A stretch of DNA of 64,000 nt from Deltaproteobacteria bacterium (GTDB taxonomy: Bacteria; Desulfobacterota; GWC2-55-46): NCBI GenBank assembly GCA_015075075.1, contig JABTVA010000008.1, positions 50,215 to 114,214 of the forward strand. Direction: 5' to 3'. A program made the position numbers and the translations under genes. Below, in pieces: positions 1 through 64,000 of this stretch. Numbering within the stretch: position 1 is the stretch's first letter; each line of letters begins with the position of its first letter. A model generated the notes under the pieces. The model saw nothing but the letters and a program-made list of their open reading frames with translations. It was not told where the DNA came from and searched no databases.

Positions 1-285
1 AAAGAGCTTAAGCAGCCTAAAGAATGGGTCTATTTTATAGTCCAGGAACGGATCGGAAAAACCGTATCATCCCTCACTGAATTAGGCGAACGCGATATTC
101 AGAAGTTATATCGAATTCTGATGTCTATGGGTAGATAGAAATCGAGTAGCTATAAATCAAAAAGTTATTGATTCTATACCTGCAAGTCCTGCCACATCCA
201 AGCACTTCCCACACGCGCGGCGCGATTTTTAGCATTTCCCCCTAACTTCCTTTAACAATCCCCAATAATCAAGCACGTCGGGATA

Positions 286-1473
286 TTGAGCGCCCTTCCG
301 CACCTCTTCGCCTCCATCATACAACTGAAGGGCCCGGACATAACGGAGAAGCTCCGTTCCCGGAAGCTCGCCGTGGGGCTTTTCATCCTCCTTCAGGCAT
401 TGATGCTCCCGCTGATGGTGGGGAGCTATTTCCTGGGCGACTGGAAGGTCGCGGCCTTCATAGCGGTTGTTGCGCTCTTTACGGCGTTCGGAGCCATCAC
501 GGTGCCGGCATGGGGGAGCCTCATGTCCGATCTGGTCGAGGAAGACAGGAGGGGCGAGTTCTTCGGCTGGCTCCAGAAGATCCTCGCCATAGTAACTGTA
601 TTAGCCACCTTCGTCGCCGGTTTCGTCCTCCACAGGGCCGAGAGGTCGGACGCCTTCTGGGGCTTTGCCGCCATATTCGGGCTTGCCTTCGCCTTCAGGC
701 TCGGCTCGTGGAGATACTTGAGAAAGATGCACGAGCCGCGCCTTGTAAGGAAGGAAGAGGATTACTTCTCTCTCCTGGATTTCGTCTCGAGGCTCCACAA
801 GAGCAACTTCCTCAAGTTCGTGGTCTTTGTCTCGGCCATGAAGTTCGCGGTCAATATCGCCTCCCCGTTCTTCGCGGTCCTGATGCTCAAGAACCTGGGG
901 TTCGGCTACATGACATTCACCCTGGTCACCCTTGCCGCGACAATGGCGACCATACTCTCCATAAAGCGGTGGGGCGTGCACGCGGACAGGGTCGGGAACC
1001 TGAAGGTGCTCCGCTCGACCTCAGTGCTCGTGGCCCTGATACCGCTCTTCTGGCTCGTGAACCAGAACCCCGTCTATCTCTTTTTCGTGCAGGTCTTCTC
1101 CGGGTTTGCGTGGGCCGGCTTCAACCTCTCGGCCTCGAATTTCATATACGACGCCGCGTCGCCCGGGAAAAGGGAGAGGTGCATCGCGTATTACAACTTC
1201 TTCGGGGGCGCGTCGCTCGCCCTCGGCTCTCTTCTCGGCGGCTGGCTTGCATGGGTCCTGCCCACGGGCTTTCTGGAGTTCAGGACCATGAACCTCATAC
1301 TCATATCCGCGATACTCCGCCTGGCGGTCGCGTTCTTCCTGCCTTTCAGGCTGAAGGAGGTGAGGGAGGTGGAGAAGATACGGACGCACGAGCTACTTTT
1401 CAGCATGCTGAGGCTCGGGCCCGCTCTGGCCCGGCTCGGGCGCGGGACAGGGAGGAAGGGGTTTACTTCGTGA
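286..1473 (+). CDS. MFS-type multi-TM transporter
   Basis: 395-aa ORF dominated by hydrophobic helices with MFS-like loop motifs. It is preceded by an AT-rich segment, so the true start is uncertain. Confidence 0.55.
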   Translation: MSALPHLFASIIQLKGPDITEKLRSRKLAVGLFILLQALMLPLMVGSYFLGDWKVAAFIAVVALFTAFGAITVPAWGSLMSDLVEEDRRGEFFGWLQKILAIVTVLATFVAGFVLHRAERSDAFWGFAAIFGLAFAFRLGSWRYLRKMHEPRLVRKEEDYFSLLDFVSRLHKSNFLKFVVFVSAMKFAVNIASPFFAVLMLKNLGFGYMTFTLVTLAATMATILSIKRWGVHADRVGNLKVLRSTSVLVALIPLFWLVNQNPVYLFFVQVFSGFAWAGFNLSASNFIYDAASPGKRERCIAYYNFFGGASLALGSLLGGWLAWVLPTGFLEFRTMNLILISAILRLAVAFFLPFRLKEVREVEKIRTHELLFSMLRLGPALARLGRGTGRKGFTS

Positions 1474-2470
1474 GGTATGAGCCCAGGGTCTCCCTCGTGC
1501 CCTCGAAGGTGGAGACGGTCTTTCTTGCCCACTCGGGCCTGACTTCGTACCCTTTGCTATCGGCGTAGCACGCGTCCACCGCCTCGCGGAGCACTTTGGT
1601 CATCGCGGCGACGTAGCTTTTTGTCCGCTGCCTGCCCTCTATCTTGAGGGCCGAAACGCCCGCGTCCATAAGGCCGGGCAGCACCCGGAGGACGTTCAGC
1701 GATTCCGGTTCCTCGAAGGCGTACTCGTAGCTCCCGCCAGGCGTCACATACCTCCCCTTGCAGCAGGTGGGATACGGCGAGGACTCGTCCTTGCCGAGCC
1801 TGTTGAGAGTGACCCCGTTCAGCGCGATGCTCATTCCGCCGTCCGCGGAAGGGTTGAAGCGGACGAACCTTGAAGGGGAGCACGCCCCTTCCGTATTGGT
1901 GGACGCGCCCGTGACCCAGGAGGAGAGATAGCACCTGCCTTCGATGTTTATGCAGAGGCCGCCGAGGGCGAAGACCTCAATCTCGGCGTCCGTCCTCTCC
2001 TTCAGGCGCTTCATCTCCTCGATTGTGAGCACCCGCGGCAAAACGACCCGTTTTATGCCGAAGTGCTTCCTGTAGAAGTTTATGGATTCGTAATTCGACG
2101 AGCTTGCCTGCGTTGAGAGGTGGAGGACCGAATCCGGGTGGCGCTCCCTGGCGTATTTGAGTATGCCGAGGTTGGCTATTATCACGGCGTCAGCGCCGAG
2201 CTCCACCGCCGCATCAACGGCCTTGTACCATTTGCCGGAGGTATCACCCTGCGGGAAGGTGTTTATCGCCACATAGAATTTCCGCCCCTTCGACCTGACG
2301 TACCCTATGCCGTCGGCTATCTCGGCGGGCGTGAAGTTGAGCCCCTCGAAGTTCCGGGCGTTTGTCGAGTCGCTGAAGCCCAGGTATACGGCGTCGGCCC
2401 CGTTGTCGATAGCGGCCTTAAGCGAGGCCAGGTTCCCGGCAGGGGACACAATCTCCGGTTTCCCTTTCAT
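1463..2470 (-). CDS. Peptidase U32 family (collagenase-like) protein
   Basis: 335-aa ORF with an N-terminal TIM-barrel-like 'GADAVYLG...NARNF' segment and the conserved Cys-rich C-terminal region typical of U32 peptidases. Confidence 0.8.
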   Translation of the reverse strand: MKGKPEIVSPAGNLASLKAAIDNGADAVYLGFSDSTNARNFEGLNFTPAEIADGIGYVRSKGRKFYVAINTFPQGDTSGKWYKAVDAAVELGADAVIIANLGILKYARERHPDSVLHLSTQASSSNYESINFYRKHFGIKRVVLPRVLTIEEMKRLKERTDAEIEVFALGGLCINIEGRCYLSSWVTGASTNTEGACSPSRFVRFNPSADGGMSIALNGVTLNRLGKDESSPYPTCCKGRYVTPGGSYEYAFEEPESLNVLRVLPGLMDAGVSALKIEGRQRTKSYVAAMTKVLREAVDACYADSKGYEVRPEWARKTVSTFEGTRETLGSYLTK

Positions 2471-2620
2471 GTGACCTCCACGCTTTTTTTATGGTACGCA
2501 CCAATATACAATTTCATATATTCCCGGTCAAACGCCGGATTTCCTGAAATATCCTTTATCTGGAGAGAATTGTCAAAGGCGGGTATCCGTGCCGGCAGCC
2601 CGGCACGGACCGAAGATATG

Positions 2621-3034
2621 TCAGAACGGCACGTCGTCTATGTCGCTTGGCGGAACGTCGTCTGCCGAGACGTCGGAGGCTCCCGCGGATGCGCCGGACT
2701 CGCCCCTGGACCCGAGCATCTGCATGATGTTGGCGAGGATCTCGGTCGTGTACTTTTTGTTGCCGTCCTTGTCCTCCCAGCTCCTTGTCTGAATCTTCCC
2801 CTCTATGTAGACCTGCTTGCCCTTGGAGAGGTACTCGCCGCATATCTCGGCGAGCTTGCCGAAGGCCACCACCCTGTGCCATTCGGTCTTGGTCTCCTTC
2901 TGCCCGTCCCTGTTGGCCCTGGTCTCGCTCGTGGCCAGCCTGAAGTTTGCCACCGCCATTCCGCCGGGGGTATAGCGCATCTCCGGGTCCGCGCCCAGGT
3001 TGCCGACCAGGATGACCTTGTTTATGCCTGCCAT
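2621..3034 (-). CDS. ssb: Single-stranded DNA-binding protein
   Basis: 137 aa. N-terminal OB-fold '[25 protein letters not shown]...' and acidic C-terminal tail '...DDVPF' are the canonical SSB signature. Confidence 0.92.
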
Positions 3035-3097
3035 GTGGACGTTCTCCTTTCAGATTGTGCGGCTATTATAACTACCGGCATGGCCGGTTGCAAGCCA

Positions 3098-4609
3098 TTA
3101 TTCCCCGGAGACGGCCCCCCATGCCTCAAGGTCCTTGAGATACCGATAGGCCGCCGGGTCCCCGAGCTCGTGCGCCTTTTTCATGCTGAGATATGAGTTC
3201 CTCCCGTCGCCGAGGTGCATGTAGGCCTTGCCGAGGTCTATGTGCATCGAGGAATCGGAAGGGTCGAGATCCGCTGCCTTCCGGAAGTCTTCGAGGGCGT
3301 CCCCGTACCGGCCCGCGATGGCATGGGCCGTGCCGCGCCCCTTGAACCCCTGTGCGTTGTCCGGGTATAACGCTATCTGGCGGCCCCATAACGTGAGAGA
3401 GTCCTTCCAGACCGCCTGTTGCCTGAATGTCATGGCGGAGAAGATGGCCGAAACCATGAAGACGGCCAGCAGCACTGGGAAGAAGGCCTTCGCGCGCCTC
3501 CGGACCGCCCAACCTGCGCCTGCGGAGGCAAGCATCGCGAAGCCTATGCCGGGGATGTACATGAACCTGTCGGCGGCGGCGTGCATCCCGACCTGCAATA
3601 TGCCGATTATCGGAAGGAGAGTCATAAGGAAGTAGGCCCATACGGAAACACAGACCCTGCTCCACCTGCAAAGATAGACGGCGAGCGCGGTAATCGCCGA
3701 AAGCGCAAGGACGTAAACCGCGAAGAGCGTATCGAGGCCCGCGGGGAAATCGCGGGGATAGAGCGGGGCGAGGTTGACCGGGATAAGCGTTTTATAGATA
3801 TAAAAAAGATAGCCCCTGGCGGTGATGTGCAGGCGGCCCTCAAGCGGGAGCGCTTCCGCGGATATTATGACGCTGTCCACAGTATGAGACCAGACGTTCA
3901 GAAGCCCCGTTGCCATGCTCAACGCGAAGAAGGGGGCCTTCTCCAGCACGAGCCTCTTCCAACCGTCAGTCCTGGACCTCTCAAGGGGGTAGAAGTCGAG
4001 TATGAGTAGCACAAGAGGCATGGTGACGGTCATGGGTTTACTGAGAAGCGACAGGACGAAAAAGACGAGCGTAAGCGCGTAGGATAATGCCTTCCGGCCC
4101 CGTGCATAGCTCAGATAGGCGTGCAGGCCCAGGAGGAAGAAAAAGGCGTTAAGGACGTCCTTCCTTTCGCTCACCCATGCGACCGATTCGACCTTGAGCG
4201 GGTGGAGCCCGAAGAGGAGGCCCGCTGAAAGGGCGATTATGAAGAGCGCCTTCGGCCTGAGGCCGCCCCTTGCTGACGCGAGCCTCGTTGCCAGCAGGGC
4301 CACGAGGAAGGCGTTCGCGCCGTGGAGTATCGCATTTGAAAGGTGGTAGCCGAAAGGGTCGAGGCCCCAGAACGCGTAATCGAGCGAGAAGGAGAGGAGC
4401 GTAACCGGGATCCAGGCGCCGTTCGCGAACGAGGTGAAGACGGCCTCGAGGTTCAGGCCCCGGATAGCCGTGTTGTTATGGACGTACATGAGGTCGTCCC
4501 AGTTGACGAAATCGAACGAGAGGGAGGGAAGGTAGATGACGAAAGAGGCCAGGGCCGATATGAGTGCGGCAACGAGGACTATCTTCGGTTGTCTTCTGTT
4601 TTCATTCAT
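3098..4609 (-). CDS. GT-C-fold (PMT_2/TMTC-like, DUF1736-type) membrane protein with C-terminal TPR repeats, paralog 1
   Basis: 503 aa. Multi-TM N-domain with an 'FDFVNWDD' loop motif (DD/DE motif of PMT/TMTC-type glycosyltransferases). C-terminal soluble TPR repeats ('...GRYGDALEDFRKAADLDP...'). First of four tandem paralogs. Confidence 0.7.
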   Translation of the reverse strand: MNENRRQPKIVLVAALISALASFVIYLPSLSFDFVNWDDLMYVHNNTAIRGLNLEAVFTSFANGAWIPVTLLSFSLDYAFWGLDPFGYHLSNAILHGANAFLVALLATRLASARGGLRPKALFIIALSAGLLFGLHPLKVESVAWVSERKDVLNAFFFLLGLHAYLSYARGRKALSYALTLVFFVLSLLSKPMTVTMPLVLLILDFYPLERSRTDGWKRLVLEKAPFFALSMATGLLNVWSHTVDSVIISAEALPLEGRLHITARGYLFYIYKTLIPVNLAPLYPRDFPAGLDTLFAVYVLALSAITALAVYLCRWSRVCVSVWAYFLMTLLPIIGILQVGMHAAADRFMYIPGIGFAMLASAGAGWAVRRRAKAFFPVLLAVFMVSAIFSAMTFRQQAVWKDSLTLWGRQIALYPDNAQGFKGRGTAHAIAGRYGDALEDFRKAADLDPSDSSMHIDLGKAYMHLGDGRNSYLSMKKAHELGDPAAYRYLKDLEAWGAVSGE

Positions 4610-4635
4610 TTCCGGTCCTGATCATCGGGGCCAGC

Positions 4636-6441
4636 TCATTTACCCGGGCCCTGCGCTTCGAGGTCCTTCAGATACCTTGAAGCCGCCGGGTCCCCGAGGT
4701 CATGGGCCCGCTTCATGCTGAGGTACGAGTTTTCGCTGTCGCCCAGGTGCATGTAGGCCTTTCCGAGGTCTATGTGCGCCGAAGGGTCCGCGGGGTCGAG
4801 CAGGACGGCGTTCTTGAAGTCCTCGACCGCCTTCCCGTACTGGCCTGAGATGGCATGTGCAACGCCGCGGGCCCTGTAAGCGTCCTTGTTCCGGGGGTCC
4901 CCGTCCAGGACGAACGTGAGGTCCGCGATCCCCTCCTCGAACCTGCCGGCGTTTACAAGGGCGCCCCCGCGTTTCATATAGGCGTCGGTCGATACCGGGC
5001 CGAGCTCTATCGCCCGGTCCAGGTTTTCGATGGCAAGGTCGAATTTACCGAGGCTTATATACGCGTTGGCGCGGTTCATGAACCCGCTCGCCGTGTCCGG
5101 GGTGATCCTGCCAAGGTCCTCCATGGCGAGGTCGAGCCTCCCCTGGACGAGATAGGCGTTCCCCCGGTTTACATACCCGTATGGATGGTCCGGGAAGAGC
5201 CTTATCTGCTGGTTCCAGAGTGAGAAAGAGTCCTTCCATACGGATATCTGCTTGAGCGCAAGAATTGAGAGCAATGCCGAGGCCGCGATAATTACAGCCA
5301 GGACCGGCGCGAACGCGCCCTTTTTCCTTTCCGCCAGCCTCCCGGCCCCTGCCGCGACGAGCACGGCGATCCCCATGCCAGGGATATATGTGTACCTGTC
5401 AGCCGCGGCCTGCATCCCCACCTGCACGAGCCCTATTACCGGGATTAGCGTTATCACGAAGTAGGCCCAGACCGCGATGAAGGCCCAGCTCCGCCTCCGA
5501 AGTAAAATCGCGAGCGCGGTCAGGGCCGAAAGCGCGAGCACATAGAGGGCGAAAAGGCCAGGTCCCATAGCGAAGTCGCGGGGGTATACAGGCGCAAGAT
5601 TGACCGGCACGAGGGTCTTGTAGATATAGAAGAGATAGCCCCGGGCCGCGATATGGAGACGGCTCCCGAAGGCAAGCTCTTCTGCCGGGACCATTGCCAT
5701 GGTCTGGGACCACATGGTAGCGAGCACGGCTGCCAGGCTCAATATGATAAAAGGGAGCTTCTCTATTATTAGCCTTTTCCAGCCGTCTTTTCTATGCCTC
5801 CCGAGCGGATACAGGTCGAGTATCAATAAAACCAGCGGCATGGTTACGGTCATGGGCTTGCTGAGGAGCGATAAAACAAAAAAGACGAGCGTCAAAACAT
5901 ATGAGGAAGCCTTTTTGGTTTTGGCGTAGCCGAGATAGGAAAGGACACCCAGGAGGAAAAAGAAGGCGTTAAGGACGTCCTTCCTTTCGCTTATCCAGGC
6001 AACCGACTCTACCCTGAGGGGATGGAGCCCGAATAGGAGCCCGGCTGAAATGGCTATTATGAAGAGCGCCTTTGCATTCGAGCCCCTTGTCCCCGCGAGC
6101 CTTGCCGCGAGCAGGGCCACAAGGAAAACGTTAGCCGCGTGGAGCGCCGAGTTCGTCAGGTGATAGCCCAATGGGTTAAGCCCCCAGAGGGCGTAATCGA
6201 GAGAGAGGGATAGGAACGTTACAGGGACCCACGTCCCGAGGATGACGGATGTAAAGGCCCACTTGAGGCCGGGCCCCTGCAATCGGGGGTTCTCATAGAC
6301 GTAGAGCTGGTCGTCCCAGTTTACGAAATCGAAGCCGAGGGAAGGGAGATAGAGCGCGAATGCGGCTATGGCCGATAAGAGGGCCGCGATGAGGATTATG
6401 TTTTCTGGTTTGCGGTTATCCGGCATACCGGAACGGTCCAT
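4636..6441 (-). CDS. GT-C-fold (PMT_2/TMTC-like) membrane protein with C-terminal TPR repeats, paralog 2
   Basis: 601 aa. Same architecture as paralog 1 ('FDFVNWDD' loop, about 11 TM helices, longer TPR domain). Confidence 0.7.
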   Translation of the reverse strand: MDRSGMPDNRKPENIILIAALLSAIAAFALYLPSLGFDFVNWDDQLYVYENPRLQGPGLKWAFTSVILGTWVPVTFLSLSLDYALWGLNPLGYHLTNSALHAANVFLVALLAARLAGTRGSNAKALFIIAISAGLLFGLHPLRVESVAWISERKDVLNAFFFLLGVLSYLGYAKTKKASSYVLTLVFFVLSLLSKPMTVTMPLVLLILDLYPLGRHRKDGWKRLIIEKLPFIILSLAAVLATMWSQTMAMVPAEELAFGSRLHIAARGYLFYIYKTLVPVNLAPVYPRDFAMGPGLFALYVLALSALTALAILLRRRSWAFIAVWAYFVITLIPVIGLVQVGMQAAADRYTYIPGMGIAVLVAAGAGRLAERKKGAFAPVLAVIIAASALLSILALKQISVWKDSFSLWNQQIRLFPDHPYGYVNRGNAYLVQGRLDLAMEDLGRITPDTASGFMNRANAYISLGKFDLAIENLDRAIELGPVSTDAYMKRGGALVNAGRFEEGIADLTFVLDGDPRNKDAYRARGVAHAISGQYGKAVEDFKNAVLLDPADPSAHIDLGKAYMHLGDSENSYLSMKRAHDLGDPAASRYLKDLEAQGPGK

Positions 6442-6671
6442 ATGAAGATTGTTGAAGGTTTTCAGGAGTTTACCACCGGGGCCCGCCGGTTTGCAAGCCG
6501 ATATTACCTTTGTCCGGCGCCCCTGGCCTCAAGGTCCGAAATGTATCTGGAGGCAGAAGTGTCGCCGAGCTCAAGCGCCTTTCTCATGCTGGCGTATGAT
6601 CTCTCGAAATTGCCGAGGTGCATATATACCTTGCCGAGGTCAATGTGCGCGGACGGGTCCGAGGGGTCGAG
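6371..6671. repeat. Near-identical ~300-bp segmental duplication, copy A (gene 3 end / intergenic / gene 2 start)
   Basis: Direct sequence comparison. Positions 6380-6612 match 8170-8402 exactly, with scattered mismatches beyond. Confidence 0.9.
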
Positions 6672-8228
6672 CGCAATCGCCTTCTGGAAGTCTTTAAGCG
6701 CATCGACGTAACGGCCTGCAAGGGCGTATGCCGTGCCGCGCGCCTTGTATACGGCCTTGCTTTCAGGGTCCGAATCCACTAACACGGTGAGGTCGGCGAT
6801 CCCTTTATCGAGCCTGCCCGCATTTACGAGGGCTACTCCGCGATTGAAATATATCTCGTTTATGAACGAAGGATGGAGGCTTACGCTCTTGTCCAGGTCT
6901 TTGATGGCATCTTCGTACATTCCCTTGGCAAGGTACACGGCGCCGCGGTTTACGTACCCGTATGCATAATCCGGGAAGAGCCTGACCTGATGGCTCCAGA
7001 GGGACAGTGAGTCCTTCCATACTCCAGCCTGCCCGAGCGTAGTGAAAGAGAGAAGGGCCGAGGCCGCTACCACTGAAGCCAGGACCGGCGCGAACGCGCT
7101 CCGGTTCTTTCCCGCGGCCCACCCTGCCCCTGCCGCAGCCAGTACCGCGAGGCCCATCCCCGGAATATAGGTGTATCTGTCGGCCGCGGCCTGCATCCCG
7201 ACCTGCAAAAACCCTATTACCGGGAGGAGCGTTACCGCAAAATAGGCCCAAACGGCTATGAAAACCCCGCTCCGCCTCCTGAGATAGACGGCGAGCGCCG
7301 TAATCGCAAGGAGCGCGAGGGCATAGGCCGCAAAGTGAAGGTTAAGGCCGGTTTGGAAATTCCGCGGGTAAAGTGGGGCGAGGTCCATGGGCGCAAGGGT
7401 CTTGTAGATATAAAAGAGGTAGCCTCTTTCCGCGACATGGAGCCGTCCGCTAAAGACGAGCTCCTGGACCGTGACCATTGCCTTGCTCTGCGACCAGACG
7501 GTGATAAGCCCGGTCGCGAGGCTCAGCATGAAGAAAGGGAGCTTCTCGATAACGGGCCTCGTCCAGCCTTCTTTCCTGAACCTGTCGAATGGGTAGAAGT
7601 CGAGTATCAGGAGCACGAGCGGCATGGTGACGGTCATGGGCTTACTGAGAAGCGAGAGGACGAAAAAGACAAGCGCCAATATATACGACGAGGCTTTTTT
7701 GTGCTTGGCGTAGCCGAGATAGGAAAGGATACCCAGGAGGAAAAAGAACGCGTTCAGGACGTCCTTTCTTTCACTTATCCAGACCACGGACTCTACCCTT
7801 AGCGGATGGAGCCCGAAGAGGAGCCCGGCTGAAAGGGCGATTAAAAATAGCCCCCGTGCCCCGAAGCCGCCTCTTGTCCCCGCGAGCCTCGCGCCGAGCA
7901 AGGCGACAAGAAAGACGTTTGCCGCATGGAGTGCCGAGTTCGTGAGGTGGTATCCCAGCGGGTTCAGTCCCCATATGGCGTAATCGAGCGTGAAGGAGAG
8001 GAAAGTTACTGGCACCCATGTCCCGACCACGACCGAGGTAAAGGCCTGTTTGAGATCCAGGCCCCGGATATCCGGGTTCCCGGTCACGTAGGAAGGGTCG
8101 TCCAGGTCCACGAACTCGAAACCGAGGGAAGGCAGATAGACCGCGAACGAAGCCACGGCCGATAGGAGGGCCGCGATGAGGATTATGTTTTCTGGTTTGC
8201 GGTTATCCGGCATACCGGAACGGTCCAT
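6504..8228 (-). CDS. GT-C-fold (PMT_2/TMTC-like) membrane protein with C-terminal TPR repeats, paralog 3
   Basis: 574 aa. N-terminus identical to paralog 2 ('MDRSGMPDNRKPENIILIAALLSA'). C-terminus identical to paralog 4 ('...SYASMRKALELGDTSASRYISDLEARGAGQR'). Confidence 0.7.
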   Translation of the reverse strand: MDRSGMPDNRKPENIILIAALLSAVASFAVYLPSLGFEFVDLDDPSYVTGNPDIRGLDLKQAFTSVVVGTWVPVTFLSFTLDYAIWGLNPLGYHLTNSALHAANVFLVALLGARLAGTRGGFGARGLFLIALSAGLLFGLHPLRVESVVWISERKDVLNAFFFLLGILSYLGYAKHKKASSYILALVFFVLSLLSKPMTVTMPLVLLILDFYPFDRFRKEGWTRPVIEKLPFFMLSLATGLITVWSQSKAMVTVQELVFSGRLHVAERGYLFYIYKTLAPMDLAPLYPRNFQTGLNLHFAAYALALLAITALAVYLRRRSGVFIAVWAYFAVTLLPVIGFLQVGMQAAADRYTYIPGMGLAVLAAAGAGWAAGKNRSAFAPVLASVVAASALLSFTTLGQAGVWKDSLSLWSHQVRLFPDYAYGYVNRGAVYLAKGMYEDAIKDLDKSVSLHPSFINEIYFNRGVALVNAGRLDKGIADLTVLVDSDPESKAVYKARGTAYALAGRYVDALKDFQKAIALDPSDPSAHIDLGKVYMHLGNFERSYASMRKALELGDTSASRYISDLEARGAGQR

Positions 8229-8461
8229 ATGAAGATTGTTGAAGGTTTTCAGGAGTTTACCACCGGGGCCCGCCGGTTTGCAAGCCGATATTACCTTTGT
8301 CCGGCGCCCCTGGCCTCAAGGTCCGAAATGTATCTGGAGGCAGAAGTGTCGCCGAGCTCAAGCGCCTTTCTCATGCTGGCGTATGATCTTTCGAAATTGC
8401 CGAGGTGCATATATACCTTGCCGAGGTCTATGTGCGCCGAAGGGTCTCCGGGGTCGAGCTC
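8161..8461. repeat. Near-identical ~300-bp segmental duplication, copy B (gene 4 end / intergenic / gene 3 start)
   Basis: See copy A. Includes the identical 62-bp intergenic spacer. Confidence 0.9.
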
Positions 8462-10090
8462 CGCTGCCTTCAGGAAGTCTTCGAGCGCCTCCCCGTATTG
8501 GCCGGAAATGGCGTATGCGGTGCCGCGCGCCCTGAATATGGCCTTGTTCCCCGGGTCTGAATCGAGGACTACAGTAAAATCCGAGATACCTTCCCTGAAC
8601 CTGCCGGCGTTTACGAGGGCGCTCCCGCGGCTTGAGTACGCAGGCAATGTGTTCGGCTCCAGCTCTATGGCCTTATCGAGGTCCGGGATGGCCAGGTCGA
8701 ACCTGCCGAGGGTCAAATAGGCGTTCCCGCGGTTAAAGTACCCGTGGCCGCTTTCAGGAGACATCTTACGGAGGTCCTCTATCGCGGATTCGTTCATGCC
8801 AAGCGCAACATAAGCGGCGCTCCGGTTCACATACCCCTGGCTGTGGGACGGGAAGACCTCTATCTGCCGGCTCCAGAGGGAGACCGGATTTTTCCAGATC
8901 ATTTCCTGCTTGAAGGCGAAAAAGGAGAGTAGCCCCGATGCCGCCAAAACCAGCGCCAAAACGGCCGGGAGACTTTTGCTATTCCTTTTCACAATCCAGC
9001 CTGCCGCGGCGGAAACGAGAATCGCCAGTCCGATGGCCGGAATATATGTATACCTGTCGGCAGCCGCCTGCCTTCCTACCTGCATGAGGCCTATGACAGG
9101 GAGCAGCGTGACCGCGTAGCAGGCCCATGCGGAAATAAAGGCCTTGCTCCATCTACGAAGGTAAAGGGCGAGAATGGTTATGGCTGCAAGCGCCGCGAGG
9201 TAAAGGACCGCCGAAAGGTTAAGGCCTGAGGCGAAGTCGCGGGGGTAGAGGGGCGCAAGGCCGGCCGGGATGACCGACTTGTAAATATAGAATAGATACC
9301 CCCTCGCCGCGATATGGATCCGGTCGGCGAACGGGAGCGCCTCCGGCGGCATCACGGCCTTTCCCTGCGACCAGATGGTCATTAGCCCGGCTGCCAGGCT
9401 CAGCATTAAAAATGGGAGTTTTTCAATTAGCGGCCTCTTCCACCCTTCCCTCTTGAGCCTTTCAAGAGGATAGTAGTCTAATATGAGAAGCACGAGCGGC
9501 ATGGTGACCGTCATGGGCTTACTTAGAAGTGAAAGGACGAAAAGGACGAGCGTCAATACATAGGAGGATGCCTTTTTGTTTTCAGCATACCCGAGATAGG
9601 CGTGGAGGCCGAGGAGAAAGAAGAAGGCGTTCAGGACGTCCTTTCTTTCGCTGACCCATGCCACTGACTCGGCCCTTAGAGGGTGTAGTCCGAAAAGGAG
9701 CCCGGCCGAGAGGGCCATGAGGAATAGCCCGCCTGCCCCGAGACCGCCCCTTCTGCCGGCGAGCCTCGCGGCCAGGAAGGCCACGAGAAAGACGTTGGCG
9801 GAGTGGAGTATCGTGTTCGTGAGGTGGTACCCCAGCGGGTCCAGCCCCCATACGGCGTAATCGAGGGCGAATGACAGGAACGTGAGCGGTATCCAGGTGC
9901 CTACCACGACAGCCGTGAAGGCCCATTTGAGGTCAATGCCCTGGATATCAGGGTTCTCGGATACGTACGCGGGGTCGTCCCAGTCAACGAAATCGAAGCC
10001 CAGGGAAGGGAGATAGAGCGCGAATGCGGCTATAGCGGATATGAGGGCCGCGAGGAAAATAAGTTTAAAAGAATAATCTCTTTCCGGCAT
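8291..10090 (-). CDS. GT-C-fold (PMT_2/TMTC-like) membrane protein with C-terminal TPR repeats, paralog 4
   Basis: 599 aa, same architecture ('FDFVDWDD'). Confidence 0.7.
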   Translation of the reverse strand: MPERDYSFKLIFLAALISAIAAFALYLPSLGFDFVDWDDPAYVSENPDIQGIDLKWAFTAVVVGTWIPLTFLSFALDYAVWGLDPLGYHLTNTILHSANVFLVAFLAARLAGRRGGLGAGGLFLMALSAGLLFGLHPLRAESVAWVSERKDVLNAFFFLLGLHAYLGYAENKKASSYVLTLVLFVLSLLSKPMTVTMPLVLLILDYYPLERLKREGWKRPLIEKLPFLMLSLAAGLMTIWSQGKAVMPPEALPFADRIHIAARGYLFYIYKSVIPAGLAPLYPRDFASGLNLSAVLYLAALAAITILALYLRRWSKAFISAWACYAVTLLPVIGLMQVGRQAAADRYTYIPAIGLAILVSAAAGWIVKRNSKSLPAVLALVLAASGLLSFFAFKQEMIWKNPVSLWSRQIEVFPSHSQGYVNRSAAYVALGMNESAIEDLRKMSPESGHGYFNRGNAYLTLGRFDLAIPDLDKAIELEPNTLPAYSSRGSALVNAGRFREGISDFTVVLDSDPGNKAIFRARGTAYAISGQYGEALEDFLKAAELDPGDPSAHIDLGKVYMHLGNFERSYASMRKALELGDTSASRYISDLEARGAGQR

Positions 10091-10344
10091 TCCTTTTCCC
10101 AGGCTCTTTGCAATAAAGAGCGGCCCTTTCCGGCTGGACTGCTTGCGCGTTAACCGCTTGCAAGCTTTAAGGAAATTGACTCGAGTTCGTCCGTTTAGTC
10201 AGCCAGTATACCATTGCGGGGTTTTGGTTTGCAAGGGTGCCGCGGCCCGGGATTTTTTTGTGCTATTAGGGCGTTTCGCATGATATATTATGACGATTAA
10301 GGACCGAGGAGAGACTCCGCCCCGGCTGGGGCGCGCATTCGCCT

Positions 10345-11058
10345 ATGACCGTTCTGAGGACCCTTGCCGTATGGCTCCTGGGCCTGCCCATAACCATAGC
10401 CCTTTTCATCCTCGTCCTCTTTTCCCTTCCGTTCGAAAGGCAGGGCAGGGCCGTCCATTCGATAGGGGCCTTCTGGTCGAGGGTGGTGCTCGCGCTATCG
10501 GGCGTAAGGGTGGACGTGCAAGGAAGGGAGAACGTCCCTTCGGGCAGGCCTGTTATCTTCGTCTCCAACCACCAGGGCGCCTTTGATATACCCGCGCTCC
10601 AGGCCTTTTTGCCCGTGCAGTTCCGCTGGGTGGCCAAAAAGAGCCTTTTCAGGATACCGGTCATAGGCTGGAGCATGAGCCTTGCCGGGTATGTAGGCAT
10701 CGACAGGGACAACCCGGCGGAGGCCATGAAGAACATGGAAGAGGCCTCGGAAAAGATAAAAAGGGGTACTTCGGTATTGATATTCCCCGAGGGCACGAGG
10801 TCCGGTTCTGTCCGGCTCCTCCCCTTTAAGCGAGGGGCCTTCGTCCTCGCAAAAAAAAGCGGCGTCCCTGTCGTGCCTGTCGCAATAGACGGCACTTCGG
10901 ATATAATGAGGCGTGGGGGCATCCTCATAAGGCCATCGCGTGTCAGGATACGGATAGGCAGGCTCGTGGAAACCGGGCCTCTTGACGAGAAGGAGCTACG
11001 GAACAGGATGAAGAAGGACATAGAAGGACTGTTGCAGGCCGGGGCAGGGAGGCCCTGA
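10345..11058 (+). CDS. plsC: 1-acyl-sn-glycerol-3-phosphate acyltransferase
   Basis: 237 aa. Has the 'NHQGAFD' (HX4D) and 'FPEGTR' acyltransferase motifs and an N-terminal TM anchor. Confidence 0.85.
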   Translation: MTVLRTLAVWLLGLPITIALFILVLFSLPFERQGRAVHSIGAFWSRVVLALSGVRVDVQGRENVPSGRPVIFVSNHQGAFDIPALQAFLPVQFRWVAKKSLFRIPVIGWSMSLAGYVGIDRDNPAEAMKNMEEASEKIKRGTSVLIFPEGTRSGSVRLLPFKRGAFVLAKKSGVPVVPVAIDGTSDIMRRGGILIRPSRVRIRIGRLVETGPLDEKELRNRMKKDIEGLLQAGAGRP

Positions 11059-11067
11059 AGAGGATTC

Positions 11068-12729
11068 ATGGGAGAGCCCCTTAAGATAATCCCGCTCGGC
11101 GGGCTGGGCGAGATAGGCCTTAACATGATGGCCATCGAGTACGGCGACTCCATAATGGTCGTGGACTGCGGCCTCATGTTCCCCGAGGACTACATGCTCG
11201 GGATAGACATCGTCATCCCGGACGTGAGCTATCTTAAGAAGAACGCCGAAAAGGTAAAGGCCTACATAATAACCCACGGCCACGAGGACCACACCGGCGC
11301 CCTGCCTTTCATCCTGCCCCAGGTCGACGCGCCTATATACGGCACCGCCCTCACCATAGGTCTCATAGAGGAAAAGCTCGAGGAGTTCGGACTCGCCAAA
11401 TCGACATTATTCGAGACGGTCCGCCCGAGGGACAGGGTATCCATAGGGCCCTTTGATATAGAATTCATACGCGTCAGCCACTCGATAGTGGACGGCTGCG
11501 GCCTTGCCATAAGGACGCCCGTGGGCACCGTTATCCATACCGGGGACTTCAAGATGGACCAGACCCCGGTGGACGGAGAGGTAATGGACTACGCCCGGTT
11601 CTCGGAATACGGTGAATCCGGGGTGCTCCTTCTCATGTCGGACTCGACGAACGTCGAAAAGGAGGGCTATTCCCTTTCCGAGCGCGAGATAGGGAAAAAC
11701 CTCGAGGAGATATTCAGGAGGTGCGAGGGCAGGATAATAGTCGCCGCCTTCTCCTCCAACATACACCGCATCCAGCAGGTCATGGAAGCCGCCGCAAGGC
11801 ACGGGCGCAGAGTGATACTCAACGGCAAGAGCATGGTCGCCAACGTGCGGATAGCGCACGCCCTCGGGTATCTCAAGTACCCGGAAGGGCTCATGGCCGA
11901 CTTGAAGGAAATAGACTCGATACCCCACGACCAGGTCGTGCTCCTCACTACCGGGAGCCAGGGCGAGCCCATGAGCGCCCTTACCCGCATGGCAATGGAC
12001 AACCACAAGCAGATAAAGGTAAGGAAGGGCGATACCGTCATCCTTTCCTCCAAGTTCATACCCGGCCACGAGAAGGCCATATCCACCATGATGAACCACC
12101 TCTACAGGAGAGGCGCTGACGTCATATACGAGAAGGTCTCGGAGGTGCACGTCTCCGGGCACGCGAGCCAGGAGGAGCTTAAGATAATGCTCAACATGGT
12201 GCGCCCGAAATACTTTATCCCGGTGCACGGCGAGTACAGGCACCTGGTCCTCCATTCGAGGCTCGCCGCGAGGATCGGCATACCTGAAGAGAACGTAATA
12301 ATAGCCGAGGACGGGGACGTGGTCGAGTTCGCCCCTGAAGGCGGGTTCGTGAAGGCCGGGAAGGTCGAGTCCGGGAGGGTATTCGTTGACGGCAAGGGCG
12401 TGGGAGACGTGGGCGAGATGGTATTGAAGGACAGGAACCACCTGGCCCAGGACGGCATGGTGCTCGCCCTCGTTGCCATAAACGCCACGACCGGCGACAT
12501 GGTCTACGGCCCCGAGATAGTGACCCGCGGGCTTGTGCTCGAAGAGGGCAGGCCCGGCCTCATCGAGGAAGCCCGGAAGGTGGTCATAGAGTCGCTCAAC
12601 AGCCTCAATGCCGAGGTAAAGACCGAGCAGCTCGAGATAAAGGAAGAGGTGAGGAGGGCGCTACGCCGTTACTTCAACAGGACGTTGGAGCGGAAACCCG
12701 TCATACTCCCGATGATAATCGAGATATAG
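11068..12729 (+). CDS. rnj: Ribonuclease J (metallo-beta-lactamase/beta-CASP RNase)
   Basis: 553 aa with the 'HGHEDHTGALP' MBL motif and beta-CASP C-terminal domain. Length and motifs are typical of RNase J. Confidence 0.85.
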   Translation: MGEPLKIIPLGGLGEIGLNMMAIEYGDSIMVVDCGLMFPEDYMLGIDIVIPDVSYLKKNAEKVKAYIITHGHEDHTGALPFILPQVDAPIYGTALTIGLIEEKLEEFGLAKSTLFETVRPRDRVSIGPFDIEFIRVSHSIVDGCGLAIRTPVGTVIHTGDFKMDQTPVDGEVMDYARFSEYGESGVLLLMSDSTNVEKEGYSLSEREIGKNLEEIFRRCEGRIIVAAFSSNIHRIQQVMEAAARHGRRVILNGKSMVANVRIAHALGYLKYPEGLMADLKEIDSIPHDQVVLLTTGSQGEPMSALTRMAMDNHKQIKVRKGDTVILSSKFIPGHEKAISTMMNHLYRRGADVIYEKVSEVHVSGHASQEELKIMLNMVRPKYFIPVHGEYRHLVLHSRLAARIGIPEENVIIAEDGDVVEFAPEGGFVKAGKVESGRVFVDGKGVGDVGEMVLKDRNHLAQDGMVLALVAINATTGDMVYGPEIVTRGLVLEEGRPGLIEEARKVVIESLNSLNAEVKTEQLEIKEEVRRALRRYFNRTLERKPVILPMIIEI

Positions 12730-12860
12730 GCTGCTGCTCAAAAAATCCATCTGCGTCGAAGGCTACGTCGCTGGACACTCCGGCGTACGCGAAAAGTACG
12801 CCTCGTTCCTTGCTCCCCTGTTCCTAATGGGGCCTCGCATCCGGAGCTTTTTGAGCAGCC
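12729..12860. mobile_element. MITE-like element, family C (TIR GGCTGCTCAAAAA / TTTTTGAGCAGCC)
   Basis: Terminal inverted repeats. Homologous copies at 24033, 31811, 35350 and 56511. Its 3' end is read through by the artificial N-terminal extension of the next ORF. Confidence 0.7.
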
Positions 12861-12913
12861 TAAGCGAATTTTGTATTTTCCCGCAACCTGTTGGCCGAAG
12901 GGTTTTTATTGAG

Positions 12914-14017
12914 ATGAGCTCGAAAGTCTACTTCGCGGACCTGAGGACCACCCCCAAAAGAAACCTACATAACAAGCTCGACTCCCTCCTTGAGAACGTA
13001 GGCATAAGGGAGAGGTTCAGGAAAGGGCACCTTGTCGCCCTTAAGCTCCATTTCGGGGAAAAGGGCAACGCCTCCTACGTGAGGCCCGTTTTCGTAAGGC
13101 GGATCGTCGAGCGCGTAAGGGAGACAGGCGGAAACCCCTTTCTTACCGACACAAACACCCTTTACGTAGGCACCAGGGGCAACACGGTAGACCACCTGAG
13201 GACCGCCGTCGAGAACGGCTTCGATTTCGCCGTGGTCTCAGCCCCCCTCGTCATAGCCGACGGCTTAAGGGGAGCCTCCGGGACGCCGATAAGGGTAGGG
13301 GGGAAGCACCTCAGGGAAGTAAGCATAGCGAGCGAGATAGTCGCCGCCGACGGGCTCGTGGCGGTGACCCATTTCAAATGCCACGAGCTTTCCGGCTTCG
13401 GGGGCGCGTTGAAGAACGTCGGCATGGGGTGCGCAAGCCGCGAGGGGAAGCTCGCGCAGCACTCGAACTGCTCCCCGATCGTAGACCCCGGAGGCTGCGT
13501 TGCCTGCGGCGACTGCGCCGCCGCGTGCCCCTCGGGGGCCATAACGGTCGGGACCGCCGCAGTCATAGACAAGGAGGCCTGCATAGGATGCGGCCACTGC
13601 ATCGCCGTTTGCCCGGAGGGTACGATAAAGGTAAGCTGGGACGAGTCGTCCGGGAGGCTCCAGGAGAAGATGGTCGAGCACTTCGAGGGGGCCGTCAAGG
13701 GGAAGTCTGGCAGGTGCGTATATATCTCATTCGTGACCCAGGTGAGCCCGGCCTGCGACTGCTACGGCCATAACGACGCCCCCATAGTGCCGGACGCCGG
13801 GGTGCTGGCCTCGATTGACCCGGTGGCCATAGACCAGGCCGCTGCGGACATCGTAAACGGGATGGAAGGGTTCAGGGGGAGCGCCTTAAGGAGCGGGCAC
13901 GGGCCGGGTGGCGACAAGTTCAGGGGGGTCCACCCTTCCGTAGACTGGGAAGTGCAGCTGTCATACGCCGAGGAGAGGGGCCTCGGGTCGAGGGATTACT
14001 CCCTTGTTAAAATCTGA
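12914..14017 (+). CDS. DUF362 domain protein with 2x[4Fe-4S] ferredoxin domain
   Basis: DUF362-like N-region followed by 'CVACGDCAAACP' and 'CIGCGHCIAVCP' cluster motifs. Start was moved to the ATG at 12914, downstream of the MITE-derived extension. Confidence 0.7.
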   Translation: MSSKVYFADLRTTPKRNLHNKLDSLLENVGIRERFRKGHLVALKLHFGEKGNASYVRPVFVRRIVERVRETGGNPFLTDTNTLYVGTRGNTVDHLRTAVENGFDFAVVSAPLVIADGLRGASGTPIRVGGKHLREVSIASEIVAADGLVAVTHFKCHELSGFGGALKNVGMGCASREGKLAQHSNCSPIVDPGGCVACGDCAAACPSGAITVGTAAVIDKEACIGCGHCIAVCPEGTIKVSWDESSGRLQEKMVEHFEGAVKGKSGRCVYISFVTQVSPACDCYGHNDAPIVPDAGVLASIDPVAIDQAAADIVNGMEGFRGSALRSGHGPGGDKFRGVHPSVDWEVQLSYAEERGLGSRDYSLVKI

Positions 14018-14053
14018 TATCATGGGTTTGGCGGTAAGCCGGACGGAGCGGAT

Positions 14054-15921
14054 ATGGCGGTAAAGAAGATAGGCGAGCTCCTGGTCGAATCAGGGCTCAT
14101 AATGAGGACCAGCTCGAAGAGGCCCTTGCCGCGGGCAAGGAGAACAAGGGCACCAGGACAGGCGCCCTGCTCGTAAAGCTCGGGTACGCAACGGAGATTG
14201 ACATAGCCCAGACCCTCTCCTACCAGGTCGGCATCCCCTTCGTGGATATGGCTTCCACGACCGTGGACCCGGAGAGCATCAAGCTGGTCAACGAAAAGCT
14301 CGCCAGGAAGTACCTCCTTGTGCCGCTCTACCATGACAAGAAGGTCCTGAGGGTCGCCATGTCGGACCCGCTGAACCTGAACGCCATAGACGACCTGAGG
14401 TTTTCGACGGGCTTGGAGATACAGCCCTTCATCTCCACGCTCTCGGACATCAACGCCGCGATATCGAGGCACTATCACCTGAACGAGCCCATGATGGACG
14501 AGATACTGGGCGATTTCAAGAAGGACAGGTACGTCGAGGTATTCCACGAGTCCGAATCGAGCAGGGACCTTTCCGAGCAGGTAAAGAAGTCCGCCGCCCC
14601 GCCCATCATAAAGATGGTCGATTCCATCCTGATACACGGCTTCGACAACAGGGCGAGCGACATCCACATCGAGCCGCAGGAAAAGGGCGTGAAGCTCAGG
14701 ATACGGGTGGACGGGCTCATGCGCGAAACCAAGCAGCTCCCCAAATGGGTGCAGGGGCCTGTCGTTTCGAGGATAAAGATAATGGCCCGGATGGACATAG
14801 CCGAGAGGAGGACGGCCCAGGACGGCAGGTTCAAGGTGCGGATAGGGGAAAAGAGCATGGACGTGAGGGTCTCGTCGCTCCCGACCCAGCACGGCGAGAC
14901 GATAGTCATGCGGCTCCTCGACCCCAAGGCCGCCATGATAGACATAGAGGGCATAGGGATAGGAAAGGGTGAGCTCGACCGGGTGCTTGATATCATAGAG
15001 CGCCCCCAGGGGGTCGTGCTCGTCACCGGCCCCACTGGCTCGGGAAAGACCTCGACCCTTTACGCCATGCTCGCCCGCATAAAAAAGGAAGAGATAAACA
15101 TAATCACGATAGAGGACCCGATAGAGTACGAGCTCAAGGACGTAAACCAGGTGGCCGTGAACGACAAGACCGGCCTGACCTTCTCGTACACCCTGAGGTC
15201 GGTACTACGGCAGGACCCGGACGTCATACTCGTCGGCGAGATGAGGGACGCGGAGACGGCCACGATCGCCCACCAGGCCTCCCTTACGGGGCACCTTGTC
15301 TTCTCGACCCTGCACACAAACGACGCGGTATCATCGGTAACGAGGCTCCGTAACCTCGGCGTGCCTTCGTACATGATAGCGTCGGCCCTGAACGGCATAG
15401 TGGCCCAGAGGCTCGTGAGGATGATATGCAAGGGGTGCAGGGAGGAGTACACGCCGACCGGGCAGGAGATACGGAAGGCTGGGCTCAAGTGGTCCGGGAA
15501 GAAGCTCTACAGGGGCGCGGGATGCAGCCTCTGCGCCAATACCGGCTACTCGGGGAGGACCGGGATATTCGAGATAATATCGGTAAACGGCGCGATAAAG
15601 AACCTCATAGCCGCCGACGCCCCCGAGCACGAGATAATCGCCGCCGCCCTGGAAGGCGGCATGACCCCCATGCACATGGACGGGCTCGATAAGGTCTCTT
15701 CCGGCATAACCACGCTCGAAGAGCTCGCTCGGGTCATATACATGGCCAAGGAACCGGTATGCCCGGTTTGCCTTAAGACCGTACCGGCCGGTACGGAGAG
15801 ATGCGGCGAATGCGAAGCTGCCAAGGCCGCCGTCTGTCAATGGTGCGGGAAGGGACGGGAGGAGGGCTGGGTAGCGTGCCCCTGGTGCGCGCACGAGTTC
15901 GCCGCCGCCCCGCTATCATGA
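14054..15921 (+). CDS. MshE/GspE/PilB-family secretion ATPase with N-terminal c-di-GMP-binding MshEN-type domain and extra C-terminal double zinc ribbon; apparent -1 frameshift near 14100
   Basis: Walker A 'VLVTGPTGSGKTSTL' and the canonical tetracysteine 'CKGCREEY...CSLCANTGY'. Upstream, in another frame, 'MAVKKIGELLVESGLI|TEDQLEEAL...LVKLGYATEIDIAQTLSYQ' matches the MshEN motifs. The intact ORF starts at 14242. The C-terminus adds 'CPVCLK...CGECEA...CQWC...CPWCAHEF'. Confidence 0.75.
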
Positions 15922-16055
15922 TGTTGAAAAGCACTTCCTGGACTTTTTCAATCACGGCTTGGCCGGAATAATCCGTCCAAGCCCCGCAAAATGCTCGACC
16001 TTGGACAGTCTTCGCAATTTGGCATCCATCCGTGGATTGCATATCAGGATGTTTT
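15922..16055. repeat. Structured repeat element, family E (copy 1), abutting the stop codon of the ATPase gene
   Basis: About 135 bp with nested inverted repeats (TTGAAAAAGTCC...GGACTTTTTCAA; GGCTTGG...CCAAGCC; GTTGAAAAA...TTTTTCAAC). A second copy at 52580 is about 85% identical. Confidence 0.75.
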
Positions 16056-16213
16056 TCAACACCCTGATAAAGTCCTGATGAGGCCTGCTCCTTTTCGGGG
16101 CTTTCCCTTTTTCCTGCTATCCTGATTTCCATGAGCCAGGCTTTTTTTGGTTTGCGGAAAAGTTCCACTTGTGATATATTCCGGCAATCCACTATGTGAG
16201 CGAGTTCAGGCGG

Positions 16214-16252
16214 GGGCCTTCCCCGAAGGTACCCCCTCGTTTTTAATGCTTC
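16214..16252 (+). terminator. Possible intrinsic terminator
   Basis: GC-rich imperfect hairpin 'GGGGGCCTT...AAGGTACCCCC' followed by 'TCGTTTTTA'. Confidence 0.3.
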
Positions 16253-16276
16253 TTGTTCTGAATCCTCTGCCCTGAG

Positions 16277-16846
16277 ATGCTGAAATCCTCGCTGACCATA
16301 GCGCTCTTTGCCTTGGCTTGCATGCCGGGCTCCGCAATCGGGGAATTCTTTTCAATGGACCCGGCCCCTGCGGACAGGCCGTTCCTGGAACAAAAGAGGA
16401 AGCCGGGCGATATTAAGAAGGACAAGTACGGCCTCCCGGACCCCACTCCAGACGTAATCTCCCTTACGCACCTTCCAAAGGACCGATACGGCTTCGTAGA
16501 CTGGGCCGAGGCCATCTCCACGGGCGTAATCTCGCCGAAATCGTCGATCGACGGCTTGCCCGCAAGGCTCTCTCCCGTTGACAGGGAGAGGTTCGACGGG
16601 GACGTCCTCATAAGGTCCGGGAAGGAATTCATGCCGGACGTGCTCTTCCCGCATTCGGCCCACAACGAGTGGCTCAAGTGCTCCACCTGCCACCCCCGCA
16701 TATTCTCGAAGAAGGCCGGCGCGAGCCGCATTACGATGACGGGGATATGGAAGGGCAGGTTCTGCGGCGTATGCCATGACAAGGTGGCCTTTCCGACGAG
16801 GAACTGCTTCAAATGCCATTCGGTTCGGAAGGACGCGGGGAAATAG
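16277..16846 (+). CDS. Periplasmic triheme c-type cytochrome
   Basis: Signal peptide 'MLKSSLTIALFALACMPGSA'. Three CxxCH motifs (CSTCH, CGVCH, CFKCH). Confidence 0.75.
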   Translation: MLKSSLTIALFALACMPGSAIGEFFSMDPAPADRPFLEQKRKPGDIKKDKYGLPDPTPDVISLTHLPKDRYGFVDWAEAISTGVISPKSSIDGLPARLSPVDRERFDGDVLIRSGKEFMPDVLFPHSAHNEWLKCSTCHPRIFSKKAGASRITMTGIWKGRFCGVCHDKVAFPTRNCFKCHSVRKDAGK

Positions 16847-16869
16847 CATGTATTGTCCAGAGGAACAAC

Positions 16870-17469
16870 ATGCCTTTTGAAGACTTTTCAAAAAAGGAAC
16901 TTATAAGCATCCTGGAGATCATCGAGTCCGCCCAGAAATGCACGGGGGCGGACCAGATAAAGGACCTCATATTGAAGGCGAGGGGCGTCGTAGAGGCCGA
17001 TTACGCCGTCTGCGGACTATTGGGAAAGGAAAAATCAGGGGCGCCATGCATCAGCTCCTATATAAACGGAAATTATTCGGACGAATGGGTCAATAGATAC
17101 ATGAATGAGGGGTATGCCGCCAACGATCCGATAGTCAGGCACATGTCCAAGTATTCACTGAGCCGGTTATGGACCGAAATATTCAAGGAGCACAGGGACC
17201 CCGCCTCAACGAGGCTCCTTAAGGACGCTGAAGACTTCGACCTTAAGTTCGGGGTAACCGGCGGGGTGTTCGTGCCCGAGCTTGACCAGGTGGCCATCTT
17301 CACGTTCGCAGGGGGGAAAGACCGCTTCAGGGCCCACCATAAGAGGATAATGGACATACTCGTCCTCCATCTGCAGAGCGCGCTTGTAACTTCGATTGCG
17401 ACCGACGCAGCACTGGAAAAACTGCCGGACAAGGGGATGCCCAACTGGAGGTGCAAATATGGATTATAG
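16870..17469 (+). CDS. LuxR-type autoinducer-binding domain protein lacking the HTH domain (TrlR-like)
   Basis: Autoind_bind signature 'YSDEWVNRYMNEGYAANDPIVRH'. The protein ends at 199 aa with no LuxR-type HTH in any frame. Its stop overlaps the start of the downstream paralog. Confidence 0.65.
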   Translation: MPFEDFSKKELISILEIIESAQKCTGADQIKDLILKARGVVEADYAVCGLLGKEKSGAPCISSYINGNYSDEWVNRYMNEGYAANDPIVRHMSKYSLSRLWTEIFKEHRDPASTRLLKDAEDFDLKFGVTGGVFVPELDQVAIFTFAGGKDRFRAHHKRIMDILVLHLQSALVTSIATDAALEKLPDKGMPNWRCKYGL

Positions 17470-18200
17470 GAAATTCTCGAAAAAGGAGCTTGGAGATATC
17501 CTCGACCTCATCTAGATGTCCGTTGCGTGCCGGGCAGACGAGGACATCCTGAGATTGACAGGGAAAATAAAGGACCTCGTTTGCGCGGACCAGGGTGTAT
17601 GCGGGCTGGGCGGCATCGTTTCAGGCGAGCTCTCGAATATCATCAAGATAGTGAACTATGACTACTCTACCGAGTGGCTTTCCATGTATGCCGCCGAAAA
17701 ACTGTACAAGAACGATCCGATAATCAGGTACAATTACGAGCGCTTCGAGACGCATTTCTGGTCTGAGGCGATCGAGGCTTTCAATGACGAGTCCAGCAGG
17801 GATTTCATGAGGAAGGCTTCTGATTTCGGACTTGTCCACGGCGTGGCAAGCGGCATGCGCGACGGCGGCTCGAAGGGTTCGATATTTTCGTTCTCAAGCT
17901 CCAAGAACCGTTTCAGTAAACACCACAAGGACGTCCTGGACATACTCACCCCGCACGTCCACATGGCGCTGGCGAGGGTCGGAGGCGTCAGGAGCGAAAA
18001 GAGCGGTCCTCAGATCTCGGAAAGGGAAAAAGAGGTCTTGAACTGGATGAAGGAAGGCAAGACCAACTGGGAGATTTCGGTCATTGAACATCAGCGAAAG
18101 GACGGTCAAGTTCCACGTCCAGAATATAGAAAGAAAGCTCAATGCCGTAAATAAGGCTCGTACGATTGCGATAGCGATGGATATCGGGCTGGTAATGTAA
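17459..18200 (+). pseudogene. LuxR-family regulator (autoinducer-binding + LuxR HTH) interrupted by an in-frame TAG (17513-17515) and a -1 frameshift near 18095
   Basis: Paralog of the upstream gene (MDYRKFSKKELGDILDLI*MSVACRADED... vs MPFEDFSKKELISILEIIESAQKCTGADQ...). It has 'YSTEWLSMYAAEKLYKNDPIIRY'. In the -1 frame, 'NISERTVKFHVQNIERKLNAVNKARTIAIAMDIGLVM*' is the LuxR-type HTH. Confidence 0.55.
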
Positions 18201-18239
18201 GATCCATGCAAGGAGCTCGGTCTTCTGTCCGCGCATAGT

Positions 18240-18789
18240 TCCTCGAAAGACCCCAGTCAAGCTCTATCGCGCCCGCGACTACGCCGTCCGGCATCGTGAC
18301 GAAATCCGCCAGCTGCGTTACCGGGAAGCCGCAGAGCCCTCAAAAGCCTGTAGTATCGCTTGTCCACTACCATGACCATGCGCCTTACGCCTCTCAGGGC
18401 GCTCCAATTGTATATGGCCTTGTAAATCAAGCGGGAGATGAGCGACGCGTTCTTCTCCGCTCCTCTTTACGCAGAGCCGGGTGATTTCAGGCCATGTCCG
18501 TCTTTGCGGAACTCGCCCTCGCCGGCATCATGCAGGCGAACTCCTTTCCACCATGAACGGATAAGGATGCGTTATGAGCCTGGCATGTCCGAGAATGCTC
18601 ATGTCCATCCTGAACACGCCGATGCATTCCGCAAACCTGTCATACTCGTCGGTCTCCATCCCGTCCTGCGAGCACCGCACCCACTTGAGTTCCGGGCGAA
18701 GACCTCATGGCGGAGCTAAGCGCCGCCTCGAATTCCTCAGAGCGGAGATGGTCTTTATTGAACCCGCTATCCTCGAATATCAGTTCCAT
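18240..18789 (-). pseudogene. LuxI-family acyl-homoserine-lactone synthase, multiply frameshifted (not in ORF track)
   Basis: Minus-strand translation across three frames gives MELIFEDSGFNKDHLRSEEFEAA | LRHEVFAR | ELKWV..ETDEYDRFAECIGVF...HARLITHPYPF | TWPEITRLCV | LIYKAIYNWSALRGVRRMVMVVDKRYYRLLRAL | PVTQLADFVTMPDGVVAGAIELD. This is colinear with the LuxI blocks LRYQVFKQRLEWDL..ESDEYD, WELSRFA, LFEAIYKHAV..VTVTSTAIERFLKRI. The 3' boundary is uncertain. Confidence 0.55.
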
Positions 18790-19008
18790 GTCCCTTTTAG
18801 CAGGAAGGGGCGGGGTCACGTAACTGGCAGGCATATCAGTTCACTTTATGCGGCGTAGTTGTAAAATAAAAAATTTAATTCCGGGGACCTGGCCAAAGTG
18901 CAGTGGGACCGGGCGGGTAAATGATGTATAATGCTGCCGTTCCGATTTGAGAGAGGGCAGGGCAAAACCCGGTACTTAAGGCGTGCAGGCATCCTGAAAG
19001 GAGTTTGT

Positions 19009-19719
19009 ATGGACGCTGACTACAGGAGGTGCCGTGAGACCGCTTTCAAGGCGCTCATTGGTCCTCATACGGACTCGCGGAGTTCGGCAGGAACGTCTTC
19101 TGGAGCTAATGGTATCGTACGCAGCGCCCAGGAAAGACGCCCGGACGTCTCCGACAGGCTCCTCAGGAGGTTCAGGGGTTTAAAGGCGCCTCGACGCATC
19201 CCGGAAGAGCTTAAGGCCGAGGGCTCGCTGGGCGACGACGGCATAGTGCTCGTCAAGCTATTCAAGGAGATGGCGGGCGCCTATCTTAAGGAGCGGACGG
19301 TCGGGCAGGATGCCGAGGCCGGCATGGCGGACCTCCTCGACTACCTTTGCCTTACGCTATCCGGCGAGAGGGTCGAGAAGTTCTTAGCGGTATACATGGG
19401 GTTCAGGAAAGAGATAATCTCCATAGACGTTCTGCACGAGGGCACCATAAACCAGACCGTCGTGTATCCGAGGAAGGCCATTGAGATGGCCTTCAGGCAT
19501 AACGCCAGGTCGGTCATCTTCGTCCACAACCACCCGAGCGGCGACCCCACGCCGTCGAGCCAGGACAGGCAGCTTACAAGGGTCCTGGACAGGGCCGCTT
19601 CCGCGGTCGACATACTGGTCCTTGACCACCTGATAATCGGCAGGGACAGGCACTTCAGCGCCAGGGAGAACGGCTGGTCGATGGGGCTTCCCTTCAACTG
19701 CATCGCCGCAAGCCCCTGA
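19009..19719 (+). CDS. radC: RadC-family JAB/MPN domain protein
   Basis: C-terminal 'HNHPSGDPTPSSQD' JAMM motif. RBS AAAGGAG precedes the ATG at 19009. Confidence 0.8.
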   Translation: MDADYRRCRETAFKALIGPHTDSRSSAGTSSGANGIVRSAQERRPDVSDRLLRRFRGLKAPRRIPEELKAEGSLGDDGIVLVKLFKEMAGAYLKERTVGQDAEAGMADLLDYLCLTLSGERVEKFLAVYMGFRKEIISIDVLHEGTINQTVVYPRKAIEMAFRHNARSVIFVHNHPSGDPTPSSQDRQLTRVLDRAASAVDILVLDHLIIGRDRHFSARENGWSMGLPFNCIAASP

Positions 19720-19737
19720 TGTCGACTTAAAAGGCCT

Positions 19738-19880
19738 TTGTTGTCATTGCGGAGCTTTGGCTCGAAGCAATCTCAAATGCCCGATATTCCAAAAAATGAG
19801 AGTGCTTCCCGCCACGCTTCGCTCGCGGCTTCGGCTCACACGCTCGCAATGACGAATATGCGAATCAGTCAGAGCTTCCT
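19738..19880. mobile_element. MITE-like element, family B (degenerate copy)
   Basis: Shares the core 'TTGTCATTGC...GATTGCTTCCCGCCACGCTTCGCTCGCGGCTTCGGCTCACACGCTCGCAATGACGAA' with the copy at 22226. The right TIR is degenerate ('GAATCAGTCAGAGCTTCC'). Confidence 0.65.
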
Positions 19881-19912
19881 TAACTTGGTGCTCTTAAGAA
19901 GAGTCGGCCTGT

Positions 19913-22114
19913 TCAATCCGGCCTCTTTGAGCGTTCGAGCGCCTCTGAAACGGCCTTCAAGAGGCTTCCTACCGAATAGGGCTTGGGGAGAAAGCTGTAG
20001 CCTTTTTCCTTGAGGAGAGGCCTCGATGTCTCCTCGGCGTAGCCGCTCGTTATTACCACCGCCATGCCGGGTTTTTTCGTAAGGAGCTCCTCGGCGAGAT
20101 TGAAACCGCTCTTGTCCTTGAGGACAAGGTCCGAAAATAAGACCTTGAGGTCCGGTTCCCTCTGGAACGCCTCCATCGCCTCTTTCGCGTTCCCGGCCTC
20201 GACGACCTTGAACCCGTTATTCGCAAGCGCTGCCTTCGTGAACTCCCTTACCGGCAGGTCGTCCTCGACGAGAAGGACCTTTTCCCCTCCGCCCTTCAAG
20301 GGCTTAACCTCGCGCGCCTCCTTCTCCGGGAGTGCGGCCGGGAAATAGATCTTGAAAATGGTGCCCCTGCCCGGTTCGCTCTTGACAGATATCCACCCCC
20401 GGTGCTGCTTGACTATGCTGTAGACTATGGAGAGCCCGAACCCCGTCCCCTTGCCGGCCTCCTTGGTGGTAAAGAAAGGCTCGAATATCCTGGACAGGAA
20501 CTCCTTCTCAATGCCCACGCCCGTGTCGGCCACGGTAAGGCAGACCGCCTCCCCGGGGCGGGCGTCAGGTACTGATTTGGCCCGGCGCTCGTCTATGAAG
20601 ACGTTTTCCGTCTTTATGGAGAGCGTCCCGCCCGCGGGCATGGCGTCCTTCGCGTTCAGGGCGAGGTTCATGATGACCTGCTCGATATTGCTCTCGTCGG
20701 CCTCTATGGTACAGAGGTCGGGGGCCAGGTCGGTCGAGATGGTGATGTCCTCCCCGATTATGTGGGTGATCATGACCAGGAGCTCATCGACGAGCTTGTT
20801 CACGTTGAGCGGCACGAGCTCGAAGGGCTGGCCGCGGCTGAAGAGGAGGAGCTGCCGGGTAAGCTTGGAGGCGAGCATCACGGAGTTGACAATGCCGTCA
20901 ACGCGCGGGTATGCAGGGTCGGACTTCTTCATTTCCTCGAGGGCCAGCTCTGCATTGCCCCTTATCGCCGTGAGGATGTTGTTGAAGTCGTGCGATATCC
21001 CTCCCGCGAACCTCCCTATTGCCTCCATCTTCTGCGACTGGCTGAGGCGCGCCTGTATGAGCTCCCTTTCGCGTTCGGCGCGCTTCCTTTCGGTTATGTC
21101 CCGGACCATGCCCGTGAAGTGGAGCACACCGCCGAGGGTGAAGTTATTGAGGGCGAGCTCCAGCGGGAATATCTCTCCGTTTTTCCTCAAGCCTTCGAAT
21201 TCGTGTATCCTGCCCTGTACCGTGCTCTCCCCGGTCCTCAAAAACCTTTCAAGCCCCTCCTTGTGGGCCTTCTTGTATTTGTCAGGGACGAGGACCCCGA
21301 CGTCCTGCCCGATGAGCTCTTCCCTGGGATATCCGAATATCCGGGCCGCGCTCTCGTTGCAGTCGATTATCCTGTCCTTTGCGTCGGCTATGATTATGCC
21401 GTCGAATGCGGTATTGTGGACGAGCCGGTACCTGGTCTCGCTCTCCTTCAGGGCCATCTCGGTCTTCTTCCTCTCGGTTATGTCCTCGCCGGAGCTCAAT
21501 GTGCCGGCTGCGATGCCGCCCTCCATCAGCACGGCGTTGTGCCACAGGACGACCCTTTCCTCGCCGCTTCTCGTCAATACCGGGTTCTCGAAATAGCCCT
21601 CGGCCTCCCTGCCGCCGGAGATGAGCCTGGCGAACTCGAACCGAACCTCTTTTTTGAGCCTGGCCGGCAAGAAGTTCTCGACCCAGTCCCTGCCGAGGAC
21701 CTCTTCCTCCCGGTACCCGAGCGTCTGGCAGGCGTTCCTGTTTATAAGGCGCACCTTCCCTTCCCGGTCAAGGACGACCACCATCACCCCTGCCACATCG
21801 AGGTACTTCTGGAACCGGTCCCTTTCCCTCGAAGCCGTCCTCTCGGCCTCCTCGCGTTTTTCAACGAGCGCCATGAGCGGCCTGAATATGAAGAAATAAA
21901 GGATGGGCGAGAGGATGAGCACAAGGAGCGGGGCGTCTATGAAGATGGCATGGACCGGCTCAAGGAAGTCCCTGTAGAAATAGAAGAGCATCATTATAAA
22001 GGCCTCGACGAAGAAAACCGAAAGGACCAGTATGACGATTATCTTTATCGGCGAATAGGTCCGGGCTTCCGTCCTCTGCTCTGGCCTGCCCTGGCGTGAG
22101 GTCTTCTCTTCCAT
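19913..22114 (-). CDS. Hybrid sensor histidine kinase (TM - PAS x2 - HisKA - HATPase_c - receiver)
   Basis: 733 aa. H-box 'SHDFNNILTAIRGNAELA', an ATPase G-box, and a C-terminal receiver 'KVLLVEDD...'. An N-terminal TM segment is present. Confidence 0.85.
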   Translation of the reverse strand: MEEKTSRQGRPEQRTEARTYSPIKIIVILVLSVFFVEAFIMMLFYFYRDFLEPVHAIFIDAPLLVLILSPILYFFIFRPLMALVEKREEAERTASRERDRFQKYLDVAGVMVVVLDREGKVRLINRNACQTLGYREEEVLGRDWVENFLPARLKKEVRFEFARLISGGREAEGYFENPVLTRSGEERVVLWHNAVLMEGGIAAGTLSSGEDITERKKTEMALKESETRYRLVHNTAFDGIIIADAKDRIIDCNESAARIFGYPREELIGQDVGVLVPDKYKKAHKEGLERFLRTGESTVQGRIHEFEGLRKNGEIFPLELALNNFTLGGVLHFTGMVRDITERKRAERERELIQARLSQSQKMEAIGRFAGGISHDFNNILTAIRGNAELALEEMKKSDPAYPRVDGIVNSVMLASKLTRQLLLFSRGQPFELVPLNVNKLVDELLVMITHIIGEDITISTDLAPDLCTIEADESNIEQVIMNLALNAKDAMPAGGTLSIKTENVFIDERRAKSVPDARPGEAVCLTVADTGVGIEKEFLSRIFEPFFTTKEAGKGTGFGLSIVYSIVKQHRGWISVKSEPGRGTIFKIYFPAALPEKEAREVKPLKGGGEKVLLVEDDLPVREFTKAALANNGFKVVEAGNAKEAMEAFQREPDLKVLFSDLVLKDKSGFNLAEELLTKKPGMAVVITSGYAEETSRPLLKEKGYSFLPKPYSVGSLLKAVSEALERSKRPD

Positions 22115-22225
22115 TTTCCTTTTCCTGGAGAAATGTCGCGCTTCTGATTGACGGGTTGAGGTCTTTCCAGGCTGCTATCCCGTTCCGGGCAGCCTGGCAT
22201 CCCGCCGCGGGAATGGGCTGGTTTA

Positions 22226-22398
22226 GGGAAGGTCTGATTAATTCTGTTTTCTGTTGTCATTGCTTAGGAGCTAAAGCTACGAAGCAATCTCTAAGTGCTT
22301 GATTTTCCAAAAGATAAGATTGCTTCCCGCCACGCTTCGCTCGCGGCTTCGGCTCACACGCTCGCAATGACGAACACATTGAATTAATCAGAGCTTCC
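22226..22398. mobile_element. MITE-like element, family B (TIR GGAAG(G/C)TCTGATTAATTC)
   Basis: About 18-bp TIRs enclose an internal hairpin (ATTGCTTAGGAGC / GCTACGAAGCAAT). It lies in the same orientation as the copy at 19738; the two flank the kinase gene. Confidence 0.7.
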
Positions 22399-22544
22399 TT
22401 AGTTTTGATTTTTATTCCAAAATTCCGGCTTTTCGCGCGTAATCGGAATATTTGCCCGCCCGTCCTGTATACCAGCCTGGCCCTCGGTAGAGCCGGGCAG
22501 AAGGCCTGAACTAAATATTCTGTATTTCTCGGCTTTCGTCAAGC

Positions 22545-22572
22545 TTGACAGGCCTGAATCTCGGTGTAGATT
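22545..22572 (+). promoter_or_regulatory. Sigma70-like promoter (TTGACA-N16-TAGATT)
   Basis: Consensus -35 and a reasonable -10 about 50 bp upstream of the 22621 ORF. RBS 'AAGGAAGGAGAG'. Confidence 0.4.
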
Positions 22573-22620
22573 CAACATAATGCGTTTTAACCCGCCTGAA
22601 ATAAGGAAGGAGAGCGTATT

Positions 22621-23385
22621 ATGAGAAAGGCAGCATATTTCATGTTTTTCGCCATTGCCGCCCCGTCGGTCGCGTTCGCATACCCGAACGGGACCCCCAT
22701 GTACCTTACGGATACCGGCCCGTTTTGCGCATCGTGCCACTCGGCCATGAAGGCCGAGTACATGCCGGAAGCGCCGCCGGATTTCGCGAAGTCCGAGGTG
22801 CCCGAGGCCAAGCACTACGCACTTGTGCGCGCCAAACTCCCGCCTTCTCCTTATATAGAGCTCACGGATGAAGAGAAGGAGGAGGTCATACGGGTAGCCA
22901 GGCTCATCGACTCCAGGTCGTCCGTAACTATTTCTGCCCCGGAAAGCGTAAGGGCCGGGGCGGAGACGGTCGTCGAGGTCAAGGCGAGGGGCGGAAACGG
23001 CCCTGCAATCGGCATCATGCTCGTGGACCGGGCCCTGAGGTTCCAGTCCAGGCCGGTCTCGTCCTCGGGATGGCAGGTGCTGGGCGAACCGGAGGTCAGG
23101 GGGCAGGACGGCAAGCCCCAGAGGAGCTGGTTTGAGAAAAGGTCCGAAGGCCTTCCCGCGAACCTCAACTATGCGGCCGTAGAGGGGCAGGATTTCAACC
23201 TGGAAAGGGACATCCTCCCGGGTGGTACCGTCACTTACAGGCTAAGGGCGCCCCTTGCCCCCGGCGTTTACACTATGTCCGCCGCCTTCCTGTACGGAAC
23301 GGAAAACACGGACAAGGCGGGATTTTTCCAGCGGCCTTCCGGCAGGATACTGTTTTCCGAAGAGATACGGGTGAGGGTCGAGTAA
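22621..23385 (+). CDS. Secreted protein with a single CxxCH heme-binding motif (monoheme cytochrome-like) and a C-terminal beta-rich domain
   Basis: Signal peptide 'MRKAAYFMFFAIAAPSVAFA' and 'CASCHS'. No recognisable family beyond that. Confidence 0.55.
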   Translation: MRKAAYFMFFAIAAPSVAFAYPNGTPMYLTDTGPFCASCHSAMKAEYMPEAPPDFAKSEVPEAKHYALVRAKLPPSPYIELTDEEKEEVIRVARLIDSRSSVTISAPESVRAGAETVVEVKARGGNGPAIGIMLVDRALRFQSRPVSSSGWQVLGEPEVRGQDGKPQRSWFEKRSEGLPANLNYAAVEGQDFNLERDILPGGTVTYRLRAPLAPGVYTMSAAFLYGTENTDKAGFFQRPSGRILFSEEIRVRVE

Positions 23386-23732
23386 AAGTTCAGGGGAGCG
23401 GACTAAAAAAAATTATTTTCAGGACTGAAACCCCTTTTTTTCTATTTACACCGGATATTATTCGGGTTATCCTCGGGTCCATTATTCATACAATTACGGC
23501 ATCTTGCCATTGGTATTCAAATCCTTTTTCGGCGCAGTCCGGCAAAGGATTTTTTATATAAGGGAGAATATATGCGCCTACGGGTTTTGCGAGGTGAAGT
23601 AGGCCCCTTGGGAAGGAGGCGGGTGAATCCTTTCAGGGGGGTTTGAAAAACCGTTGCATCAGGATATTGCCAGGGTAGTCGAACCGGAAGCAAAAAACTT
23701 TCAAGAGGTAAAAACTTTCAAAGGAGAAGAAA

Positions 23733-23942
23733 ATGAAAAAGCTCGGATTCGCCCTCGTTGTAGCGCTCTTCGGACTCTCGATGCTCGTGACTGCCTGCCA
23801 GAAGCAGGAAGCGCCCAAGGAGCAGCCCGCTCCCCCGACAGCTGAGCAGCCGGCCCCTCCGGCTGACCAGCAGCCTCCTGCCGACCAGGCCGCTCCCCCG
23901 GCTGACCAGGCCGCTCCCCCGGCGGGACAGCCCCAGAACTAA
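23733..23942 (+). CDS. Small proline-rich lipoprotein
   Basis: 69 aa. Signal peptide with lipobox 'LVTAC'. Tandem 'PADQAAPP' repeats. RBS 'AAAGGAGAAG'. A strong terminator follows. Confidence 0.55.
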   Translation: MKKLGFALVVALFGLSMLVTACQKQEAPKEQPAPPTAEQPAPPADQQPPADQAAPPADQAAPPAGQPQN

Positions 23943-23984
23943 TCACGAACGGGGCTTAAAGCCGTAATGGTCTGAACCGAAAAA

Positions 23985-24029
23985 CGGCGGATCGGAAGGG
24001 GGTGCCCCGGAACATCCGCCGCTTTTTTT
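23985..24029 (+). terminator. Intrinsic terminator
   Basis: Hairpin 'GGCGGAT...GGGGGTGCCCC...ATCCGCC' followed by T7. Confidence 0.7.
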
Positions 24030-24032
24030 ACA

Positions 24033-24300
24033 GGCTGCTGAAAAAGCCCAATCTGCTGTGTCGTCTTCAAAGTTGGACACTCCGGCGTACAAGAAAAGTA
24101 CGCCTCATTCCTAAGGAAGCTCTGATTAATTCAATGTGTCGTCATTGCGAGCGAAGTTGAAACAATCTTATCTTTGGAAAATCAAGCATTAGAGATTGCT
24201 TCGGAGCTAAAGCTCCTAAGCAATGACAACAGAAAACAGAATTAATCAGACCTTCCCTAATTTTTCGACTCCTTGCATCTTGAGCTTTTTGAGCAGCCTG
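24033..24300. mobile_element. MITE family C copy interrupted by a nested family B MITE (24120-24251)
   Basis: Left part 24033-24119 and right part 24252-24300 match the intact C copies. The inserted B element carries TIRs 'GGAAGCTCTGATTAATTC / GAATTAATCAGACCTTCC'. Confidence 0.75.
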
Positions 24301-24380
24301 AATGTGGGTTTTTGAAGTAATCTTTTAAAGCCCAAGCCGGTTCTGATTTCTGTCCGTCCATCAAGGCCGGGAGGCCTGCC

Positions 24381-25115
24381 ATGGAAGAGAAGGGCGTCTA
24401 CATAGCTACCTCCGGATGGCAGTACGGCCACTGGATAGGGCCATTCTATCCGGAGCATATCGCGAAATCGAAGCTCTTCGAATTCTACGCCACCCGCTTC
24501 AATACCGTCGAGGTCAATAACTCCTTTTACAGGCTCCCCGAGAAGACCACCTTCGCCCGCTGGAAGGAAAAAAGCCCTGAAAAGTTCATCTTCGCCCTCA
24601 AGGCGAGCCGCTTCATAACCCATGTGAAAAGGCTCAAGGACCCGGTGGAGCCGGTCAGGAACTTTATGGACCGGGCCGTGGCGCTCGGAGAAAAGTTAGG
24701 GCCCATCCTATTCCAGCTGCCGCCCAGGTGGAACCTAAATATCGAACGGCTCGCCATTTTTCTCGAGGCCCTTCCCAGGAATTTCAGGTTCGCGTTCGAG
24801 TGCAGGGACCCGAGCTGGTTCCATCCCGAGGTCTACGGGCTTCTTAAGGAGCATAACTCAGCCTTTTGCATATTCGATTTCGATTTCCTCCTCTCGCCCA
24901 GGGAGGTCACGGCGGACTTCATCTACATCAGGCTCCACGGCCCGGCAGGCAAATACAGGGGGCAGTATTCGGAGGAAACGCTCCGGGACTGGGCCGGGTT
25001 CATAAGGAAATGGAAGGGGAAGACCAAGGCCGTTTACTGCTATTTCGACAACGACGAGGCCGGGTACGCGGCAGCGGACGCACAGAGGCTCAAGAATATT
25101 CTGCGCCTTGAATAG
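24381..25115 (+). CDS. DUF72 family protein
   Basis: 244 aa with the conserved DUF72 blocks ('YIATSGWQY', 'TVEVNNSFYRLP', 'QLPPRW'). Confidence 0.7.
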   Translation: MEEKGVYIATSGWQYGHWIGPFYPEHIAKSKLFEFYATRFNTVEVNNSFYRLPEKTTFARWKEKSPEKFIFALKASRFITHVKRLKDPVEPVRNFMDRAVALGEKLGPILFQLPPRWNLNIERLAIFLEALPRNFRFAFECRDPSWFHPEVYGLLKEHNSAFCIFDFDFLLSPREVTADFIYIRLHGPAGKYRGQYSEETLRDWAGFIRKWKGKTKAVYCYFDNDEAGYAAADAQRLKNILRLE

Positions 25116-25131
25116 CGCGAGCCCCTGCCCC

Positions 25132-26000
25132 TCAATGCGACGTCTTCCTCAGCACGCCGCCGTTACAGAGCTTCAAGGCCCTCAGGAGCTCTATAGTCCT
25201 CCGAGCGGCCTCCTCTGGCCTCCGGGGGTCGTAGAGGTCCACTGTAATGAAGCCCCGGTACGAGCGCCTTTCGAATAAAGAGAAGAGCCCCTTCAGGTCC
25301 ATCTCGGCGGCATCAGGGATGAGGCGCAGGCGTTTTCTGCCTGAGAGGTCCTCGATATGGACGTGGAATATCCTGCCGTCAAGGAGGTTTACCGTGGACT
25401 CCGGCTCCTCGCCGAGGGCAAAGCTGTGCCCCAGGTCAAGGTTGGCGCCCAGGAAGCGCGAGCCTATCTCGCTTATGAGGCACGATAGCTCGGAGCCGGA
25501 CTCGATAAGTAGCCCCGGCTCGTACTCAAGGCCTATGAAGACCCTCTTCTCCTCGGCGTAGCGCATGATGTCCTTAAGCGAGCCCTTCAGGAACTCTATC
25601 CCCTCCTCGGGGGTCGTCTCGGGCTGTATCGGCCCGGAGGTAACGCTTACATTGGATGAGCCGAGCGCCTTCGCGAGGTCTATGCACTTTTTGGTGTAGT
25701 CAACCCGCCATGCCCTTACGCCGGGGTCGGGGTCCGCGAGGCACGGCTCGAAGAGCGGCTCGTTGGCCCCCGATTCGTAGTACCCCCGGACCGTGTTCGC
25801 GTTTATGTTCGAGACCTGGATGCCGGTCCGCGCAAGCACCGCCTTGAGCCTCTTGAGCTCGGGCTCCTTAAGGCTGTGCATGTATAGGTGGGGGATGTCC
25901 GCGAGTATCTCGACCCCCTCGTACCCTGCGGCGGCTATCTTTTCCACGGCCTCGAATACGGAGTAGTCTGTGAACGCGTTAGTGCTGAAGGAGAACCTCA
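25132..26000 (-). CDS. Sugar phosphate isomerase/epimerase (xylose-isomerase-like TIM barrel)
   Basis: 289 aa starting 'MRFSFSTNAFTDYSVFEAVEKIAAAGYEGVEI'. Its start ATG overlaps the stop of the upstream ino1-like gene (ATGA). The longer 517-aa ORF in the track is an artificial upstream extension. Confidence 0.7.
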
Positions 26001-27206
26001 TGTGTGCACCCCGCTCTCTTTTGCTTTTTCCGCGTACCTGAAGAGCATCTCGGCCTGCTTGAAATAACGGTGTTCGTCCACGCCGACCGGCGCCTTGAAG
26101 AAAGAGGCGAGGTGGGTCATGGGGCCGCCCTCGCCCCTCCTTTTCGAGAGATCTGAAAGCCTCACGAGGTCGAGTATGAGAGGGGCCGCGAGCAGGGAAT
26201 CGTACCCCTGCCAGATGAACTGCATGGTCATCCGCGAGCCGAGGAAACCCCTGAAGTGGATGAAGTTCCACGCGGTCTTCACATCGTCGAGCGAGGGGAC
26301 GAAGTCGATGCGGACCCTTGAGTGGGGGGCGTATCCGAGGACCTTGTGGAGAATGCCGTCCTTGCTGATTATCTTCGATTCCCTGTTCTCCGGGTCGCTT
26401 AAGACCCTTCCGTCCATGTTCCCCAGGAGATTGACCCCCTCCCAGCTCAGCACCTCGAGGTTCCTGTAGAGGAACATCGGCGCGAGGGCGGACTTTACGA
26501 GCGTTTCCCCGGTCTTCCCGTCGTTTCCCATGACCGGCACGCCGTTTTTCCGGGCAAGCTCGACGAGGGCGGGTACAAGGGCGTTCGAGGGCGTGAAGTT
26601 TATGTAAGGGCAGCCCTCGAGAATGGCGGCGTAGGCGTAGATGGCCGATGCCCGGACCTCTTCCGAACGGTCCTCCATGACGCATTCCTCGAAGCCGTCC
26701 GGTGTTTCATGCGAGGGCCTCGCCTCAAGGGGCGGCTCGGTCGAGGCGAGGTTCACGACGACCACGCAGTCGAGCGAATTCTTTTCCCTGAAACCGGCTA
26801 TGTCCTTCCTGAGCTTCAGCGCCTGCGCTTCGAGGGTCATGGCCCGCTCTGTCGCGGTATCAGCCGAAAGGAGCTCTATCGTCCTCCCGCAGTTGGTGGT
26901 TATGCCGTGGCAGATGTTCGGCGAGACCTCGATGAGGCCGCCTTCGATGGCGGAGAGGAGCTCGGATGGAAGCCCGGCGGACTTGAAAAGGGAGACGGCG
27001 CTCTCGAGAGGCGAGCCGGTCCTTATGTCCCATCCGCCGAAGGCCATATCCGCGGGCTCCGCGAGCGCGAGACCATTGAAGTGCGGAAGCTCCGTGACCA
27101 TGCCGGTCCTGTCGGAAAGCCCCTTTTTAAGGGCCAGGGCCCCGGCGATGACGGCGGTGGCTATATAGCCCGAGACGCCTATGAAGAACACCCCTGTCTT
27201 ACCCAC
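25998..27206 (-). CDS. myo-Inositol-1-phosphate synthase family (archaeal/bacterial short type)
   Basis: 402 aa. Has an N-terminal Rossmann segment 'GVFFIGVSGYIATAVIAG' and the conserved MIPS catalytic core. Confidence 0.75.
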   Translation of the reverse strand: MGKTGVFFIGVSGYIATAVIAGALALKKGLSDRTGMVTELPHFNGLALAEPADMAFGGWDIRTGSPLESAVSLFKSAGLPSELLSAIEGGLIEVSPNICHGITTNCGRTIELLSADTATERAMTLEAQALKLRKDIAGFREKNSLDCVVVVNLASTEPPLEARPSHETPDGFEECVMEDRSEEVRASAIYAYAAILEGCPYINFTPSNALVPALVELARKNGVPVMGNDGKTGETLVKSALAPMFLYRNLEVLSWEGVNLLGNMDGRVLSDPENRESKIISKDGILHKVLGYAPHSRVRIDFVPSLDDVKTAWNFIHFRGFLGSRMTMQFIWQGYDSLLAAPLILDLVRLSDLSKRRGEGGPMTHLASFFKAPVGVDEHRYFKQAEMLFRYAEKAKESGVHT

Positions 27207-27579
27207 GGCAAGGGCGCGCCTTCAGGACAGGACCAGCGGTGACGGCCAGCATAAGAAATCGTACCATCCCGGCCTCCTCTTTTTTCAGGCACCGGGCCCG
27301 TTTTTCCAGGGCCCCTTCCGCCTTTGGGACCAGGCAGGGCCGGTCATTTTTTCTGTGGGGTTTTAAGGATCGCGTCCGGTAAAGTGCCGGACCGGACGCA
27401 GTCTTCCTGGGCTGGCTGCCGGATAAGGCCCGGCTCGGTTACCCTTATTGGATTCTATGGCAAGAACGGTGTTTGTCAAGAAGCCGGGAATGCATTCTGC
27501 AGCGTGGAAAGGATGGCGAGCGCGGGGCCTCTACGGGCGCCGCCGCGCTTGAGGGCCAGGAGTGACCGGGCCTGAAGAC

Positions 27580-27759
27580 TCAGGCGTTCCCGCCTTTTTC
27601 GAGGTTCTTTATCATGTCCGTGAACATGGTGCCCCGTATCGTGGTCTGCTCTCCGCACTTGGGGCATTTTATGACTGCGCCGTCCTTCAATTCGCGCGCC
27701 TTCTTCTTGAAGACGTTCTCGCATACAGGGCAGGTTATGTCTATTATTACGTCGGCCAT
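27580..27759 (-). CDS. Small zinc-ribbon protein
   Basis: 59 aa 'MADVIIDITCPVCENVFKK...IKCPKCGE'. RBS GAAGGGAG precedes the ATG. Confidence 0.5.
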   Translation of the reverse strand: MADVIIDITCPVCENVFKKKARELKDGAVIKCPKCGEQTTIRGTMFTDMIKNLEKGGNA

Positions 27760-27906
27760 TTCAGGGGCTCCCTTCAAACGATTTCAGCGTTATTTTTTTT
27801 ACCATAAAAGGGGGCGGGAGGCAACAGCGGTACGGGCTCCCGGCAACGTCCCCGGGACGTGAGCGGGTTTAACATGTCAAAGAAGAATTCAAAGCCGATT
27901 ACATGT

Positions 27907-27935
27907 TTGACACCCTGGCGAGATGGTGTTAGCAT
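27907..27935 (+). promoter_or_regulatory. Sigma70-like promoter (TTGACA-N17-TAGCAT) for the glycosylation gene cluster
   Basis: Perfect -35 with 17-bp spacing to a 4/6 -10, about 45 bp upstream of the 27981 ORF. Confidence 0.4.
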
Positions 27936-27980
27936 TTCGGAATCCTGAATACAATCGGTGCCCTCTGGGGTTGACGAGAC

Positions 27981-29543
27981 GTGTTTTGCCTGACCCGAAA
28001 GACGAGTCCGCGGGGACTGGCCGTAAAGGCGCTCTTCGCATTGAGCCTCCTCCTCGTAGCGTTCGCGGGCGCAAAGGGCTTTTACGGGCCGGTAAGCGAG
28101 ATGCACGGCTTCCGGCAGGCCCAGACCGCCATATCCGCAAGCTACATCCTCAATGGCGGGCCGTGGCTTGCCTACGAGACCCCGGTCCTGGGGCCGCCCT
28201 GGCCGATACCGTTCGAGTTTCCTCTTTACCAGTGGGCGGTCGCGCTTGCCGCCAAGACCGGCCTTTTTCCGCTCGTCCAGTCCGGCAGACTGGTAAGCAT
28301 ACTTTTTTTCCTTTCGTCACTCGTCCCGCTCTACGGGATACTGCGGGTTCTCAATCTCGGCAAAAACCAGGCCCTGGCAATCCTCTCCCTCTATTGCGTA
28401 AGCCCTCAGTACCTCTTCTGGTCGCGCACCCTCATGATAGAGTCTGCCGCCCTGGCCCTCGCGCTTTATTATATATGGTCCGTTATGCTCTATTCGGAAG
28501 GGCGGGCTGCGAGCGCCGGTAAATGGGCGCTACTGGGTTTCGCGGCGGCCATAGGGGCGCTTGCCGGGATGGTCAAGGTGACCACCTTCGGGGCTTTCTG
28601 GGCCGCGGCGCTCGTTGTGCTCGGAATCCGCGTCCTTAGCGACTTAAGGAAAGGCCATGCTTTTCTCGGGAACTGGCGCCTCCTTCTATTCGGCGCCATA
28701 GTCCCGGTAATGGCAGTATACCTCTGGACCTCATACGCCGATTCCAATAAGGCGCTTAACCCATTCGGGGCGCACCTGACCTCTTCAGCGCTCAAGGCCT
28801 GGAACTTCGGGACATTGAAGCAGAGGCTCTCGGTCGGGACTTACGAGACGTTCTGCCTGAGGGACCTGACCAACATCATGGGTTCGTATCTGCTTATCGT
28901 CCCGGCGATTATTGCGGGCCTTTTTTGCGGGCTGGAAAGGCGGAAGACGGCGCTTATCCTCTCGGCCCTCTTTGCCATGCCGTTTTTCGTATTCACGAAT
29001 CTTTATTTCGTGCACGATTATTATGCTTACGCAAACGGCGTTTTCCTCCTGGCCGCAATCGGAGTTGTGTGCGCCGGCCTAACGGAGTCGGGCAGCCGCC
29101 TTAAATGGACCTCAGGCGTCCTCCTTTTCTCGCTTGTATACGCCTCTTCCGCATACCACTACGCCGCCAGGTACTGGCCTGTCCAGGGGACGGGCTACAG
29201 CTATTCTGATATGAAGGGGGATTTCGAGGCTTACACGCATGCCGACGACGTGATAATCGCATTTGGAGCCGACTGGTCGTCAGAGGCCCCGTTCTACCTC
29301 GAGAGGCGCGGCCTCATGATGGCGGATTGGATGAGAAGACGGACCCCAGGCATGGGTCTCGGGGACATATCCCGGAACCTTGCCGGATACAGGGCAGGTG
29401 CCGTCCTTTTCTGCGGAAAAGCCAGGAGCGACAAGTCTTTTCAGGAGGAGGCGCTCTCCGGGCTCGGCCTGGCCGGATACAAAAAGGTTGTGGAATATGA
29501 GCGCTGCAAGGTTTATTATATGCCGGGACCGGACAACGCGTGA
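27981..29543 (+). CDS. GT-C superfamily membrane glycosyltransferase-like protein (ArnT/PMT-like)
   Basis: 520 aa with about 12 TM helices and a large first periplasmic loop. It sits in a cluster with UDP-sugar-modifying enzymes and a DPM1-like GT2. Confidence 0.6.
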   Translation: MFCLTRKTSPRGLAVKALFALSLLLVAFAGAKGFYGPVSEMHGFRQAQTAISASYILNGGPWLAYETPVLGPPWPIPFEFPLYQWAVALAAKTGLFPLVQSGRLVSILFFLSSLVPLYGILRVLNLGKNQALAILSLYCVSPQYLFWSRTLMIESAALALALYYIWSVMLYSEGRAASAGKWALLGFAAAIGALAGMVKVTTFGAFWAAALVVLGIRVLSDLRKGHAFLGNWRLLLFGAIVPVMAVYLWTSYADSNKALNPFGAHLTSSALKAWNFGTLKQRLSVGTYETFCLRDLTNIMGSYLLIVPAIIAGLFCGLERRKTALILSALFAMPFFVFTNLYFVHDYYAYANGVFLLAAIGVVCAGLTESGSRLKWTSGVLLFSLVYASSAYHYAARYWPVQGTGYSYSDMKGDFEAYTHADDVIIAFGADWSSEAPFYLERRGLMMADWMRRRTPGMGLGDISRNLAGYRAGAVLFCGKARSDKSFQEEALSGLGLAGYKKVVEYERCKVYYMPGPDNA

Positions 29544-29589
29544 AACCGGCCGGCCTCTGCCTTTGATTACGGAATTCGAGGAGTCCTGA

Positions 29590-30789
29590 ATGGAACGAAA
29601 AGGGAGCGGACACGATATCTGCATAGTCGGCGGGCTCGGGCACGTGGGCCTGCCGCTCGGCATAGCCTTTGCCAGGGCCGGACGGAAGGTAGTCCTCTAT
29701 GACATAGACAAGAAGGCGAGCGAGCTGGTCCTCGGCGGCAAGCTCCCCTTCAAGGAGGCAGGCGGCGAGGAGGCGCTGAAGCCCGTCCTCGGCAAAACGC
29801 TCTTCATATCCAACGACAAAGGTTCGATCTCTGAGAGCCATTTCGTCATTATAGTAATCGGCACCCCGGTCGACGAGCACCTGAACCCCAAGTTCACGAT
29901 ATTCAAGAAGTTCTTTGACGATATAGCCGCGCACGTAAGGGACGGCCAGCATGTAATCCTACGGAGCACCGTTTACCCTGGCACGACGGAGCTCGTCGAG
30001 AAGCTCCTCAGGGAAGCGGGGAAGAAGGTCAGGGTCTCCTACTGCCCGGAGAGGATAGCGCAGGGGAACGCACTCGAGGAGCTTAAGACCCTGCCGCAGA
30101 TAGTCTCGTCATTCGACGAGGAGGCCCGGGCCGAGGCAGGCGGGCTCTTCGGCGACATAGCCCTGGAGATAATACGCCTTTCCCCGCCGGAAGCGGAGCT
30201 TGCGAAGCTGTTTACGAACGTCTGGAGGTACATGCAGTTCGCCATCTCCAACCAGTTCTACCAGGTGGCGACCCAGTACGGCCTCGATTTCTACAGGATA
30301 TACGACGCGATCACGCACAAGTACCCGCGCGCGAAGAGCTTCCCCTCGGCCGGGTTCGCCGCAGGGCCGTGCCTGTTCAAGGACACCATGCAGCTCGCCG
30401 CCTTCAACAACAACAATTTCTTCATGGGCCACGCGGCCATGCTCATAAACGAGGGCCTCCCGAACTTCATCGTGCAGAGGATAAAGGAGAGGCACGGCCT
30501 CAAGGACAAGACCGTCGGGGTGCTCGGCATGGCGTTCAAGGCGAATAACGACGACAAGCGCGAGTCCCTCTCCTACAAGCTCAAGAAGATCCTCGAGGTC
30601 GAGGCGAGGGAGGTCGTCTGCTCGGACGTGTACATCAAGGAGGACGGGTTCGTATCCGTCGACGAGCTCGTAAGGAGGTCAGACATTGTGATACTCGGCA
30701 CGCCCCACCGCGAGTACAAGGGGCTCGACATATCCGGCAGGATGCTCGTTGACATCTGGAACTTTTTCGGAAAGGGAGGGCTTTTCTGA
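29590..30789 (+). CDS. Nucleotide-sugar (UDP-glucose/UDP-ManNAc) 6-dehydrogenase family
   Basis: 399 aa. N-terminal NAD fold 'ICIVGGLGHVGLPLG' and the catalytic Cys region 'AGFAAGPCLFKD'. Confidence 0.8.
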   Translation: MERKGSGHDICIVGGLGHVGLPLGIAFARAGRKVVLYDIDKKASELVLGGKLPFKEAGGEEALKPVLGKTLFISNDKGSISESHFVIIVIGTPVDEHLNPKFTIFKKFFDDIAAHVRDGQHVILRSTVYPGTTELVEKLLREAGKKVRVSYCPERIAQGNALEELKTLPQIVSSFDEEARAEAGGLFGDIALEIIRLSPPEAELAKLFTNVWRYMQFAISNQFYQVATQYGLDFYRIYDAITHKYPRAKSFPSAGFAAGPCLFKDTMQLAAFNNNNFFMGHAAMLINEGLPNFIVQRIKERHGLKDKTVGVLGMAFKANNDDKRESLSYKLKKILEVEAREVVCSDVYIKEDGFVSVDELVRRSDIVILGTPHREYKGLDISGRMLVDIWNFFGKGGLF

Positions 30790-31808
30790 TGAGGATACTC
30801 GTTACCGGCGCCGCCGGTTTCATAGCGGGCTACGTGGTGGAGGAGCTCCTTAACAAGGGCCACGAGGTAGTGGGCATAGACAACTACTCCAAGTACGGCA
30901 AGGTGGAGAAGAGCTACGACAGCCACCCGAAGTACGCCTTCCGGGAGGGCGACGCAAAGGACACGGCCCTCATGAAGGAGCTAATATCCGACTGCGACCA
31001 TGTGCTGGCGGGCGCCGCCATGATAGGCGGCATTTCCTATTTCCACGAGTTCGCCTACGACCTCCTGGCCGAGAACGAGAGGATAGCGGCCTCCACGTTC
31101 GACGCCGCCATATGGGCGCACAAGCACCGGAAATTGAAGAAGATAAACGTCCTTTCCTCCTCGATGGTCTTCGAGAACTCGGATACCTTCCCCACGCCGG
31201 AAGGAGAGCAGTTGAGGTGCCCGCCGCCTCTTTCGACCTACGGCTTCCAGAAGCTCGCCTGCGAATACTTCGCAAGGGGCGCGAACGAGCAGTACGGCCT
31301 TCCTTACACCATCATAAGGCCTTTCAACTGCGTGGGCACAGGCGAGAAGAGGGCCCTTTCTGACAGGGAGATAATGTCGGGGAACGTGAGCATGGCAATG
31401 AGCCACGTCGTCCCTGACCTCGCGCAGAAGATATTGAAAGGGCAGGACCCGCTCCACATACTCGGCGATGGAAGACAGGTCCGCCATTATACGTACGGAG
31501 GCGATTTGGCGGAGGGCATAAGGCTCTGCATAGAGAGCGAAAAGGCAATAAACGACGACTTCAACCTCTCGACACCGGTCTCTACGAGCGTCATCGAGCT
31601 TGCCGAGCTTATCTGGAAGAAGATAAAGGGAGACGTCCCGTTCAGGTACACATCGGACCCGCCCTTCAGGTACGACATAAGGAAAAGGGTCCCTTCGGTG
31701 GAGAAGGCGAAAAGGGTCTTGGGCTTCGAGGCGAAGACCTCGTTATCAGAGGCCCTGGACGAGATAATACCGTGGATAGAGAAGCAGATAGCCGTGGGCG
31801 GGATATAG
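30789..31808 (+). CDS. NAD-dependent epimerase/dehydratase (extended SDR; UDP-glucuronate 4-epimerase/decarboxylase-like)
   Basis: 'GAAGFIAGYV' glycine motif and the 'YGFQK' catalytic YxxxK. The start overlaps the upstream stop (ATGA). Confidence 0.75.
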   Translation: MRILVTGAAGFIAGYVVEELLNKGHEVVGIDNYSKYGKVEKSYDSHPKYAFREGDAKDTALMKELISDCDHVLAGAAMIGGISYFHEFAYDLLAENERIAASTFDAAIWAHKHRKLKKINVLSSSMVFENSDTFPTPEGEQLRCPPPLSTYGFQKLACEYFARGANEQYGLPYTIIRPFNCVGTGEKRALSDREIMSGNVSMAMSHVVPDLAQKILKGQDPLHILGDGRQVRHYTYGGDLAEGIRLCIESEKAINDDFNLSTPVSTSVIELAELIWKKIKGDVPFRYTSDPPFRYDIRKRVPSVEKAKRVLGFEAKTSLSEALDEIIPWIEKQIAVGGI

Positions 31809-31810
31809 CG

Positions 31811-31958
31811 GGCTGCTGAAAAAGCCCAATCTGCTGTGTCGTCTTCAAAATTCGTCATTGCAGCGTACAAAAAAGTACGCCTCATTCCTCATTTTTCGAC
31901 TCCTTGCATCTTGGACTTTTTGAGCAGCCTGGATGTGATTTTTGAGTTTTTCAGCAAT
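31811..31958. mobile_element. MITE family C (intact copy)
   Basis: TIR GGCTGCTGAAAAAG...CTTTTTGAGCAGCC, plus the conserved tail GAGTTTTTCAGCAATCT. Confidence 0.75.
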
Positions 31959-31985
31959 CTTTAGATAGCCGTGGGCGGGATATAG

Positions 31986-32124
31986 GCAACCCTGAAAATT
32001 GATCTTTTCCCCGGACTCTGCGTCAGTCCGGGAATAAAAATGCTCACATATTATCCATATATGCTCCGCTTTTTATTCCCGGCCTTCCGGGAAAAGCGGG
32101 AAATCTCTAATTTTTAAGGTTGCC
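31986..32124. mobile_element. MITE family D (TIR GGCAACCYCTAAA / TTTARAGGTTGCC)
   Basis: About 140 bp. Core 'TTTTCCCCGGACTCTGCG...GGGAATAAAAATGCTCACATATT...ATATGCTCCGCTTTTTATTCCCGGCCTTCCGGGAAAAGCGGGAAA'. Four copies in the window. Confidence 0.75.
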
Positions 32125-32140
32125 TACATGGTATCCAGAG

Positions 32141-32199
32141 CCTTGCATCTTGGACTTTTTGAGCAGCCTGGATGTGGTTTTGAGTTTTTCAGCAATCTG
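32141..32199. mobile_element. Partial MITE family C (3' half)
   Basis: Matches the 3' terminal ~60 bp of C copies. Confidence 0.6.
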
Positions 32200-32218
32200 T
32201 TAGAAGGCAGGGTGTCAT

Positions 32219-32965
32219 TTGAAGAGCCGTAAGAGGCAGGGCGGGATATCCATCGTCATCCCCGTGTATAACGAGGGCGGCAACATCAGGGCGGCCCTGG
32301 CCGAGATAAAGGCCAAGGTCAGGACCCCGCACAATGTCCTCATAGTCTACGATTTCGAGGAGGACAATACCCTCCCGGTCGTAAGGGAGATGGCGGCCAG
32401 GGGCGAGGTCGCCGGGCTCGCCCTTGTAAGGAACAAGTACGGCAGGGGCGTCTTGAACGCCATAAAGACCGGTTTCGAGAGCGCGGATAGGGAGGCGGTC
32501 CTGGTCGTAATGGCCGACCTTTCCGACGACCTCGCGGTGGTCGACGGGATGTACGCGAAACTAAAGGCCGGCTACGGCGTCGTCTGCGGCTCGCGCTACA
32601 TGAAAGGCGGAAGGCAGATAGGCGGCCCCTTCCTCAAGAAGGCCCTTTCAAGGACAGCCGGGCTTACCCTTCACCTCATCGCCGGCATCCCCACCCACGA
32701 CGCCACGAACAGCTTCAAGATGTATTCGAAAGAGCTCCTTGATAACATTGAAATAGAAAGCACCGGCGGCTTCGAGCTCGGGATGGAACTGGTCATAAAG
32801 GCCCATTTCAAGGGCTACGGCGTAACCGAGGTCCCTTCCACCTGGAAAGACAGGGTGGAGGGCGAGTCCAGGTTCATGCTCATGAAATGGCTCCCGAGAT
32901 ACCTGCACTGGTACTTCTTCGCCTTCAGGAACGCGGCCTTCGGGAAGAGGCCGGGGAAGGCGTAA
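32219..32965 (+). CDS. GT2 polyprenyl-phosphate glycosyltransferase (DPM1/ArnC/GtrB-like)
   Basis: 'ISIVIPVYNEGGNI' start motif, a DxD region 'VVMADLSDD', and a C-terminal amphipathic region. The track ORF uses a TTG start; the true start is uncertain. Confidence 0.75.
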   Translation: MKSRKRQGGISIVIPVYNEGGNIRAALAEIKAKVRTPHNVLIVYDFEEDNTLPVVREMAARGEVAGLALVRNKYGRGVLNAIKTGFESADREAVLVVMADLSDDLAVVDGMYAKLKAGYGVVCGSRYMKGGRQIGGPFLKKALSRTAGLTLHLIAGIPTHDATNSFKMYSKELLDNIEIESTGGFELGMELVIKAHFKGYGVTEVPSTWKDRVEGESRFMLMKWLPRYLHWYFFAFRNAAFGKRPGKA

Positions 32966-32974
32966 CCGGGGCCG

Positions 32975-34204
32975 ATGGCAATAGGCGTCCGGGATATCGC
33001 CTGGAGGGCCCTCGTATTCGCCGCGCTCGCGGCTCCACCGGTCTATTTCTTTTCGATAATCCATAAATACGCAGCTAACGTCCCCTACGGGGACGACTAT
33101 TCCGCTATCCTCGATTTCCTTTTAAGATACCAGGACGCCGACGGCGCTCTCCAGAAGCTCGGAATGCTCTTCGCCCAGCATAACGAGCACAGGATAGCGT
33201 TCGGCAATCTCGCGACCGTCGCCATGTATAAGCTCACCGGCACGGTTGACTTCCGGTCCATGATATTCTTCGGGAACGCCGCGCTCCTGGGGCTCGTCCT
33301 GGTATTCTACCGCATGTTCCATGCGTCCGGGAGAAAGCCCCTGTACTTCATCCCCGTGGTCTTATTCCTTTTCCAGTTCCAGTTCGGGCATACGATATTC
33401 TGGGCCAGGCATCGGTCTCGAACTTCTACGTGCTCCTCTTCACTTTCTTCGCTTCTCGTGCTGGAGAGGGGGCGGCCTTTTACATGGCGGCCTTTCTCCT
33501 GGCCGCGCTCGCGTCGGTCACGCAGGAGCGGCATATTCGCCTCGTCTCGTGCGCGCTGCTCCCTGCACTGAAAAGAGACTTAGGGACTGCCGCCTGGGCG
33601 CGCTCTCAGCGTTGTGCTGGCCCTGTTTCGGTTTTACGAGAAGCCACCTGAGCACCCGAGCATGGCCGAGGCTGTTTTTGAAGAGCCGGTCAATACCATC
33701 AGATATTTCTTCACGCTCGCAGGCGCGTCTTTCCCGTTCCCGTTTTTGGCGGGCCTCGTATTCGCCGCCCTTTTCATCGTCCTTACCTTAAAGGGCCATT
33801 ACCGGAAAAACCCGGCGCTCTACTGCGGCATCGTCTATGTCTTCCTTACGGTTGCCGCGACCTCGCTCGCACGTTCTGGCCTTGGAATAGAAGGGGCGCT
33901 CTCGTCGAGGTACAAGATAGTCTCGGCCCTTTTCCCCGTCCTCCTGTACATGGCTTTTTTCGAGCACAAGACGCCCTGGAAGCGGATATTCTTCCCGGCG
34001 GTCCTTGCCGGGGCGCTCGTATTCAATATCCATGCGAATATCATGGAGACGCACAAGGCCCGGAACCTGTCTTATTTGCTGACCGAAGGCATGAAATGGT
34101 GGGCGACCGGGGCGCCGTCGCTAAAGTACCCCGACCAGGAAACGGCCAACCGGATACTCGTCGAGTCCATCAAGCGCGGCATTTACAAGCCGGGTTTCAG
34201 GTAA
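32975..34204 (+). CDS. Integral membrane protein (possible acceptor-side glycosyltransferase), with two compensating frameshifts between ~33400 and ~33600
   Basis: The N-part 32975-33400 and C-part 33614-34204 are in the same frame and hydrophobic. The stretch between reads as membrane-like sequence only in the -1 frame ('...NFYVLLFTFFASRAGEGAAFYMAAFLLAALASV...'). Confidence 0.5.
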
Positions 34205-34291
34205 AAAGCGCATTCCGTATTTTCCCTTGCTTCTTTTTTATCTGTCGAATTTCCCTAAAGCCCCCTCCTCTCATTTCCGATAAGGTACCGT

Positions 34292-35347
34292 ATGATAATA
34301 GCGGGTTCAGACATACAGATGGGCGCTGCCCGTTCCCGGGCCGAGCACAGGGAGACAAGGAACGAGCTGAAGGTCTGGCTTGGCCCCAGGCCCCCTGAAG
34401 GCGGAAGGGGAGCGGCCCGTCCGCTTCCGGCGCGCGACGTCCTCAACATCTCCGGCGAGGCCAGGGCCAGGTTCGAGTCCGTCAAGAACAAGTCCAGGTC
34501 CCTCTACAAAGGCATGGAGAGGAAGATAGATATCGAGGGTGGCGTGGACCACCAGACCTTCATAAGGAAGCTCCTCATAGAGGCGCTCACGGGCGCGAAG
34601 ATAAATATAAAGGAACTGGTCACGAAAGCGCCTGAAAAGACCGAAGCGGAAGAACCGCAAACCCGCGAGGCCGGCAGGGGCGGCGAATGGGGCATGTCCT
34701 ACGAATCAAGCACCGTCTCCGCGAGCTTCGAGGCCGTCACCATCAGCGCCTCAGGCACCATAAAGACAGCGGACGGGGCCGAGATAGGCTTCTCGCTCGA
34801 GCTTGTGATGGCCAGGGCCTCGATAACCATGACCGACACTACCGTAAGGGCCGGTAACGCGGTCGACCCGCTTGTCATAAACTACGGGGGCAAGGCCGCG
34901 GACCTTACCTCCATGCGCTTCTCGTTCGACCTCGACGCAGACGGCAACCAGGAGCTTATCCCCTTTGCCGGACACGGCTCCGGGTTCCTGGCTCTGGATA
35001 AGAACGGCGACGGGGTAATAAACGACGGCCGGGAGCTCTTCGGCCCCACGACGGGCCACGGCTTCAGGGAGCTTCTGCAATACGACTCCGACGGGAACAA
35101 CTGGATAGACGAGGCCGACCCTGTATTCAAGGACCTCCGCGTCTGGACCAAGGACGCGCCCGGTAACGACACCTTCCTAAGCCTTGCTGAACTCGGCATC
35201 GGGGCCATTTACCTGGGCTATGCCGAAGGGGACTTCGACGTCAGGGACCAGGGCGATAACCCCCTCGGACAGGTAAGGCGTACCGGCCTCTTTGTCTCTG
35301 AAGACCTGACACCCGGCACTGTCCAGCAGATAGACCTCATAATCTGA
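34292..35347 (+). CDS. Hypothetical protein with three EF-hand-like DxDxDG calcium-binding loops
   Basis: 351 aa with no signal peptide. C-terminal half carries 'DLDADGNQE', 'DKNGDGVINDGRE' and 'DSDGNNWIDEADP'. Confidence 0.5.
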   Translation: MIIAGSDIQMGAARSRAEHRETRNELKVWLGPRPPEGGRGAARPLPARDVLNISGEARARFESVKNKSRSLYKGMERKIDIEGGVDHQTFIRKLLIEALTGAKINIKELVTKAPEKTEAEEPQTREAGRGGEWGMSYESSTVSASFEAVTISASGTIKTADGAEIGFSLELVMARASITMTDTTVRAGNAVDPLVINYGGKAADLTSMRFSFDLDADGNQELIPFAGHGSGFLALDKNGDGVINDGRELFGPTTGHGFRELLQYDSDGNNWIDEADPVFKDLRVWTKDAPGNDTFLSLAELGIGAIYLGYAEGDFDVRDQGDNPLGQVRRTGLFVSEDLTPGTVQQIDLII

Positions 35348-35349
35348 CA

Positions 35350-35495
35350 GGCTGCTCAAAACGCCCTTGAATGCGTCGTCTTCAAATTGGCAACTCCGGC
35401 GTACAGGAAAGTACGACTCATTCCTCATTTTTCGACCCCTTGCATCTTGGACTTTTTGAGCAGCCTGAACGTGCCATGAGTTTTTCAGCAACCTG
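35350..35495. mobile_element. MITE family C
   Basis: TIRs GGCTGCTCAAAA...CTTTTTGAGCAGCC and the tail GAGTTTTTCAGCAACCT. Confidence 0.7.
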
Positions 35496-35621
35496 CTAAG
35501 AATTCTTCCGACACCCCTTTCCTCACGTTTTACATAGCAATTCCTGCTTCCGGCCATTCCAAAGACGCCTTCTTTTTGTTATACTCTTAATCGTCGTTTC
35601 GATTAAAGGAGAGTCCGCATA

Positions 35622-36425
35622 ATGAGAAGGAATAAGAGGTCCAGGCCAAAGGCGGAGCCCCCGGCAGTCAGCCGGAACATATCGATAGTGCTGGTAGAGC
35701 CGCAGAGCTCAGGCAACGTCGGAAGCACTGCCCGGGCCATGAGAAACACGGGTTTTTCCGACCTGGTGCTCATAAACCCGTGCGAATACAAAAATAACGA
35801 GTCCTATTCAATGGCCTGCAAGGCCGACGGCGTGCTTGAGACGGCCCGGGTCTTCCCTGACCTTGAAAGCTACATCCCCGAGCCGCGCGTCCTCGTCGGG
35901 ACGACCCGGAGGATAGGCAGGCACAGGTACCCGGTCCTGACCCTTTCCGAGGCGGTCCCGGAGATCCTCAGGCTTGCGGCTTCCAACAGGGTGGCCATAC
36001 TCTTCGGCAGGGAGGACAAGGGGCTCCTTAACGAGGAGATACCGCTTTGCGACATGCTCGTTGAGATACCCACATCCGACGATTACCCCTCCATAAACCT
36101 CTCGCACGCGGTCTTTACGGTCTGCCACCACCTCTACACCGCCGCCGCGCCCAAGGCGCCTGCCATAAAGGTAGCGCCGAGAGGCGAACTCGAGCGGATG
36201 TACGAGCACATGGAGAGGACGCTCCGGGGAATAGGCTACGGCGACAAGGGCGGGGAATATCTCCTCGAAGCAATGATGCGGAGCTTCAGGCGCCTCTTCG
36301 GCAGGACAGGCCTCATGGAAAAGGAGGTCAACATGCTCCGGGGAGTATTCACGCAGATAGAGGCCCGGACGATAAACCCTGAAGAGGACGGGGGAAACAG
36401 GCATGCAGGAGCAGGAGCTCAATAG
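35622..36425 (+). CDS. SpoU/TrmH-family RNA 2'-O-methyltransferase (TrmJ-like)
   Basis: SPOUT motifs 'VLVEPQSSGNVGSTARAM', 'ILFGREDKGL' and 'SINLSHAVFTVCHHL'. Confidence 0.75.
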   Translation: MRRNKRSRPKAEPPAVSRNISIVLVEPQSSGNVGSTARAMRNTGFSDLVLINPCEYKNNESYSMACKADGVLETARVFPDLESYIPEPRVLVGTTRRIGRHRYPVLTLSEAVPEILRLAASNRVAILFGREDKGLLNEEIPLCDMLVEIPTSDDYPSINLSHAVFTVCHHLYTAAAPKAPAIKVAPRGELERMYEHMERTLRGIGYGDKGGEYLLEAMMRSFRRLFGRTGLMEKEVNMLRGVFTQIEARTINPEEDGGNRHAGAGAQ

Positions 36426-37320
36426 AAAAATGCTCGAAAGCGCTTCCGCGGCCCTGAAGGACGCGAGGGCCGAAGCGCTCCTCCTTTTTGTCGACGCGGC
36501 GGAGGACAAGACCTTCTGGCGGAGGTCCAGGGCCAGGAAAAAGTTCATCCTCGTCACGCAGGACGCCGAGACCGCCTCGGCCCTTGAATGCTTCAGAAAA
36601 GAGGTCAAGGCCATCCTCAAGCTCCCTGTCGTAAGGCTCACCAGGGTAGGCCAGGTAAAGCTCTCCCTCATCATGGGCGTGACCGAAGGGCTTATAAAAA
36701 GCTCGGACAAGGTCGTATGCGTGGCGGGCCTCCCTGTCCACGGCGTCCTCGATACCCTCATGATAATAGACCTCGAGCGCGAGGCCGAGGTCTTCAGCGC
36801 CATGGGCATCTCAATGGACCTTCTGAAAAAGGTCAAGCCAGAGGTGCTCGAAGCGGTCTTGAACATCGCGCTCGAGCTATCGAGCGAGGGCCGCGAAGGG
36901 AGGACCGTCGGCACGACCTTCGTCATAGGCGACAACGACAAGGTCATGGAGCTATCGCGTCCGCTCATAATGAACCCCTTCAAGGGCTATCCCGAGGAGG
37001 CCCGGAACATACTCGACGAGGCGGTCCACGAGACCATAAAGGAATACTCCCTCCTTGACGGCGCGTTCGTCATAAGGGAGGACGGGGTCGTCATGGCCGC
37101 CGGCATCCACCTGGACGCTGCCCTCAAGGAAGAGGGGCTCATGCCTGGGCTCGGCTGCAGGCACATGGCAGCCGCGGGCATAACCGACGTGACCGGGGCC
37201 GCGGCCATAACCATCTCCGGCTCAACGGGCATAGTCCGAATATTCAGGAAAGGCAAGGTCCTCCTCGAGCTTGAAAAGCCGCTCGCCAAGCCCGTAAACA
37301 AATCCGTATCCGCGCCTTGA
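36403..37320 (+). CDS. Diadenylate cyclase (DAC/DisA_N) domain protein with N-terminal uncharacterised domain
   Basis: C-terminal 'DGAFVIREDGVV..AAG' and 'LGCRHMAAAGITDVTGAAAITISGSTGIVRIF'. These correspond to the DGA and (T)RHRAA motifs of c-di-AMP synthases. Confidence 0.6.
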   Translation: MQEQELNRKMLESASAALKDARAEALLLFVDAAEDKTFWRRSRARKKFILVTQDAETASALECFRKEVKAILKLPVVRLTRVGQVKLSLIMGVTEGLIKSSDKVVCVAGLPVHGVLDTLMIIDLEREAEVFSAMGISMDLLKKVKPEVLEAVLNIALELSSEGREGRTVGTTFVIGDNDKVMELSRPLIMNPFKGYPEEARNILDEAVHETIKEYSLLDGAFVIREDGVVMAAGIHLDAALKEEGLMPGLGCRHMAAAGITDVTGAAAITISGSTGIVRIFRKGKVLLELEKPLAKPVNKSVSAP

Positions 37321-37689
37321 GCCTTGCGCTTGACAAGCGGCTCCAAGCCGGGTAGGGTGGACACAGCCCACCATTTCTCTGAGGTACAGGGCGACAGAAG
37401 AATCTCGTATTCAAGCCTCGTCGAAAAAGACCTTATAACGCGCTGCCGCGCTCTTTTTGGGCATGAGGCTCCGCGCCCTTTCCGCCTCCATCCTCCGGGC
37501 TCGGCCCTTAAGTCGCTCGGCCTTCGGCCTCGCTCCTAACAGCCCCGCCTCGCCCGCCCCGCCCCCATCCCCATGTTCGCTCCGCCTCATGCCCCCGGGG
37601 TTGTTTAAAAACAAACCAGCGCCTTCCTTGAGCTTGACAAGCGGCTCATGGAAATGCAATCATCATCCTGGAAATAGAAATGACATGTC

Positions 37690-37845
37690 CTGGTCAAGGG
37701 AATCCCGTGATCCGCCTGGGTGCGGAGAATCGGGAACGGACCCGCCACTGTGAGCGGATACGAAACCCGCACGAGCCACTGGCCTTAAGGCCGGGAAGGC
37801 GCGGGGAGTAGGTTGTTAATCCGCAAGTCAGGAGACCTGCCAGGA
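37690..37845 (+). promoter_or_regulatory. Cobalamin (AdoCbl) riboswitch
   Basis: 'AAGGGAATCCCGTGATCCGCCTGGGTGCGGAGAATCGGGAACGGACCCGCCACTGTGAGCGG' matches the 5' consensus, including the GCCACTG core. The B12 box 'AAGTCAGGAGACCTGCC' lies at 37825-37841. Confidence 0.8.
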
Positions 37846-37911
37846 TATGCCTCACGGATCTTCGATGGTAAAGAAGGTGAGGGCGGTTGCACTGGTTTTT
37901 CGAGTCTCCGC

Positions 37912-37950
37912 AGACCCTCCCTTCGCAAGAAGAGAGGGTTTTTTTATTTT
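37912..37950 (+). terminator. Riboswitch expression-platform terminator
   Basis: 'CCCTCCCTTCGCAAGAAGAGAGGG' hairpin followed by T7ATTTT. Confidence 0.6.
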
Positions 37951-38021
37951 CAAGCGGTCATGGCGGTTTTGTTCGAGAGCGCCGGTTTCCCGGGCGTACA
38001 TCTGAAACGGAGCATGTTGCG

Positions 38022-39050
38022 ATGTCTGATGCGAGAGGGTCAAAGGCCGTATTGCTTCTCGGCCACGGGAGCAAGGCCGACGAGGCCAACGAGACGCTTA
38101 GAAGGATTGCGAAGGCCGTGAAGGAGGCGGGCGGGTACGGCATAGTCCAGCCGGCCTTTCTCCAGATGGAGAGCCCGGACTTCCAGGAGGCCGTGGATAT
38201 GATGGTCGGGAGGGGGTTTACGGATATTACGGTCATGCCGTATTTCCTCTACATGGGCCTCCATGTGACAAAGGACCTGCCCGATGAGATAGAGCGGGCA
38301 AAGACGAGGCACAAGGGCCTCAGGATTTCAGTCAAGGACAACCTGGGCTTCCATGAAAAGCTCGTTGACATAACAATAGAGCGGATAGAGGCGGGGGCTA
38401 CCCGGGACGCGGGCGTGCCCAGCCAGCACCCGATAGAAAAAGAGAGCTTCAGGATATTGTCGTCCGAGATGGACGATAGCGCTTTTTCCTCCCTCGAACT
38501 CCCGATAATAAAGAGGGTCGTACACTCGACCGCCGATTTCGAGTACAAGGACCACGTGGGTTTCAGCCCTGGCGCTGTGGAGGCCGGCATAGAGGCCCTG
38601 AGGGCCGGGCGGGACATAATAACGGACGTAAGGATGATAGAGGCCGGGATATCGAAGGCTCGATTAACTCCCTTCGGTTCCGCCGTCCGCTGTTTCTCAT
38701 CTGACAGGGACGTGGCCGTGATTGCGGAGAAGGAGGGGCTTACCAAGACCGCGGCCTCCATGAGAAAGGCCTCGAAGCGGATGGACGGCTCGATAGTGGC
38801 GATAGGGAACGCGCCGACCGCGCTACAGGAGCTTCTGAAAATCGTCAAGGAAGGCGGGCCGAGGCCAGCCCTCGTCATAGGCGTGCCCGTCGGCTTCGTC
38901 GGCGCGGTCGAATCCAAGGAAGAGCTCGCGAAGAGCGGCATTCCTCATATACTCACGAGAGGGCGTAAGGGCGGGAGCACGGTCGCCGTGGCCATAGTGA
39001 ACGCACTTGCGATACTCGCCTCCGAGCTCGTGGAGGGTAGCGTCAAATAA
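38022..39050 (+). CDS. cbiC: Fused sirohydrochlorin cobaltochelatase (CbiX-small) / precorrin-8X methylmutase (CbiC)
   Basis: N-terminal CbiX signature 'VLLLGHGSKADEANE...MPYFLYMGLHV'. C-terminal CbiC/CobH domain with the conserved His-containing 'VVHSTADFEY' segment. Lies downstream of the B12 riboswitch. Confidence 0.75.
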   Translation: MSDARGSKAVLLLGHGSKADEANETLRRIAKAVKEAGGYGIVQPAFLQMESPDFQEAVDMMVGRGFTDITVMPYFLYMGLHVTKDLPDEIERAKTRHKGLRISVKDNLGFHEKLVDITIERIEAGATRDAGVPSQHPIEKESFRILSSEMDDSAFSSLELPIIKRVVHSTADFEYKDHVGFSPGAVEAGIEALRAGRDIITDVRMIEAGISKARLTPFGSAVRCFSSDRDVAVIAEKEGLTKTAASMRKASKRMDGSIVAIGNAPTALQELLKIVKEGGPRPALVIGVPVGFVGAVESKEELAKSGIPHILTRGRKGGSTVAVAIVNALAILASELVEGSVK

Positions 39051-39067
39051 CTGAAATACGGTTGTTT

Positions 39068-39351
39068 GCAACCTCTAAAAATTGCTATTTTCCCCGGACT
39101 CTGCGTAGTGCGGGAATAAAAATGCTCACATATTCAAAATATATGCTCCGCTTTTTATTCCCGCCTTTCCGGGAAAAGCGGGAAAAATCTCTAAGGAACC
39201 TCTGATTAATTCATGTGTTCGTCATTGCGAGCGAAGCGAAGCAATCTTATCTTTTGGAAAATCAAGCGCTTAGAGATTGCTTCGGAGCTGAAGCTCCGCA
39301 ACGACAAGAAACGAGAATTAATCAGAGCTTCTCTAATTTTTAGAGGTCGCC
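39068..39351. mobile_element. MITE family D with a nested family B MITE (39200-39327)
   Basis: Left D TIR 'GCAACCTCTAAAAATT' at 39068 and right D TIR 'TTTTTAGAGGTCGCC' at 39337-39351. The B element 'CTCTGATTAATTC...GAATTAATCAGAG' is inserted just before the right TIR. Confidence 0.75.
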
Positions 39352-39395
39352 TTGAATCAGCCTTTTGCCTCTTTCGATCTCAATGGGGAGCGAGA

Positions 39396-40367
39396 ATGCA
39401 CATACCTGACGGATACCTGAGCCCGGCGACCTGCGGCGTTTTTTACGCGGCAATGGCCCCGGTCTGGTACTTCGCCTCGAAGAGGGCGGAGAAGGTCCTT
39501 AAGCTCAGGGAGATGCCGTTACTTGCGCTCGGCGCGGCCTTCGTCTTCGTCATCATGATGTTCAACATCCCGCTCCCCGGCGGCTCTTCAGGGCACATGG
39601 CGGGCGGGGCGGTCGTGGCCATAGCGCTCGGGCCCTGGGCCGGGATAATCGCCATGAGCCTCGCGCTCGCGCTCCAGGCATTCCTCTTCGGCGACGGCGG
39701 CATCATGACGCTTGCGGCCAATTGCTTCAACATGGCCGTCATAATGAGCCTTTCGGGATACGGCATTTACCGGGCGCTCGCCTTCGGGGAGCCCGGCGCC
39801 GGAAGAAGGTTTTTCGCCGCCGCGGTTGCGGCATACGTCGCCGTCAACCTGGCCGCGCTCGCGGTGGCAGTGGAGCTGGGCATGCAGCCTCTTCTGGCAG
39901 CCGGGGCTGACGGCAGGCCGCTCTACGCGCCGTACCCGCTCTCCATCGCGGTGCCGGCGATGATGATCCCGCACCTCTTCTTTTTCGGGCCTGTCGAGGC
40001 TGTCGGGACGGCCCTTGTGGTATCCTATGTGCACTGGATGGATAGGGGCCTCCTCCACAAGGGGAAGGGGTCGCTTAAGCCCTTATGGATCGCGTTGTCC
40101 GTTCTTGCAGTGCTTACGCCCGCAGGGCTTATCGCGTCTGGCACGCCCTGGGGCGAATGGGGAAAGGATGAGCTTATGGAGCTCATAGGCTATGTGCCCG
40201 CCGGGATGGAGAAGTACGGGGAGACATGGAAGGGGTTTGTCCCGGATTACAGCCTCCCGCGGATGAGCGGCTTGCCTGAGCCCGTTATCTATATGCTCTC
40301 GGCCCTCCTTGGGAGCGCGCTCCTGGTCGCGGCCGTATACGCGTGGGGCAGGCTATGGCGGAGGTGA
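39396..40367 (+). CDS. cbiM: Cobalt ECF transporter S component CbiM fused to CbiN
   Basis: Starts 'MHIPDGYLS...' (CbiM N-terminal His motif). The C-terminal extension carries a CbiN-like TM pair. Confidence 0.8.
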   Translation: MHIPDGYLSPATCGVFYAAMAPVWYFASKRAEKVLKLREMPLLALGAAFVFVIMMFNIPLPGGSSGHMAGGAVVAIALGPWAGIIAMSLALALQAFLFGDGGIMTLAANCFNMAVIMSLSGYGIYRALAFGEPGAGRRFFAAAVAAYVAVNLAALAVAVELGMQPLLAAGADGRPLYAPYPLSIAVPAMMIPHLFFFGPVEAVGTALVVSYVHWMDRGLLHKGKGSLKPLWIALSVLAVLTPAGLIASGTPWGEWGKDELMELIGYVPAGMEKYGETWKGFVPDYSLPRMSGLPEPVIYMLSALLGSALLVAAVYAWGRLWRR

Positions 40368-41224
40368 TCCTGCCGGAGTGGCTCAAGGGCCGGGAAGAGG
40401 CGCCCGCCTCCTTGAGGGCCGGGAGCGCAGGCTTCATTGAAAGGAGCCTCGTTAACTTCGCCTCAACGATGAAAAGGCTCTATGTTGACGGAGACTACTC
40501 TTCTAAAAAAGGCGCGCTCCAGGCGATAGAGCCCAGGGCGAAGCTTGCGGGGTTTTTCTTCATCATAATAGCCGCCTCGCTTGCCCATAGCGCGGTCTTT
40601 CTGGGAGGGGTGCTCGTACTGGCCTTTGCCCTTTCATTTGTATCGCGGATAGGGCCGGGCCCCCTCGCGAAGAGGACGTTTCCGGCGTTCGTATTTACGT
40701 CCGTCATAGTCATACCCGTTATATTCGGCGCGGTCACGCCCGGAAGGGAAGTGCTGGACGTTTTCGGGGCGTCGGTCACTGGAGAGGGGCTCCGTAGCGC
40801 GGGTTTCTTCCTCGTGAGGGTCGCTGCCATGGTCTCGACTGCGATGCTCCTTTCGCTTACGACCAGGGAGGCGGATTTCTTCCGCGGGCTCGGCAGGTTC
40901 GTCCCGTCGTTTTTCGCCACCGCGCTCTTTTTGACCTTCAGGTACGCGTTCGTGCTTATAAAGACCGCCGAGGACTCGGCCCTCGCGATGAAGGCGAGGA
41001 CCATAGCAGGGGCCCGCGCAGTCGAGTCCCGGACTTGGTTCGCTGGAAGGGCAGCGTTACTTCTGAAAAAGGCATACGGCGTTGCCGAAGAGGTTGGCAT
41101 GGCGATGGTATCGAGGGGCTTTGACGGGAAGCTTAAGGGTGCAGCGGCCCGGGCGCTCCGGGGAAGGGACTACATCTGGCTCGGGTTCGCGAGCTTCGTC
41201 CTCTTCCTCTCCTTCGGAGCGTGA
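40343..41224 (+). CDS. cbiQ: Cobalt ECF transporter T component
   Basis: Polytopic membrane protein in the position of the EcfT/CbiQ family, between cbiMN and cbiO. Confidence 0.75.
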   Translation: MGQAMAEVILPEWLKGREEAPASLRAGSAGFIERSLVNFASTMKRLYVDGDYSSKKGALQAIEPRAKLAGFFFIIIAASLAHSAVFLGGVLVLAFALSFVSRIGPGPLAKRTFPAFVFTSVIVIPVIFGAVTPGREVLDVFGASVTGEGLRSAGFFLVRVAAMVSTAMLLSLTTREADFFRGLGRFVPSFFATALFLTFRYAFVLIKTAEDSALAMKARTIAGARAVESRTWFAGRAALLLKKAYGVAEEVGMAMVSRGFDGKLKGAAARALRGRDYIWLGFASFVLFLSFGA

Positions 41225-42042
41225 GCCGCGTAGCGGAAGAGGTCCTGGGGGCCGAAGGAGTAAGCTTCTCATACGGCCCGGCCCCGGCCCTCTCCAACGT
41301 AAGCTTAAGCGTCGCCAAAGGCGAATGCCTGGCCATACTCGGGGCGAACGGGAGCGGGAAGTCGACTCTCCTTAAGCTCCTGGACGGCCTCATATTCCCG
41401 TCCGCCGGATGTGTTTTCTTCGAGGGCAGGCCGATAACGGAAGAGGCCTTGAAGGGCGAGTTCCTCGTCCGCTTGAGGTCCGGCCTGGGCTTCCTCTTCC
41501 CCGAGCCGGACGTGCAGCTCTTCTGCCCTACGGTCTTCGACGAGCTGGCGTTCGGCCCGCTCCAGCTCGGGCTCGGGGCAGAGGAGGCTGCAAAGAGGGC
41601 GGGGGACCTCCTCCGTATGCTCGGGATAGAGGCGCTAAGGGACAGGCCGCCCTACTCCCTTAGCGGAGGAGAGAAGAAAAAGGTGGCGATAGCGTCGGTC
41701 CTGGCGATAAATCCAGGGGTGCTACTGCTGGATGAGCCCACGAACGGGCTCGACCCGAGAAGCCAGGTCTGGCTCTACGAGCTCCTTCTCTCCTTGAGGG
41801 GCCACGGGAAAACGGTTATAATCGCAACCCATGACCTGAGCCTCGCTGGCGACCTCTCGGAAAGGGTCTTGGTGCTGGACGAATCGCATGCGGTAGCGGC
41901 GGACGGGCCGGCAGGCGAGATACTGAAGGACAAGGGCCTGCTACTTAAGGCTAACATCATACACGAGCACGAGCACAGGCACGGCGATGTAGTGCACAGG
42001 CACAGCCACGGGCCGTTCTCCACTCACGACGAGCACGATTAG
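41221..42042 (+). CDS. cbiO: Cobalt ECF transporter ATPase with His-rich C-terminal tail
   Basis: Walker A 'GANGSGKST', signature 'LSGGEKKK' and Walker B 'LLLDEPT'. Tail 'HEHEHRHGDVVHRHSHGPFSTHDEHD'. Confidence 0.85.
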   Translation: MSRVAEEVLGAEGVSFSYGPAPALSNVSLSVAKGECLAILGANGSGKSTLLKLLDGLIFPSAGCVFFEGRPITEEALKGEFLVRLRSGLGFLFPEPDVQLFCPTVFDELAFGPLQLGLGAEEAAKRAGDLLRMLGIEALRDRPPYSLSGGEKKKVAIASVLAINPGVLLLDEPTNGLDPRSQVWLYELLLSLRGHGKTVIIATHDLSLAGDLSERVLVLDESHAVAADGPAGEILKDKGLLLKANIIHEHEHRHGDVVHRHSHGPFSTHDEHD

Positions 42043-42099
42043 GGCCTGAGCCCGCATTGATAACACAAACGAGGTCAAATCAAAAAGGAGGCAGCAGAT

Positions 42100-42270
42100 A
42101 TGGAAAGGACACTTGAAAGGGGCGGCATGGACGCGCTCATACCGGGCATCGTACTCGTGGCCCTGGCGTTCGCGATGGTGGTTATCGCCTTCGGTATGGA
42201 GTCGATAGCGCCCGGGGTGCACGACACCCTACACGACTTCAGGCATGTTCTCGGAATGCCGTGCCACTGA
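42100..42270 (+). CDS. CbtB-like small membrane protein (single TM + His-rich C-terminus)
   Basis: 56 aa 'MERTLERGGMDALIPGIVLVALAFAMVVIAFGMESIAPGVHDTLHDFRHVLGMPCH'. Strong RBS AAAAAGGAGG. Below the ORF-track size cut-off. Confidence 0.55.
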   Translation: MERTLERGGMDALIPGIVLVALAFAMVVIAFGMESIAPGVHDTLHDFRHVLGMPCH

Positions 42271-42281
42271 CCGGAGGTGCC

Positions 42282-42704
42282 ATGATCTCTCTCAAGAACA
42301 GCCTAAAGGCCGGCGCCATAGCCGGGGTCCTCTGGGGGTGGCTCTGCTACCTCGCGAACTTCGTAAGCGGCGTTTTCCCCTTTGAAGGGAGCTTCGCGCA
42401 GAACTTCATCACCTTCTCGTTCGGCGGGGCCGTCTTCGGAGTGGTCACGGGCGGCCTCCTGGCCGTGGTCGGGAGGTTCCTGCCGTTCAGGAAGACTGTC
42501 TTCAGGGCCGTCTTCATCTCGGCGGCGCTCTGGGTCGTCCTTCGCCTTGCCGGGGACTTCCTCTCGATGATGGAGCCCGAGAGATACCATCTCGTGAAGC
42601 CGGAGACGGTGCAGGGGTTCTTCCTTGCGCTCGCGCTCGGCGCCATACTCGGGCTACTCCTTAAGAAGGACGAGAGGGCAACGGCAGGGAATGCCCGGGC
42701 GTAA
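42282..42704 (+). CDS. Small 4-TM membrane protein (possible CbtA-like partner)
   Basis: About 140 aa, hydrophobic. Its start overlaps the stop of the CbtB-like ORF. Function inferred from context only. Confidence 0.4.
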   Translation: MISLKNSLKAGAIAGVLWGWLCYLANFVSGVFPFEGSFAQNFITFSFGGAVFGVVTGGLLAVVGRFLPFRKTVFRAVFISAALWVVLRLAGDFLSMMEPERYHLVKPETVQGFFLALALGAILGLLLKKDERATAGNARA

Positions 42705-43776
42705 GCTCAGGAAAGGGTATACGACAGGGACTTGCGCCGCTGCCGGGGCAAAGGCAGCGGCGCTCTTGCTTCTGGGCGGCCTGAGGCCGGGACACGTGGA
42801 TGTGCCGCTGCCGCGCGGCGGGATCTTGAGGGTGCCGGTAAAGTCGGTTGCCGGCGGAAAGGGTTTTGCGAGGGCCGTAATAGTGAAAGACGCCGGCGAC
42901 GACCCGGATGTGACGGACAAGGCCGAGTTCGTGGCCGAGGTCGAGATGCTCGGCGAGAACGCCAGGCGCGCGTCCGTAAGGGTGAGGGGCGGTAAGGGGG
43001 TAGGGGTCGTTACGAAACCCGGGCTAAAGGTCAGGCCCGGAAAACCCGCCATAAACCCCGTGCCGCTTTCGATGATACGGAAGGCGGTAAGGGAAGCTGC
43101 GGCCCGTTATCATAAGAAGGCGTCCTTCCTCGTGACCATATCCGTGCCGCTTGGAGCAGAGCTTGCCGCCAGGACCATGAACCCCAGGCTCGTCATCGTC
43201 GGCGGCATCTCGATTTTAGGCACTACCGGCATAGTCGAGCCCATGTCCCTTGCCGCGTACACCCATTCCATCTCGTGCGGCGTGAGCGTGGCCGTGGCAA
43301 GCGGACTTCAAGATGTGGTGTTCTCGACCGGCCGGTCGAGCGAAAAGGCCGTGGAGAAAAGGCTCAAGGTCCCGGAGGCGGCCTGCGTACTTACAGGCGA
43401 CCACATGGGCTATGCGCTCAGGGACGCGGCCACGAGGCCGGAAATAAAAAAGGTGGTCGTCGCCGGCCAGTTCGGGAAATTCACCAAGCTCGCCGCTGGG
43501 CGCTTCGAGACGCACTGCGACGACGCGCCCATAGAGCTCGATTTCCTGGCCGGGCTTTGCGAAAGGCTCGGCGCAGGGAAGGCGCTGGCCGGGCGGATAA
43601 GAGAGGCAAATACCGCGAGGCATGCGTTTTTCATGCTAAAGGAAAGCGGCCTTGAGAAGGCGCTGGACGAGGTCTCTATCCTGGTGAAAAGGAATGCGGA
43701 AAGGATACTCGGCAAGGGGAAGTCCGTGACCGCGGTCCTCGTCGGGTATGACGGGGACATAGCTTCGATAAGATGA
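42691..43776 (+). CDS. cbiD: Cobalt-precorrin-5B (C1)-methyltransferase
   Basis: 'LRKGYTTGTCAAAGAKAA' N-terminal signature. Length and order fit CbiD. Confidence 0.85.
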   Translation: MPGRKLRKGYTTGTCAAAGAKAAALLLLGGLRPGHVDVPLPRGGILRVPVKSVAGGKGFARAVIVKDAGDDPDVTDKAEFVAEVEMLGENARRASVRVRGGKGVGVVTKPGLKVRPGKPAINPVPLSMIRKAVREAAARYHKKASFLVTISVPLGAELAARTMNPRLVIVGGISILGTTGIVEPMSLAAYTHSISCGVSVAVASGLQDVVFSTGRSSEKAVEKRLKVPEAACVLTGDHMGYALRDAATRPEIKKVVVAGQFGKFTKLAAGRFETHCDDAPIELDFLAGLCERLGAGKALAGRIREANTARHAFFMLKESGLEKALDEVSILVKRNAERILGKGKSVTAVLVGYDGDIASIR

Positions 43777-44987
43777 TATACGTAATAGGTATAGGGATAC
43801 AGGGCAGAGATAGCCTCCTTCCAGAGGCGCTCGGCATAATAGAAAAGGCGGGCTTGCTTGTCGGAGGGAAAAGGCACCTTTCGGAATTCCCGGGGAGCGG
43901 AGCTATTAAAGTCCAGCTGGGAGGTCTTGAAGAGGCCGCGCGCGAGATGGAAAAGTATCTCGGAAGGAAGGACAGGCGGCCCGTCGCGGTCCTTGCGACC
44001 GGCGACCCGCTCATCTTCGGCATAGGCTCGTTCATCATAAGGAGATTCGGGAAGAGACGCGTCCGGGTGATTCCGAACGTGAGCGCGATACAGGAGGCCT
44101 TCTCGCGCATAAAAGAGGACATGAACGGGGTAAAGCTCCTGAGCGTCCACGGGAGGGAAGCGGATTACGCGCTACTCTCGAAAGAGGCGATGTCGAATGA
44201 GAAGCTCGCCCTCTTTACAGACATGGTCAACACCCCGGCCCGGATATGCCGGGAACTTATAGGGCGCGGCCTGGAAGGCTTCAGGGCCTTTGTCTGCGAG
44301 TCCCTCGGGGCAAATGAAAGGATGACCGAAGGCACGCTCGAATCGATCTCCAAAAGAAGGTCCTTTGCCCCGCTCAACGTCCTGGTTCTCATAAAAGATC
44401 CAAGACCCGCTGCCCGTGAAACCGGTTTCGGCATCCCGGACAGCCTCTTTTCGCATGCAGGCGGGATGATAACAAAAGAGGAGTTCAGGGTCGTTTCCCT
44501 ATCCAAGCTCGGTTTGTCCGAAGGCAGTGTTGTCTGGGACATAGGCGCCTGCTCCGGGTCGGTCGCCAGAGAGGCCGCGCTTCTTACAGGCGGAAAGGTC
44601 TTCGCCATAGAGCGCGACAGAAAACGCATTTCCGACATACGCGAGAACAAGGGCCGCTTCGGCTGCGCCAACCTCAGGGTAATTGAGGGCGAGGCGCCGG
44701 GGGCGCTTAAGGGCCTTCCTGCGCCTGACGCGGTATTCGTGGGCGGCGGCGGAAAAGGCATAAGGGCGATACTCTCCTATGCGGCAAACAGGCTTAAGCC
44801 TGGGGGCAGGGTCGTTGTGAACGCGGTTACGATCGAGACCGCCTCTGCCGCGTTCGAGTTCTTCGGGAAAAAGGGCTGGGAAAAGGGGCTTATACAGATG
44901 TCGATTTCCAAGGCAAGGCCCGCGGGCGGTTTGAATATGCTCGCCGCCTGCAACCCGGTATTCATAATAAGCGGGAAAAAACCTTGA
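43773..44987 (+). CDS. cbiET: Cobalt-precorrin-6Y C5,15-methyltransferase/decarboxylase (CbiE-CbiT fusion)
   Basis: N-terminal tetrapyrrole methylase fold 'MIYVIGIGIQGRD'. C-terminal SAM-MTase 'VVWDIGACSGSVA'. Confidence 0.8.
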   Translation: MIYVIGIGIQGRDSLLPEALGIIEKAGLLVGGKRHLSEFPGSGAIKVQLGGLEEAAREMEKYLGRKDRRPVAVLATGDPLIFGIGSFIIRRFGKRRVRVIPNVSAIQEAFSRIKEDMNGVKLLSVHGREADYALLSKEAMSNEKLALFTDMVNTPARICRELIGRGLEGFRAFVCESLGANERMTEGTLESISKRRSFAPLNVLVLIKDPRPAARETGFGIPDSLFSHAGGMITKEEFRVVSLSKLGLSEGSVVWDIGACSGSVAREAALLTGGKVFAIERDRKRISDIRENKGRFGCANLRVIEGEAPGALKGLPAPDAVFVGGGGKGIRAILSYAANRLKPGGRVVVNAVTIETASAAFEFFGKKGWEKGLIQMSISKARPAGGLNMLAACNPVFIISGKKP

Positions 44988-45700
44988 AGAAGGCTGGCGT
45001 ATTCTACGGAATAGGCGTCGGGCCGGGCGACCCGGAGCTACTTACCCTTAAGGCCGTGAGGGTAATAGGCGCGGCCGGGGTGCTCGCGGTGCCGAAATCA
45101 GAGGGAGGGGAGGATAGCCTCGCCCTCTCGATAGTCAGGAAGGCCGTCGACCTTGACGGGAAGGAGGTCCTTTTGCTTCCCTTCCCCATGACAAGGGACC
45201 CCGAGGCCCTCAAGGAATCGAGGAGGAGCGCGGCCCGGCTCATATCGGCAAGACTCAATCAAGGCATTGACGCGGCCTTCGTGACCCTGGGCGACCCGCT
45301 CAGATATTCTACCTTCAGCTATCTCATGCCATTCGTAAAGGAGTTCTCGCCGGGCTCGGAGATAAGGGTCGTGCCAGGTGTCGCCTCCTTCTCGGCCTCT
45401 GCCGCCGCGCTCCCTGTTGCCCTTGCGGAAACCTCCGAGAGGGTTATAATTATACCTGCGGCCTACGAGCTCGATAAGGTGAGAGATGCGCTCGGCTCTG
45501 CCGAGACGATAGTTTTGATGAAGGTGAACAGGGCCGTTGACGGGGTGATCGACCTCTTGACAGAAGCCGGGCTTCTGGAGAGGTCTTTTTTCGTCTCAAG
45601 GGCGGGCTGGCCCGGGGAAGAGCTTGTTACCGACTTGAGGGCCGTCAAGGGGAGCAAGCCCGATTATTTTTCCATGATAATAGTGAGAAGGAATGCCTGA
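44984..45700 (+). CDS. cbiL: Cobalt-factor II / precorrin-2 C20-methyltransferase
   Basis: 'VFYGIGVGPGDPELLTLKA' tetrapyrrole-methylase motif, about 238 aa. Confidence 0.8.
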   Translation: MKKAGVFYGIGVGPGDPELLTLKAVRVIGAAGVLAVPKSEGGEDSLALSIVRKAVDLDGKEVLLLPFPMTRDPEALKESRRSAARLISARLNQGIDAAFVTLGDPLRYSTFSYLMPFVKEFSPGSEIRVVPGVASFSASAAALPVALAETSERVIIIPAAYELDKVRDALGSAETIVLMKVNRAVDGVIDLLTEAGLLERSFFVSRAGWPGEELVTDLRAVKGSKPDYFSMIIVRRNA

Positions 45701-46469
45701 GGATAATAATAGAGAGCCTTCCAGGGTATGGTTCGTGGGCTCAGGCCCCGGCGACCCGGAGCTTATAACGGTAAAGGGGATGAGGCTCCTCAGGGACGCC
45801 GACGTCGTCATTTACGCCGGGTCGCTCGTGAGAGAGAAGGTATTGGAGTGGTGCGAAAAGGGCCCTGAGGTGCATAACAGCGCCTCAATGGACCTCGGAG
45901 CCATAGTCTCTCTCATGATAGACGCATCCAGAAAGGGCAGGAAGGTAGTGAGGCTCCACACCGGCGACCCCTCTCTCTACGGGGCGTTGAGGGAGCAGAC
46001 CGAGGCCCTGGAAAAGGCGGGCGTCCCCTATGGCATAGTGCCGGGCGTCTCGTCGGCCTTTGCCTCGGCAGCGGCCCTCAAAAGGGAGCTTACGCTCCCG
46101 GGCGTTACGCAGACGGTCGTTTTTACGAGGCTCGAGGGCAGGACCCCTGTGCCGGAGAAGGAGCGCCTGGGCTCGCTTGCCGCGCACGGCGCGACCATCT
46201 GCATATTCCTGAGCGTTTCCATGATGGACGAGGTCGTAAGGGAGCTTAGTTGCGGCTACCCGCCGGAAACGCCTGTCGCGGTCGTATACAGGGCCTCGTG
46301 GGAGGACGAGCTTGTGGTAAAGGGCACTCTCGCTGACATAAAAGAGAAGGTCGGGGAGTCCGGTATTAAAAGGCAGGCCATGATAATAGTCGGAAAGGCC
46401 ATAGGCGACGGCCCGGTCGAGCAATCGAGGCTCTACGACCCGGGCTTCAGCCACGGGTTCAGGAAGTGA
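45693..46469 (+). CDS. cbiF: Cobalt-precorrin-4 C11-methyltransferase
   Basis: 'VWFVGSGPGDPELITVKG' and 'LHTGDPSLYGA' motifs. Confidence 0.8.
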   Translation: MPEDNNREPSRVWFVGSGPGDPELITVKGMRLLRDADVVIYAGSLVREKVLEWCEKGPEVHNSASMDLGAIVSLMIDASRKGRKVVRLHTGDPSLYGALREQTEALEKAGVPYGIVPGVSSAFASAAALKRELTLPGVTQTVVFTRLEGRTPVPEKERLGSLAAHGATICIFLSVSMMDEVVRELSCGYPPETPVAVVYRASWEDELVVKGTLADIKEKVGESGIKRQAMIIVGKAIGDGPVEQSRLYDPGFSHGFRK

Positions 46470-46861
46470 GCGCGTTCCGGGGCTGGGGGCCGGTGCTGCC
46501 GTATGCCCTCCTCATAATAGCGCTCTCGCTTCTGCCGTCATCCGAGGCCGAGGAGCACATCATCGGGATGGACAAGGTCTACCACGCGCTCGCCTATGGA
46601 GGCCTGGCCTGGCTCCTCATGAGGGCGCTCTCCGCTTCGATGCCGGGCCGGAAGGCCCCAGCGGTCCTGGCGGCCTTTTTGGCGGCTTCCGTCTTCGGGG
46701 CGTTCATGGAGTTCCTCCAGTCCGCCCTGACAACGACCCGTACGGGCGACCTCTATGACGCGCTCGCTAACGGGGTCGGCGCGGCCCTGGGCTTGATAGC
46801 GTACCAGCTTGCAAAGCCACTCAGGAGATCCTCCCTGACGAGCCCCGAGGCCCGAAGGTGA
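46466..46861 (+). CDS. VanZ-family membrane protein
   Basis: 131 aa, 4 TM, VanZ-like 'YHALAYGGLAWLL' segment. Confidence 0.5.
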   Translation: MSAFRGWGPVLPYALLIIALSLLPSSEAEEHIIGMDKVYHALAYGGLAWLLMRALSASMPGRKAPAVLAAFLAASVFGAFMEFLQSALTTTRTGDLYDALANGVGAALGLIAYQLAKPLRRSSLTSPEARR

Positions 46862-46908
46862 TAAAATTGGCCCCTTAAAGGGAAGCCGTATTCGAAGGAG
46901 GTGACGCC

Positions 46909-47625
46909 ATGCTCCTCGGCGAGTTGACGATGAAGGAATTCAAGAGGCTTGTGCCCAAGGCGACCCTTGTCGTGCCGTTCGGCACGATCGAGGCCCACGG
47001 CACGCACCTCCCGTTGAATACAGATACGCTCATAATACGCGAGACGGTGCGGAAGGTCGCTTCCGAAAGAAAGGACGTGATAATGGCGCCGCCTCTCCAG
47101 TACGGCGTCTGCACCTCGACAGCGGAGCACCCCGGCACGATCGGGATAAGCGCGCCGACCCTGAGGGCGTTCGTGACGGATACGGTACGTGGCGCCTATG
47201 AGCAGGGGTTCAGGAAGATGATCCTCGTCTCCGGTCACGGCGGCGGGATCCATGTGTCTGCCATGAAGGAGGCTTCCGAGGGGCTCGTAAAGGAGCTTCC
47301 CGGTTTGAGGCTTGCCGCCTTCTCGATATACGAGGTCCTCGGAAAGGAAGCGGGCGAGATAGCCGAGACAAGGAACGACTCCCATGCGGGCGAGATGGAG
47401 ACCTCCCTCATGCTCCACCTCGCGCCGGGACTCGTAAACGGCAGGGCAAAAGAAGAGTACCCGGCGTTCCCGAAGCCCCTTGTCGTAAAAGACAAGCTCA
47501 AATACTGGCCAGGCGCGGTCTGGGGAAACCCGGCAAAGGCGACAAAGGAAAAAGGCGAGAGGCTATTCAGGCTCATGACCGGAAGACTCGAAGAGGCGAT
47601 ACGGGCAGTTGAGCGGGCGCGCTGA
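46909..47625 (+). CDS. Creatininase-family amidohydrolase
   Basis: Metal-binding motifs 'GTIEAHGTHLPLNTD' and 'SGHGGG...HAGEMETS'. RBS GAAGGAGG. Confidence 0.7.
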   Translation: MLLGELTMKEFKRLVPKATLVVPFGTIEAHGTHLPLNTDTLIIRETVRKVASERKDVIMAPPLQYGVCTSTAEHPGTIGISAPTLRAFVTDTVRGAYEQGFRKMILVSGHGGGIHVSAMKEASEGLVKELPGLRLAAFSIYEVLGKEAGEIAETRNDSHAGEMETSLMLHLAPGLVNGRAKEEYPAFPKPLVVKDKLKYWPGAVWGNPAKATKEKGERLFRLMTGRLEEAIRAVERAR

Positions 47626-48674
47626 TGAAAGGGCCGGGATAGCCGTATTCGCGGTGACCCAAAGGGGGCTTAAGGTCTCCAAGAGGCTTGAAGCCGCCCT
47701 TAACGGCGTCAAGGTCTTTTCACCGGAAGAGCTCAAGGACAAGGGCTTGAGGAAAATGGCCGCTTTTGCCTTCAAGCGCTCCGGGGCGCTCGTCTTCGTC
47801 TCTGCGGCGGGCATTGCGATAAGGGCCATAGCCCCGCTCGTCAAGGCCAAGCACCTCGACCCCGCGGTCGTGGTCGTCGACGAGCGGGCGCGTTTCTCAA
47901 TAAGCCTCCTTTCCGGCCACCTCGGCGGCGCCAACAGGCTCGCAGCGGAAATAGCCGCCGCGATCAGGGCGACTCCGGTCATAACGACGGCGACCGAGCT
48001 ATGGGGCCTCCCCTCGGCAGAGGATATCGCGGGGGCCTTCTCGCTCTCGATCGAAAACCCGGGCGGCATAAAGGCCGTAAACTCCGCCATACTGGGAGGC
48101 AGGACCGTCCATGTGGTGGATACCGACATGGCCCGGCTCAAGGCCATTAAGAAGCGGTTCGGGAAGGGCGGTTTCAAATTCACGAAGGGCGCGCCCCGGC
48201 GGCTAAAAGAGGGCGAGGCAATAATACGCGTAACGAGCGGGGCCCGGAAAAACTCCGGTCCGGAAGCAAGGCGTACCCTGATATTTAGGCCCAGGGATGT
48301 CGTCGCGGGCATAGGCTGCGTGAAAGGGCGTCCCTAAAGAGGAATTGAAAAGCCTCAGGGCCGCTCTGAGGAAAGTCGGTATATCGCCGCTTTCGATAAA
48401 GGGCTTCGCTACGATAGAGCTTAAGAGGGGCGAAAAGGGGATAACGGCGCTCGCCAAGGAGATGCGGGTAAGCGTTGAGTATTTCGGGAGCGCGCGGCTT
48501 AAAAAGGTAAAAACCCCTTCTCCGCGCTCCGTTTTCGTAAAAAAGATAACAGGCACGTGGGGGGTGGCCGAGCCTGCCGCCCTCATCTCATCAGGGGCAA
48601 AGGAGCTATGCTTAAGGAAGATAAAGCGCGGCAGGGTGACGGTGGCGCTGGCAAGGGCGCCGTTTACATCATAG
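47609..48674 (+). CDS. cbiG: Cobalt-precorrin-5A hydrolase CbiG, split by an apparent +1 frameshift near 48330
   Basis: N-terminal and middle CbiG domains in 47609-48337 ('...GIGCVKGRP*'). The C-terminal domain continues in another frame at 48345-48674 ('...EELKSLRAALRKVGISPLSIKGFATIELK...'). Confidence 0.65.
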
Positions 48675-49411
48675 GCATAGGGCCGGGAGGGCCCGGGCAC
48701 CTTACCGGAAGGGCCCTTGAGATGATCGAGGCCGCCGACTGCGTCGTAGGCTATACGAGATATGTCGGCCTCATTAAACACCTCACAGAGGGGAAGAAGG
48801 TCTTCTCAACGGGCATGACCCATGAGGTCGAGCGCTGCGCCCAGGCGATCGAGTTCGCCAGGGAAGGGAAGAAGGTGGCGGTCGTCTCCTCGGGCGACGC
48901 GGGCATATACGGGATGGCGGGGCTCGTATTCGAGCTCCTTGCCGCTTCGGGAAACGAGGAGATGGAGATAGAGGTAGTCCCTGGAGTCCCGGCCTTTGTC
49001 GCGGCGTCGGCCCTTTTAGGCGCGCCCCTCATGCACGACTTCGCGTCCATCTCGCTTTCAGACCTTCTTACTGACTGGAAGGTCATAGAGGAAAGGCTCG
49101 ATGCGGCTGCCCGGGCCGACTTCGTCCTCGTGCTCTATAACCCGAAGAGCTCTAAAAGGGTCGAGGGCCTCGGCAAGGCCCTTTCCATCATAGGACGCCA
49201 CAGGAAGGGCTCGACCCCGGTCGGGATCGTCCGTAACGCCTCGCGCGCCGACGAAGACGCGGTTTTGACTACCCTTGATAACGTCAGCGCCCTATACGAC
49301 AGGATAGACATGCTTACCATCCTCATAATAGGGAATTCATCCACCTTCTTAGCGCTGGGGAGGATGGTTACGCCGCGCGGCTACAGGCTCCAGGGAGGGG
49401 CCGGGGGCTGA
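48608..49411 (+). CDS. cbiH: Cobalt-factor III / precorrin-3B C17-methyltransferase
   Basis: 'VYIIGIGPGGPGHLTGRALEMIEAADCVVGY' methylase signature. The start is uncertain (ATG 48608 or a downstream GTG). Confidence 0.8.
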   Translation: MLKEDKARQGDGGAGKGAVYIIGIGPGGPGHLTGRALEMIEAADCVVGYTRYVGLIKHLTEGKKVFSTGMTHEVERCAQAIEFAREGKKVAVVSSGDAGIYGMAGLVFELLAASGNEEMEIEVVPGVPAFVAASALLGAPLMHDFASISLSDLLTDWKVIEERLDAAARADFVLVLYNPKSSKRVEGLGKALSIIGRHRKGSTPVGIVRNASRADEDAVLTTLDNVSALYDRIDMLTILIIGNSSTFLALGRMVTPRGYRLQGGAGG

Positions 49412-50583
49412 TGCCGCTTTTCGACCGGGTAATCATTATAGTGTTCGACGGCCTGGGAATGGCGAGCTCCCTGACGCGAAGGCGCAGGCGACGAAGGCCC
49501 CATACGCTCGACAACACCTCCCGCGCGGTCAACGGGCTCAAGGCGCCTGTTCTCGCATCGCTCGGCCTCGGGCACATCGAGGGCGTAAGCGAGATACCGC
49601 GCGTTGAGAGGCCTGCCGCCTCCTTTGGCCGGATGCGCGAGGCCTCGCCCGGGAAGGACACCGCGACCGGACACTGGGAGATGGCGGGGGTCGTGCTCGA
49701 TAAGCCCTTCCCGGTATTCCCCCAGGGCTTCCCGCCCGAGATAATGGAATCGTTTACGAACGAGACCGGCTGGGGCTGGCTCTGGGGCAAGACCGCCTCG
49801 GGCACCGACATTATCGAGCGCTTCGGCGAGGAGCACCTTAGGACCCGCAAACTCATAGTCTACACCTCGGCTGACAGCGTCTTCCAGATAGCCGCCCACG
49901 ATAGCGTGCTGCCCGTGGAAGGACTATACAGGGTATGCGAAAAGACGAGGCTCATTGCTGACTCCTACAATATCGGGCGCGTCATAGCGCGCCCGTTCAC
50001 CGGTCCGCCCGGGGCCTTCACAAGGCTCCCGGCAAGGAAGGACTTTTCGGTCCCGCCGCCGCACGAGACCCTCCTCGACAACATAGCCGAAGCAGGGCTC
50101 GATGTGACGGGCATCGGAAAGATCGGCGACATATTCGTCCACAAAGGCATAACCAGCGAGGTCCACACATCGAGCAACGACGACGGCATGGACAGGACCA
50201 TCGAGGCGATGGAGCGGAAGTCGCGCGGGCTCGTATTCACGAACCTCGTGGACTTCGATACCTACTACGGCCACAGGAACGACGCCAACGGGTTCGCGGA
50301 GGCCCTGGGCCGCATGGATGCCCGCCTCCCTGAGATAATGGAAAGGCTCGGCCCCCGCGATGTGCTTTTCATTACCGGGGACCACGGCTGCGACCCCACG
50401 ACCCCCTCGACCGACCATTCAAGGGAGCATGTACCGCTACTCGTATACGGCGATGCGGTCCGGCCCGGAGTTGACCTCGGCACAAGGCAGACATTCGCAG
50501 ACCTGGGTGCGACGATCGCCTCCGCGCTCGGGGTAAGAGCCCCCAGGAACGGAATTTCTTTCCTCGACCATATCCTCAAGTAG
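49411..50583 (+). CDS. deoB: Phosphopentomutase, with a local frame disruption at ~49455-49500
   Basis: 'TGHWEMAG' and 'ITGDHGCDPT' signatures. The aberrant 'SSLTRRRRRRRP' stretch is replaced by DeoB-like 'GELPDAKA...' in the +2 frame. Confidence 0.8.
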   Translation: MPLFDRVIIIVFDGLGMASSLTRRRRRRRPHTLDNTSRAVNGLKAPVLASLGLGHIEGVSEIPRVERPAASFGRMREASPGKDTATGHWEMAGVVLDKPFPVFPQGFPPEIMESFTNETGWGWLWGKTASGTDIIERFGEEHLRTRKLIVYTSADSVFQIAAHDSVLPVEGLYRVCEKTRLIADSYNIGRVIARPFTGPPGAFTRLPARKDFSVPPPHETLLDNIAEAGLDVTGIGKIGDIFVHKGITSEVHTSSNDDGMDRTIEAMERKSRGLVFTNLVDFDTYYGHRNDANGFAEALGRMDARLPEIMERLGPRDVLFITGDHGCDPTTPSTDHSREHVPLLVYGDAVRPGVDLGTRQTFADLGATIASALGVRAPRNGISFLDHILK

Positions 50584-50722
50584 CTGTTCTTATTATATTT
50601 TTAAACCTGCAGGCACAACCATCCCGTTTTTCCTGAGACTTCCCTTGATTTTTTTACGATATGGTACTAAGCTATGTGACTCGCTATAGCATATGCTTGG
50701 GCCTAAGGGGGGATGGCTGGAT

Positions 50723-51166
50723 ATGGGTCCTGATGATATCAAGCGTTTGCGGTATTTATTCGGGTGGTCGCAGGAGAGGCTGGCGCGGGAGCTGGGGGTC
50801 AGCTTCTCGACGGTTAACAGGTGGGAGAAGGGCAGGTCAAGGCCGAGCCCGCTGGCAATAAGCACATTGGCAACTCTGGGTGCGGGCTTCTCGGTGAACA
50901 AGAGGTCGTCACCGAGGTTCGCCTCCGGGCTTCCGCTGGATTTTAGAATAGCGGGCCATGCGGTCTCTTTCAGCTCGGTAATCGAGAACATAAGCTCAGG
51001 GGGGCTCATGTTCAATACCGCCGAGGAGCTTGGCCCGGGAGACCTGCTGACCCTCGGGTTCAGCCCGGACAGCGGCCCGCAGAGGTTCCTCGATGCGGAT
51101 GTGGTCTGGGTAAGGGAAAACGGCGGGAGCAGGCGCGTCGGGGTGCGCTTCCACCCGGGGCTTTGA
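50723..51166 (+). CDS. XRE-family HTH fused to a PilZ domain (putative c-di-GMP-responsive regulator)
   Basis: HTH 'LRYLFGWSQERLARELGVSFSTVNRWEKGRSRPS'. PilZ motifs 'RSSPR' (RxxxR) and 'ENISSGG' (D/NxSxxG). Confidence 0.65.
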   Translation: MGPDDIKRLRYLFGWSQERLARELGVSFSTVNRWEKGRSRPSPLAISTLATLGAGFSVNKRSSPRFASGLPLDFRIAGHAVSFSSVIENISSGGLMFNTAEELGPGDLLTLGFSPDSGPQRFLDADVVWVRENGGSRRVGVRFHPGL

Positions 51167-51208
51167 TCCACTTCCTATAATTGTATTTCCATACAAAGGT
51201 AAACGAAG

Positions 51209-52585
51209 ATGTTGAAGGAAGGCAGCATCAGCCTCGACAGGCAGGGGCGCATAATAAGGTTCAGCAACAGCCTCGAGGAGATGCTCGGCTACTCGCCGGA
51301 CGAGGTGATGGGAAGGGAGTTCTCCATCTTTGTCCCGCCAGGAGCGGAATCCCCTGTAGAGGCCTTTCTCAGCGGCCCCGAGGAGGAGCCGCACCACGCG
51401 TCCAGGAAGACCGGCATACTCCGGAAGGACGGGACTCTCTCCGAGCCGTACATGTCAATACACCCTTTGAGGGACCGCACGGGCGCGCTCTATTCCGTCC
51501 TCCTTACGCTCTCTGTCAGGAAGAGCGGCCTTCCTGCCTTCCTTACCGAGGAGTTCAGGCGCATATTCAAGTTCTCCAACGACGGGGTCGCCATAACCGA
51601 CCGGGACGGCTCGATAATAGACGTAAACCCCGCTTTCCTCGAGACCTACGGCTATCAAAGGCACGAGGTCCTTGGAAAGAACCCGAGGATACTCAAGTCC
51701 TGCCATTCCACAAGGGACCTCTATGAGAGGATGTGGCAGGACATACTCGACCCCGCGAAAGGCTTCTGGAGGGGCGAGATAATCAACATGGCGCGGGACG
51801 GCTCCGAGGTGCCGGTGCTCCTTTCGATAAACGCGATAAAGGACGAGCACGGGGATATAAGGAACTTCCTCGGCATAACCTTCAACATGACGAGGGAGAA
51901 AAAGCTCGAGAAGCTCCGGAAGATGTACATCGACCATATCGTCCATGACATAAGGGGCCCTCTTACCTCGATATCCATAAATTCCGAGCTCCTACTCATG
52001 GGCCAGGAGCTTCCTGAAAAGGCCAGGAAGAAGCTGGACGTTATCCTCTCCTCGGCCCAGAGGATAGAGTCCATGACCTCCGACATACTCGATTTCAGCA
52101 GGGCCGAGAACGGGAAGCTCGTTTTGAGGAGGGAGGCCGTAATGCTCTCGGAAACAGTCAGGGACGCGGCCCTTCCTTTCGAGGGCTCGGGGAAGAAGCT
52201 CCTCGTCAATGGCGCGCCCATGTCCGACGGGGCCCTCGATTTCGAGGTCTTCGCGGACGAGGACAAGCTGAGGAGGGTCATATACAACCTCTTGAGCAAT
52301 GCCTTCAAGCACGCCTCCGAAATCGTGGACATCTCGGCCGAGGCCGGCGCCGAGGGCCTCAGGTTCACGGTCTGGAACGACGGGAGGGGCATTGCCCAGG
52401 AGGAGGCGGAAAGGATCTTCGACGCCTTCTTCCAGACCGCCGAAGGCGTAAAGACCGGCGGGGCAGGGCTGGGCCTTAGCATCGTCAAGAGCTTTGTAGA
52501 GGCCCACGGCGGAAGGGTCTGGGTCGAGGCCGGAAAAGAGAGGGGAGTTACCTTCGGCTTCACGATACCTTTAGCAGGATGTTGA
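51209..52585 (+). CDS. Cytoplasmic PAS-PAS sensor histidine kinase
   Basis: Two PAS segments, H-box 'HDIRGPLTSISINSELL', and N/G boxes 'YNLLSNAFKHA' and 'GGAGLGLSIVK'. No TM helices. Confidence 0.85.
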   Translation: MLKEGSISLDRQGRIIRFSNSLEEMLGYSPDEVMGREFSIFVPPGAESPVEAFLSGPEEEPHHASRKTGILRKDGTLSEPYMSIHPLRDRTGALYSVLLTLSVRKSGLPAFLTEEFRRIFKFSNDGVAITDRDGSIIDVNPAFLETYGYQRHEVLGKNPRILKSCHSTRDLYERMWQDILDPAKGFWRGEIINMARDGSEVPVLLSINAIKDEHGDIRNFLGITFNMTREKKLEKLRKMYIDHIVHDIRGPLTSISINSELLLMGQELPEKARKKLDVILSSAQRIESMTSDILDFSRAENGKLVLRREAVMLSETVRDAALPFEGSGKKLLVNGAPMSDGALDFEVFADEDKLRRVIYNLLSNAFKHASEIVDISAEAGAEGLRFTVWNDGRGIAQEEAERIFDAFFQTAEGVKTGGAGLGLSIVKSFVEAHGGRVWVEAGKERGVTFGFTIPLAGC

Positions 52586-52715
52586 AAAAGTCCTTCCTGG
52601 ACTTTTTCAACCACGGCTTGGCCGGAATGAATACGACCAAGCCTTGCAAATTGCCCGACTTGAATAGTCTTCGCAATTTGGCAAATCCATCCGTGGTTGC
52701 CTGACAGGATGTTTT
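52580..52715. repeat. Structured repeat element, family E (copy 2); supplies the TGA stop of the kinase gene
   Basis: About 85% identical to the copy at 15922, with the same nested inverted repeats. Confidence 0.75.
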
Positions 52716-52849
52716 TCGACACCCTGTTAGAGGGGGCGAGCTTAAGCGCGCCTTGACTCTTACGCATCCTCCGTGTTAACATTTTTTACCGAAGGGCCGG
52801 TTTCTCTCTCAATATAGGCCCCGGGTATTAGATTTCCTAAAATCAAATA

Positions 52850-53005
52850 GAAACGATCTCCGAGCCATCCTGCCTAAAGCCGGTCCTTTTCATGGCCGCG
52901 CAACGGGGGGTGGCCGATAGGGCCCTGCTGGAAACGGTTTGGCCTCCCCACTGGAAAGGAGATTGACAGTGCCAACCCCTTTCCGTGGCGGTTGGTTTTT
53001 TTTTG
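52850..53005 (+). promoter_or_regulatory. Molybdenum-cofactor (Moco) riboswitch-like leader with terminator
   Basis: 'CTCCGAGCCATCCTGCC..AAAGCCGG...GGAAACGG...GGCCTCCCCACTGGAAAGGAGA' matches hallmark blocks of the Moco RNA motif. It is followed by hairpin 'CCAACC...GGTTGG' plus T9, immediately upstream of modABC. Confidence 0.55.
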
Positions 53006-53023
53006 CTTACTGAGGGGCGTGCC

Positions 53024-53791
53024 ATGATGCTCAGGTCTGTATTACTTTCATTCCTTTTTTTAGCGCAAATAATATGCCCGTTTCCCTCTGTAGCCGGAGA
53101 CCGGCAGCTTACTGTCGCGGGCGCATCGGACCTGGCATTCGCCTTCAAGGAGATAGCCGCGCTGTTCGAGAAGGAGACGGGCTGGAAGGTGGTGCTCTCT
53201 ATGGGCTCGACCGGGATGCTCGCCAAGCAGATAGAGCACGGCGCGCCTTTCGATGCGTTTTTCGCCGCCAACAAGAGCTATATAGACGGCCTTGCAGATA
53301 AGGGGAAGGTCATATCCGAGACCGTCGGACTATACGCGAGAGGGAGGATAGTCCTCGCCGTTCGGAAGGGGTCGGAGATGAAGCCCGAGGGGCTTCAAGG
53401 CCTCGTCAGCGGTTCATACAGGATAGCCATCGCCAACCCGGACCACGCGCCTTATGGCAAGGCCGCGATGGAAGCCATGAAGGCCGCCGGTGTCTGGGAC
53501 AAGGTGAAAACCAGGCTCGTCTACGGAGAGAACATAAGGCAGGCCCTCCAGTTCGTCCAGTCAGGGAACGCCCCTGTCGGGGTAGTGGCGCTATCTGTCG
53601 CCGACGTGCCGGAGATAGACTACATTCTCATACCCGAAGAGCTGCATGCCCCCATAGACCAGGCCGCGGCAGTGGTGACCGCGTCGAAGAACGGGCAGGC
53701 TGCAAGGGACTTCATAAGGTTCGTCAACGGGCCCTGGGGCGCCCCGATAATGGAAAAATACGGGTTCATGCTTCCGGGGGTGCTTGAATAA
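53024..53791 (+). CDS. modA: Molybdate/tungstate ABC transporter periplasmic binding protein
   Basis: Signal peptide 'MMLRSVLLSFLFLAQII' and ModA-family motifs ('SMGSTG', 'ANPDHAPYG'). Start set at the ATG after the leader terminator. Confidence 0.8.
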   Translation: MMLRSVLLSFLFLAQIICPFPSVAGDRQLTVAGASDLAFAFKEIAALFEKETGWKVVLSMGSTGMLAKQIEHGAPFDAFFAANKSYIDGLADKGKVISETVGLYARGRIVLAVRKGSEMKPEGLQGLVSGSYRIAIANPDHAPYGKAAMEAMKAAGVWDKVKTRLVYGENIRQALQFVQSGNAPVGVVALSVADVPEIDYILIPEELHAPIDQAAAVVTASKNGQAARDFIRFVNGPWGAPIMEKYGFMLPGVLE

Positions 53792-54448
53792 GTGGATTTG
53801 TTCCCTTTATACATAACCGTAAAGGTCTCGCTCACGGCGACGGTAATAACCGTCGCCGTAGGCCTTGTTCTCGCCTGGGTCATGGCAAAGCGGGAATTTT
53901 TCGGTAAAAGCATCGTGGACGTAGTGATAATGCAGCCGCTCGTCATCCCGCCCACGGTTCTCGGCTACTACCTCCTTGTAGCCTTCGGGAAATCGAGCTG
54001 GTTAGGGCAGTTCCTCTCCGACGGATTGGGCATCGAGCTCGTCTTTACCTGGAAGGGGGCGGTCATCGCAGCCTTCATCTCGTCGCTTCCCCTTTTCGTC
54101 AAGCCCGCGAGGGCAGCGCTCGAAGGCGTGGGCTCGGAGCTCGAGGACGCGGCAAGGCTCCTCGGGAAGACCGAGCTGCAGGTCATAACGACCATAACCC
54201 TGCCGCTTGCGTGGCGGGGGCTATTCGCGGGCGCGGTCATGGCCTTTGCGCGCGCGACCGGCGAGTTCGGCGCGACCCTAATGATAGCGGGGAACATCCC
54301 GGGCCTTACCCAGACCTTGCCCATAGCCATATACGACGCGGTGCAGGCAGGGGACTACGCGACAGCCAACCTGCTCGTCGGCATAATAACGCTATTCTCC
54401 TTCACGGTCCTCTTCATAGCCGGGAGGTTCAGCCGGGTGAGGTTCTGA
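53792..54448 (+). CDS. modB: Molybdate ABC transporter permease
   Basis: EAA loop region 'ARATGEFGATLMIAGN', about 218 aa with 5 TM. Confidence 0.8.
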   Translation: MDLFPLYITVKVSLTATVITVAVGLVLAWVMAKREFFGKSIVDVVIMQPLVIPPTVLGYYLLVAFGKSSWLGQFLSDGLGIELVFTWKGAVIAAFISSLPLFVKPARAALEGVGSELEDAARLLGKTELQVITTITLPLAWRGLFAGAVMAFARATGEFGATLMIAGNIPGLTQTLPIAIYDAVQAGDYATANLLVGIITLFSFTVLFIAGRFSRVRF

Positions 54449-54449
54449 G

Positions 54450-55460
54450 ATGCTGGACATATCCCTGAGAAAAAGGCTCCCCGGCTTCAATGTGGAGGTG
54501 GACCTCTCCGTGGACGAGGAGCTCCTTGTGCTCTTCGGCCCGTCCGGCGCCGGAAAGAGCCTGGTACTCAAGATGATATCCGGCATCGTCGAGCCTGACG
54601 CGGGCCGGGTGGCTGTTGCCAACGAAACGCTCTTCGATTCGGGCATTGGCGTAAACCTCCCCATGAGGATGAGGAAGGTAGGGCACCTCTTCCAGGACTA
54701 CGCGCTTTTCCCGCACATGACCGTATCGGAGAACATAGCCTACGGCATAGGGGGCGGGAACAAGGACGAGGCCCGTAAGAAGGTAGGGGAGCTCATTACC
54801 GTGATGAGGCTTTCGGGGCTTGAAAAGAGGTACCCGCAGGAGCTTTCGGGCGGGCAGAAGCAGAGGACCGCCCTTGCGAGGACCCTTGCGGCAGGGCCCA
54901 GGGTACTCCTCCTTGACGAGCCCTTCTCGGCCCTCGATTATCAGGTCAGGGAAAAGCTCAGGGCCGACCTCCTCAATATCCACCGCATCTACCCGATTAC
55001 GACCGTACTCGTAACGCACGACCTCGAAGAGGCCTTCATGCTGGGCAAAAGGATAGCGGTCATAAATAACGGGACTATCGAGCAGGCCGGCACCCAGGAG
55101 GACGTCTTCTACAGGCCCCTTACGAGGAACGTGGCCCGGTTCATGGGCGTGCGTAATATCTTCTCAGGAAAAGTTGCCGCCCTGGAAGGGGCGCACCTCG
55201 TCATAGACAACCCGGACATAGGCATGGTCAAGGCCCCATTGCCGCCCGGCCCGGCCTTGAGCCCCGGGACTGAAGTCTCTTTCTGCATACGCCCCGAGGA
55301 GATACTCGTCATTAGGCCCGACAGGGTGCTCGGGAAGGTCCAGGACAACATACTGGAATGCATGATAACGGGCACTGTCGGCAGGGGCCTGACCACATAC
55401 TCTACCTGGACGGCAGGAGGGCAGTACCGCCAAAGGCGGAGCTTCCAATTTTGTGCTTAG
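54450..55460 (+). CDS. modC: Molybdate ABC transporter ATPase with C-terminal TOBE-like domain
   Basis: Walker A 'GPSGAGKS', signature 'LSGGQKQR', Walker B 'LLLDEPF'. The last ~25 aa may be frame-disturbed. Confidence 0.8.
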   Translation: MLDISLRKRLPGFNVEVDLSVDEELLVLFGPSGAGKSLVLKMISGIVEPDAGRVAVANETLFDSGIGVNLPMRMRKVGHLFQDYALFPHMTVSENIAYGIGGGNKDEARKKVGELITVMRLSGLEKRYPQELSGGQKQRTALARTLAAGPRVLLLDEPFSALDYQVREKLRADLLNIHRIYPITTVLVTHDLEEAFMLGKRIAVINNGTIEQAGTQEDVFYRPLTRNVARFMGVRNIFSGKVAALEGAHLVIDNPDIGMVKAPLPPGPALSPGTEVSFCIRPEEILVIRPDRVLGKVQDNILECMITGTVGRGLTTYSTWTAGGQYRQRRSFQFCA

Positions 55461-55543
55461 AAAACTTGGACGTGCGGCCAGCGTATCAGTTGTTGAAAAA
55501 GGAGAATATTTGGGTAATAAGATAAAACCCTGAAAAGGTTTCA

Positions 55544-56491
55544 ATGGACACACACCGGCACGACACTCACGGGCATGAGGTTGAAGCCGACTCCGGCCTC
55601 AAAAGGCGCCTCCTCGTATCCATAACGCTTACGAGCGTAATCTTCATTGCCGAGCTCATAGGCGGTTTCCTTACGAACTCGCTCGCCCTCATGACCGACG
55701 CGGCGCACGTCTTCATGGACGTCTTCGCGCTTTCGCTCTCCCTATTCGCCATATACATAGCCGAGCTTCCGCCGACCGAGAAAAGGACCTACGGCTTCCA
55801 CAGGGTCGAGGTCTTCGTGTCGTTCATAAATAGCTTCGTCCTCGTCCTCATAACCGCCTTCATCTTCTACAAGGGCTTCCTCCGGTTCTTCAACCCCGAG
55901 CCGGTCGAGAGCGCCGGGGTGCTCATCGTGGGCTCCATAGGCCTGGTCGTTAACCTGATGGTCGCGAAATGGCTGCACGGCCACGCAAAGTCCGACCTGA
56001 ACGTCAGGAGCGCCTTCATACACGTCGTGGGCGACGCTGCGGCCTCGGTGGGAGTCATAATCTCGGCTGTCGTAATATATTATACTGGATGGTATCCCAT
56101 CGACCCGCTCATAAGCATGGCCATCTGCGCGCTTATCATAAACGGGGCGGTTAAGATAATAAGGGAGTCCTCGCACATACTCCTTGAGGGTGTGCCGAGG
56201 GAGATAGATTTCGGGAGGGTCAGGGACGACATACTCTCGCCCGAGGGCGTAACAGGCGTGCACAGCCTGCACATCTGGTCAATATGCCACAACGTCTACG
56301 CCCTTAGCGCGCACGTGGACATAATCCCGACCCAGAGGTGGAGGATGGGGGAGATATTCAGCGAGATAAACGAGAAGCTCGCGCATGACCACCATATCTT
56401 CTACACCACCCTGCAGGCCGAATGCTCAGGATGCGAGCCGAATGACATATTCCGGAAGATAGCCCACAGGGGGCGCGGACACCTGCATTGA
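55544..56491 (+). CDS. Cation diffusion facilitator family transporter (CzcD/ZitB-like)
   Basis: N-terminal His-rich 'HRHDTHGHE', about 6 TM with 'HVFMD' and 'HVVGD' metal sites, and a C-terminal cytoplasmic domain. Confidence 0.8.
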   Translation: MDTHRHDTHGHEVEADSGLKRRLLVSITLTSVIFIAELIGGFLTNSLALMTDAAHVFMDVFALSLSLFAIYIAELPPTEKRTYGFHRVEVFVSFINSFVLVLITAFIFYKGFLRFFNPEPVESAGVLIVGSIGLVVNLMVAKWLHGHAKSDLNVRSAFIHVVGDAAASVGVIISAVVIYYTGWYPIDPLISMAICALIINGAVKIIRESSHILLEGVPREIDFGRVRDDILSPEGVTGVHSLHIWSICHNVYALSAHVDIIPTQRWRMGEIFSEINEKLAHDHHIFYTTLQAECSGCEPNDIFRKIAHRGRGHLH

Positions 56492-56497
56492 CGTGCG

Positions 56498-56781
56498 GCA
56501 ACCTCTAACAGGCTGCTGAAAAAGTCGTTCTCCGTCGAAGGCTACGTCGCTCGTCACTGCGGCGTACAAGAAAAGTACGCCTCATTCCTCGCTCCTCGAC
56601 GCCTCGCATCTGGAGCTTTTTGAGCAGCCTGAACAAAAACGGAGTTTTTCAGCAAGCTGCCAAGAAAGGATCTTTTCCCCGGACTCTGCTTCGGGCCGGG
56701 AATAAAATGCTATATGCTCCGTTTTTTATTCCCGGCCTTCCGGGAAAAGCGGGAAAAATCTCTGATTTTTTAGAGGTTGCC
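56498..56781. mobile_element. MITE family D with a nested family C MITE (56511-56658)
   Basis: D left TIR 'GGCAACCTCTAACA' at 56498. Directly followed by C 'GGCTGCTGAAAAAG...GAGTTTTTCAGCAAGCTG'. The D body then runs to the right TIR 'TTTTTAGAGGTTGCC' at 56781. Confidence 0.7.
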
Positions 56782-56833
56782 GCCTTATGATATAATTGAA
56801 TGCAGGCCCACAATTCCAGCCCAGGGGGGTGCC

Positions 56834-59277
56834 ATGCCCAGAGAGAAGCGGTTGCCGGTCGAAGAGCTCGCCTGGAGGTGCAGCCCCGAGAGGTTCTCCT
56901 TCGCGACTACTAACGAGCTCGCGTCCCTCCAGGAGATAATAGGCCAGGACAGGGCGCTCCGCTCCATCCAGTTCGGCCTCGGAATAACAAACCACAACTA
57001 TAACATCTTCGTCCTGGGCGACACAGGGGTGGGGAAATCCACCTCGATAAAGGAGATCATAGAGGCCAGGGCCAAGGGCGAGCCCGTGCCGGACGATTGG
57101 TGCTATGTCTTCAACTTCGAGGACGTGGACACGCCGACGGCCATAAGCCTGCCGCCCGGCAGGGGCGCCGACTTCGCCGCCGAAATGGACGAGCTCGTGG
57201 AGACGCTGCTGCGCGACATACCCAAAGTCTTCGAGTCAAAGGACTACGAGAAGCACAGGGACGAGATAATCGAGGGGCAGCAGGAACGGACGAGGTCTCT
57301 CTTTTTCAGGCTCGAGCAGAGGGCCATGGAAAGGGGGCTCGTCCTCAAGAAGACCGTTAGCGGCTTAGCGGTAGTGCCTGCCAAGAACGGCAAGCCCATG
57401 AGCCAGGAGGAGTTCGAGTCCCTGCCGCCAGAGCGGAGGGCCATGATAGAGCAGGACCTGGCCGTCATGCAGGACAAGCTCTCGGACGCCGTCAGGGAGG
57501 CCCGGAACATAGAGAAGGAGACCAAGGAGCGGATAAACGCCCTCGACAGGGAGGTCGTCCAATACGTGGTGAACCCCGCGATAAACGAGCTCCTCGATAA
57601 GTTCAAGGAGTTCAAGGGGGTTGTGGACTACCTCTACAAGGTCAAGGAGAATATCCTGAATAACATCGACGACTTCAGGCCCAAGGAGGAGGTCCCGCTC
57701 GCCATCGGGGGCCTCCGGCTCCAGAAGCCCGAGCCCTCCTTCGAGCGCTACAAGGTGAACCTCTTCGTCGGCAACAGGGAGTCCGAGGGCGCGCCTGTCG
57801 TGTACGAGTCCAACCCCACATACACCAACCTCTTCGGGAGGATCGAGTACAAGGTGCAGCTCGGGGCCGCCACCACCGACTTCACCATGGTAAAGCCCGG
57901 GAGCGTGCACAAGGCAAACGGCGGCTATCTCATCGTCAACGCCCTTGACATACTACGGAACATATTCGTATACGATTCTCTGAAGAGGATGATAAAGAAC
58001 AGGGAGGCGCGCATAGAGGACCCGTGGGAGCAGTACAGGATCGTATCCGCCACGACTTTAAAGCCGGCGCCCATCCCCGTGAACATAAAGCTCGTCATCA
58101 TAGGCGAGCCGTTCATCTACTACCTCCTCTACAACCTCGATACCGAATACAGGAAGTCTTCAAGGTCAAGGCCGACTTCGATACCGTCATGCCGAGGACC
58201 GACGCGAATATCGAGAAGTACGCGTATCATCGCCACCTGGTGCAGGAGGAGGGGCTCATACCCTTCGACAGGACCGGTGTGGGAAAGGTCGTGGAGTTCG
58301 GCGCGCGGCTTGCCGGCGACAGGGAGAAGCTCTCGGCCAGATTTAACGAGGTGACGAACATCATCGTGGAGGCGAGCTACTGGGCCGGTGTCGAGGGGTC
58401 CGGGACCGTCTCGGCCTCGCACGTGGAGAAGGCCGATTCAGAGCGGGTCTACAGGAACTCGAAGTTATCCGATGGAGCCCGACTACATAAGGGAAGATAC
58501 GCTTATGGTCGCCACCGTTGGAAAGATGGCTGCAGGTGAACGGCCTTGCCATCCTCGACCTGGGCGACTACGCCTTCGGCAAGCCTTCGAGGGTAACGGC
58601 CAGGGTCTTCATGGGAGATGCCGGGGTCGTCAACATAGAGCGGGAAGTGAAGATGAGCGGCCGCATACACAACAAGGCCCTCATGATATTCACGAGCTTT
58701 CTGGGCGAGAGGTTCGCCCAGAGTTCCTCTCACCCTCTCGGCGTCCATAACCTTCGAGCAGCTTTATGGAGGATAGAGGGCGACAGCGCGACATGCACGG
58801 AGATATCGCTCCTTATTTCGCCTCTGGCGTGCCTCTGACCAGGACATAGCGGTAACCGGCTCAATGAACCAGCGGGGCGAGGTCCAGCCCATAGCGGCGT
58901 GAACGAGAAGATAGGCGATTTTCGAGATATAAGCGCTGGCGGGCTCACCGGCGGACGGGGTCATAATACCCAGAAGGAACGTCAAGAACCTGATGTCAGA
59001 GGAGGTAATATAGAGGGCAGCGACGGCAAGTTCGCGATATACCCCATAGAGCACGTTGACGAGGGTCTCGAGATATTGACCGGCATGCCGGTCGGGGAAA
59101 GGGACGAGAAGGGAGGCTTCCCTGAGGGGAGCGTGAACCGGCTTGTCGAGGCGAGGCTGGGTCGCCGCTAAGAGCTTCAAGGAGTTCGGAAGGCCCCCGC
59201 CAAAGGAACTGGCCGGCGGCGGAATGGGAGAGGCCGCGAAGGGCACGGACAAGAAGGACGGGAAGGACGGGAAATAA
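56834..59277 (+). pseudogene. Lon-like AAA+ protease (LonB/LonC-type), C-terminal half disrupted by >=6 frameshifts
   Basis: Intact N-part to ~58150 has Walker A 'VLGDTGVGKST'. Downstream Lon S16 blocks are scattered over three frames, e.g. 'LAILDLGDYAFGKPSRVTARVFMGDAGVVNIEREVKMSGRIHNKALMI' and 'PLTQDIAVTGSMNQRGEVQPI'. Confidence 0.6.
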
Positions 59278-59281
59278 GAAG

Positions 59282-59900
59282 ATGCTGGTCTATGAGATAT
59301 TCAAGAGTATCCAGGGGGAGTCGGCCGGCGCTGGCTCCCTGTGTTTTCATAAGGCTTGCGGGCTGCAACCTCGGGTGCAGGTGGTGCGACACCCCTTACG
59401 CCAGGGTCCCTGACGGCGAATGAGCTTCGATAGACGAGGTCATGAGGAGGTTACGCCTACGGGACTGCAGGCTGGTCGAGATAACGGGGCGCCGCTCCAG
59501 GAGGAGACGAAAGAGCTGGCCCGATGCTCGCAGGACAGGGGCGGACCGTGCTCATGGAGACCAACGGCTCCGTGCCGGTCTCAGGCCTCGACGAGAGGGT
59601 CATAAAGATAGTCGATGTGAAGTGCCCGTCCAGCGGGCACGCCGGCTCCTTTCTCCTGAAAACCTCTCCCACATAACCCCGGAGGACGAGGTAAAGCTCG
59701 TGGTCGCGGACAGGGGCGACTACGACTGGGCCAAGGAGTTCATTGAAGAGGTGCTAGGGAAGGAACCGAAAAGTGCTTTTGCGCCCGTGAGGCCCCGATC
59801 TAATCCCAGTGACCCGCCGCCTGATACTTAGGACGGCTGCGGGTCAGTCAGCTCCAGCCCATTCCCACATATGGCCGGAAGAGCGCGGCAGGGCTTTACT
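59282..59900 (+). pseudogene. queE: 7-carboxy-7-deazaguanine synthase, multiply frameshifted
   Basis: '[13 protein letters not shown]..' continues in other frames as '[21 protein letters not shown]', 'VEITGGEP.LQEETKELARCSQDRG' and 'VLMETNGSVPVSGLDERVIKIVDVKCPSSGHAG'. Confidence 0.55.
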
Positions 59901-59930
59901 TTCGGCCTCAATCTGTAAAATCCCTGATAT

Positions 59931-60066
59931 GGCAACCTCTAAAGTGATCTTTTCCCCGGATCTCTTAGTCAGGCCGGAAATAAAATGCTCACATATTGTC
60001 ATATATGCTCCGCTTTTATTCGGCCTTCCTCGATTGTGAGGAAAATCTCCAATTTTAGAGGTTGCC
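59931..60066. mobile_element. MITE family D (intact, perfect TIRs GGCAACCTCTAAA / TTTAGAGGTTGCC)
   Basis: Perfect 13-bp TIRs. The body is homologous to the other D copies. Confidence 0.8.
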
Positions 60067-60157
60067 ATGAATGATATGAACGGAGCCGTCCGGCTTCCTG
60101 CATAGCATCGGGCCCGGCCTGCCGGGTCCGGACACTTAGGAGAGTGTTGGCAGCACG

Positions 60158-60925
60158 ATGAAGCCGTTCCTTATAGCCGCAATTACACTCTATGCCCTGA
60201 GCGTAATCACCGTCGTAATCCACCACGCCTCCGGCTCGGAAAAAGCTCGGGAGCGCGTCCAAATGGCCTCGTCCTGGGCCTCCTTTCGTCCATTCTGGGC
60301 CTAATCGAGCGCATCGTAACAACGGGGCATGCGCCGATGGCCTCCATGTACGAAACGCTCGTCTTTTTCAGCTGGACGACCGTGCTCGTGAGCGCGGTCG
60401 TGATATTCAGGTACGACGAGCGGGAGACCGAGGTCATAACCCTGCCCGTAGCCGTCCTCGCCTCTCTTCTTCGCCCTCGAACGAGAAACCGGGCCGCTTA
60501 CGCTCGTCCTCCGCACCGTCTGGTTCCGAGACGCATCGCTATCCTCCTCGCGGCCTACGCGCTTACCGCGCCTTCTCCGAGCGGTCATATACTTCTGGAA
60601 GAATGAAGGGGTCCGGGCGGAGGACATAAAGAAGTTCCAGGAGATAGCCGCAAAGAGCATATTATGGGGCTTCTTTTTCTTCTCGGCCTCCATGTTCGCC
60701 GGCGCGGTATGGGCGTATCTCGCCTGGGGCACCTACTGGCTCTGGGAGCCTAAGGTAATATGGTCGTTCATAGTCTGGTTCTATTACGCGGGGGCCATGC
60801 ACGCGTGGTACGTGAGGGAGTGGCGCGGCGTGGGGCTCTCCATCGCTACGGTCCTGGGCTTTTTCGTCGTCCTCTTCACCTACCTCGGCGTATCGCTCCT
60901 CATGAAGAGCAGCCACAGCTTCTGA
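60158..60925 (+). pseudogene. ccsA: Cytochrome c-type biogenesis protein CcsA (system II), frameshifted at >=3 sites
   Basis: WWD-type tryptophan-rich motif 'WAYLAWGTYWLWEPKV' with conserved His residues. The N-terminal and middle TM segments lie in different frames (ORFs 60337-60606 and 60692-60925). Confidence 0.55.
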
Positions 60926-60947
60926 GCGCGCGAAACCACCAGCGCGC

Positions 60948-61700
60948 CTATTTTGCCCTCCCCTTCCTCCACCACATGACAGCCGACCTCTTGTGGAACT
61001 TCGCAAGCAGCACGCCCTTTTTCCTGACGAGCTTGCCTCCGAGATAGTCCCTTAATTTCCTGTCGTGCTCCTCGGTCACGATGCCGATGTACTCCTTCCA
61101 GAACTCGATTGCCTCGTCCAGGCTCTCGAAAGGCTGGTCGAAATCGTATTCGATTATCTCGACGTTCGCAAAGACGCCGAGCGAGTGGAGCGCGGAGTAG
61201 GTCTTGAAGTAGTCGGCCCTCTCGCCGAAGGGCTTGTTGAAGAGTAGCGGATAGAGCTCCCTGTAGTAGAACTTGTCGGCCGTGGGGTCTGCGTTCTCGA
61301 TGATGAATACGGCCTTCCTCGCAAGGCGGTCCATCTCCTTGAGGTTCGCCTCGGGCTCGGCGAGTAGCGTGGGGACGTTCGCGCAGATGACCGCGTCGTG
61401 CTGCCTGATCTCCACCTTCCCCCATTCCGCCTGCACAGGCCTTATGTTCCGTATCTTGTCCCTCGCCATGTCCTCCCTGAGTATCTCGATCATGGCAGCC
61501 GACGAGTCGAGCGCCGTAACGCTTTTCCCGGCCTTTGCAAGCGGCATGGCAAGAGTACCGCACCCCGCGCCTATGTCGAGGAAGGTCTTCGCGTCAGCGG
61601 CCCTCGGGAGTATCACAGAGAGCGCCTTCTCGGGAAAATCGGTGTAATCCAGCCCTTTCCTGTACCAATTGGCCTTCAGCCTGTTCCAGAAACCCTGCAT
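60948..61700 (-). CDS. Class I SAM-dependent methyltransferase
   Basis: Motif I 'LDIGAGCGTLA', 250 aa. Confidence 0.75.
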   Translation of the reverse strand: MQGFWNRLKANWYRKGLDYTDFPEKALSVILPRAADAKTFLDIGAGCGTLAMPLAKAGKSVTALDSSAAMIEILREDMARDKIRNIRPVQAEWGKVEIRQHDAVICANVPTLLAEPEANLKEMDRLARKAVFIIENADPTADKFYYRELYPLLFNKPFGERADYFKTYSALHSLGVFANVEIIEYDFDQPFESLDEAIEFWKEYIGIVTEEHDRKLRDYLGGKLVRKKGVLLAKFHKRSAVMWWRKGRAK

Positions 61701-61718
61701 GGGAGACTGCCCTCCTTC

Positions 61719-64000
61719 TTATTCGAATAGCCTGAACGGGGCCCTCAAAAGCCTCTCGATGATGCCGAAGACGTTCCTTCTTATGGATTTTACCGGCAAC
61801 GGCGTGACCGACGGCTTCCTCAGGTCGCCTTCCATTTCGAAATAGAGGCTCACGGCGCTGTCATTGTCGCCTGTTATCACCCAGCCCGCAAGCGGTATGT
61901 TGGATATGAGCCTGTCCAGGGTGACGAAGGGATGGAGCGCGATTGTAGCGTCTATGGCCAGCGCCGGGGTGTTTATCTCGCCGACCGCGGACATGCGCAT
62001 GACGTTGCTGTCGAGGAAGAGGTCGTCCGTCGAGATAACGCCGTCCGTCATCGTGAATCTTCCCTCTATGCCCCTGTGCGGCAGGCCCGAGCCGCGCAGC
62101 AGCTCGTCTATCGTGAGTATGTTCACTATGGCGAAGATGTCGGATATGAAGCCGAAACGCCAGAGCCTGCCGCCTCCAGTGGAGAGGGCCGCGTAGCCGT
62201 TAAGGCCCTGCCGGAAGGGCTCTGCCCCCCTCGTGCCCGAAAGGAGCAGGCTTCCGCCGAGGGCGCCGGAGAGGACCCTCCTTTTCACGCCAAAGGCCTC
62301 GATCATGCTCCTCGTCTCGACGTTGGCAAGGTTGAGGTCCGTCGTGAAGACGAGGGGCTCGTCCTTGTCGATAAAGTATATCGCGCTCCCTGAAACCGTG
62401 CCCTCGTGCATTTTGACGGACGCCGGGTTGAAAATGGCGATATTCCTCCCGAGCTCGACGTTTGTCGAAAAGGACTCGAACCGGTGCCCCCAGAGTGTCC
62501 CTTCCGCCGCGCTTATCGAGCCCGCGCCATTGAGCTTCACCGCTTCCTTTCGGAGCCTTTCCCGGAACCCCTCCCCTCCGTCCTCCTTCTCCTCCCTCTT
62601 CCTCGGGAGGACGTCCGTTATATGGAAGCCTGGGAAGTCTATTGAGAAGCCCACGATCCTTTCAGCTATATTGACGAGGTCTACCCTCCCGTTCATGCGC
62701 GTTGAGCCCGTAGCGACGTTCCCGATGATGAGAGAGGCGCTGTTGCCCTTGAGCTCGGCTCGCACCTCCACGTTCTCTATCGGGTTTTTAAAGAGCCTGG
62801 TTTCGAACCGGCCTTCCCTTATGCCGAGCGCTCCTTCATAAACCGGCTTTTCACCGGGCGCCTTTTGAGTCCTTACGGAAAAAGAAACGAGGCCCGAGGA
62901 GGGGAAGTCCTTCCTGAGGAGCGGGGATACCTCGTCAAGGTCGGCTATGAGAAGCCCGTCGGATTCGAGGGATAGGGCGTAGCCGCCCTCGCCCCTGAAC
63001 GAGCCGCTCCCGCTTACAGCCGACCCCCCTATGTTCACGCGCGCCTCTTCGACAACCATCTCCCCGTTCCTCCGCCCTCCGGCGGCAAAGACCCGGAGCG
63101 GGAAGCCTTCGGCCTTCTCGACCAGCCTCCCGAAGGATACCCGGGAGCCTGTCGCGTCGACCTCGGCCCTTGCGCTCCAGTCTTTTGGCCTGCCCTCAGC
63201 CGTCAGGGAGAATGGCATTGCTCCGGCGACCATGATTTCGCCGTCCCTTTTTAAAAACGCCTTGAGCGCTTCGGCATTCAGGCCGCCGCTCGCAGCCAGG
63301 TTAAAGCGCGGGCCGGGCATCCTGTAGCCTTCGACGACGCCGGAAAGGGCGACGGTCGAGCCCTCGACAATCGCCCTCGCTTCATGGACGCGGAGAGTGT
63401 CTTTGTCAAACGAGGCGTTTGCGTCAAGGGAGCTTATTTTCGCGGGTATGCCCTCGTAGGAGAGCGCGCCTTCGTTTATTACGGCATCCCCGGCGTAGTC
63501 AAGCGGGATCCTTTTCCGAAGCGCCCCTGAAAGGGTGGCGTTTAAAAGCATGCTCCCTTTAACGTCAGCCTTTGCGAGCCTTTTTTTAACCTCCCCTTTG
63601 GTAAAGCCCTGTATGAGGCCTGCGGTCTCTTCCATGTCCATCGAGGCCTCGAACGAGGCGTCAAACGGGGCATCGCCTGAGAGGTCCCTTGCCGTGCCGC
63701 CGAGGCTCCTTATTATTTCTTTTCCGTACCGTCCGGAAAAGCCGGATACGGTCAGGACCGAGTCCTTGAAGGAGACCTTCCCGGAGACGTCCTGGAAGGG
63801 CCTTTCGAGCCCCTTGTACCTGAACGCGGCGTTGTCGATGGACGCGGAAGCTGACGCGCTTACCTGTCCCTCGAGTAGAGGCTTCAATTTAAGCCCGTCG
63901 AGGCGGCCTTTCATCCTTAGCTCGTCAAGCGTTATGGTGCCGCCGAGCGGCAGGACCGTCGCTATCCTTTCGGCGGCCCTTGCGGGCATGGCCCTTACAG
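61719..64000 (-). CDS. AsmA/TamB-like (DUF3971-type) envelope protein, N-terminus beyond window
   Basis: 756+ aa beta-rich protein with repetitive Gly/Ser-rich segments. The reading frame is open past the listed Met to the window edge. Confidence 0.5.
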   Translation of the reverse strand, partial: VRAMPARAAERIATVLPLGGTITLDELRMKGRLDGLKLKPLLEGQVSASASASIDNAAFRYKGLERPFQDVSGKVSFKDSVLTVSGFSGRYGKEIIRSLGGTARDLSGDAPFDASFEASMDMEETAGLIQGFTKGEVKKRLAKADVKGSMLLNATLSGALRKRIPLDYAGDAVINEGALSYEGIPAKISSLDANASFDKDTLRVHEARAIVEGSTVALSGVVEGYRMPGPRFNLAASGGLNAEALKAFLKRDGEIMVAGAMPFSLTAEGRPKDWSARAEVDATGSRVSFGRLVEKAEGFPLRVFAAGGRRNGEMVVEEARVNIGGSAVSGSGSFRGEGGYALSLESDGLLIADLDEVSPLLRKDFPSSGLVSFSVRTQKAPGEKPVYEGALGIREGRFETRLFKNPIENVEVRAELKGNSASLIIGNVATGSTRMNGRVDLVNIAERIVGFSIDFPGFHITDVLPRKREEKEDGGEGFRERLRKEAVKLNGAGSISAAEGTLWGHRFESFSTNVELGRNIAIFNPASVKMHEGTVSGSAIYFIDKDEPLVFTTDLNLANVETRSMIEAFGVKRRVLSGALGGSLLLSGTRGAEPFRQGLNGYAALSTGGGRLWRFGFISDIFAIVNILTIDELLRGSGLPHRGIEGRFTMTDGVISTDDLFLDSNVMRMSAVGEINTPALAIDATIALHPFVTLDRLISNIPLAGWVITGDNDSAVSLYFEMEGDLRKPSVTPLPVKSIRRNVFGIIERLLRAPFRLFE

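Follow-up and report, generated by a model that had tools for sequence, protein, structure and literature searches.

In the window analyzed here, a stretch of 64,000 nt from contig JABTVA010000008.1, the minus strand carries four paralogous genes in tandem (g4 > g3 > g2 > g1), with a mutual divergence of ca. 30% at the DNA level. The g4/g3 and g3/g2 boundaries are occupied by the two copies, A and B, of a nearly identical repeat, designated J, which raises the questions of how such a repeat arose between diverged paralogs and what it implies for g3, the gene situated between the copies. The features involved are collected in Table 1.

Table 1. Genes, junction repeats and promoter-like sites of the array, with positions in the window.
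Feature	Coordinates	Strand	Description
g4	8291-10090	minus	Heads the array; 599 aa, predicted GT-C-fold membrane domain and TPR domain; orthologs b4 (L002) and c4 (L004)
g3	6504-8213	minus	Conserved start at the second ATG (569 aa); first ATG of the ORF at 8228; probably converted ends, old paralog body
g2	4636-6426	minus	596 aa from the second ATG; first ATG of the ORF at 6441; P0003; full-length ortholog of bM (L002) and cM (L004)
g1	3098-4609	minus	Last gene of the array; 503 aa, shortened TPR domain; 26-nt spacer from g2; outside the J tract
J copy A	8166-8428	minus	Identical to copy B except at 8390; last 45 codons and stop of g4 (8291-8428), 77-nt spacer (8214-8290), first 16 codons of g3 (8166-8213)
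J copy B	6379-6641	minus	Identical to copy A except at 6603; last 45 codons and stop of g3 (6504-6641), 77-nt spacer (6427-6503), first 16 codons of g2 (6379-6426)
Promoter-like site, J copy A	8254-8283	minus	TTGCAA-N18-TAAACT, preceded by TGG; direct reading
Promoter-like site, J copy B	6467-6496	minus	Same sequence as in copy A; direct reading
Promoter-like site upstream of g4	10205-10234	minus	TTGCAA-N18-TATACT; conserved in L002
1787-bp unit	6642-8428	minus	g3 body and one J, absent from the 3-gene arrays of relatives; placement ambiguous within J, equivalently 6379-8165

Each copy of J spans 263 bp, at an offset of 1787 nt, and the copies agree at 262/263 positions. The only mismatch (6603/8390) is synonymous, GAG in copy B and GAA in copy A, the relatives carrying GAG at this codon, and it divides J into exact runs of 224 bp (6379-6602) and 38 bp (6604-6641); the two spacers are therefore identical, and the 186 coding nt differ at this one synonymous site. 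J begins in a conserved C-terminal TPR block, crosses the spacer and stops in the first transmembrane helix. The repeat reported in the initial annotation is thus real, although its second block had been placed 3 nt off (an offset of 1790), so that a literal comparison of 6380-6612 with 8170-8402 yields only 25% identity. That annotation was right about the content of the block, i.e., when read on the minus strand, the end of one gene, the spacer and the start of the next gene, and about its third gene (6504-8228), which shares its N-terminus with g2 and its C-terminus with g4 and differs from them in its body. The spacer of 62 bp that it gave holds for the ORFs as called; a 1-nt indel throws the first ATG out of frame in the relatives, so the conserved start is the second ATG (8213 for g3 and 6426 for g2) and the spacer measures 77 nt. 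Exact-protein look-ups of the ORF-derived starts and of P0001 found no match.

The paralogs around J are just 65-76% identical, the two 300-nt flanks having values of 65% and 75%, and the edges of J are sharp, divergence rising from 0 to ca. 25-35% inside 20 nt at both boundaries. Outside J, the longest exact run between any pair of the four paralogs does not exceed 38 nt. In a Sawyer-type runs test, 103 consecutive variable sites were concordant between g2 and g3 (permutation maximum 22, P<1e-4) and 92 between g3 and g4 (permutation maximum 21, P<1e-4). For g2-g4, a run of 11 amounted to a weak signal in nominal terms (P=0.006), inside the permutation maximum of 16. No signal was obtained for the three pairs involving g1.

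Identity of the two junctions could in principle be kept without recombination, by purifying selection on a functional element such as a promoter, a leader or the N- and C-terminal peptides. In line with this, the spacer is ca. 89% conserved between species and contains a conserved promoter-like site, and the adjoining coding blocks are conserved at the protein level across all paralogs. However, synonymous sites, which such selection does not freeze, are also identical within J, bar one; the two copies differ by 0.4% from each other but by 11-12% from the orthologous junction of the sister species; neither the g2/g1 junction nor the region upstream of g4 is homogenized; and RNA folding of the spacer region predicted no unusual stability (z = 0.01). 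We consider the probability that selection accounts for J to be negligible. As for the promoter-like site itself, the sequence found in J recurs in the related arrays L002 and L004, and a related version is situated upstream of g4. Within the array, a scan for consensus promoters and terminators gave no excess over shuffled sequence, and the J site was not among its hits, so the designation of this site as promoter-like is based on direct reading plus conservation. Searches of the array against Rfam identified no family, and conserved spacer patterns found no matches in two metagenome scans.

The initial annotation had attributed the repeat to recent unequal crossing-over or gene conversion, and the body of g3 separates these two mechanisms. 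A single recent unequal crossover of g2 with g4 on sister chromosomes would leave a g2-like start, a g4-like end and identical flanking junctions, which is the topology observed, but the resulting hybrid would also match its parents over its entire extent. On the contrary, the ca. 507 codons between the tract ends differ in nucleotide sequence by 27% from g2 and by 30% from g4, with divergences at 4-fold sites of 0.68 and 1.0, respectively, while the two Js differ at one of 263 positions. These values are three to five times higher than those between orthologs of the array and of the sister species (0.19-0.26). Additionally, g3 lacks a 31-residue TPR segment that is present in both g2 and g4, and a second event, swapping the whole body for foreign DNA, would be needed. 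The divergence of the body refutes g3 as a recent, single-event hybrid of g2 and g4, and an origin by crossover is accordingly highly improbable; of the two proposed mechanisms, only conversion stands. Phylogenies agree with this: in the tree of the body, g3 forms an old paralog branch, its membrane domain being sister to the g2 clade, whereas in the C-terminal tree W_g3 equals W_g4, both apart from b4 and c4, and the last 45 residues of g3 are those of g4. The g3 body is therefore an old paralog, and homogenization is confined to the ends of the gene.

Comparison with relatives placed this gene in context. Two sister species, represented by the Logan contig L002 and by L004 (the closed 2.75-Mb genome CP129479.1), are syntenic with the window but contain only the orthologs of g4, g2 and g1, with a single J. 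An in silico deletion by recombination between the two copies of J produces exactly the array of these sister species: it is colinear with both, with identities of 91-92% in the left flank, 88-89% in J and 92% in the right flank. Their genes b4/c4 and bM/cM are full-length orthologs of g4 and g2, and neither contains a remnant of the g3 unit. The possibility that the middle gene of L002 is a g3/g2 hybrid was rejected, because it is a g2 ortholog over its whole length. Across the syntenic arrays, copy number is 2, 3, 4 or at least 4 genes. Conversion-like tracts occur in other lineages as well: L009 contains an exact tract of 450 bp (540 bp with 2 mismatches) between paralogs that are elsewhere 69% identical, and there are tracts of 86 bp in L007 and 84 bp in L008, all of them independent of J. 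The description of the array as actively rearranging is thus borne out over evolutionary time, by the range of 2 to at least 4 copies and by these independent tracts, the difference being one seen between species.

The single-J site also admits the opposite polarity, in which the ancestor had three genes (g4-J-g2-g1) and a divergent body with a J-like junction, for example from a circular excision product or from DNA of another strain, integrated at J by homologous recombination and duplicated it. Both sister genomes show the empty site, the two J halves are orthologous to the single J of the relatives, and one gain is as parsimonious on the tree as one loss. Other organisms yielded no g3 ortholog: outside the species, none exceeded 66% identity among 5.8 billion proteins, and a genome-contig search with g3 hit nothing but unrelated TPR proteins of Brachyspira and Planctomycetales, so that loss of an ancestral g3 in the relatives and its gain here are inseparable on this point. 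Against a gain, the composition of g3 is native (GC3 of 0.72, compared to 0.71-0.78 in the other three genes), which led us to reject a foreign composition, and its membrane domain is sister to the g2 clade of the same group. Also, the more distant syntenic array of L007 has at least 4 genes and a J-type spacer at its second-to-third junction (d2/d3), suggesting a 4-gene ancestor. Furthermore, a gain requires a donor with a J-flanked g3, which merely shifts the problem elsewhere. We therefore deem a gain of the unit unlikely.

A near-identical repeat also calls for an evaluation of the assembly, and the risk of collapse raised initially is legitimate, although weakened by the agreement of three assemblies. 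A 263-bp repeat might have been collapsed or mis-threaded in a short-read graph, in which case the true number of g3 copies, the strain mixture or the likeness of the junctions would differ. The 224-bp exact run exceeds the usual k-mer sizes and the length of typical short reads, so that the path g4-J-g3-J-g2 hangs on pairing or coverage, and the configuration g4-J-g2 is real in related species. Over 16.4 kb, L001 matches the window at 99.98% identity. Two other assemblies of the same organism differ from the window at only two places, one substitution in g4, at 9727, and the loss of one C at 6516-6517. This 1-bp deletion occurs in J copy B only, centrally and over 120 nt away from both unique flanks, where a collapsed repeat would erase variants; short-read assembly may thus have contributed to the exact identity at the center of J. 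Nevertheless, the same 4-gene order with a single g3 appears in three assemblies (contigs of 119, 182 and 476 kb, which may not be independent samples), with consecutive protein accessions. The g3 body must meet J at both ends, and J has no other partners, so some genomes do have g3 between two Js, and the off-centre mismatch at 6603/8390 was kept, indicating that the copies were resolved separately there. An assembly artefact is, in consequence, very unlikely. Logan contigs of the same species (five runs) were expected to break at J but do so earlier, at a 32-nt exact repeat of g2 and g4, and are uninformative on J.

Altogether, we think it likely that J results from recent gene conversion between neighboring paralog junctions of the array. 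Misaligned neighboring units would have recombined through a RecA-type homologous pathway, leaving the g4/g3 and g3/g2 boundaries identical over the length of J, in a non-reciprocal transfer of one or a few events. Since each half of J is as distant from the lone junction of L002 and L004 as orthologs are from one another, either g3 received sequence at its two ends or both junctions have evolved in concert since before the species split, and we favor the second option. If the ancestral junctions had diverged, one event would not be sufficient, and two events or a long-standing concerted evolution have to be assumed. We infer mechanism, direction and number of events, as well as the loss of g3 in the relatives rather than its gain here, from these comparisons. 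As a consequence of the repeat, g3 and g2 have in common a promoter-like site, a 5′ leader and an N-terminal tail, and the g3 body lies between direct repeats of 263 bp, whose recombination with each other would delete or amplify the 1787-bp unit.

Ectopic gene conversion and concerted evolution have been described for bacterial paralogs such as rRNA operons and duplicated prokaryotic genes (PMC6053082, PMC8022953), and for PE/PPE and other repeat families of Mycobacterium tuberculosis (PMC12046097, PMC13061034). J resembles these cases in being a short, near-identical tract with sharp edges within diverged paralogs, and in that the tree of the tract conflicts with that of its flanks, most clearly against the sister species. 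Unlike them, J straddles a gene boundary including a promoter-like site, so that three genes are affected, and the middle gene becomes a repeat-flanked unit. The Helicobacter pylori outer-membrane protein genes babA and babB have conserved ends and a variable middle and are exchanged by recombination; loci of this type are dispersed and tied to antigenic or adhesin variation. The array is similar in that its paralogs have 5′ and 3′ ends in common around a divergent center, the ends giving homology for more exchange, but its genes are adjacent and the shared ends come from two different neighbors. In the classical model of bacterial duplication and amplification, direct repeats delete or amplify tandem segments by unequal exchange between sister chromosomes. 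The direct repeats around the 1.5-kb body conform to this model, the relatives corresponding to the single-repeat state after loop-out or unequal exchange, with the qualification that the difference is seen here between species only.

The predicted products of g1 to g4 are glycosyltransferase-like proteins. They consist of a multi-helix membrane domain with a GT-C fold, matching that of PMT, STT3 and ArnT enzymes, and a C-terminal TPR array, and the first extracytoplasmic loop contains a DD motif (FVNWDD) whose two residues, D38 and D39, show no variation among 105 homologs. Eukaryotic TMTC1-4 are protein O-mannosyltransferases in which TPR repeats follow an N-terminal GT-C membrane domain, and an acidic DD/DE motif has been described in their first extracytoplasmic loop (PMC7801869). 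The array proteins are like TMTC1-4 in domain order, in the similar number of membrane helices and in the invariant DD of this loop, and their HP...E block (LHPLRVESVAW) resembles FAVHPIHT of TMTC3; they are unlike them in being bacterial, in occurring in tandem arrays and in having no match to DUF1736. In fact, Pfam searches with the membrane domain, at E values of up to 10, found no match to any family, including DUF1736 (the TM7-TM8 loop of TMTCs), and neither did sequence searches of NCBIfam and PDB. We therefore describe the deduced proteins as TMTC-like in architecture, and not as members of the TMTC family.

The mechanism is ordinary, J being the usual footprint of recent recombination between copies. 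J may however be more than a passive scar and serve as a recombination module, in which junctions with promoter, leader and terminal peptides stay homogenized and entire paralog bodies, like the 1787-bp g3 unit, would be excised, re-inserted or amplified through J x J recombination. The copy-number range (2 to at least 4) and the exact empty site of the sister species are compatible with this reading, which we view as very improbable; if true, it would provide reversible variation in the copy number and repertoire of periplasmic TPR-glycosyltransferases, a cassette system for the specificity of envelope glycosylation. Apart from this, J flags a spot where short-read assemblies of the organism are untrustworthy at the level of single bases or copy number, and its analysis corrected the start codons of two genes. 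It also offers a clean, datable conversion across a gene boundary with a promoter-like site, in an uncultured Thermodesulfobacteriota-type lineage, and illustrates how conversion can generate direct repeats that later delete a paralog: flanked by such repeats, g3 would be easily lost. Concerted evolution at the gene ends will, in turn, mislead orthology calls and trees for the family. This family of proteins combining a GT-C fold and TPRs is large, with more than 3,400 homologs found, and, its membrane domain being without a Pfam or NCBIfam model, it may hold more lasting interest than the repeat.

The tandem array of four minus-strand paralogs (g4 > g3 > g2 > g1) contains a direct repeat of 263 bp, designated J, whose copy A (g4-g3 junction) and copy B (g3-g2 junction) lie 1787 nt apart and differ at a single position (6603/8390), the match being unbroken over 224 bp on one side of it and 38 bp on the other. 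The initial annotation described positions 6380–6612 and 8170–8402 as identical; the repeat does exist (262/263 in register), but it is not fully identical, and those literal positions match at only 25 %, the offset being 1787 and not 1790 nt. The edges of J are abrupt, copies A and B being 65 % and 75 % identical in their 300-nt flanks; beyond it the paralogs show 65–76 % DNA identity, and a comparison among the four of them found no exact run longer than 38 nt outside J. In a permutation runs test on variable sites, 103 (g2-g3) and 92 (g3-g4) concordant variable sites occurred in a row, with permutation maxima of 22 and 21, respectively; for g2-g4 the run reached 11, nominally a weak signal (P=0.006) but short of the permutation maximum of 16, and none of the three pairs involving g1 gave any signal. 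The J repeat is real and far above chance expectation.

Read along the coding strand, J opens with the last 45 codons and the stop codon of the upstream gene, crosses the intergenic spacer, and takes in the opening codons of the downstream one. L002 (a Logan contig) and L004 (CP129479.1), both sister genomes, have one extra nucleotide that throws the first ATG of their g2-type gene out of frame, indicating that the conserved start is the second ATG (8213 in g3, 6426 in g2), in agreement with the deposited proteins of 569 aa (g3) and 596 aa (g2); the first ATG of these ORFs (MDRSG...; 8214–8228 and 6427–6441) is thus probably not the true start. The spacer, previously reported as 62 bp long, is present inside J, but measures 77 nt from the second ATG. 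It includes TTGCAA-N18-TAAACT (with TGG before), promoter-like by direct reading, which is kept in the sister genomes and resembles both the TTGCAA-N18-TATACT found upstream of g4 and the homologous spacer of a more distant array. A generic promoter scan did not list this site, and the spacer RNA showed no unusual predicted structure.

Pfam and NCBIfam matches of the array proteins were limited to C-terminal TPR repeats, and the 400-residue membrane domain of the four proteins had no sequence match in Pfam, NCBIfam or PDB. This domain was, however, modelled confidently as a GT-C fold in the predicted structure, and contains invariant DD, HP..E, SERKD, SKP and DRY.Y blocks, with residues D38-D39 (FVNWDD), in the first extracytoplasmic loop, being invariant across homologs. 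A search at E<=1e-20 gave more than 3,400 homologs, most of them annotated merely as 'tetratricopeptide repeat protein'. An acidic motif in the first extracytoplasmic loop is a hallmark discussed for the TMTC mannosyltransferases (PMC7801869), which the array proteins resemble in architecture and in this DD motif. Nevertheless, they lack the DUF1736 Pfam signature, and are therefore called here TMTC-like instead of being filed as TMTC members.

Divergence at 4-fold sites was 0.68 between the bodies of g3 and g2 and about 1.0 between those of g3 and g4, versus 0.19–0.26 between orthologs from the window and from L002/L004, and membrane-domain trees placed g3 outside the clade formed by g2 and its orthologs. 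These results indicate that the body of g3 is an old paralog, older than the split from the three-gene species; its composition is ordinary (GC3 0.72). The searched databases contained no g3 ortholog elsewhere, which would agree with a gain of the g3 unit in the window lineage, a scenario that we consider improbable. The two copies of J show 1 difference in 263 nt and the last 45 residues of g3 are identical to those of g4; judged from sequence comparison, the ends of g3 were homogenised very recently, at about 2 % of the divergence that separates the window from the three-gene species.

The observed topology is what one recent unequal crossover of g2 with g4 would give, but g3 would then be identical to its parents over its whole length, whereas its body is identical to neither of them; the recent unequal crossing-over that had been proposed is therefore rejected. 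Selection was also discarded as the cause, because synonymous and spacer sites are identical between the copies while J differs by 11–12 % from its ortholog. With crossover and selection excluded, there remains homologous recombination copying between misaligned neighbour units, i.e., gene conversion, the other process initially put forward and one supported by a near-identical J across otherwise diverged paralogs. From the sequence data, the feature is best read as the trace of recent gene conversion spanning a gene boundary, within a tandem GT-C/TPR array of variable copy number, and the J tract is biologically ordinary.

L002 (about 88–90 % identical to the window) and L004 (a closed genome of 2.75 Mb) are syntenic with the window: genes for an acyltransferase and RNase J flank the array at one end, and those for SSB, peptidase U32 and an MFS transporter flank it at the other. 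Their array has three genes only. In a sliding-window comparison, the middle one of these proved orthologous to g2 over its full length and hence no hybrid, and J has a single homologous junction in each relative. The product of an in-silico J x J deletion (copy A left flank, J, and copy B right flank) is colinear with both relatives (91–92 % identity on the left, 88–89 % in J, 92 % on the right), with the non-matching flanks reaching 64–76 % at most; the 1787-bp unit containing the g3 body plus one J is therefore exactly what L002 and L004 lack.

Each half of J is about as far from the single junction of the relatives as orthologs are from each other, so that one conversion between two already diverged junctions would be insufficient. 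There could have been two events, in which g2 supplied the 5′ region of g3 and g4 the 3′ region; alternatively, the junctions could have been in concerted evolution since before the species split, with the relatives losing g3 via J x J recombination. We prefer concerted evolution with loss of g3 in the relatives, because one process would explain everything. Concerted evolution fits the J-like second-to-third spacer of L007, the stepwise climb of g3-g4 identity from the body toward J (72, 78, 87, 98 %), and the independent tracts in other, distant syntenic arrays: in L009, where the paralogs are otherwise 69 % identical, an exact stretch of 450 bp (540 bp if two mismatches are allowed), and shorter ones in L007 (86 bp) and L008 (84 bp). 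The number of genes in these arrays is two in L009, at least two in L010, and at least four in L007 and L008; this variable copy number and the independent tracts bear out the early suggestion that the array is rearranging.

The four-gene order with one g3 was reproduced across three assemblies. The g3 product matches MBE7415129.1, encoded on a 119-kb contig of a 'Deltaproteobacteria bacterium' MAG, at 100 % identity, and the same four proteins have consecutive accessions, and thus the same gene order, on a 476-kb contig (MCL4873075-78) and on the 182-kb contig of GCA_048500075.1 (L001). L001 is 99.98 % identical to window positions 1–16426, with two differences only: a substitution at 9727 and a 1-bp deletion (one C) at 6516–6517, in the middle of J copy B (about 9910 in L001). 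The deletion shifts the last four codons of g3, giving a product of 580 instead of 569 aa that runs through the spacer to the -10-like TGGTAA and is also found on the 476-kb contig. Either this is a real polymorphism or one assembly is wrong at the centre of the repeat; the variant lies over 120 nt away from the unique sequence on each side and is hence of the kind that a short-read graph would collapse, and the window assembly may slightly overstate how exactly the two copies agree at the centre of J. Five Logan contigs of the window species carry the g1 protein, and the three shown (SRR11593520, SRR19543875, SRR21762700) all begin at 6367, within a 32-nt exact repeat shared by g2 and g4, indicating that k=31 graphs were broken short of J. 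The assembly caveat now concerns copy number and single-base identity only.

Coordinates of the array, its repeats and other features (window positions unless another sequence is named)
Feature	Positions	Strand	Remarks
g4 ORF	8291-10090	minus	
g3 ORF	6504-8228	minus	
g2 ORF	4636-6441	minus	
g1 ORF	3098-4609	minus	
Membrane domain	7014-8213		in g3; equivalents in g1, g2, g4
J copy A	8166-8428		
J copy B	6379-6641		
32-nt exact repeat	6338-6369 and 10002-10033		g2 and g4
L009 conversion-like tract	1291-1830 and 3014-3553 (GCA_964508625.1)		within membrane-domain bodies of 2-gene array
Dispersed repeat copies	12733-12890, 24033-24311, 31811-31942, 32025-32181, 35384-35495, 39077-39340, 56503-56761, 59940-59989		
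Dispersed repeat, also	19775-19882, 22223-22406; L004 about 9866-10033		
Signalling gene	L002 8670-11552; L004 16016-18898		
Cobalamin riboswitch	37674-37858	+	108 bits, above Rfam gathering score
Molybdenum/tungsten cofactor riboswitch	52846-52977	+	58.5 bits, above Rfam gathering score

Elsewhere, the window contains two riboswitches and no tRNA genes. Short repeats with terminal inverted repeats (GCTGCTCAAAAAG ... CTTTTTGAGCAGC) are dispersed over its intergenic regions and form a family that looks MITE- or REP-like. The copy in L004, 90 % identical to 56503–56668, is inserted upstream of the g4 ortholog, where it separates the promoter-like site from the start codon; the same g4-upstream site in the window is without the element, indicating that it moved recently. 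Between SSB and peptidase U32, L002 and L004 have a 960-aa dCache-HAMP-GAF-GGDEF-EAL signalling gene that is missing from the window (about 2471–2620) and from L001.

Genes g3 and g2 would now have the promoter-like site, the leader and the cytoplasmic N-tail in common, and the terminal TPR helices would be common to g3 and g4. The 263-bp direct repeats would make g3 prone to deletion or amplification, and the homogenisation of gene ends would distort family trees and orthology assignments there.

Follow-up and report, generated by a model that had tools for sequence, protein, structure and literature searches.

The window considered here, that is, the whole 64-kb stretch of DNA that was analysed, carries genes for RNase J, a T2SS-E ATPase, PAS histidine kinases, an epimerase, an SPM-domain protein, a cation-efflux protein and a group of cbi products. 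Set among them are 16 repeat copies or fragments that belong to four families, and that together account for ∼2.3 kb, or 3.5% of the window: four copies of family B, six of C, four of D plus one remnant, and two of E (Table 1). The initial annotation spoke of at least five families; four of them, B to E, are confirmed, and the fifth had never been listed by that annotation itself. Every copy it did list is present, a few bases at most from where it had been placed.

Table 1. Repeat elements of the window, by position
Element	Position	Strand	Context and target duplication
C1	12730..12889	+	begins on the TAG that ends the RNase J gene; left TIR tip degenerate
E1	15917..16066	+	3' end of the T2SS-E ATPase gene; duplication ATAA
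D left-end remnant	19721..19737	+	TGTCGACTTAAAAGG, left behind by a deletion
B1	19738..19879	+	5'-truncated; right TIR alone survives, then TTAA
B2	22227..22398	+	full length, 172 bp; divergent region upstream of a PAS histidine kinase; TTAG duplications 22223-22226 and 22399-22402
C2	24031..24323	+	carries nested B3; flanking duplication TTTA/TTTA
B3	24115..24256	-	nested in C2; CTAA duplications 24111-24114 and 24257-24260
C3	31809..31962	+	abuts the TAG stop of the epimerase gene
D1	31985..32124	+	orthologous copy in L399, 90% identity
C4	32140..32199	+	partial C, right 60 nt only; then TTAG
C5	35348..35495	+	at the stop codon of the SPM-domain gene; duplication CTGA/CTAA
D2	39067..39351	+	carries nested B4; spacer between the cbiX/cbiC fusion gene and cbiM
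B4	39195..39332	-	nested in D2; CTAA duplications 39191-39194 and 39333-39336
E2	52575..52726	+	3' end of a PAS histidine-kinase gene; TTAG duplications on both sides
D3	56497..56781	+	carries nested C6; 6 nt after the stop of the cation-efflux gene
C6	56509..56659	+	nested in D3 at D's CTAA; duplication CTAA/CCAA
D4	59931..60066	+	family D MITE

Without their nested inserts the elements measure 136-172 bp, and they have no transposase-coding capacity. All four families are bounded by TIRs of 16-18 nt, which read GGAAGGTCTGATTAATTC in family B (∼140-170 bp), CAGGNTGYTGAAAAAG in families C and E (∼150 bp) and GGCAACCTCTAAAAATTG in family D (∼140 bp), where the 4-bp target duplication is not of the YTAR type. 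Against dinucleotide shuffles of the window, the C/E motif was found 12 times for 0.05 expected, the B motif seven times for 0.05, and the D motif seven times for 0.31. The window copies are mutually 79-91% alike. The claim that the window holds no transposase stands, as tblastn with both the B-type and the C-type enzymes described below detected no transposase remnant in it.

Family E is a sister of family C. It had been regarded as structured rather than TIR-bounded, a description that must be abandoned: its TIRs are CAGGATGTTGAAAAAG and, as reverse complement, CAGGGTGTYGAAAAAC, with a TTAG duplication. Both C and E carry a third, internal inverted copy of the TIR, which in C is placed 12 nt inward from the right end and in E follows directly on the left TIR. 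Family C ends at an outer TIR copy, GTTTTTCAGCAAYCTG, 12 nt past the end originally chosen; the C copies first reported are real, and with this third TIR copy they are 27 nt longer.

What do the same sites look like in related genomes? Syntenic relatives with 78-92% nucleotide identity to the window were compared, and occupancy differs at no fewer than nine sites among five of these genomes, with the Blast alignments stopping exactly at the element ends (4-5 nt overlap). The B2 site is precisely empty in L123 (GGTT-TTGG-TCTTG vs GGTT-TTAG[B]TTAG-TTTTG), and the same relative has an extra C at a place that is empty in the window (TTAT[C]TTAC vs TTGC). C1 is absent in L125 and L126, where the spacer is ∼20 nt, and present in L123 in a diverged form; L127 has a different C subfamily at the same RNase J stop codon. 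L399 and L400 lack C5 (...TTTAA... at the empty site), and E1 is lacking in L125 (...CTTTAAGTCC...) and L127, the L123 copy of E1 being truncated. Families B, C and D also occur together in the related MAG L031.

These empty alleles bear directly on the target-site duplications, which were to be checked after the initial annotation. For B, C and E they confirm duplications of 4 bp and of the YTAR type. For family D there is one clean allele, an extra D in L399 where the window is empty, with a 4-bp TTCA. At the other D copies the duplication matches at 1-3 of the 4 positions (two match at 3/4), and the flanks of two window copies are ambiguous (GTGC/GCCT and ATAT/ATGA). A 2-bp duplication, also considered for this family, is ruled out by the 4 bp of the clean allele. 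With TIRs and target-site duplications in place, and with empty alleles in relatives, the MITE reading first put forward holds: the repeats are genuine MITEs, i.e., short gene-less copies of IS ends, inserted into gene spacers and into each other in an uncultured bacterium that resembles sulfate reducers.

Some parts of the window have a more tangled history. At 19738 the copy does belong to family B, and it is not a whole element; it is a truncated B that adjoins the D remnant. B1 has an orthologue in L123, at an identical TTAA, and none in L125. At the site of the D remnant, L123 has an intact D together with a long B variant, and L125 a D with a nested C. The spacer between RadC and the histidine kinase has been remodelled by deletion. 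A second case involves C3 and C4: over the 60 nt that they share, C4 matches the right end of C3 at 97% identity, and what flanks C3 is not a 4-bp duplication but the gene end, directly repeated over 23 bp (AGATAGCCGTGGGCGGGATATAG), a repeat that standard IS5 insertion does not account for. In L399 the gene end is followed directly by D at the C3 site, and the C4 site is an empty TTAG. The full and the partial C once listed at 31811 and 32141 are both family C; they stem from a local rearrangement and not from two transpositions.

Does such reshuffling explain the pattern at large, as local duplication or recombination of a few ancestral insertions, or even as an artefact of MAG assembly? The near identity of C3 and C4, the 23-bp repeat with microhomologies at the junctions, and the deletion that reshaped the RadC-histidine kinase spacer all speak for it. 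However, the remaining copies sit at unrelated loci, are diverged and have their own 4-bp duplications, and relatives differ in their insertions site by site. In addition, identical insertions are found in L001 and L002, two assemblies of the species made independently, and this agreement with the window argues against an assembly artefact. As a general account, this explanation is highly unlikely.

The three nested events proposed at the outset are each real, and each comes with a 4-bp duplication of host-element sequence. B in C is framed by CTAA...CTAA, at a point where intact C copies read CTCA once (CATTCCTCATTTTTCG); B in D is likewise framed by CTAA...CTAA, and intact D copies have a single CTAA; C in D is framed by CTAA...CCAA, and D resumes only past the outer (third) TIR copy of C. 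At the cbi site the order of events is shown by orthologous comparison: D inserted first, and B afterwards. There, L400 is empty (30-nt spacer), and L399 has D alone (92% identity), B4 being missing from this orthologous D. The element at this site had been assigned to the 5' leader of cbiMN, and this has to be corrected, as it is intercistronic, between cbiX/C and cbiM, downstream of the cobalamin riboswitch and inside the operon that the riboswitch controls. The orthologue of D1 in L399 indicates that this insertion is older than the split from the L399 lineage. Nesting with duplications, empty alleles and the D-then-B order support the successive waves of transposition that had been suggested; D may have spread earliest, and C, then B, would have come later, at times landing in older copies.

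Another question is which enzymes move these elements. A genome scan with the B TIR yielded at least 119 loci; among the matches listed are many pairs ∼100-300 bp apart, together with pairs of 1166-1218 bp (∼1.17-1.22 kb) in Nitrospira and Latescibacterota. Two of the longer elements were examined (L032 and L119), and each has one ORF of 321-330 aa that matches the IS5-family model NF033581 (365 and 337 bits, cutoff 140) as well as Pfam DUF772 and DDE_Tnp_1. Between the Nitrospira element and IS5-family copies carried by enterobacterial and Cupriavidus plasmids, the aligned nucleotide identity is 68-70%. The B TIR and the ends of the 1.17-1.22 kb elements agree at every position over 18-23 nt, and this TIR begins with GGAAGGT, as the ends of IS5 do. 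A 4-bp CTAA/TTAG duplication is the classical YTAR target of IS5, and family B shares it. In contrast to the IS5 group, family B is without a transposase gene, is only 140-170 bp long, and has a core unrelated to the sampled IS interiors.

Families C and E lead to a second IS5-family clade. The metagenome scan with the C TIR gave at least 120 loci, with ∼65 MITE-sized pairs that have TTAA/CTAA/TTAG duplications among the matches listed. The same TIR, CAGGCTGCTGAAAAAG, bounds at least eight metagenomic elements of 1285-1361 bp (∼1.3 kb). Two of their transposases were scanned (363 and 368 aa), and they match NF033581 (264 and 261 bits, cutoff 140) and, again, Pfam DUF772 and DDE_Tnp_1; they are 25% identical to the B-type transposase. 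On plasmids of Methylocella and Sinorhizobium, elements of this clade bear the annotation "IS5 family transposase" and have CTAG duplications; examples are found on the Methylocella tundrae plasmid NZ_LR536452.1 (182365-183655) and on S. meliloti pSymA. The clade has in common with C/E the 16-nt TIR, most C and E copies deviating from its consensus at 0-3 positions, and the 4-bp CTAG/CTAA/TTAG duplication, and one plasmid TIR variant is an intermediate of the C and E types. C and E differ from it in their length of ∼150 bp and in the third TIR copy, which is missing in the full-length IS. IS701, an earlier candidate for C/E, was dropped, since the C-TIR transposases found belong to the IS5 family.

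Of the three transposase families suggested at the start, IS5 is the one that these searches bear out, with IS5-family transposases bounded by both the B and the C/E TIRs, and with YTAR duplications around both kinds of IS. The match between MITEs and sampled IS elements extends only across the terminal 16-23 nt, and the cognate elements belong to other phyla or lie on metagenome contigs that are unbinned. Family D stands apart here: an autonomous partner was sought in 3 Mb of loci, in a plasmid collection (by BLAST) and in the viral scan, and none was found. When viral contigs were scanned for the C TIR alone, most matches were single and due to chance, and five further MITEs with TTAA/CTAA duplications came to light; two long "pairs" from that scan, L154 and L215, are not IS elements but ordinary phage genes. 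Literature searches with the core and TIR strings returned chance primer matches only.

Taken as a whole, B, C/E and D are very probably non-autonomous MITEs of three TIR classes, with IS5-family partners for B and for C/E. B and C/E would be mobilised in trans by two distinct clades of IS5-family DDE transposases, whose recognition sequences may be the 16-23 nt termini and whose target, cleaved and then duplicated, may be a YTAR tetranucleotide; D would be an additional MITE with a 4-bp, non-YTAR duplication. Short, intergenic, palindromic and abundant repeats, often located 3' of genes, also bring to mind REP/BIME-like units mobilised by a RAYT transposase (IS200/IS605-like, HUH). However, REP units are ∼20-40 bp and these elements 140-170 bp, their 16-23 nt TIRs are identical to the ends of DDE elements of the IS5 family, and 4-bp target duplications are not a product of HUH transposition, so that the chances of such an origin are close to nil. 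No RAYT gene was noticed in the window.

The position of the elements relative to genes deserves attention. A TAA or TAG is part of YTAR, and in a second frame the C/E TIR has a TGA; insertions that hit a stop codon or fall barely inside it would for this reason be tolerated, and this tolerance may in turn explain the many copies that adjoin the 3' ends of genes and occupy operon spacers. In E1, the TGA stop of the T2SS-E ATPase gene falls within the mutated left TIR; in E2, the kinase TGA stop (52583-52585) is also within the left TIR; and at C5 the left copy of the duplication, CTGA, still acts as the stop of the SPM-domain gene. Among the metagenome matches listed, 31 of 65 C copies are at stop codons, ∼1.7-fold over a crude baseline of 28.5%, an enrichment to be taken as a lead only.

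Are the repeats instead conserved structured RNAs (terminators, attenuators, mRNA-stabilising hairpins or small RNAs), kept for their function and spread by recombination? All 12 C, D and E copies of the window are oriented like their flanking genes, the majority of copies are directly 3' of stop codons, and every copy folds into a long hairpin, although this follows from its construction. The orientation bias does not generalise: in the metagenome sample gene ends are found at both ends of C (13 vs 6, not significant). As for known structured RNAs, whose recognition here would have told against mobile elements, no element matches an Rfam 15 family at its gathering score; the only families that pass in the window are the cobalamin and Moco riboswitches, both outside the elements, and permissive scans of B, C, D and E gave nothing but sub-threshold chance matches to eukaryotic hairpins. 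No element contains a terminator-like site. Orthologous sites in close relatives are empty, with the neighbouring genes unchanged, and the 4-bp duplications and the matching full-length IS elements indicate transposase-mediated insertion. Selection for RNA function as the origin of the repeats is, on this evidence, extremely improbable. A single promoter-like site was noted, in which the right TIR of D3 serves as the -35 element; a terminator or promoter role for the elements is unsupported by the respective scans.

A further idea is one that we think rather unlikely: C/E IS5 MITEs may be built for landing on stop codons, with a TAA or TAG restored by the YTAR duplication, and the strict co-orientation of the 12 C, D and E copies may reflect selection at the RNA level and not chance. 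If so, near-harmless insertion at 3' ends would let C/E colonise the tiny spacers of a compact ∼2.75 Mb genome, operons included, among them riboswitch-controlled ones, and the selection could act through 3'-end hairpins on mRNA stability or translational coupling.

Elements of this sort are familiar. The Correia elements of Neisseria are small and TIR-bounded, with short duplications, and copies lie at gene ends, some of them truncated; Correia and RUP target TA. The TIR sequences of the window have no relation to those of such MITEs, and there are differences in parent IS family or in target. No member of these described MITE families is known to match the window elements. This MITE swarm is a further instance of a well-documented and ordinary type of genome parasite, and no new mechanism is involved.

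A likeness closer to the host is Chunjie of Geobacter uraniireducens, a member of a related anaerobic group. As a review describes it, Chunjie is a multi-copy MITE of 178-235 bp (vs 136-172 bp here) with conserved TIRs and direct repeats, mostly intergenic, possible inside an operon, and with many truncated copies (PMC10969869). The resemblance is one of description, and no sequence relationship is claimed. The same review also names the Correia element and QMITE2, abbreviates RUP and RPE, and describes truncated MITE copies (PMC10969869).

The present data have consequences beyond the window. Two TIR classes that are widespread in the environment are now tied to specific IS5-family clades, and, as occupancy differs between genomes that are ∼90% identical, the elements can serve to date the divergence of strains. 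In annotating this uncultured Desulfobacterota/Thermodesulfobacteriota lineage, long "intergenic" spacers, ORFs called spuriously and changes at the 3' ends of genes all find an explanation in them; two genes, those of the kinase and the ATPase, end inside an element.

The four families of intergenic repeats (B, C, D and E) are the main non-genic repeats that a repeat scan finds in the window, and their interpretation as MITEs is supported. A motif scan, together with a BLAST search of the window at low stringency with the elements as queries, gives four copies of B, six of C (one of them partial), four of D plus a short remnant, and two of E, which add up to ∼2.3 kb (3.5% of the window). The C/E, B and D terminal motifs occur 12, 7 and 7 times, respectively, versus 0.05, 0.05 and 0.31 times in dinucleotide shuffles, so that the repeat observation is real and far beyond chance. 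On the presence of these families and their motifs, the initial annotation agrees with site-by-site reading, repeat scan, motif scan and BLAST. The alternative raised there, that the elements are known structured RNAs, finds no backing, as none of them matches an Rfam family.

With regard to anatomy, family B has GGAAGGTCTGATTAATTC at both ends, and GGCAACCTCTAAAAATTG forms the ends of family D, an imperfect palindrome over a long stretch. Family C starts with CAGGCTGCTGAAAAAG, has an inverted copy of it ∼110 nt in, and a third, inverted copy of the terminal inverted repeat (TIR), GTTTTTCAGCAAYCTG, 12 nt beyond the second. Which of these copies closes the element? In the C that lies inside a D, the sequence of the host element restarts only past the third copy, which is therefore the true end; the one picked earlier was the second, inner copy, and the boundary moves outward by 12 nt. 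Family E, at first considered structured rather than TIR-bounded, follows the plan of C, though its motif differs slightly: the left end is CAGGATGTTGAAAAAG, with an inverted copy immediately next to it, and the right end is GTTTTTCRACACCCTG. It is thus a TIR-bounded sister of C.

Relatives of the window offer empty and filled alleles. The window RNase J protein is encoded identically in the MAGs GCA_048500075.1 and GCA_023384475.1, each of which matches the window at 99.76% identity across 21.6 kb. Compared with L001 and L002, both public MAGs of this species, positions 1066-22696 (21.7 kb) show 34-35 gap openings but just 10 substitutions, which suggests homopolymer/indel errors in one assembly and not true divergence. 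Syntenic loci were found through homologues of RNase J and a second anchor gene: L123 (CP129479.1, the complete 2.75 Mb genome of a 'Thermodesulfobacteriota bacterium', ∼91% nucleotide identity), L125, L126 and L399 ('Desulfobacterota UBA5799' lineage, ∼88%), the Logan contig L400, and L127 and L128 (LVEI03, ∼78%). Alignments between the window and these relatives stop precisely at the element boundaries with an overlap of 4-5 nt, the signature of a target duplication. The three nested events reported at the outset (B in C, B in D and C in D) each have a flanking tetranucleotide duplication. For D, a 2-bp duplication is ruled out by the clean 4-bp TTCA at the cbiD-side allele of L399. At the RNase J stop codon, where the window has C, the C found in L127 belongs to another subfamily, indicating an independent insertion.

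Elements, alleles and other features by window position
Feature	Position	Flanks or detail in the window	Relatives
TPR-repeat genes	3098-10090 (minus)	four tandem paralogues	
Site of an extra C	∼10100	empty, TTGC	L123: TTAT(C)TTAC
C	12730		missing in L125/L126; RNase J-next gene gap only ∼20 nt
E	15917		missing in L125 (...CTTTAAGTCC...) and L127
Quorum-sensing cluster	∼16.8-18.9 kb	LuxI/LuxR type	L001: 15804-17740
B	22227	GGTT-TTAG(B)TTAG-TTTTG; TTAG both flanks	missing in L123: GGTT-TTGG-TCTTG
B in C	24115	CTAA each side; unbroken C copies: CTCA once	
C3	31809-31962		
D1	31985-32124		
C4 (partial)	32140-32199		
C5	35348-35495	CTGA / CTAA	missing in L399 and L400; bare TTAA/TTTAA stop region
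Insertion, ∼290 nt	37346-37640		missing from L399 and L400
Cobalamin riboswitch	37674-37858	108 bits	
D2	39067-39351		
B4 (in D)	39195-39332	CTAA each side; unbroken D copies: CTAA once	
Site of an extra D	43763-43766	empty	L399: D between cbiD and next gene; L400 empty
E2	52575-52726	TTAG both flanks	
Moco/tungsten riboswitch	52846-52977	58.5 bits	
D3	56497-56781		
C in D	56509	CTAA / CCAA	
Promoter-like match	56769-56796	10/12 positions, extended TG	

As for the order of insertion, the spacer between cbiX/C and cbiM is 30 nt in L400, holds D alone in L399, and holds D and B in the window, a series that places D first and the entry of B, at the CTAA of D, later. D1 and D2 are common to the window and L399 with 90-92% identity, close to that of the flanking DNA, while B4, C5 and C3 are confined to the window lineage. 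Nesting has a direction as well: C and B occur in D, and B in C, while D is never inside another element. The nesting direction and the cbi spacer series support the successive waves proposed initially, with D as the oldest. No wave appears very recent, given that the window copies of a family share 79-91% identity.

Two sites are irregular. At 31.8-32.2 kb, the gene end in L399 is followed by D, a spacer and a TTAG with no insertion. In the window, a full C comes after the gene end; next are a 23-bp repeat of that gene end, D, a spacer shorter than in L399, and a C reduced to its right 60 nt, with TTAG behind it. The partial C is 97% identical to the full one, and the junctions share TAG and AGA microhomologies. 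Probably C inserted first at TTAG, and a replication-type rearrangement with deletion, not another transposition, then made the upstream copy. The second site is the RadC-kinase spacer, now occupied by D and a long B variant in L123, by D with a nested C in L125, and by a 17-nt D remnant and a truncated B in the window; the common ancestor had D in this spacer. A separate case is the ∼290-nt insertion ahead of the cobalamin riboswitch. It is GC-rich, lacks a TIR, contains a single 11-nt inverted repeat, and is flanked by a ∼25-nt direct repeat (CTTGAGC..GCTTGACAAGCGGCTC) that includes the -35 element, TTGACA, of the promoter ahead of the riboswitch; no second copy occurs in any searched sequence. 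Long flanking duplications thus number two, this one and the 23 bp at C3.

Where are the transposases? No remnant of either type was detected in the window, as noted initially, or in ∼190 kb of relatives. IS5 had been named among the candidates for a partner with matching TIRs, and such partners, bounded by GGAAGGTCTGATTAATTC or CAGGNTGYTGAAAAAG, are found for B and C/E in other genomes, metagenomes and plasmids; for D, none was found in any searched sequence, plasmids or viral contigs. A scan for the B TIR in one genome per species gave at least 119 loci in many phyla; among the matches listed, many pairs lie ∼100-300 bp apart, and at least seven pairs, in Nitrospira and a Latescibacterota MAG, span 1166-1218 bp. 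Both long elements examined (L032 and L119) contain one ORF of 321-330 aa that matches Pfam DUF772 and DDE_Tnp_1 and the NCBIfam model NF033581 (IS5 family; 365 and 337 bits, cutoff 140). Full-length homologues of family B occur at ∼20 loci among the matches listed, in 'Deltaproteobacteria' groundwater and Rifle MAGs, and one of these contigs, L031, has B, C and D together. The metagenome scan for C, with TAA plus the TIR as query, gave at least 120 loci: at least ∼65 MITE-sized pairs with varied cores and TTAA/CTAA/TTAG duplications, at least ∼20 copies of family C proper with the three-TIR plan, and at least eight long elements (1285-1361 bp) with transposases of 358-390 aa. Two of these enzymes score 264 and 261 bits against NF033581. 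Plasmids of Methylocella tundrae (CTAG, CAGGCTGCTGAAAAAC..., CTAG) and Sinorhizobium meliloti (TIR CAGGCTGTTGAAAAAG, intermediate between the C and E types) carry C-type elements annotated 'IS5 family transposase'. The B-type and C-type transposases share just 25% identity, and the sequence common to the MITEs and the sampled IS elements is limited to the terminal 16-23 nt. The TIRs of B, C and E fall into two IS5-family classes that are widespread in environmental bacteria, and D is an orphan MITE. These are new families of a well-known kind of element, helpful for the annotation of this lineage and no surprise to the specialist.

Two further observations concern B homologues. A family B MITE at positions 99-1483 of L045, which shares ∼88% identity with the copies in the window, is interrupted by an element of the IS110 family, whose 349-aa ORF matches DEDD_Tnp_IS110 and Transposase_20; this contig is binned as Woesearchaeota, probably by mis-binning. 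The hairpin module of the B core, GTCATTGCGAG...GAAGCAATC, also occurs without B-type TIRs in unrelated metagenome contigs (L330 at ∼3908; L366, minus strand, at ∼7973), and it may have been an independent unit of wider distribution before its capture between ends of the IS5 type. Strings of this kind underlie common spurious peptides in MAG annotations.

Another question concerns the neighboring genes. Gene positions and the BLAST inventory bear out the elements described on both flanks of a histidine kinase, and the copies said to lie at 3′ ends of genes are there: of the eight C and E copies, five are in contact with a stop codon. The RNase J, epimerase and SPM-domain genes each have their stop immediately ahead of a C copy, and the T2SS-E ATPase and PAS histidine kinase genes terminate at a TGA within the E TIR. 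YTAR, the duplication type of B, C and E, includes TAA or TAG, and a TGA in another frame lies eight bases into the C/E TIR, so that translation entering C or E from either side meets a stop in two of the three frames. Among the 65 MITEs sampled from metagenomes, 31 have a duplication whose TAR terminates an open frame of at least 80 aa, versus a crude baseline of 28.5%; this excess is modest, a lead. All 12 C, D and E copies of the window are co-oriented, along the direction of the flanking genes; in metagenome contigs, the orientation bias of family C is not significant (genes end at the single-TIR end in 13 cases and at the double-TIR end in 6).

As for regulation, the element placed initially in the 5′ leader of cbiMN is instead intercistronic, downstream of both the cobalamin riboswitch, which precedes the cbiX/C-cbiMNQO-cbiD operon, and the cbiX/cbiC gene. 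No terminator-like site was found inside any element. The sole promoter-like match using a D end is upstream of a LonB-like gene, where the -35 TTTAGA falls within D3's right TIR and the -10 TATAAT within the flank, and was not seen at other D copies. The Moco/tungsten riboswitch is ∼120 nt downstream of E2. The tandem TPR-repeat genes have a period of ∼1.8 kb and a mutual identity of 63-83%, and their number is four in L001, three in L123, two in L125 and one in L127. The quorum-sensing cluster, an autoinducer synthase with two autoinducer-binding/GerE regulators, adjoins a cytochrome c7 gene and is kept in all relatives.

Follow-up and report, generated by a model that had tools for sequence, protein, structure and literature searches.

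A PilB/GspE-type ATPase with a predicted c-di-GMP-binding N-terminus and a predicted C-terminal double zinc ribbon, encoded apart from pilus and secretion genes

Introduction

Type IV pili (T4P) and type II secretion (T2SS) are powered by ATPases of the PilB/GspE/MshE group. What might such a motor be driving when its gene is found with none of the machinery that it would be expected to power? The question is raised by a gene at positions 14054 to 15921 (forward strand) of a 64-kb stretch of DNA, the whole of which is referred to here as the window. A preliminary description of this locus, made from the sequence, called its product an orphan 'MshE-like' ATPase, split by a frame change and equipped with a c-di-GMP-binding N-terminal segment and an unusual cysteine-rich extension at its C-terminus. 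MshEN domains are among the highest-affinity c-di-GMP receptors known. We examined the integrity of the gene, the domains of its product, its relatives and its genomic surroundings.

Results

The gene is divided between two reading frames in the window. A Shine-Dalgarno sequence (GGAG) is located 6 nt 5' of an ATG at 14054, which begins a frame-2 ORF (14054–14176) that opens with MAVKKIGELLVESGLI; the rest of the protein resumes in frame 1 at 14101, reading (N)EDQLEEAL...LVKLGYATEIDIAQTLSYQ up to a stop codon at 15919–15921. Because frame 1 contains no start codon before a GTG at 14242, only a −1 frame change connects the two pieces of the gene. At the site of that change (14099–14106) the window reads ATAAT-GAG, with one A missing at 14104. 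The same site is intact (ATAATAGAG, encoding Ile-Ile-Glu) in two separate MAGs of the same species (L005 and L006), which are 99.76% identical to the window across positions 1067–22696 and contain an unbroken gene for a 622-residue protein; a 95%-identical relative reads ATAACCGAG at this point. Restoration of one A at 14104 produces a gene of 622 codons, the product of which is 100% identical to that of L005 and L006.

The frame change near position 14100 that had been described previously is present in the letters of the window, as a one-nucleotide deletion, but does not hold up as a biological feature. Comparison of the window with L005 revealed 34 indels and 10 substitutions, with nearly all of the indels being single-base deletions in the window, and the LuxR, LuxI and Lon-like genes of the window are likewise broken in frame. 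Given these three other broken genes, the excess of single-base deletions and the intact copies in L005 and L006, we conclude that an indel error of the assembly is very probably the source of the frameshift and that the organism itself has an intact gene. It is improbable that the gene is instead a real and very recent pseudogene of the sequenced strain, with the deletion existing in its cells: while the window as given does contain the deletion, which lies outside the long homopolymers where most other indels of the window fall, no other protein-altering nucleotide change separates the gene from its two same-species counterparts, the bias towards single-base deletions and the broken frames of at least three more genes in the window both point to sequence error, and the ATPase family is under strong purifying selection. 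Decoding of the frame change by programmed −1 ribosomal frameshifting or by transcriptional slippage has in its favor that the two frames share a single base, at which they would connect without a break. Nevertheless, CTCATAATGAGG contains no slippery heptamer of the form X XXY YYZ, a search of the region from 10 to 20 kb found no Rfam element, and the arrangement is not conserved (all relatives examined have the protein in a single frame); we rejected this explanation on those three grounds and assign it practically no weight. The practical message for the window is that the frameshift at 14104 should not be taken as biology.

The repaired protein contains, in order, MshEN_N, MshEN_C (N1E-like), N2, a catalytic CTD and the double zinc ribbon. 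The domain searches that had been proposed for it (T2SSE_N/MshEN and T2SSE) returned matches to PF05157, PF00437 and NCBIfam NF053729. The suggested GspE/PilB ATPase core was borne out by the match to T2SSE (PF00437; E = 3e-129, 431 bits against a cut-off of 24.9), which spans residues 182–560 (14596–15732). The core includes a Walker A motif (GPTGSGKT, 15028–15051) that is, like EDPIEY, DPDVILVGEMRD and TGHLVFSTLHT, invariant or nearly so across 111 homologues, and the residues of the Asp box, Walker B and His box are invariant in the same family alignment. Within the CTD, a tetracysteine zinc motif of the PilB/GspE type (C459-x2-C462 ... C491-x2-C494; 15427–15534), a trait that is absent from PilT, also has all four of its cysteines invariant in the 111 homologues. 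Residues 60–143 (14230–14481) form an MshEN_C / T2SSE_N1-like domain (PF05157, E = 2e-22), which corresponds to the machine-docking part of GspE and PilB.

The N-terminal residues 5–58 (14066–14226) comprise the predicted c-di-GMP-binding module, MshEN_N. In agreement with the MshEN-type motif reported for this segment, it passed the NCBIfam model NF053729 ('c-di-GMP_motif, MshE-related') at 47 bits, against a cut-off of 38. The published receptor motif consists of two tandem 24-residue elements of the form RLGxx(L/V/I)(L/V/I)xxG(L/V/I)(L/V/I)xxxxLxxxLxxQ, connected by a 5-residue link (Wang et al. 2016, PMC5013675). The corresponding elements of the window protein, KIGELLVESGLI(I)EDQLEEALAAG and RTGALLVKLGYATEIDIAQTLSYQ, are also each 24 residues long, but are separated by a spacer of 6 residues; the last Gln of the published motif is replaced by Gly in the first, and position 2 of the second is Thr rather than Leu, Ile or Val. 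Neither element is matched even by the relaxed form of the Wang et al. regular expression, and the protein matches 20 of 22 key motif positions by a crude scoring scheme of our own. Across the wider clade a 6-residue spacer is the norm (72/91), and Leu, Ile or Val occupies position 2 of the second motif in 89 of 91 sequences. We regard binding of c-di-GMP by MshEN_N as likely, judging from these sequence features.

The closest solved relatives of the window ATPase are PilF and PilB (E values of 1e-146 to 1e-133). The best-scoring structure is that of Thermus thermophilus PilF (6F8L, 5IT5; E = 2e-146), which possesses MshEN domains that bind c-di-GMP and a tetracysteine zinc site, but has three MshEN repeats at its N-terminus and lacks a ribbon at its C-terminus. 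Those PilB proteins that have an MshEN N-terminus (from Myxococcus xanthus, 3JC8, and Geobacter metallireducens, 5TSG/5TSH) align with the window protein over its full length (E of about 1e-134) and share both the N-terminal c-di-GMP motif and the order MshEN_N, MshEN_C, N2 and tetracysteine CTD. Unlike PilB, the window ATPase has about 55 additional residues of double zinc ribbon, is not located beside pilT or pilC, and falls in a clade separate from the PilC-linked ATPases. It shares the ATPase core, the tetracysteine motif and the N1E-like domain with GspE/EpsE (4KSR, 1P9R), from which it differs in scoring below the cut-off of the GspE equivalog model (TIGR02533; 575.7 bits against 630.25) and in the lack of gsp genes nearby. 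To our knowledge, GspE proteins generally lack both a functional MshEN_N motif and a DZR (double zinc ribbon) tail.

The label 'MshE-like' was found to be only partly apt. The MshEN domain is present, and the tandem 24-residue motif is shared with MshE, the MSHA pilus ATPase of Vibrio cholerae (5HTL, an MshEN–c-di-GMP structure; E = 2e-16). Against the label, the PilB equivalog model (TIGR02538), which is the top NCBIfam match, scores 590 bits and thus nearly the same as GspE, while also remaining under its cut-off (675.65); and the window protein departs from MshE in its longer spacer (6 residues against 5), in the Gln-to-Gly and Leu-to-Thr replacements, in its DZR tail and in the absence of an msh operon from the window. 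The addition of sensory or regulatory modules to an MshEN-T2SSE motor has precedent in the catalogue of Wang et al. 2016 (PMC5013675), which includes GAF-MshEN-T2SSE, REC-MshEN-T2SSE (Gmet_3473) and MshEN-T2SSE-cNMPbind (DP2226) proteins. The same principle would apply here, but the added module is a C-terminal double zinc ribbon, followed in sister proteins by REC or GAF-HD-GYP, and the DZR-tailed architecture is absent from the published table of that study.

The tail that follows the tetracysteine motif adds about 55 residues, including eight cysteines in four CxxC pairs between C570 and C612 (15760–15888). The four pairs were present as previously described, although their spacing (CPVC-x10-CGEC-x7-CQWC-x10-CPWC) is x10/x7/x10 rather than x8/x8/x13. 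All eight cysteines, at near-fixed spacing, are found in 93 of 111 close homologues; the pattern is therefore not due to chance. The tail of the window copy matched the Pfam double zinc ribbon family (DZR, PF12773) with an E value of 6e-4 and a score of 20.3 bits, which falls short of the gathering score (27.3), while the tails of relatives score 26–35 bits and most homologues carry a precomputed DZR match. A structure prediction, as had been suggested for the extension, was made with AlphaFold2 for a 95%-identical homologue (P0001, using the 111-sequence alignment) and was informative mainly for the body of the protein, where the mean pLDDT was 80; the tail reached a pLDDT of only 57–67 with isolated beta bridges, which does not establish a ribbon fold or its packing. 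Going by its sequence, the tail would presumably bind zinc, and the ATPase presumably forms a hexamer.

The view of the tail as an unusual module of this one protein did not survive wider comparison, as it both resembles a Pfam domain and marks an entire subfamily spanning several phyla. Among the 150 nearest 50%-cluster representatives, 49 carry the tail, and it was found in 'Deltaproteobacteria' MAGs, Deferrimicrobiaceae and Acidobacteriota. A crude BLOSUM-distance neighbour-joining tree, calculated without support values, gathers all 55 tail-bearing sequences into a single clade of 78 leaves; the 58 sequences that lie outside that clade all lack the tail. These relationships suggest that the tail-bearing ATPases constitute a distinct, large and widespread multi-phylum subfamily, defined by the C-terminal double zinc ribbon. 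Some of its members extend further: Pfam architectures place REC after DZR in eight proteins, and GAF-HD-GYP after DZR in one. Tail-bearing representatives without REC have a strong c-di-GMP motif (median of 20/22 key positions), and in those with REC the motif is mostly degenerate (median of 14/22). The condition previously named as refuting its unusual character, that the extension be a common annotated domain, thus applies in part, although the architecture itself is undescribed in the literature that we found, in which no paper reports an MshEN- or PilB-like ATPase with a double zinc ribbon.

The reported detachment of the gene from pilus and secretion genes was upheld, and extends to its relatives. 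Pfam scans of the large ORFs of the 64-kb window detected no T2SS or T4P gene: the window contains no pilT, pilC or pilMNOPQ and no pilin, secretin or platform gene, and there is no gspF, gspD or gspG near the ATPase. A PilC/GspF-like platform ORF was found at none of 33 tail-bearing loci (18 of which have at least 5 kb of sequence on both sides), compared with 39 of 53 tail-less PilB/GspE relatives, and the flanks of these 33 loci were likewise free of pilin and secretin genes; these contexts include at most 10 kb of flank for each relative, and 64 kb for the genome studied here. Two further proteins, P0157 and P0271, are also stand-alone. Filament genes adjoin a tail-bearing ATPase in only one of about 13 distinct genomic contexts, that of a DZR-REC protein from Planctomycetota (L094), the gene for which is located next to one for a secretin and to an operon whose prepilin-type products have G|FTLVE-type signal peptides. 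Elsewhere, an HD-GYP gene is found directly upstream of the ATPase in L008 and L010 only, REC-type ORFs occur in only 2 of the 33 loci, and an analysis of conserved neighbours across those loci revealed no family-wide partner beyond lineage-specific synteny.

Discussion

We favor, with a probability of approximately 0.55, the interpretation that the gene encodes a c-di-GMP-gated motor ATPase of the PilB/GspE type, serving a type IV filament machine whose genes lie elsewhere, and that its frameshift is an assembly indel. In such a mechanism, the N-terminal four-helix MshEN_N module would bind c-di-GMP, and this binding would modulate the activity or the docking of the fully conserved ATPase core. 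The core in turn would act in trans on a T4P- or T2SS-like machine that we infer to be encoded elsewhere in the genome. The zinc-ribbon tail may serve as a structural adaptor, which in the stand-alone form would probably dock a partner protein, and which in sister proteins could connect the motor to a receiver domain or to a GAF-HD-GYP c-di-GMP phosphodiesterase. Retention of the N1E-like docking domain and the position of the L094 gene beside a secretin and a prepilin-type operon both suggest that the protein is still a filament-type motor.

A quite different possibility is that the subfamily is no longer tied to any pilus or secretion machine and now functions as a signalling ATPase, an ATP-driven switch regulated by c-di-GMP (or, in sister proteins, by phosphorylation) with its output passing through partners bound to the tail. 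The absence of a platform gene from all 33 tail-bearing loci, the stand-alone P0157 and P0271, the frequency of REC and GAF-HD-GYP fusions, and the tendency of proteins to have either a REC domain or a strong c-di-GMP motif rather than both are all compatible with that idea, for which there is also a precedent in the reported signalling role of M. xanthus PilB in EPS regulation (PMC5544727). We nonetheless consider it rather unlikely, since conservation extends to the machine-docking domain and to all catalytic motifs, one member (L094) adjoins a secretin and pseudopilins, and no conserved neighbour points to an alternative substrate or partner. More speculatively, and in our estimation with only a slim chance of being correct, the DZR-tailed ATPases might form a separate class that no longer drives pili or secretion, in which the ribbon would provide output or docking while c-di-GMP (through MshEN_N) and phosphorylation (through REC) would be alternative inputs to an ATP-powered switch. 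The apparent either/or relationship of the receiver domain to an intact c-di-GMP motif offers a concrete and testable hypothesis of regulation. If these proteins act in trans on machines, filament assembly would be subject to a new level of second-messenger control; if not, they would represent a repurposed motor. The traits that set the branch apart are its double zinc ribbon, its location mostly away from platform genes and its repeated fusion to receiver or HD-GYP domains, and it has gone undescribed in the literature found probably because the members that were looked up all come from uncultured lineages.

The immediate neighbours of the ATPase gene provide a further candidate for a functional partner. 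As previously noted, and as confirmed by Pfam, these are a DUF362 protein with two 4Fe-4S ferredoxin motifs (12914–14017, forward strand), which ends 37 nt before the start of the ATPase, and a downstream multihaem protein of the cytochrome c7 type (16355–16846, forward strand). It could be imagined that the ATPase works with these two proteins, for example in exporting or assembling a periplasmic or extracellular cytochrome: relatives with 64–95% ATPase identity retain the gene order DUF362, ATPase, cytochrome c7, a cytochrome c7 gene follows the ATPase in 12 of 12 loci of the lineage, and a different cytochrome c gene adjoins it in L009. However, synteny extends over the entire block (PlsC, RNase J, DUF362, ATPase, cytochrome c7, LuxR/LuxI, RadC and PAS kinase), so that shared ancestry accounts for the adjacency. 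In addition, the DUF362 synteny is limited to the window's lineage, and L011 and L018 have no DUF362 gene at this place; the cytochrome c7 gene does not follow the ATPase in other lineages, where the neighbours are instead HD-GYP, SecA with a peptidase M23, hemerythrin and glycosyltransferases. Block synteny and the absence of the link from other lineages led us to reject it as the main explanation, and we regard it as very doubtful; the adjacency is lineage-specific synteny with no family-wide link. The cytochrome gene is also preceded by a gap of 350 nt containing a weak terminator-like hairpin. A promoter and terminator scan of the region from 12.6 to 16.5 kb gave only weak consensus matches, among them a hairpin at 16087–16101, after the ATPase gene.

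Identity and domain structure of the ATPase

The gene at 14054–15921 on the forward strand is a normal, conserved member of a zinc-ribbon-tailed, usually stand-alone branch of PilB/GspE-type ATPases, a branch that is common yet undescribed. ORF analysis places it as one gene over two frames: a first ORF (14054–14176, opening MAVKKIGELLVESGLI) and a second frame, (N)EDQLEEALAAGKENKGTRTGALLVKLGYATEIDIAQTLSYQVGIPFVD..., that runs from 14101 to a TGA at 15919–15921. Because a GGAG lies 6 nt 5' of the ATG at 14054, and because the downstream frame offers no possible start until a GTG at 14242, we take 14054 as the true start.

With one A restored at position 14104, the repaired protein is 622 amino acids long and contains an MshEN domain (PF05157, residues 60–143, E 2e-22) and a T2SSE domain (PF00437, residues 182–560, E 3e-129), while residues 5–58 match the curated NCBIfam model NF053729 ('c-di-GMP_motif, MshE-related'; 47 bits, cut-off 38). 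Beyond the tetracysteine (C459/462/491/494) follow ∼55 residues with four further CxxC pairs (CPVC-x10-CGEC-x7-CQWC-x10-CPWC), a tail that by itself gives a sub-threshold match to the Pfam double zinc ribbon (DZR; E 6e-4, 20.3 bits versus 27.3). The preliminary description of a split MshEN/T2SSE ATPase with an additional zinc-ribbon tail is thus confirmed in the sequence, including its 1-nt frame change near 14100 (at 14104); the spacing it quoted for the four CxxC pairs was slightly in error.

The protein aligns over its full length with solved structures of PilF and PilB (E 1e-146 to 1e-133) and of GspE (E 1e-115). Its NCBIfam scores are nearly equal (PilB, 590 bits; GspE, 576 bits) and both fall under the equivalog cut-offs, so that by NCBIfam criteria it is an orthologue of neither. 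The term 'MshE-like' applies only in the sense of owning an MshEN domain, which many PilB proteins likewise possess. The Walker A, Asp box, Walker B, His box and tetracysteine motifs are invariant in 111 homologues, a pattern from which ATP hydrolysis is evidently under selection.

Origin of the frameshift

Two same-species NCBI MAGs, L005 (GCA_048500075.1) and L006 (GCA_023384475.1), encode an RNase J identical to that of the window, and each is 99.76% identical to window positions 1067–22696. In both, the ATPase gene is uninterrupted (622 amino acids) and reads ATAATAGAG at the frameshift site, versus ATAAT-GAG in the window; restoring the A makes the window protein 100% identical to its two counterparts. 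Window and L005 are separated by 34 indels and 10 substitutions over 21.6 kb, the indels being nearly all single-base deletions on the window side. A dense run of them at 18083–19800 disrupts LuxR and LuxI genes, and a Lon-like gene outside the overlap with the two MAGs also changes frame, near 58260–58354. Because the differences are dominated by indels and the ATPase gene is otherwise unchanged, they point to consensus errors and not to gene decay; the frameshift in the ATPase gene is almost certainly technical rather than biological, and a real pseudogene in the sequenced strain is improbable. Programmed frameshifting was ruled out, since there is no slippery heptamer and the shift is seen in no relative.

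The zinc-ribbon tail is shared across a subfamily

Database hits comprised more than 100 clusters (57–95% identity, ∼620–640 amino acids) from Thermodesulfobacteriota and 'Deltaproteobacteria' MAGs, most with a precomputed DZR match. All four CxxC pairs are present with near-fixed spacing in 93 of the 111 homologues, a few peripheral ones having one ribbon or none. Among GTDB species representatives, Deferrimicrobiaceae and Acidobacteriota/Vicinamibacteria also yielded proteins of ∼50% identity with this tail. HMMER was run exhaustively against 1.84 billion cluster representatives; of the 150 nearest relatives listed (∼37–51% identity), 49 carry the four-CxxC module after the ATPase. A neighbour-joining tree built from the ATPase core is crude and has no support values, but it splits cleanly: the 55 tail-bearing sequences are all contained in a single clade of 78 leaves, and none of the other 58 has a tail. 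The tail is a family character. The earlier interpretation stands as regards a PilB/GspE-type ATPase with a probable c-di-GMP sensor and an extra double zinc ribbon, located away from pilus genes, and fails as regards the tail being unusual and any biology of the frameshift.

Some close homologues (P0002, 94% identical, and P0087–P0100) end in or just after the first ribbon, with two or three CxxC pairs, and a small sister group (P0101, P0106, P0110, P0117) has no tail at all; either the tail would be labile in evolution towards the clade's periphery, or errors may have cut short some of these gene calls as well.

The catalogue of Wang et al. 2016 (PMC5013675) includes GAF-, REC- and cNMP-decorated MshEN-T2SSE proteins and no zinc-ribbon form, and a full-text literature search for the MshEN-T2SSE and zinc-ribbon combination found nothing. 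The named members that we looked up all come from uncultured MAGs and are auto-annotated as PilB, TadA or GspE. An AlphaFold2 model of P0001, a 95%-identical relative, built with 111 homologues, has a confident body (mean pLDDT 80) with a poorly defined N1-N2 linker. Its tail (pLDDT 57–67) forms isolated beta bridges only, which is compatible with, and proves nothing about, metal-dependent ribbons on a flexible tether.

Genomic context

No T4P or T2SS gene was found in the 64-kb window, in agreement with the preliminary description. When PilC/GspF from a canonical locus served as the probe, none of 33 tail-bearing loci gave a platform gene (18 of them extend 5 kb or more to either side), versus 39 of 53 tail-less PilB/GspE loci in the same scan; standing alone thus characterises the subfamily and not the window genome in particular.

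Within its own lineage (12 loci, 64–95% ATPase identity) the gene sits in a kept order of PlsC-type acyltransferase, RNase J, (DUF362), ATPase and cytochrome c7, followed by a LuxR-like pair, LuxI, RadC and a PAS kinase. The DUF362 ferredoxin and cytochrome noted earlier are genuine neighbours in this lineage. Elsewhere the neighbours are unrelated: an HD-GYP gene immediately 5' of the ATPase (L008, L010), radical SAM and cytochrome c (L009), SecA, peptidase M23 and an ABC ATPase (Deferrimicrobiaceae), or hemerythrin, DsrE-like and glycosyltransferase genes (L024). For DUF362 and the cytochrome, shared ancestry is the best explanation of their adjacency to the ATPase.

The c-di-GMP motif and possible alternative inputs

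Binding of c-di-GMP by MshEN is defined by two 24-residue motifs with a 5-residue joint (Wang et al. 2016, PMC5013675). Motif 1 of the window protein is KIGELLVESGLI(I)EDQLEEALAAG and motif 2 is RTGALLVKLGYATEIDIAQTLSYQ. Unlike that definition, the spacer is 6 residues, which is the family norm (72 of 91 members), and motif 1 ends in Gly instead of Gln, with a conserved Lys or Arg directly after it. Thr at position 2 of motif 2 is confined to this species and its closest relatives, that position being L, I or V in 89 of 91 members. The c-di-GMP-binding N-domain proposed earlier passes the NF053729 motif model while deviating from the consensus; binding by the MshEN_N module is itself a prediction, and a likely one.

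We scored 22 key motif positions by our own scheme, on which the window protein reaches 20. Tail-bearing proteins without a receiver domain (REC) keep a strong motif (median 20; at least 19 in 17 of 23), whereas in those with REC it is mostly degenerate (median 14; 15 or less in 17 of 26). On this pattern, the c-di-GMP motif and REC look like alternative ways of regulating one motor.

Fusions and the role of the motor

REC is present in 26 of the 49 tail-bearing representatives, after the ribbon in all except two, and GAF plus HD-GYP in one. By Pfam, eight proteins have the confirmed architecture MshEN-T2SSE-DZR-REC and one has MshEN-T2SSE-DZR-GAF-HD_5; this HD-GYP fusion parallels the separate upstream gene of L008 and L010. 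The interest lies in this subfamily, with its receiver and HD-GYP fusions, rather than in the window locus.

Two of three fused members examined at locus level stand alone. The third, an MshEN-T2SSE-DZR-REC ATPase in a Planctomycetota MAG (L094), has a secretin gene next to it, together with a TPR protein gene and a divergent operon (37–7366). That operon encodes three to four prepilin-type proteins whose signal peptides are G|FTLVE-like. The 18.7-kb locus showed no detectable PilC/GspF-like gene. A filament-free switch is the less favoured reading of the ATPase, given this single case of secretin and prepilin neighbours and the retained N1E-like domain (MshEN_C), which docks to the machine in GspE/PilB. 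The same two observations lead us to favour a motor that would still serve a filament machine.

Other features of the window

Window positions 16813–18780 hold an AHL-type quorum-sensing locus of a Thermodesulfobacteriota-like lineage (also at L001, L004, L005, L011 and L014–L020), comprising an HTH-less Autoind_bind protein, a LuxR (Autoind_bind and GerE) and a convergent LuxI. These proteins are ∼35–48% identical to those of L001, versus 90–98% for flanking genes, a contrast suggesting that the signalling cassette has diversified rapidly or been replaced. Positions 18083–19800 look like locally poor assembly consensus, with ∼30 closely spaced indels relative to L005, almost all of them losses of one base and many within homopolymers. 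They throw the LuxR-type regulator out of frame near 18084, disrupt the LuxI-type AHL synthase on the minus strand (∼18200–18760) and reach into the 5' part of RadC. In L011 (an ENA contig, 9183–11049) the quorum-sensing genes are also split into short calls (Autoind_bind, 166 amino acids; GerE, 142; Autoind_synth, 98), so the region is either error-prone or decaying in that assembly.

The Lon-like protease gene (56777–58540) is divided between an ORF with AAA_32 and LonC_helical (56777–58354) and an overlapping ORF of another frame with the LonB AAA-lid domain (58024–58539), probably by another frameshift error. Four tandem paralogous TPR proteins (503, 601, 574 and 599 amino acids; ∼57–65% mutual identity) occupy 3098–10090 on the minus strand; L001 has three copies. 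In the third copy of the window, one extra nucleotide at 6516, compared with L005, changes the C-terminal end. A DacZ-type diadenylate cyclase gene (36403–37320; DacZ_P sensor and DAC domain), whose presence shows that c-di-AMP is made by this organism as well, closely precedes a long cluster for cobalamin biosynthesis and cobalt transport (∼37.9–49.4 kb).

Follow-up and report, generated by a model that had tools for sequence, protein, structure and literature searches.

A ~150-nt hairpin-rich repeat at two gene ends of an uncultured Thermodesulfobacteriota genome is very probably a MITE

Two genes in the 64,000-nt stretch of DNA analysed here (the window) end in copies of a repeat, family E, which is very probably a non-autonomous DNA transposon: a MITE of ~150 nt with a non-coding, hairpin-rich body. 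Copy c1 (15917..16066, + strand, 150 nt) sits at the original stop codon of a GspE/PilB-type ATPase gene, and copy c2 (52575..52726, + strand, 152 nt) sits eight codons before the original stop codon of a PAS histidine kinase gene. Both were delimited with nhmmer and blastn, c1 additionally by alignment with an empty site and a half copy in related genomes, and c2 by its empty orthologous sites. The two copies are 86–87% identical over ~150 nt in the same orientation, with several 1–2-nt indels between them, and the window contains exactly two occurrences of each of three diagnostic 17–18-mers, compared to 0.05–0.34 expected from shuffles. As such, the original prediction of two copies holds, as does its placement of TGA stop codons at the end of gspE (15919-15921) and inside the TGTTGA on the kinase side (52583-52585). 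It also had the element adjoin these stops; an overlap with TGA is indeed present, but the extent given for the first copy, 15922-16055, was too short. Since the true extent is longer, the stop codons lie inside the left terminal inverted repeat (TIR), not just before the element. Family E further shows several of the features by which MITEs are recognised, being non-coding, shorter than 500 bp, bounded by TIRs and a target duplication (TSD), and found at filled versus empty sites and in unrelated contexts.

The history of c2 can be read from the kinase gene itself. The ORF of this PAS sensor histidine kinase (51209..52585, + strand) encodes 458 aa and ends in ...TIPLAGC*, its TGA falling within the TGTTGA of the element. 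The closest orthologues, which are 83–89% identical, are 463 aa long, with ...TIPFEGASSSAP or ...TIPSEGAGSSLP at the C-terminus, and the tail ...PLAGC* stands in place of the ancestral ...P(L/F)EGAS(L/S)SAP*. The displaced original 3’ end is found on the other side of the element at 52727..52756 (+ strand), where TTA GAG GGG GCG AGC TTA AGC GCG CCT TGA encodes L-EGASLSAP*, matching the orthologue C-termini ...FEGASSSAP and ...SEGAGSSLP. Comparison of the window with the empty sites identifies a perfect TSD, TTAG, with its 5’ copy at 52571..52574 and its 3’ copy at 52727..52730. The filled site reads ACGATACCT-TTAG-[152 nt]-TTAG-AGGGGGCGAGC, and the syntenic loci of CP129479.1 (L021) and DIDN01000105 (L026) read ACGATACCT-TTC/TCC-GAGGGGGCGAGC, without the element and with one copy’s worth of sequence. 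Taken together, the empty sites, the 4-bp TSD and the displaced C-terminal remnant show that c2 is a transposon insertion, by which EGASLSAP* would have been swapped for AGC*. The kinase has kept its HATPase_c domain whole as far as residue 456 of 458; what the insertion replaced was therefore only an unstructured tail. Just downstream of c2, ahead of modABC, lies a Moco/tungsten riboswitch (52846-52977, 58 bits); a second riboswitch in the window, of the cobalamin type (37674-37858, 108 bits), precedes a cobalamin biosynthesis/transport cluster.

For c1 the comparison involves both an empty and a partially filled site. The GspE/PilB-type ORF (14242..15921, + strand), with T2SSE and MshEN domains, takes its last codons from the target and the TIR of c1. 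In UBA5799 (L031) the end of gspE is empty and reads ...GCC GCC CCT CTT TAA GTCCTGAGAAGG, while the 3’ flank of c1 in the window reads ATAA-AGTCCTGATGAGG, and therefore the insertion point of c1 is the original TAA stop codon of gspE. Furthermore, a 5’ half copy is present in CP129479.1 (L028) at the identical nucleotide and in the identical orientation, consisting of the TIR and hairpins 1 and 2, with the 3’ half deleted. Immediately 5’ of this half copy is ATAA, the tetramer found 3’ of c1 in the window, and the GspE protein encoded there (P0121) ends in ...APITGG*, its stop codon being the TGA of the TIR. The 3’ copy of the TSD of c1, ATAA, is located at 16067..16070 in the alignment with both relatives; the 5’ position (15913-15916) has decayed to CTAT, and only the orthologue in CP129479.1 reveals the match to ATAA. 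In the window, the TIR has CATGA in place of CAGGA, a mutation that introduces an in-frame TGA two codons ahead of the TIR’s own, which is still in frame at 15925-15927. On these alignments, the insertion of c1 is older than the split of the window genome from the CP129479 lineage, and it is absent from UBA5799.

Two other features of this locus should be mentioned. Around 14054-14110 the 5’ part of the GspE/PilB-type gene is frameshifted, with MAVKKIGELLVESGLI in one frame and the remaining protein in another. Orthologues comprise ~625 aa in a single frame, and the one in UBA5799 is frameshifted elsewhere, near its 3’ end; the frameshift in the window is either an assembly error or the mark of a pseudogene. 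Ahead of the downstream cytochrome c7 gene, at 16140-16245, a promoter-like TTGCGG-17-TATATT precedes a G+C hairpin with a T-run behind it. This region has no match in Rfam and, unlike the spacer around it, has hardly changed in CP129479 and UBA5799; it could represent a small RNA, a leader or an attenuator.

The TIRs of family E are 15 nt long and imperfect, with the consensus CAGGNTGYTGAAAAA (also written CAGGNTGTTGAAAAA). In c1, the left TIR CATGATGTTGAAAAG (15917..15931, + strand) carries a G-to-T change relative to CAGGATG in the consensus, and the right TIR, CAGGGTGTTGAAAAA on the − strand (16052..16066), matches the consensus exactly, with 0 mismatches. In c2, the left TIR CAGGATGTTGAAAAA (52575..52589, + strand) includes the kinase’s present stop codon, and the right TIR, CAGGGTGTCGAAAAA on the − strand (52712..52726), was located by motif scan; the two arms match at 13 of 15 positions. 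Allowing up to two mismatches, the window contains 21 occurrences of the motif CAGGNTGYTGAAAAA, versus 0.6 expected. These occurrences mark the ends of the E copies and those of a second family, X (either its ends or an internal second right-end repeat), and leave two isolated matches at 1396 and 62785 that are probably due to chance.

Family X is the commoner repeat. It is likewise ~150 nt long, and combines the same terminal repeat as E (CAGGCTGCTGAAAAA) with a second, tandem right repeat. In the window it is found at 12730-12891, 24031-24315, 31809-31960, 32141-32199, 35348-35497 and 56509-56660, and in related genomes it is found at different sites (19651-19810 of L021, 5923-6072 of L028 and 15556-15674 of L031), which supports the mobility of the whole TIR-sharing group of E and X. 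The copies X1, X3 and X4 adjoin in-frame stop codons at 12729, 31808 and 35347, respectively. Whether further copies of the element also adjoin stop codons had been put forward as a check, and the answer is negative for the E copy in a groundwater Deltaproteobacteria MAG (L001). This copy, flanked by a csp gene and a polyprenyl synthase (ispA) gene, faces away from the synthase and toward the 3’ end of csp, and adjoins no stop codon on its own strand. No TSD is recognisable around this copy.

X copies in turn contain other MITEs. Family N, with IS5-like ends GGAAGCTCTGATTAATTC and CTAA/TAA flanks, is present at 24111-24262 and 39191-39340, with partial copies near 19856 and 22390; one of its copies is nested in an X copy and another in a copy of G, a MITE-like family with the ends GGCAACCTCTAAAAAT (~31984-32127, ~39068-39350, ~56496-56782 and ~59936-60020). 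The G copy that holds N is the one at ~39068-39350, and X5 is inserted in the left end of a G copy at CTAA, making these spacers multi-element ‘nests’. X3 is bracketed by a 23-nt direct duplication, AGATAGCCGTGGGCGGGATATAG, of the upstream gene’s last codons (31786-31808 and 31962-31984), far longer than the 4-bp duplications elsewhere, and a solo right part of X is found ~180 nt further on. Repetition of another kind is seen at 3098-10090 on the − strand, where four tandem paralogous genes for TPR proteins of ~500–600 aa form 1.8-kb direct repeats of 63–83% identity; the relatives L028 and L031 have fewer copies of them.

How, then, would such an element have moved? Family E was presumably mobilised in trans by a DDE transposase making 4-bp staggered cuts at (Y/W)-T-A-R, a target of the IS5 type. 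The targets read from the insertions are TTAG for c2 and (A/T)TAA for c1, and for X they are ATAG/TTAG, CTAA together with CTGA, and CTAA/CCAA. From these sequences, a shared E/X target of (Y/W)TAR would fit the Py-T-A-Pu type. IS5 duplicates Py-T-A-Pu tetranucleotides, for which TTAG and CTAA are documented targets (PMC5493358), and this 4-bp target duplication is what E has in common with the IS5 family. It is from the TSD only that we infer a transposase, mobilisation in trans and an IS5-like assignment. The TIR of IS5 itself is GGAAGGTGCGAATAAG, which the E/X TIR CAGGNTGYTGAAAAA does not resemble. Within ~82 kb of the source genome and in the related loci, no transposase gene bounded by the E/X TIR was found; an autonomous partner is not strictly required for calling E a MITE. 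Upstream of the window (L032, 1-9000) there are Mu-like prophage genes, namely Mu Gam, an AAA_22/MuB-like gene and a 527-aa ORF in the position of MuA, which are unrelated to the E/X terminal repeats.

The position of the copies at stop codons can be understood from both the element and its targets. The left TIR carries a TGA (CAGGATGT-TGA-AAAA), and an ORF entering the element in that frame would end within three codons. In several E/X insertions the duplicated target is the stop codon itself, as it would have been for c1 at the TAA of gspE. In a genome of 58% G+C, TA(A/G) tetramers would be tolerated in short spacers almost only at the stop codon or the last few codons, and surviving insertions would be found there. 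We rejected target preference as the sole cause, given that most YTAR sites in the window are not at stop codons; they are mostly in coding DNA, where insertion would be lethal, or in unannotated regions. The spacers themselves offer little room. In UBA5799, the spacer between gspE and the cytochrome c7 gene has two YTAR sites, the stop-codon TTAA and one in the conserved region upstream of c7. The 19-nt RNase J spacer, in which X1 sits, has the stop codon as its single TAR, and the spacer between the kinase and modA has two YTAR sites, one within the Moco riboswitch and one immediately upstream of that riboswitch. With almost no permissive sites in the spacers before insertion, target preference and purifying selection therefore explain the stop-codon pattern. 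Most of these copy-number and target statistics rest on the sister family X, as E has four known copies: the two in the window, the half copy in CP129479 and the one in the groundwater MAG.

The one feature that could point beyond an ordinary MITE is orientation. All nine independent E and X insertions adjoining stop codons are co-oriented with the upstream gene, which is not predicted by a symmetric cut-and-paste DDE model, and which is confounded with replichore and gene strand, nearly all genes being on one strand. It might be that E and X form a MITE superfamily whose transposition or retention is linked specifically to stop codons and to which way the upstream gene points, exapted as portable 3’-UTR modules that bring along a back-up stop; we regard this as improbable.

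No more probable is a reading in which E is a selected 3’-UTR module, acting as a 3’-end stabiliser, a terminator or a processing site for RNase III or RNase E, possibly in addition to its origin as a MITE. The predicted structure speaks for it. Both strands of the E copies fold far better than shuffled sequences (z −4.7 to −6.2, with the sense strand at −4.7 to −5.1), in agreement with the folding check proposed for them, and hairpin 1 of c2 (52581..52611, + strand) pairs the TIR core GTTGAAAAAGTCC across a 5-nt loop with an inverted extra TIR core GGACTTTTTCAAC, giving 13 perfect bp in an A-tract/stem/U-tract arrangement of −17.6 kcal/mol. Of the three perfect hairpins ending in T-runs that had been proposed, however, the stable fold is what remains: the consensus has five hairpins, hairpin 1 of c2 is the only perfect one, and its counterpart in c1 has decayed to −4.6 kcal/mol. 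The T-runs are located in stems or loops, not in single-stranded tails after G+C-rich stems. In hairpin 1 the U-run pairs with the A-run and the G+C core is just 4 bp (−4.3 kcal/mol), and a terminator scan predicted no terminator-like site within either copy.

The comparative evidence does not favour a selected module either. Compensatory pairs number 1 in 50, with an unfavourable covariation term of +1.67. In CP129479 the 3’ half of the orthologous copy is gone, and what is left of this copy is 84% identical to the window, versus 76–77% at the 4-fold degenerate sites of the flanking genes, a difference that is not significant (z ~1.6). As judged from this alignment, family E is conserved no better than synonymous sites. 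Moreover, relatives lack the element at both loci, and the copy in the groundwater MAG does not follow a gene on its own strand. The co-orientation of all nine stop-adjacent insertions would also suit a module with a role in the 3’ UTR, and there is precedent in that ERIC and Correia elements are able to alter the stability of host transcripts (reviewed in PMC10969869). As such, we found no evidence of E being kept for an RNA function; as a MITE, its copies would be co-transcribed passively as 3’-UTR hairpins, and a passive effect on mRNA stability is possible by analogy with those elements. The original prediction likened the repeat to REP/BOX-type elements with a role at transcript 3’ ends. 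In being repeated, hairpin-rich, extragenic and located at gene 3’ ends it does resemble them, but its position at stop codons reflects insertion history rather than a role at the 3’ end.

Less probable still is that E belongs to the REP/REPIN-type repeats mobilised by RAYTs, or is a palindrome-associated element derived from IS200/IS605, whose Y1 transposases act on ssDNA. Hairpins do adjoin both ends of E, a conserved TA-containing tetranucleotide is found 5’ of it, and a strict orientation bias would be expected of strand-specific ssDNA transposition. Y1 elements of the IS200/IS605 type make no target duplication, whereas the flanks of E co-vary between left and right (TTAG/TTAG for c2, ATAA/ATAA for c1) and the empty site has one copy, as in a true TSD. 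Furthermore, the ends are genuine 15-nt inverted repeats and not REP heads, inspection of the aligned copies by eye reveals no REP head of the GTAG type, and the gene lists for ~82 kb include no RAYT or TnpA gene. That E is instead a family of independently transcribed, paralogous small RNAs, the alternative offered by the original prediction, has the least to recommend it: E is structured and multi-copy, and sRNAs derived from MITEs do exist (such as CbsR of Coxiella, from QMITEs), but E has no Rfam match even at E<=10, no promoter common to its copies (one promoter-like match in c1 is absent from c2), no predicted terminator and no covariation, it begins within the upstream ORF, and at orthologous loci it is either missing or truncated.

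A protein-coding role can be dismissed as well. The indels between c1 and c2 shift all six reading frames, and the peptide similarity that is seen (FLDFFNHGLAG...) hops frames from one copy to the other, therefore family E is non-coding; the coding reading was ruled out on account of this similarity falling in different frames in different copies. Moreover, a concatenated six-frame translation of the E copies returned no match and no protein family among 5.8 billion proteins.

Being without a match in Rfam, plasmids or literature, family E appears to be undescribed. Rfam yielded no match at gathering or permissive thresholds (E<=10), with sub-threshold noise only (E >=1), neither E nor X had a blastn match in plasmids, and a full-text literature search with the TIR strings retrieved only unrelated primers. 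An nhmmer search with the E profile over 429 kb of window and related loci detected no diverged copies beyond the known ones. When GTDB representative genomes were scanned for an exact pattern, the groundwater MAG provided the one true addition, next to one chance match (L002), and a relaxed 19-base pattern applied to metagenomes retrieved 14 loci, all of them by chance; both scans require an exact match and thereby miss diverged copies such as the half copy in CP129479. Extending the source contig by ~18 kb, to ~82 kb in total, revealed no further copies of E or X, leaving the number of E copies in these ~82 kb at two. Offsets measured from two genes differ by 57 nt between the window and the deposited contig JASNYS010000004.1, which may differ from it by an indel between 1.5 kb and 51 kb. 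Three independent short-read assemblies break 27 nt into c2, and breaks also fall inside X copies (seen at the ends of L004, L005 and L006 and the starts of L029 and L030). Breaks inside c2 are expected of a repeat, and hint at the presence of more copies.

In its behaviour, family E matches known bacterial MITEs such as the QMITEs, ERIC and Correia elements. It is very probably bacterial junk DNA of an ordinary kind, not a dedicated terminator or sRNA gene. ERIC and Correia elements duplicate TA, and their TIRs differ from those of E. By analogy, the closest match in behaviour is QMITE1/QMITE2 of Coxiella burnetii, which overlap the 3’ ends of genes by 1–50 bp and are located mainly in 3’ UTRs (PMC5896051). 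Like E, these are small and non-coding, with TIRs, stable hairpins and sites in 3’ UTRs, and the element may supply C-terminal residues or the stop codon, as for enhC in Coxiella (PMC5896051). They share no sequence similarity with E, which resides in a different phylum, in UBA5799-like MAGs of the Thermodesulfobacteriota, and which has a defined 4-bp (Y/W)TAR duplication and a very low copy number. Comparable in another respect are ERIC/IRU of the Enterobacteriaceae and the Correia elements (NEMIS/CREE) of Neisseria, MITEs of ~100–200 bp that are co-transcribed and form long hairpins in mRNA. For ERIC at the 3’ ends of Yersinia genes, and for Correia elements, changes in transcript stability take place via RNase E or RNase III (PMC10969869). 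Whereas such effects on RNA have been shown experimentally for ERIC and Correia, E is known here from its sequence, with no conservation beyond neutral. Lastly, the way in which E, X, N and G accumulate recalls BOX, RUP and SPRITE of Streptococcus pneumoniae, where unrelated small repeat families pile up and nest in intergenic ‘safe havens’; the sequences and the host differ, and BOX is modular, without a classical TIR and TSD.

None of these findings alters the current understanding of MITEs. They do add an apparently undescribed MITE family, together with a commoner sister family, in uncultured Thermodesulfobacteriota of the UBA5799-like type, and the E/X repeats account for the breaks of short-read assemblies at these positions in this lineage. 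For annotation, it follows that both gene ends are chimeric, the AGC* tail of the kinase and the stop codon of gspE being transposon-derived. The true intergenic regulatory regions begin after the element, with a promoter and the Moco riboswitch after c2, and the conserved promoter-like region after c1. Moreover, these insertions are a clean example of how a TA(A/G) target preference in a compact, GC-rich genome funnels insertions onto stop codons.
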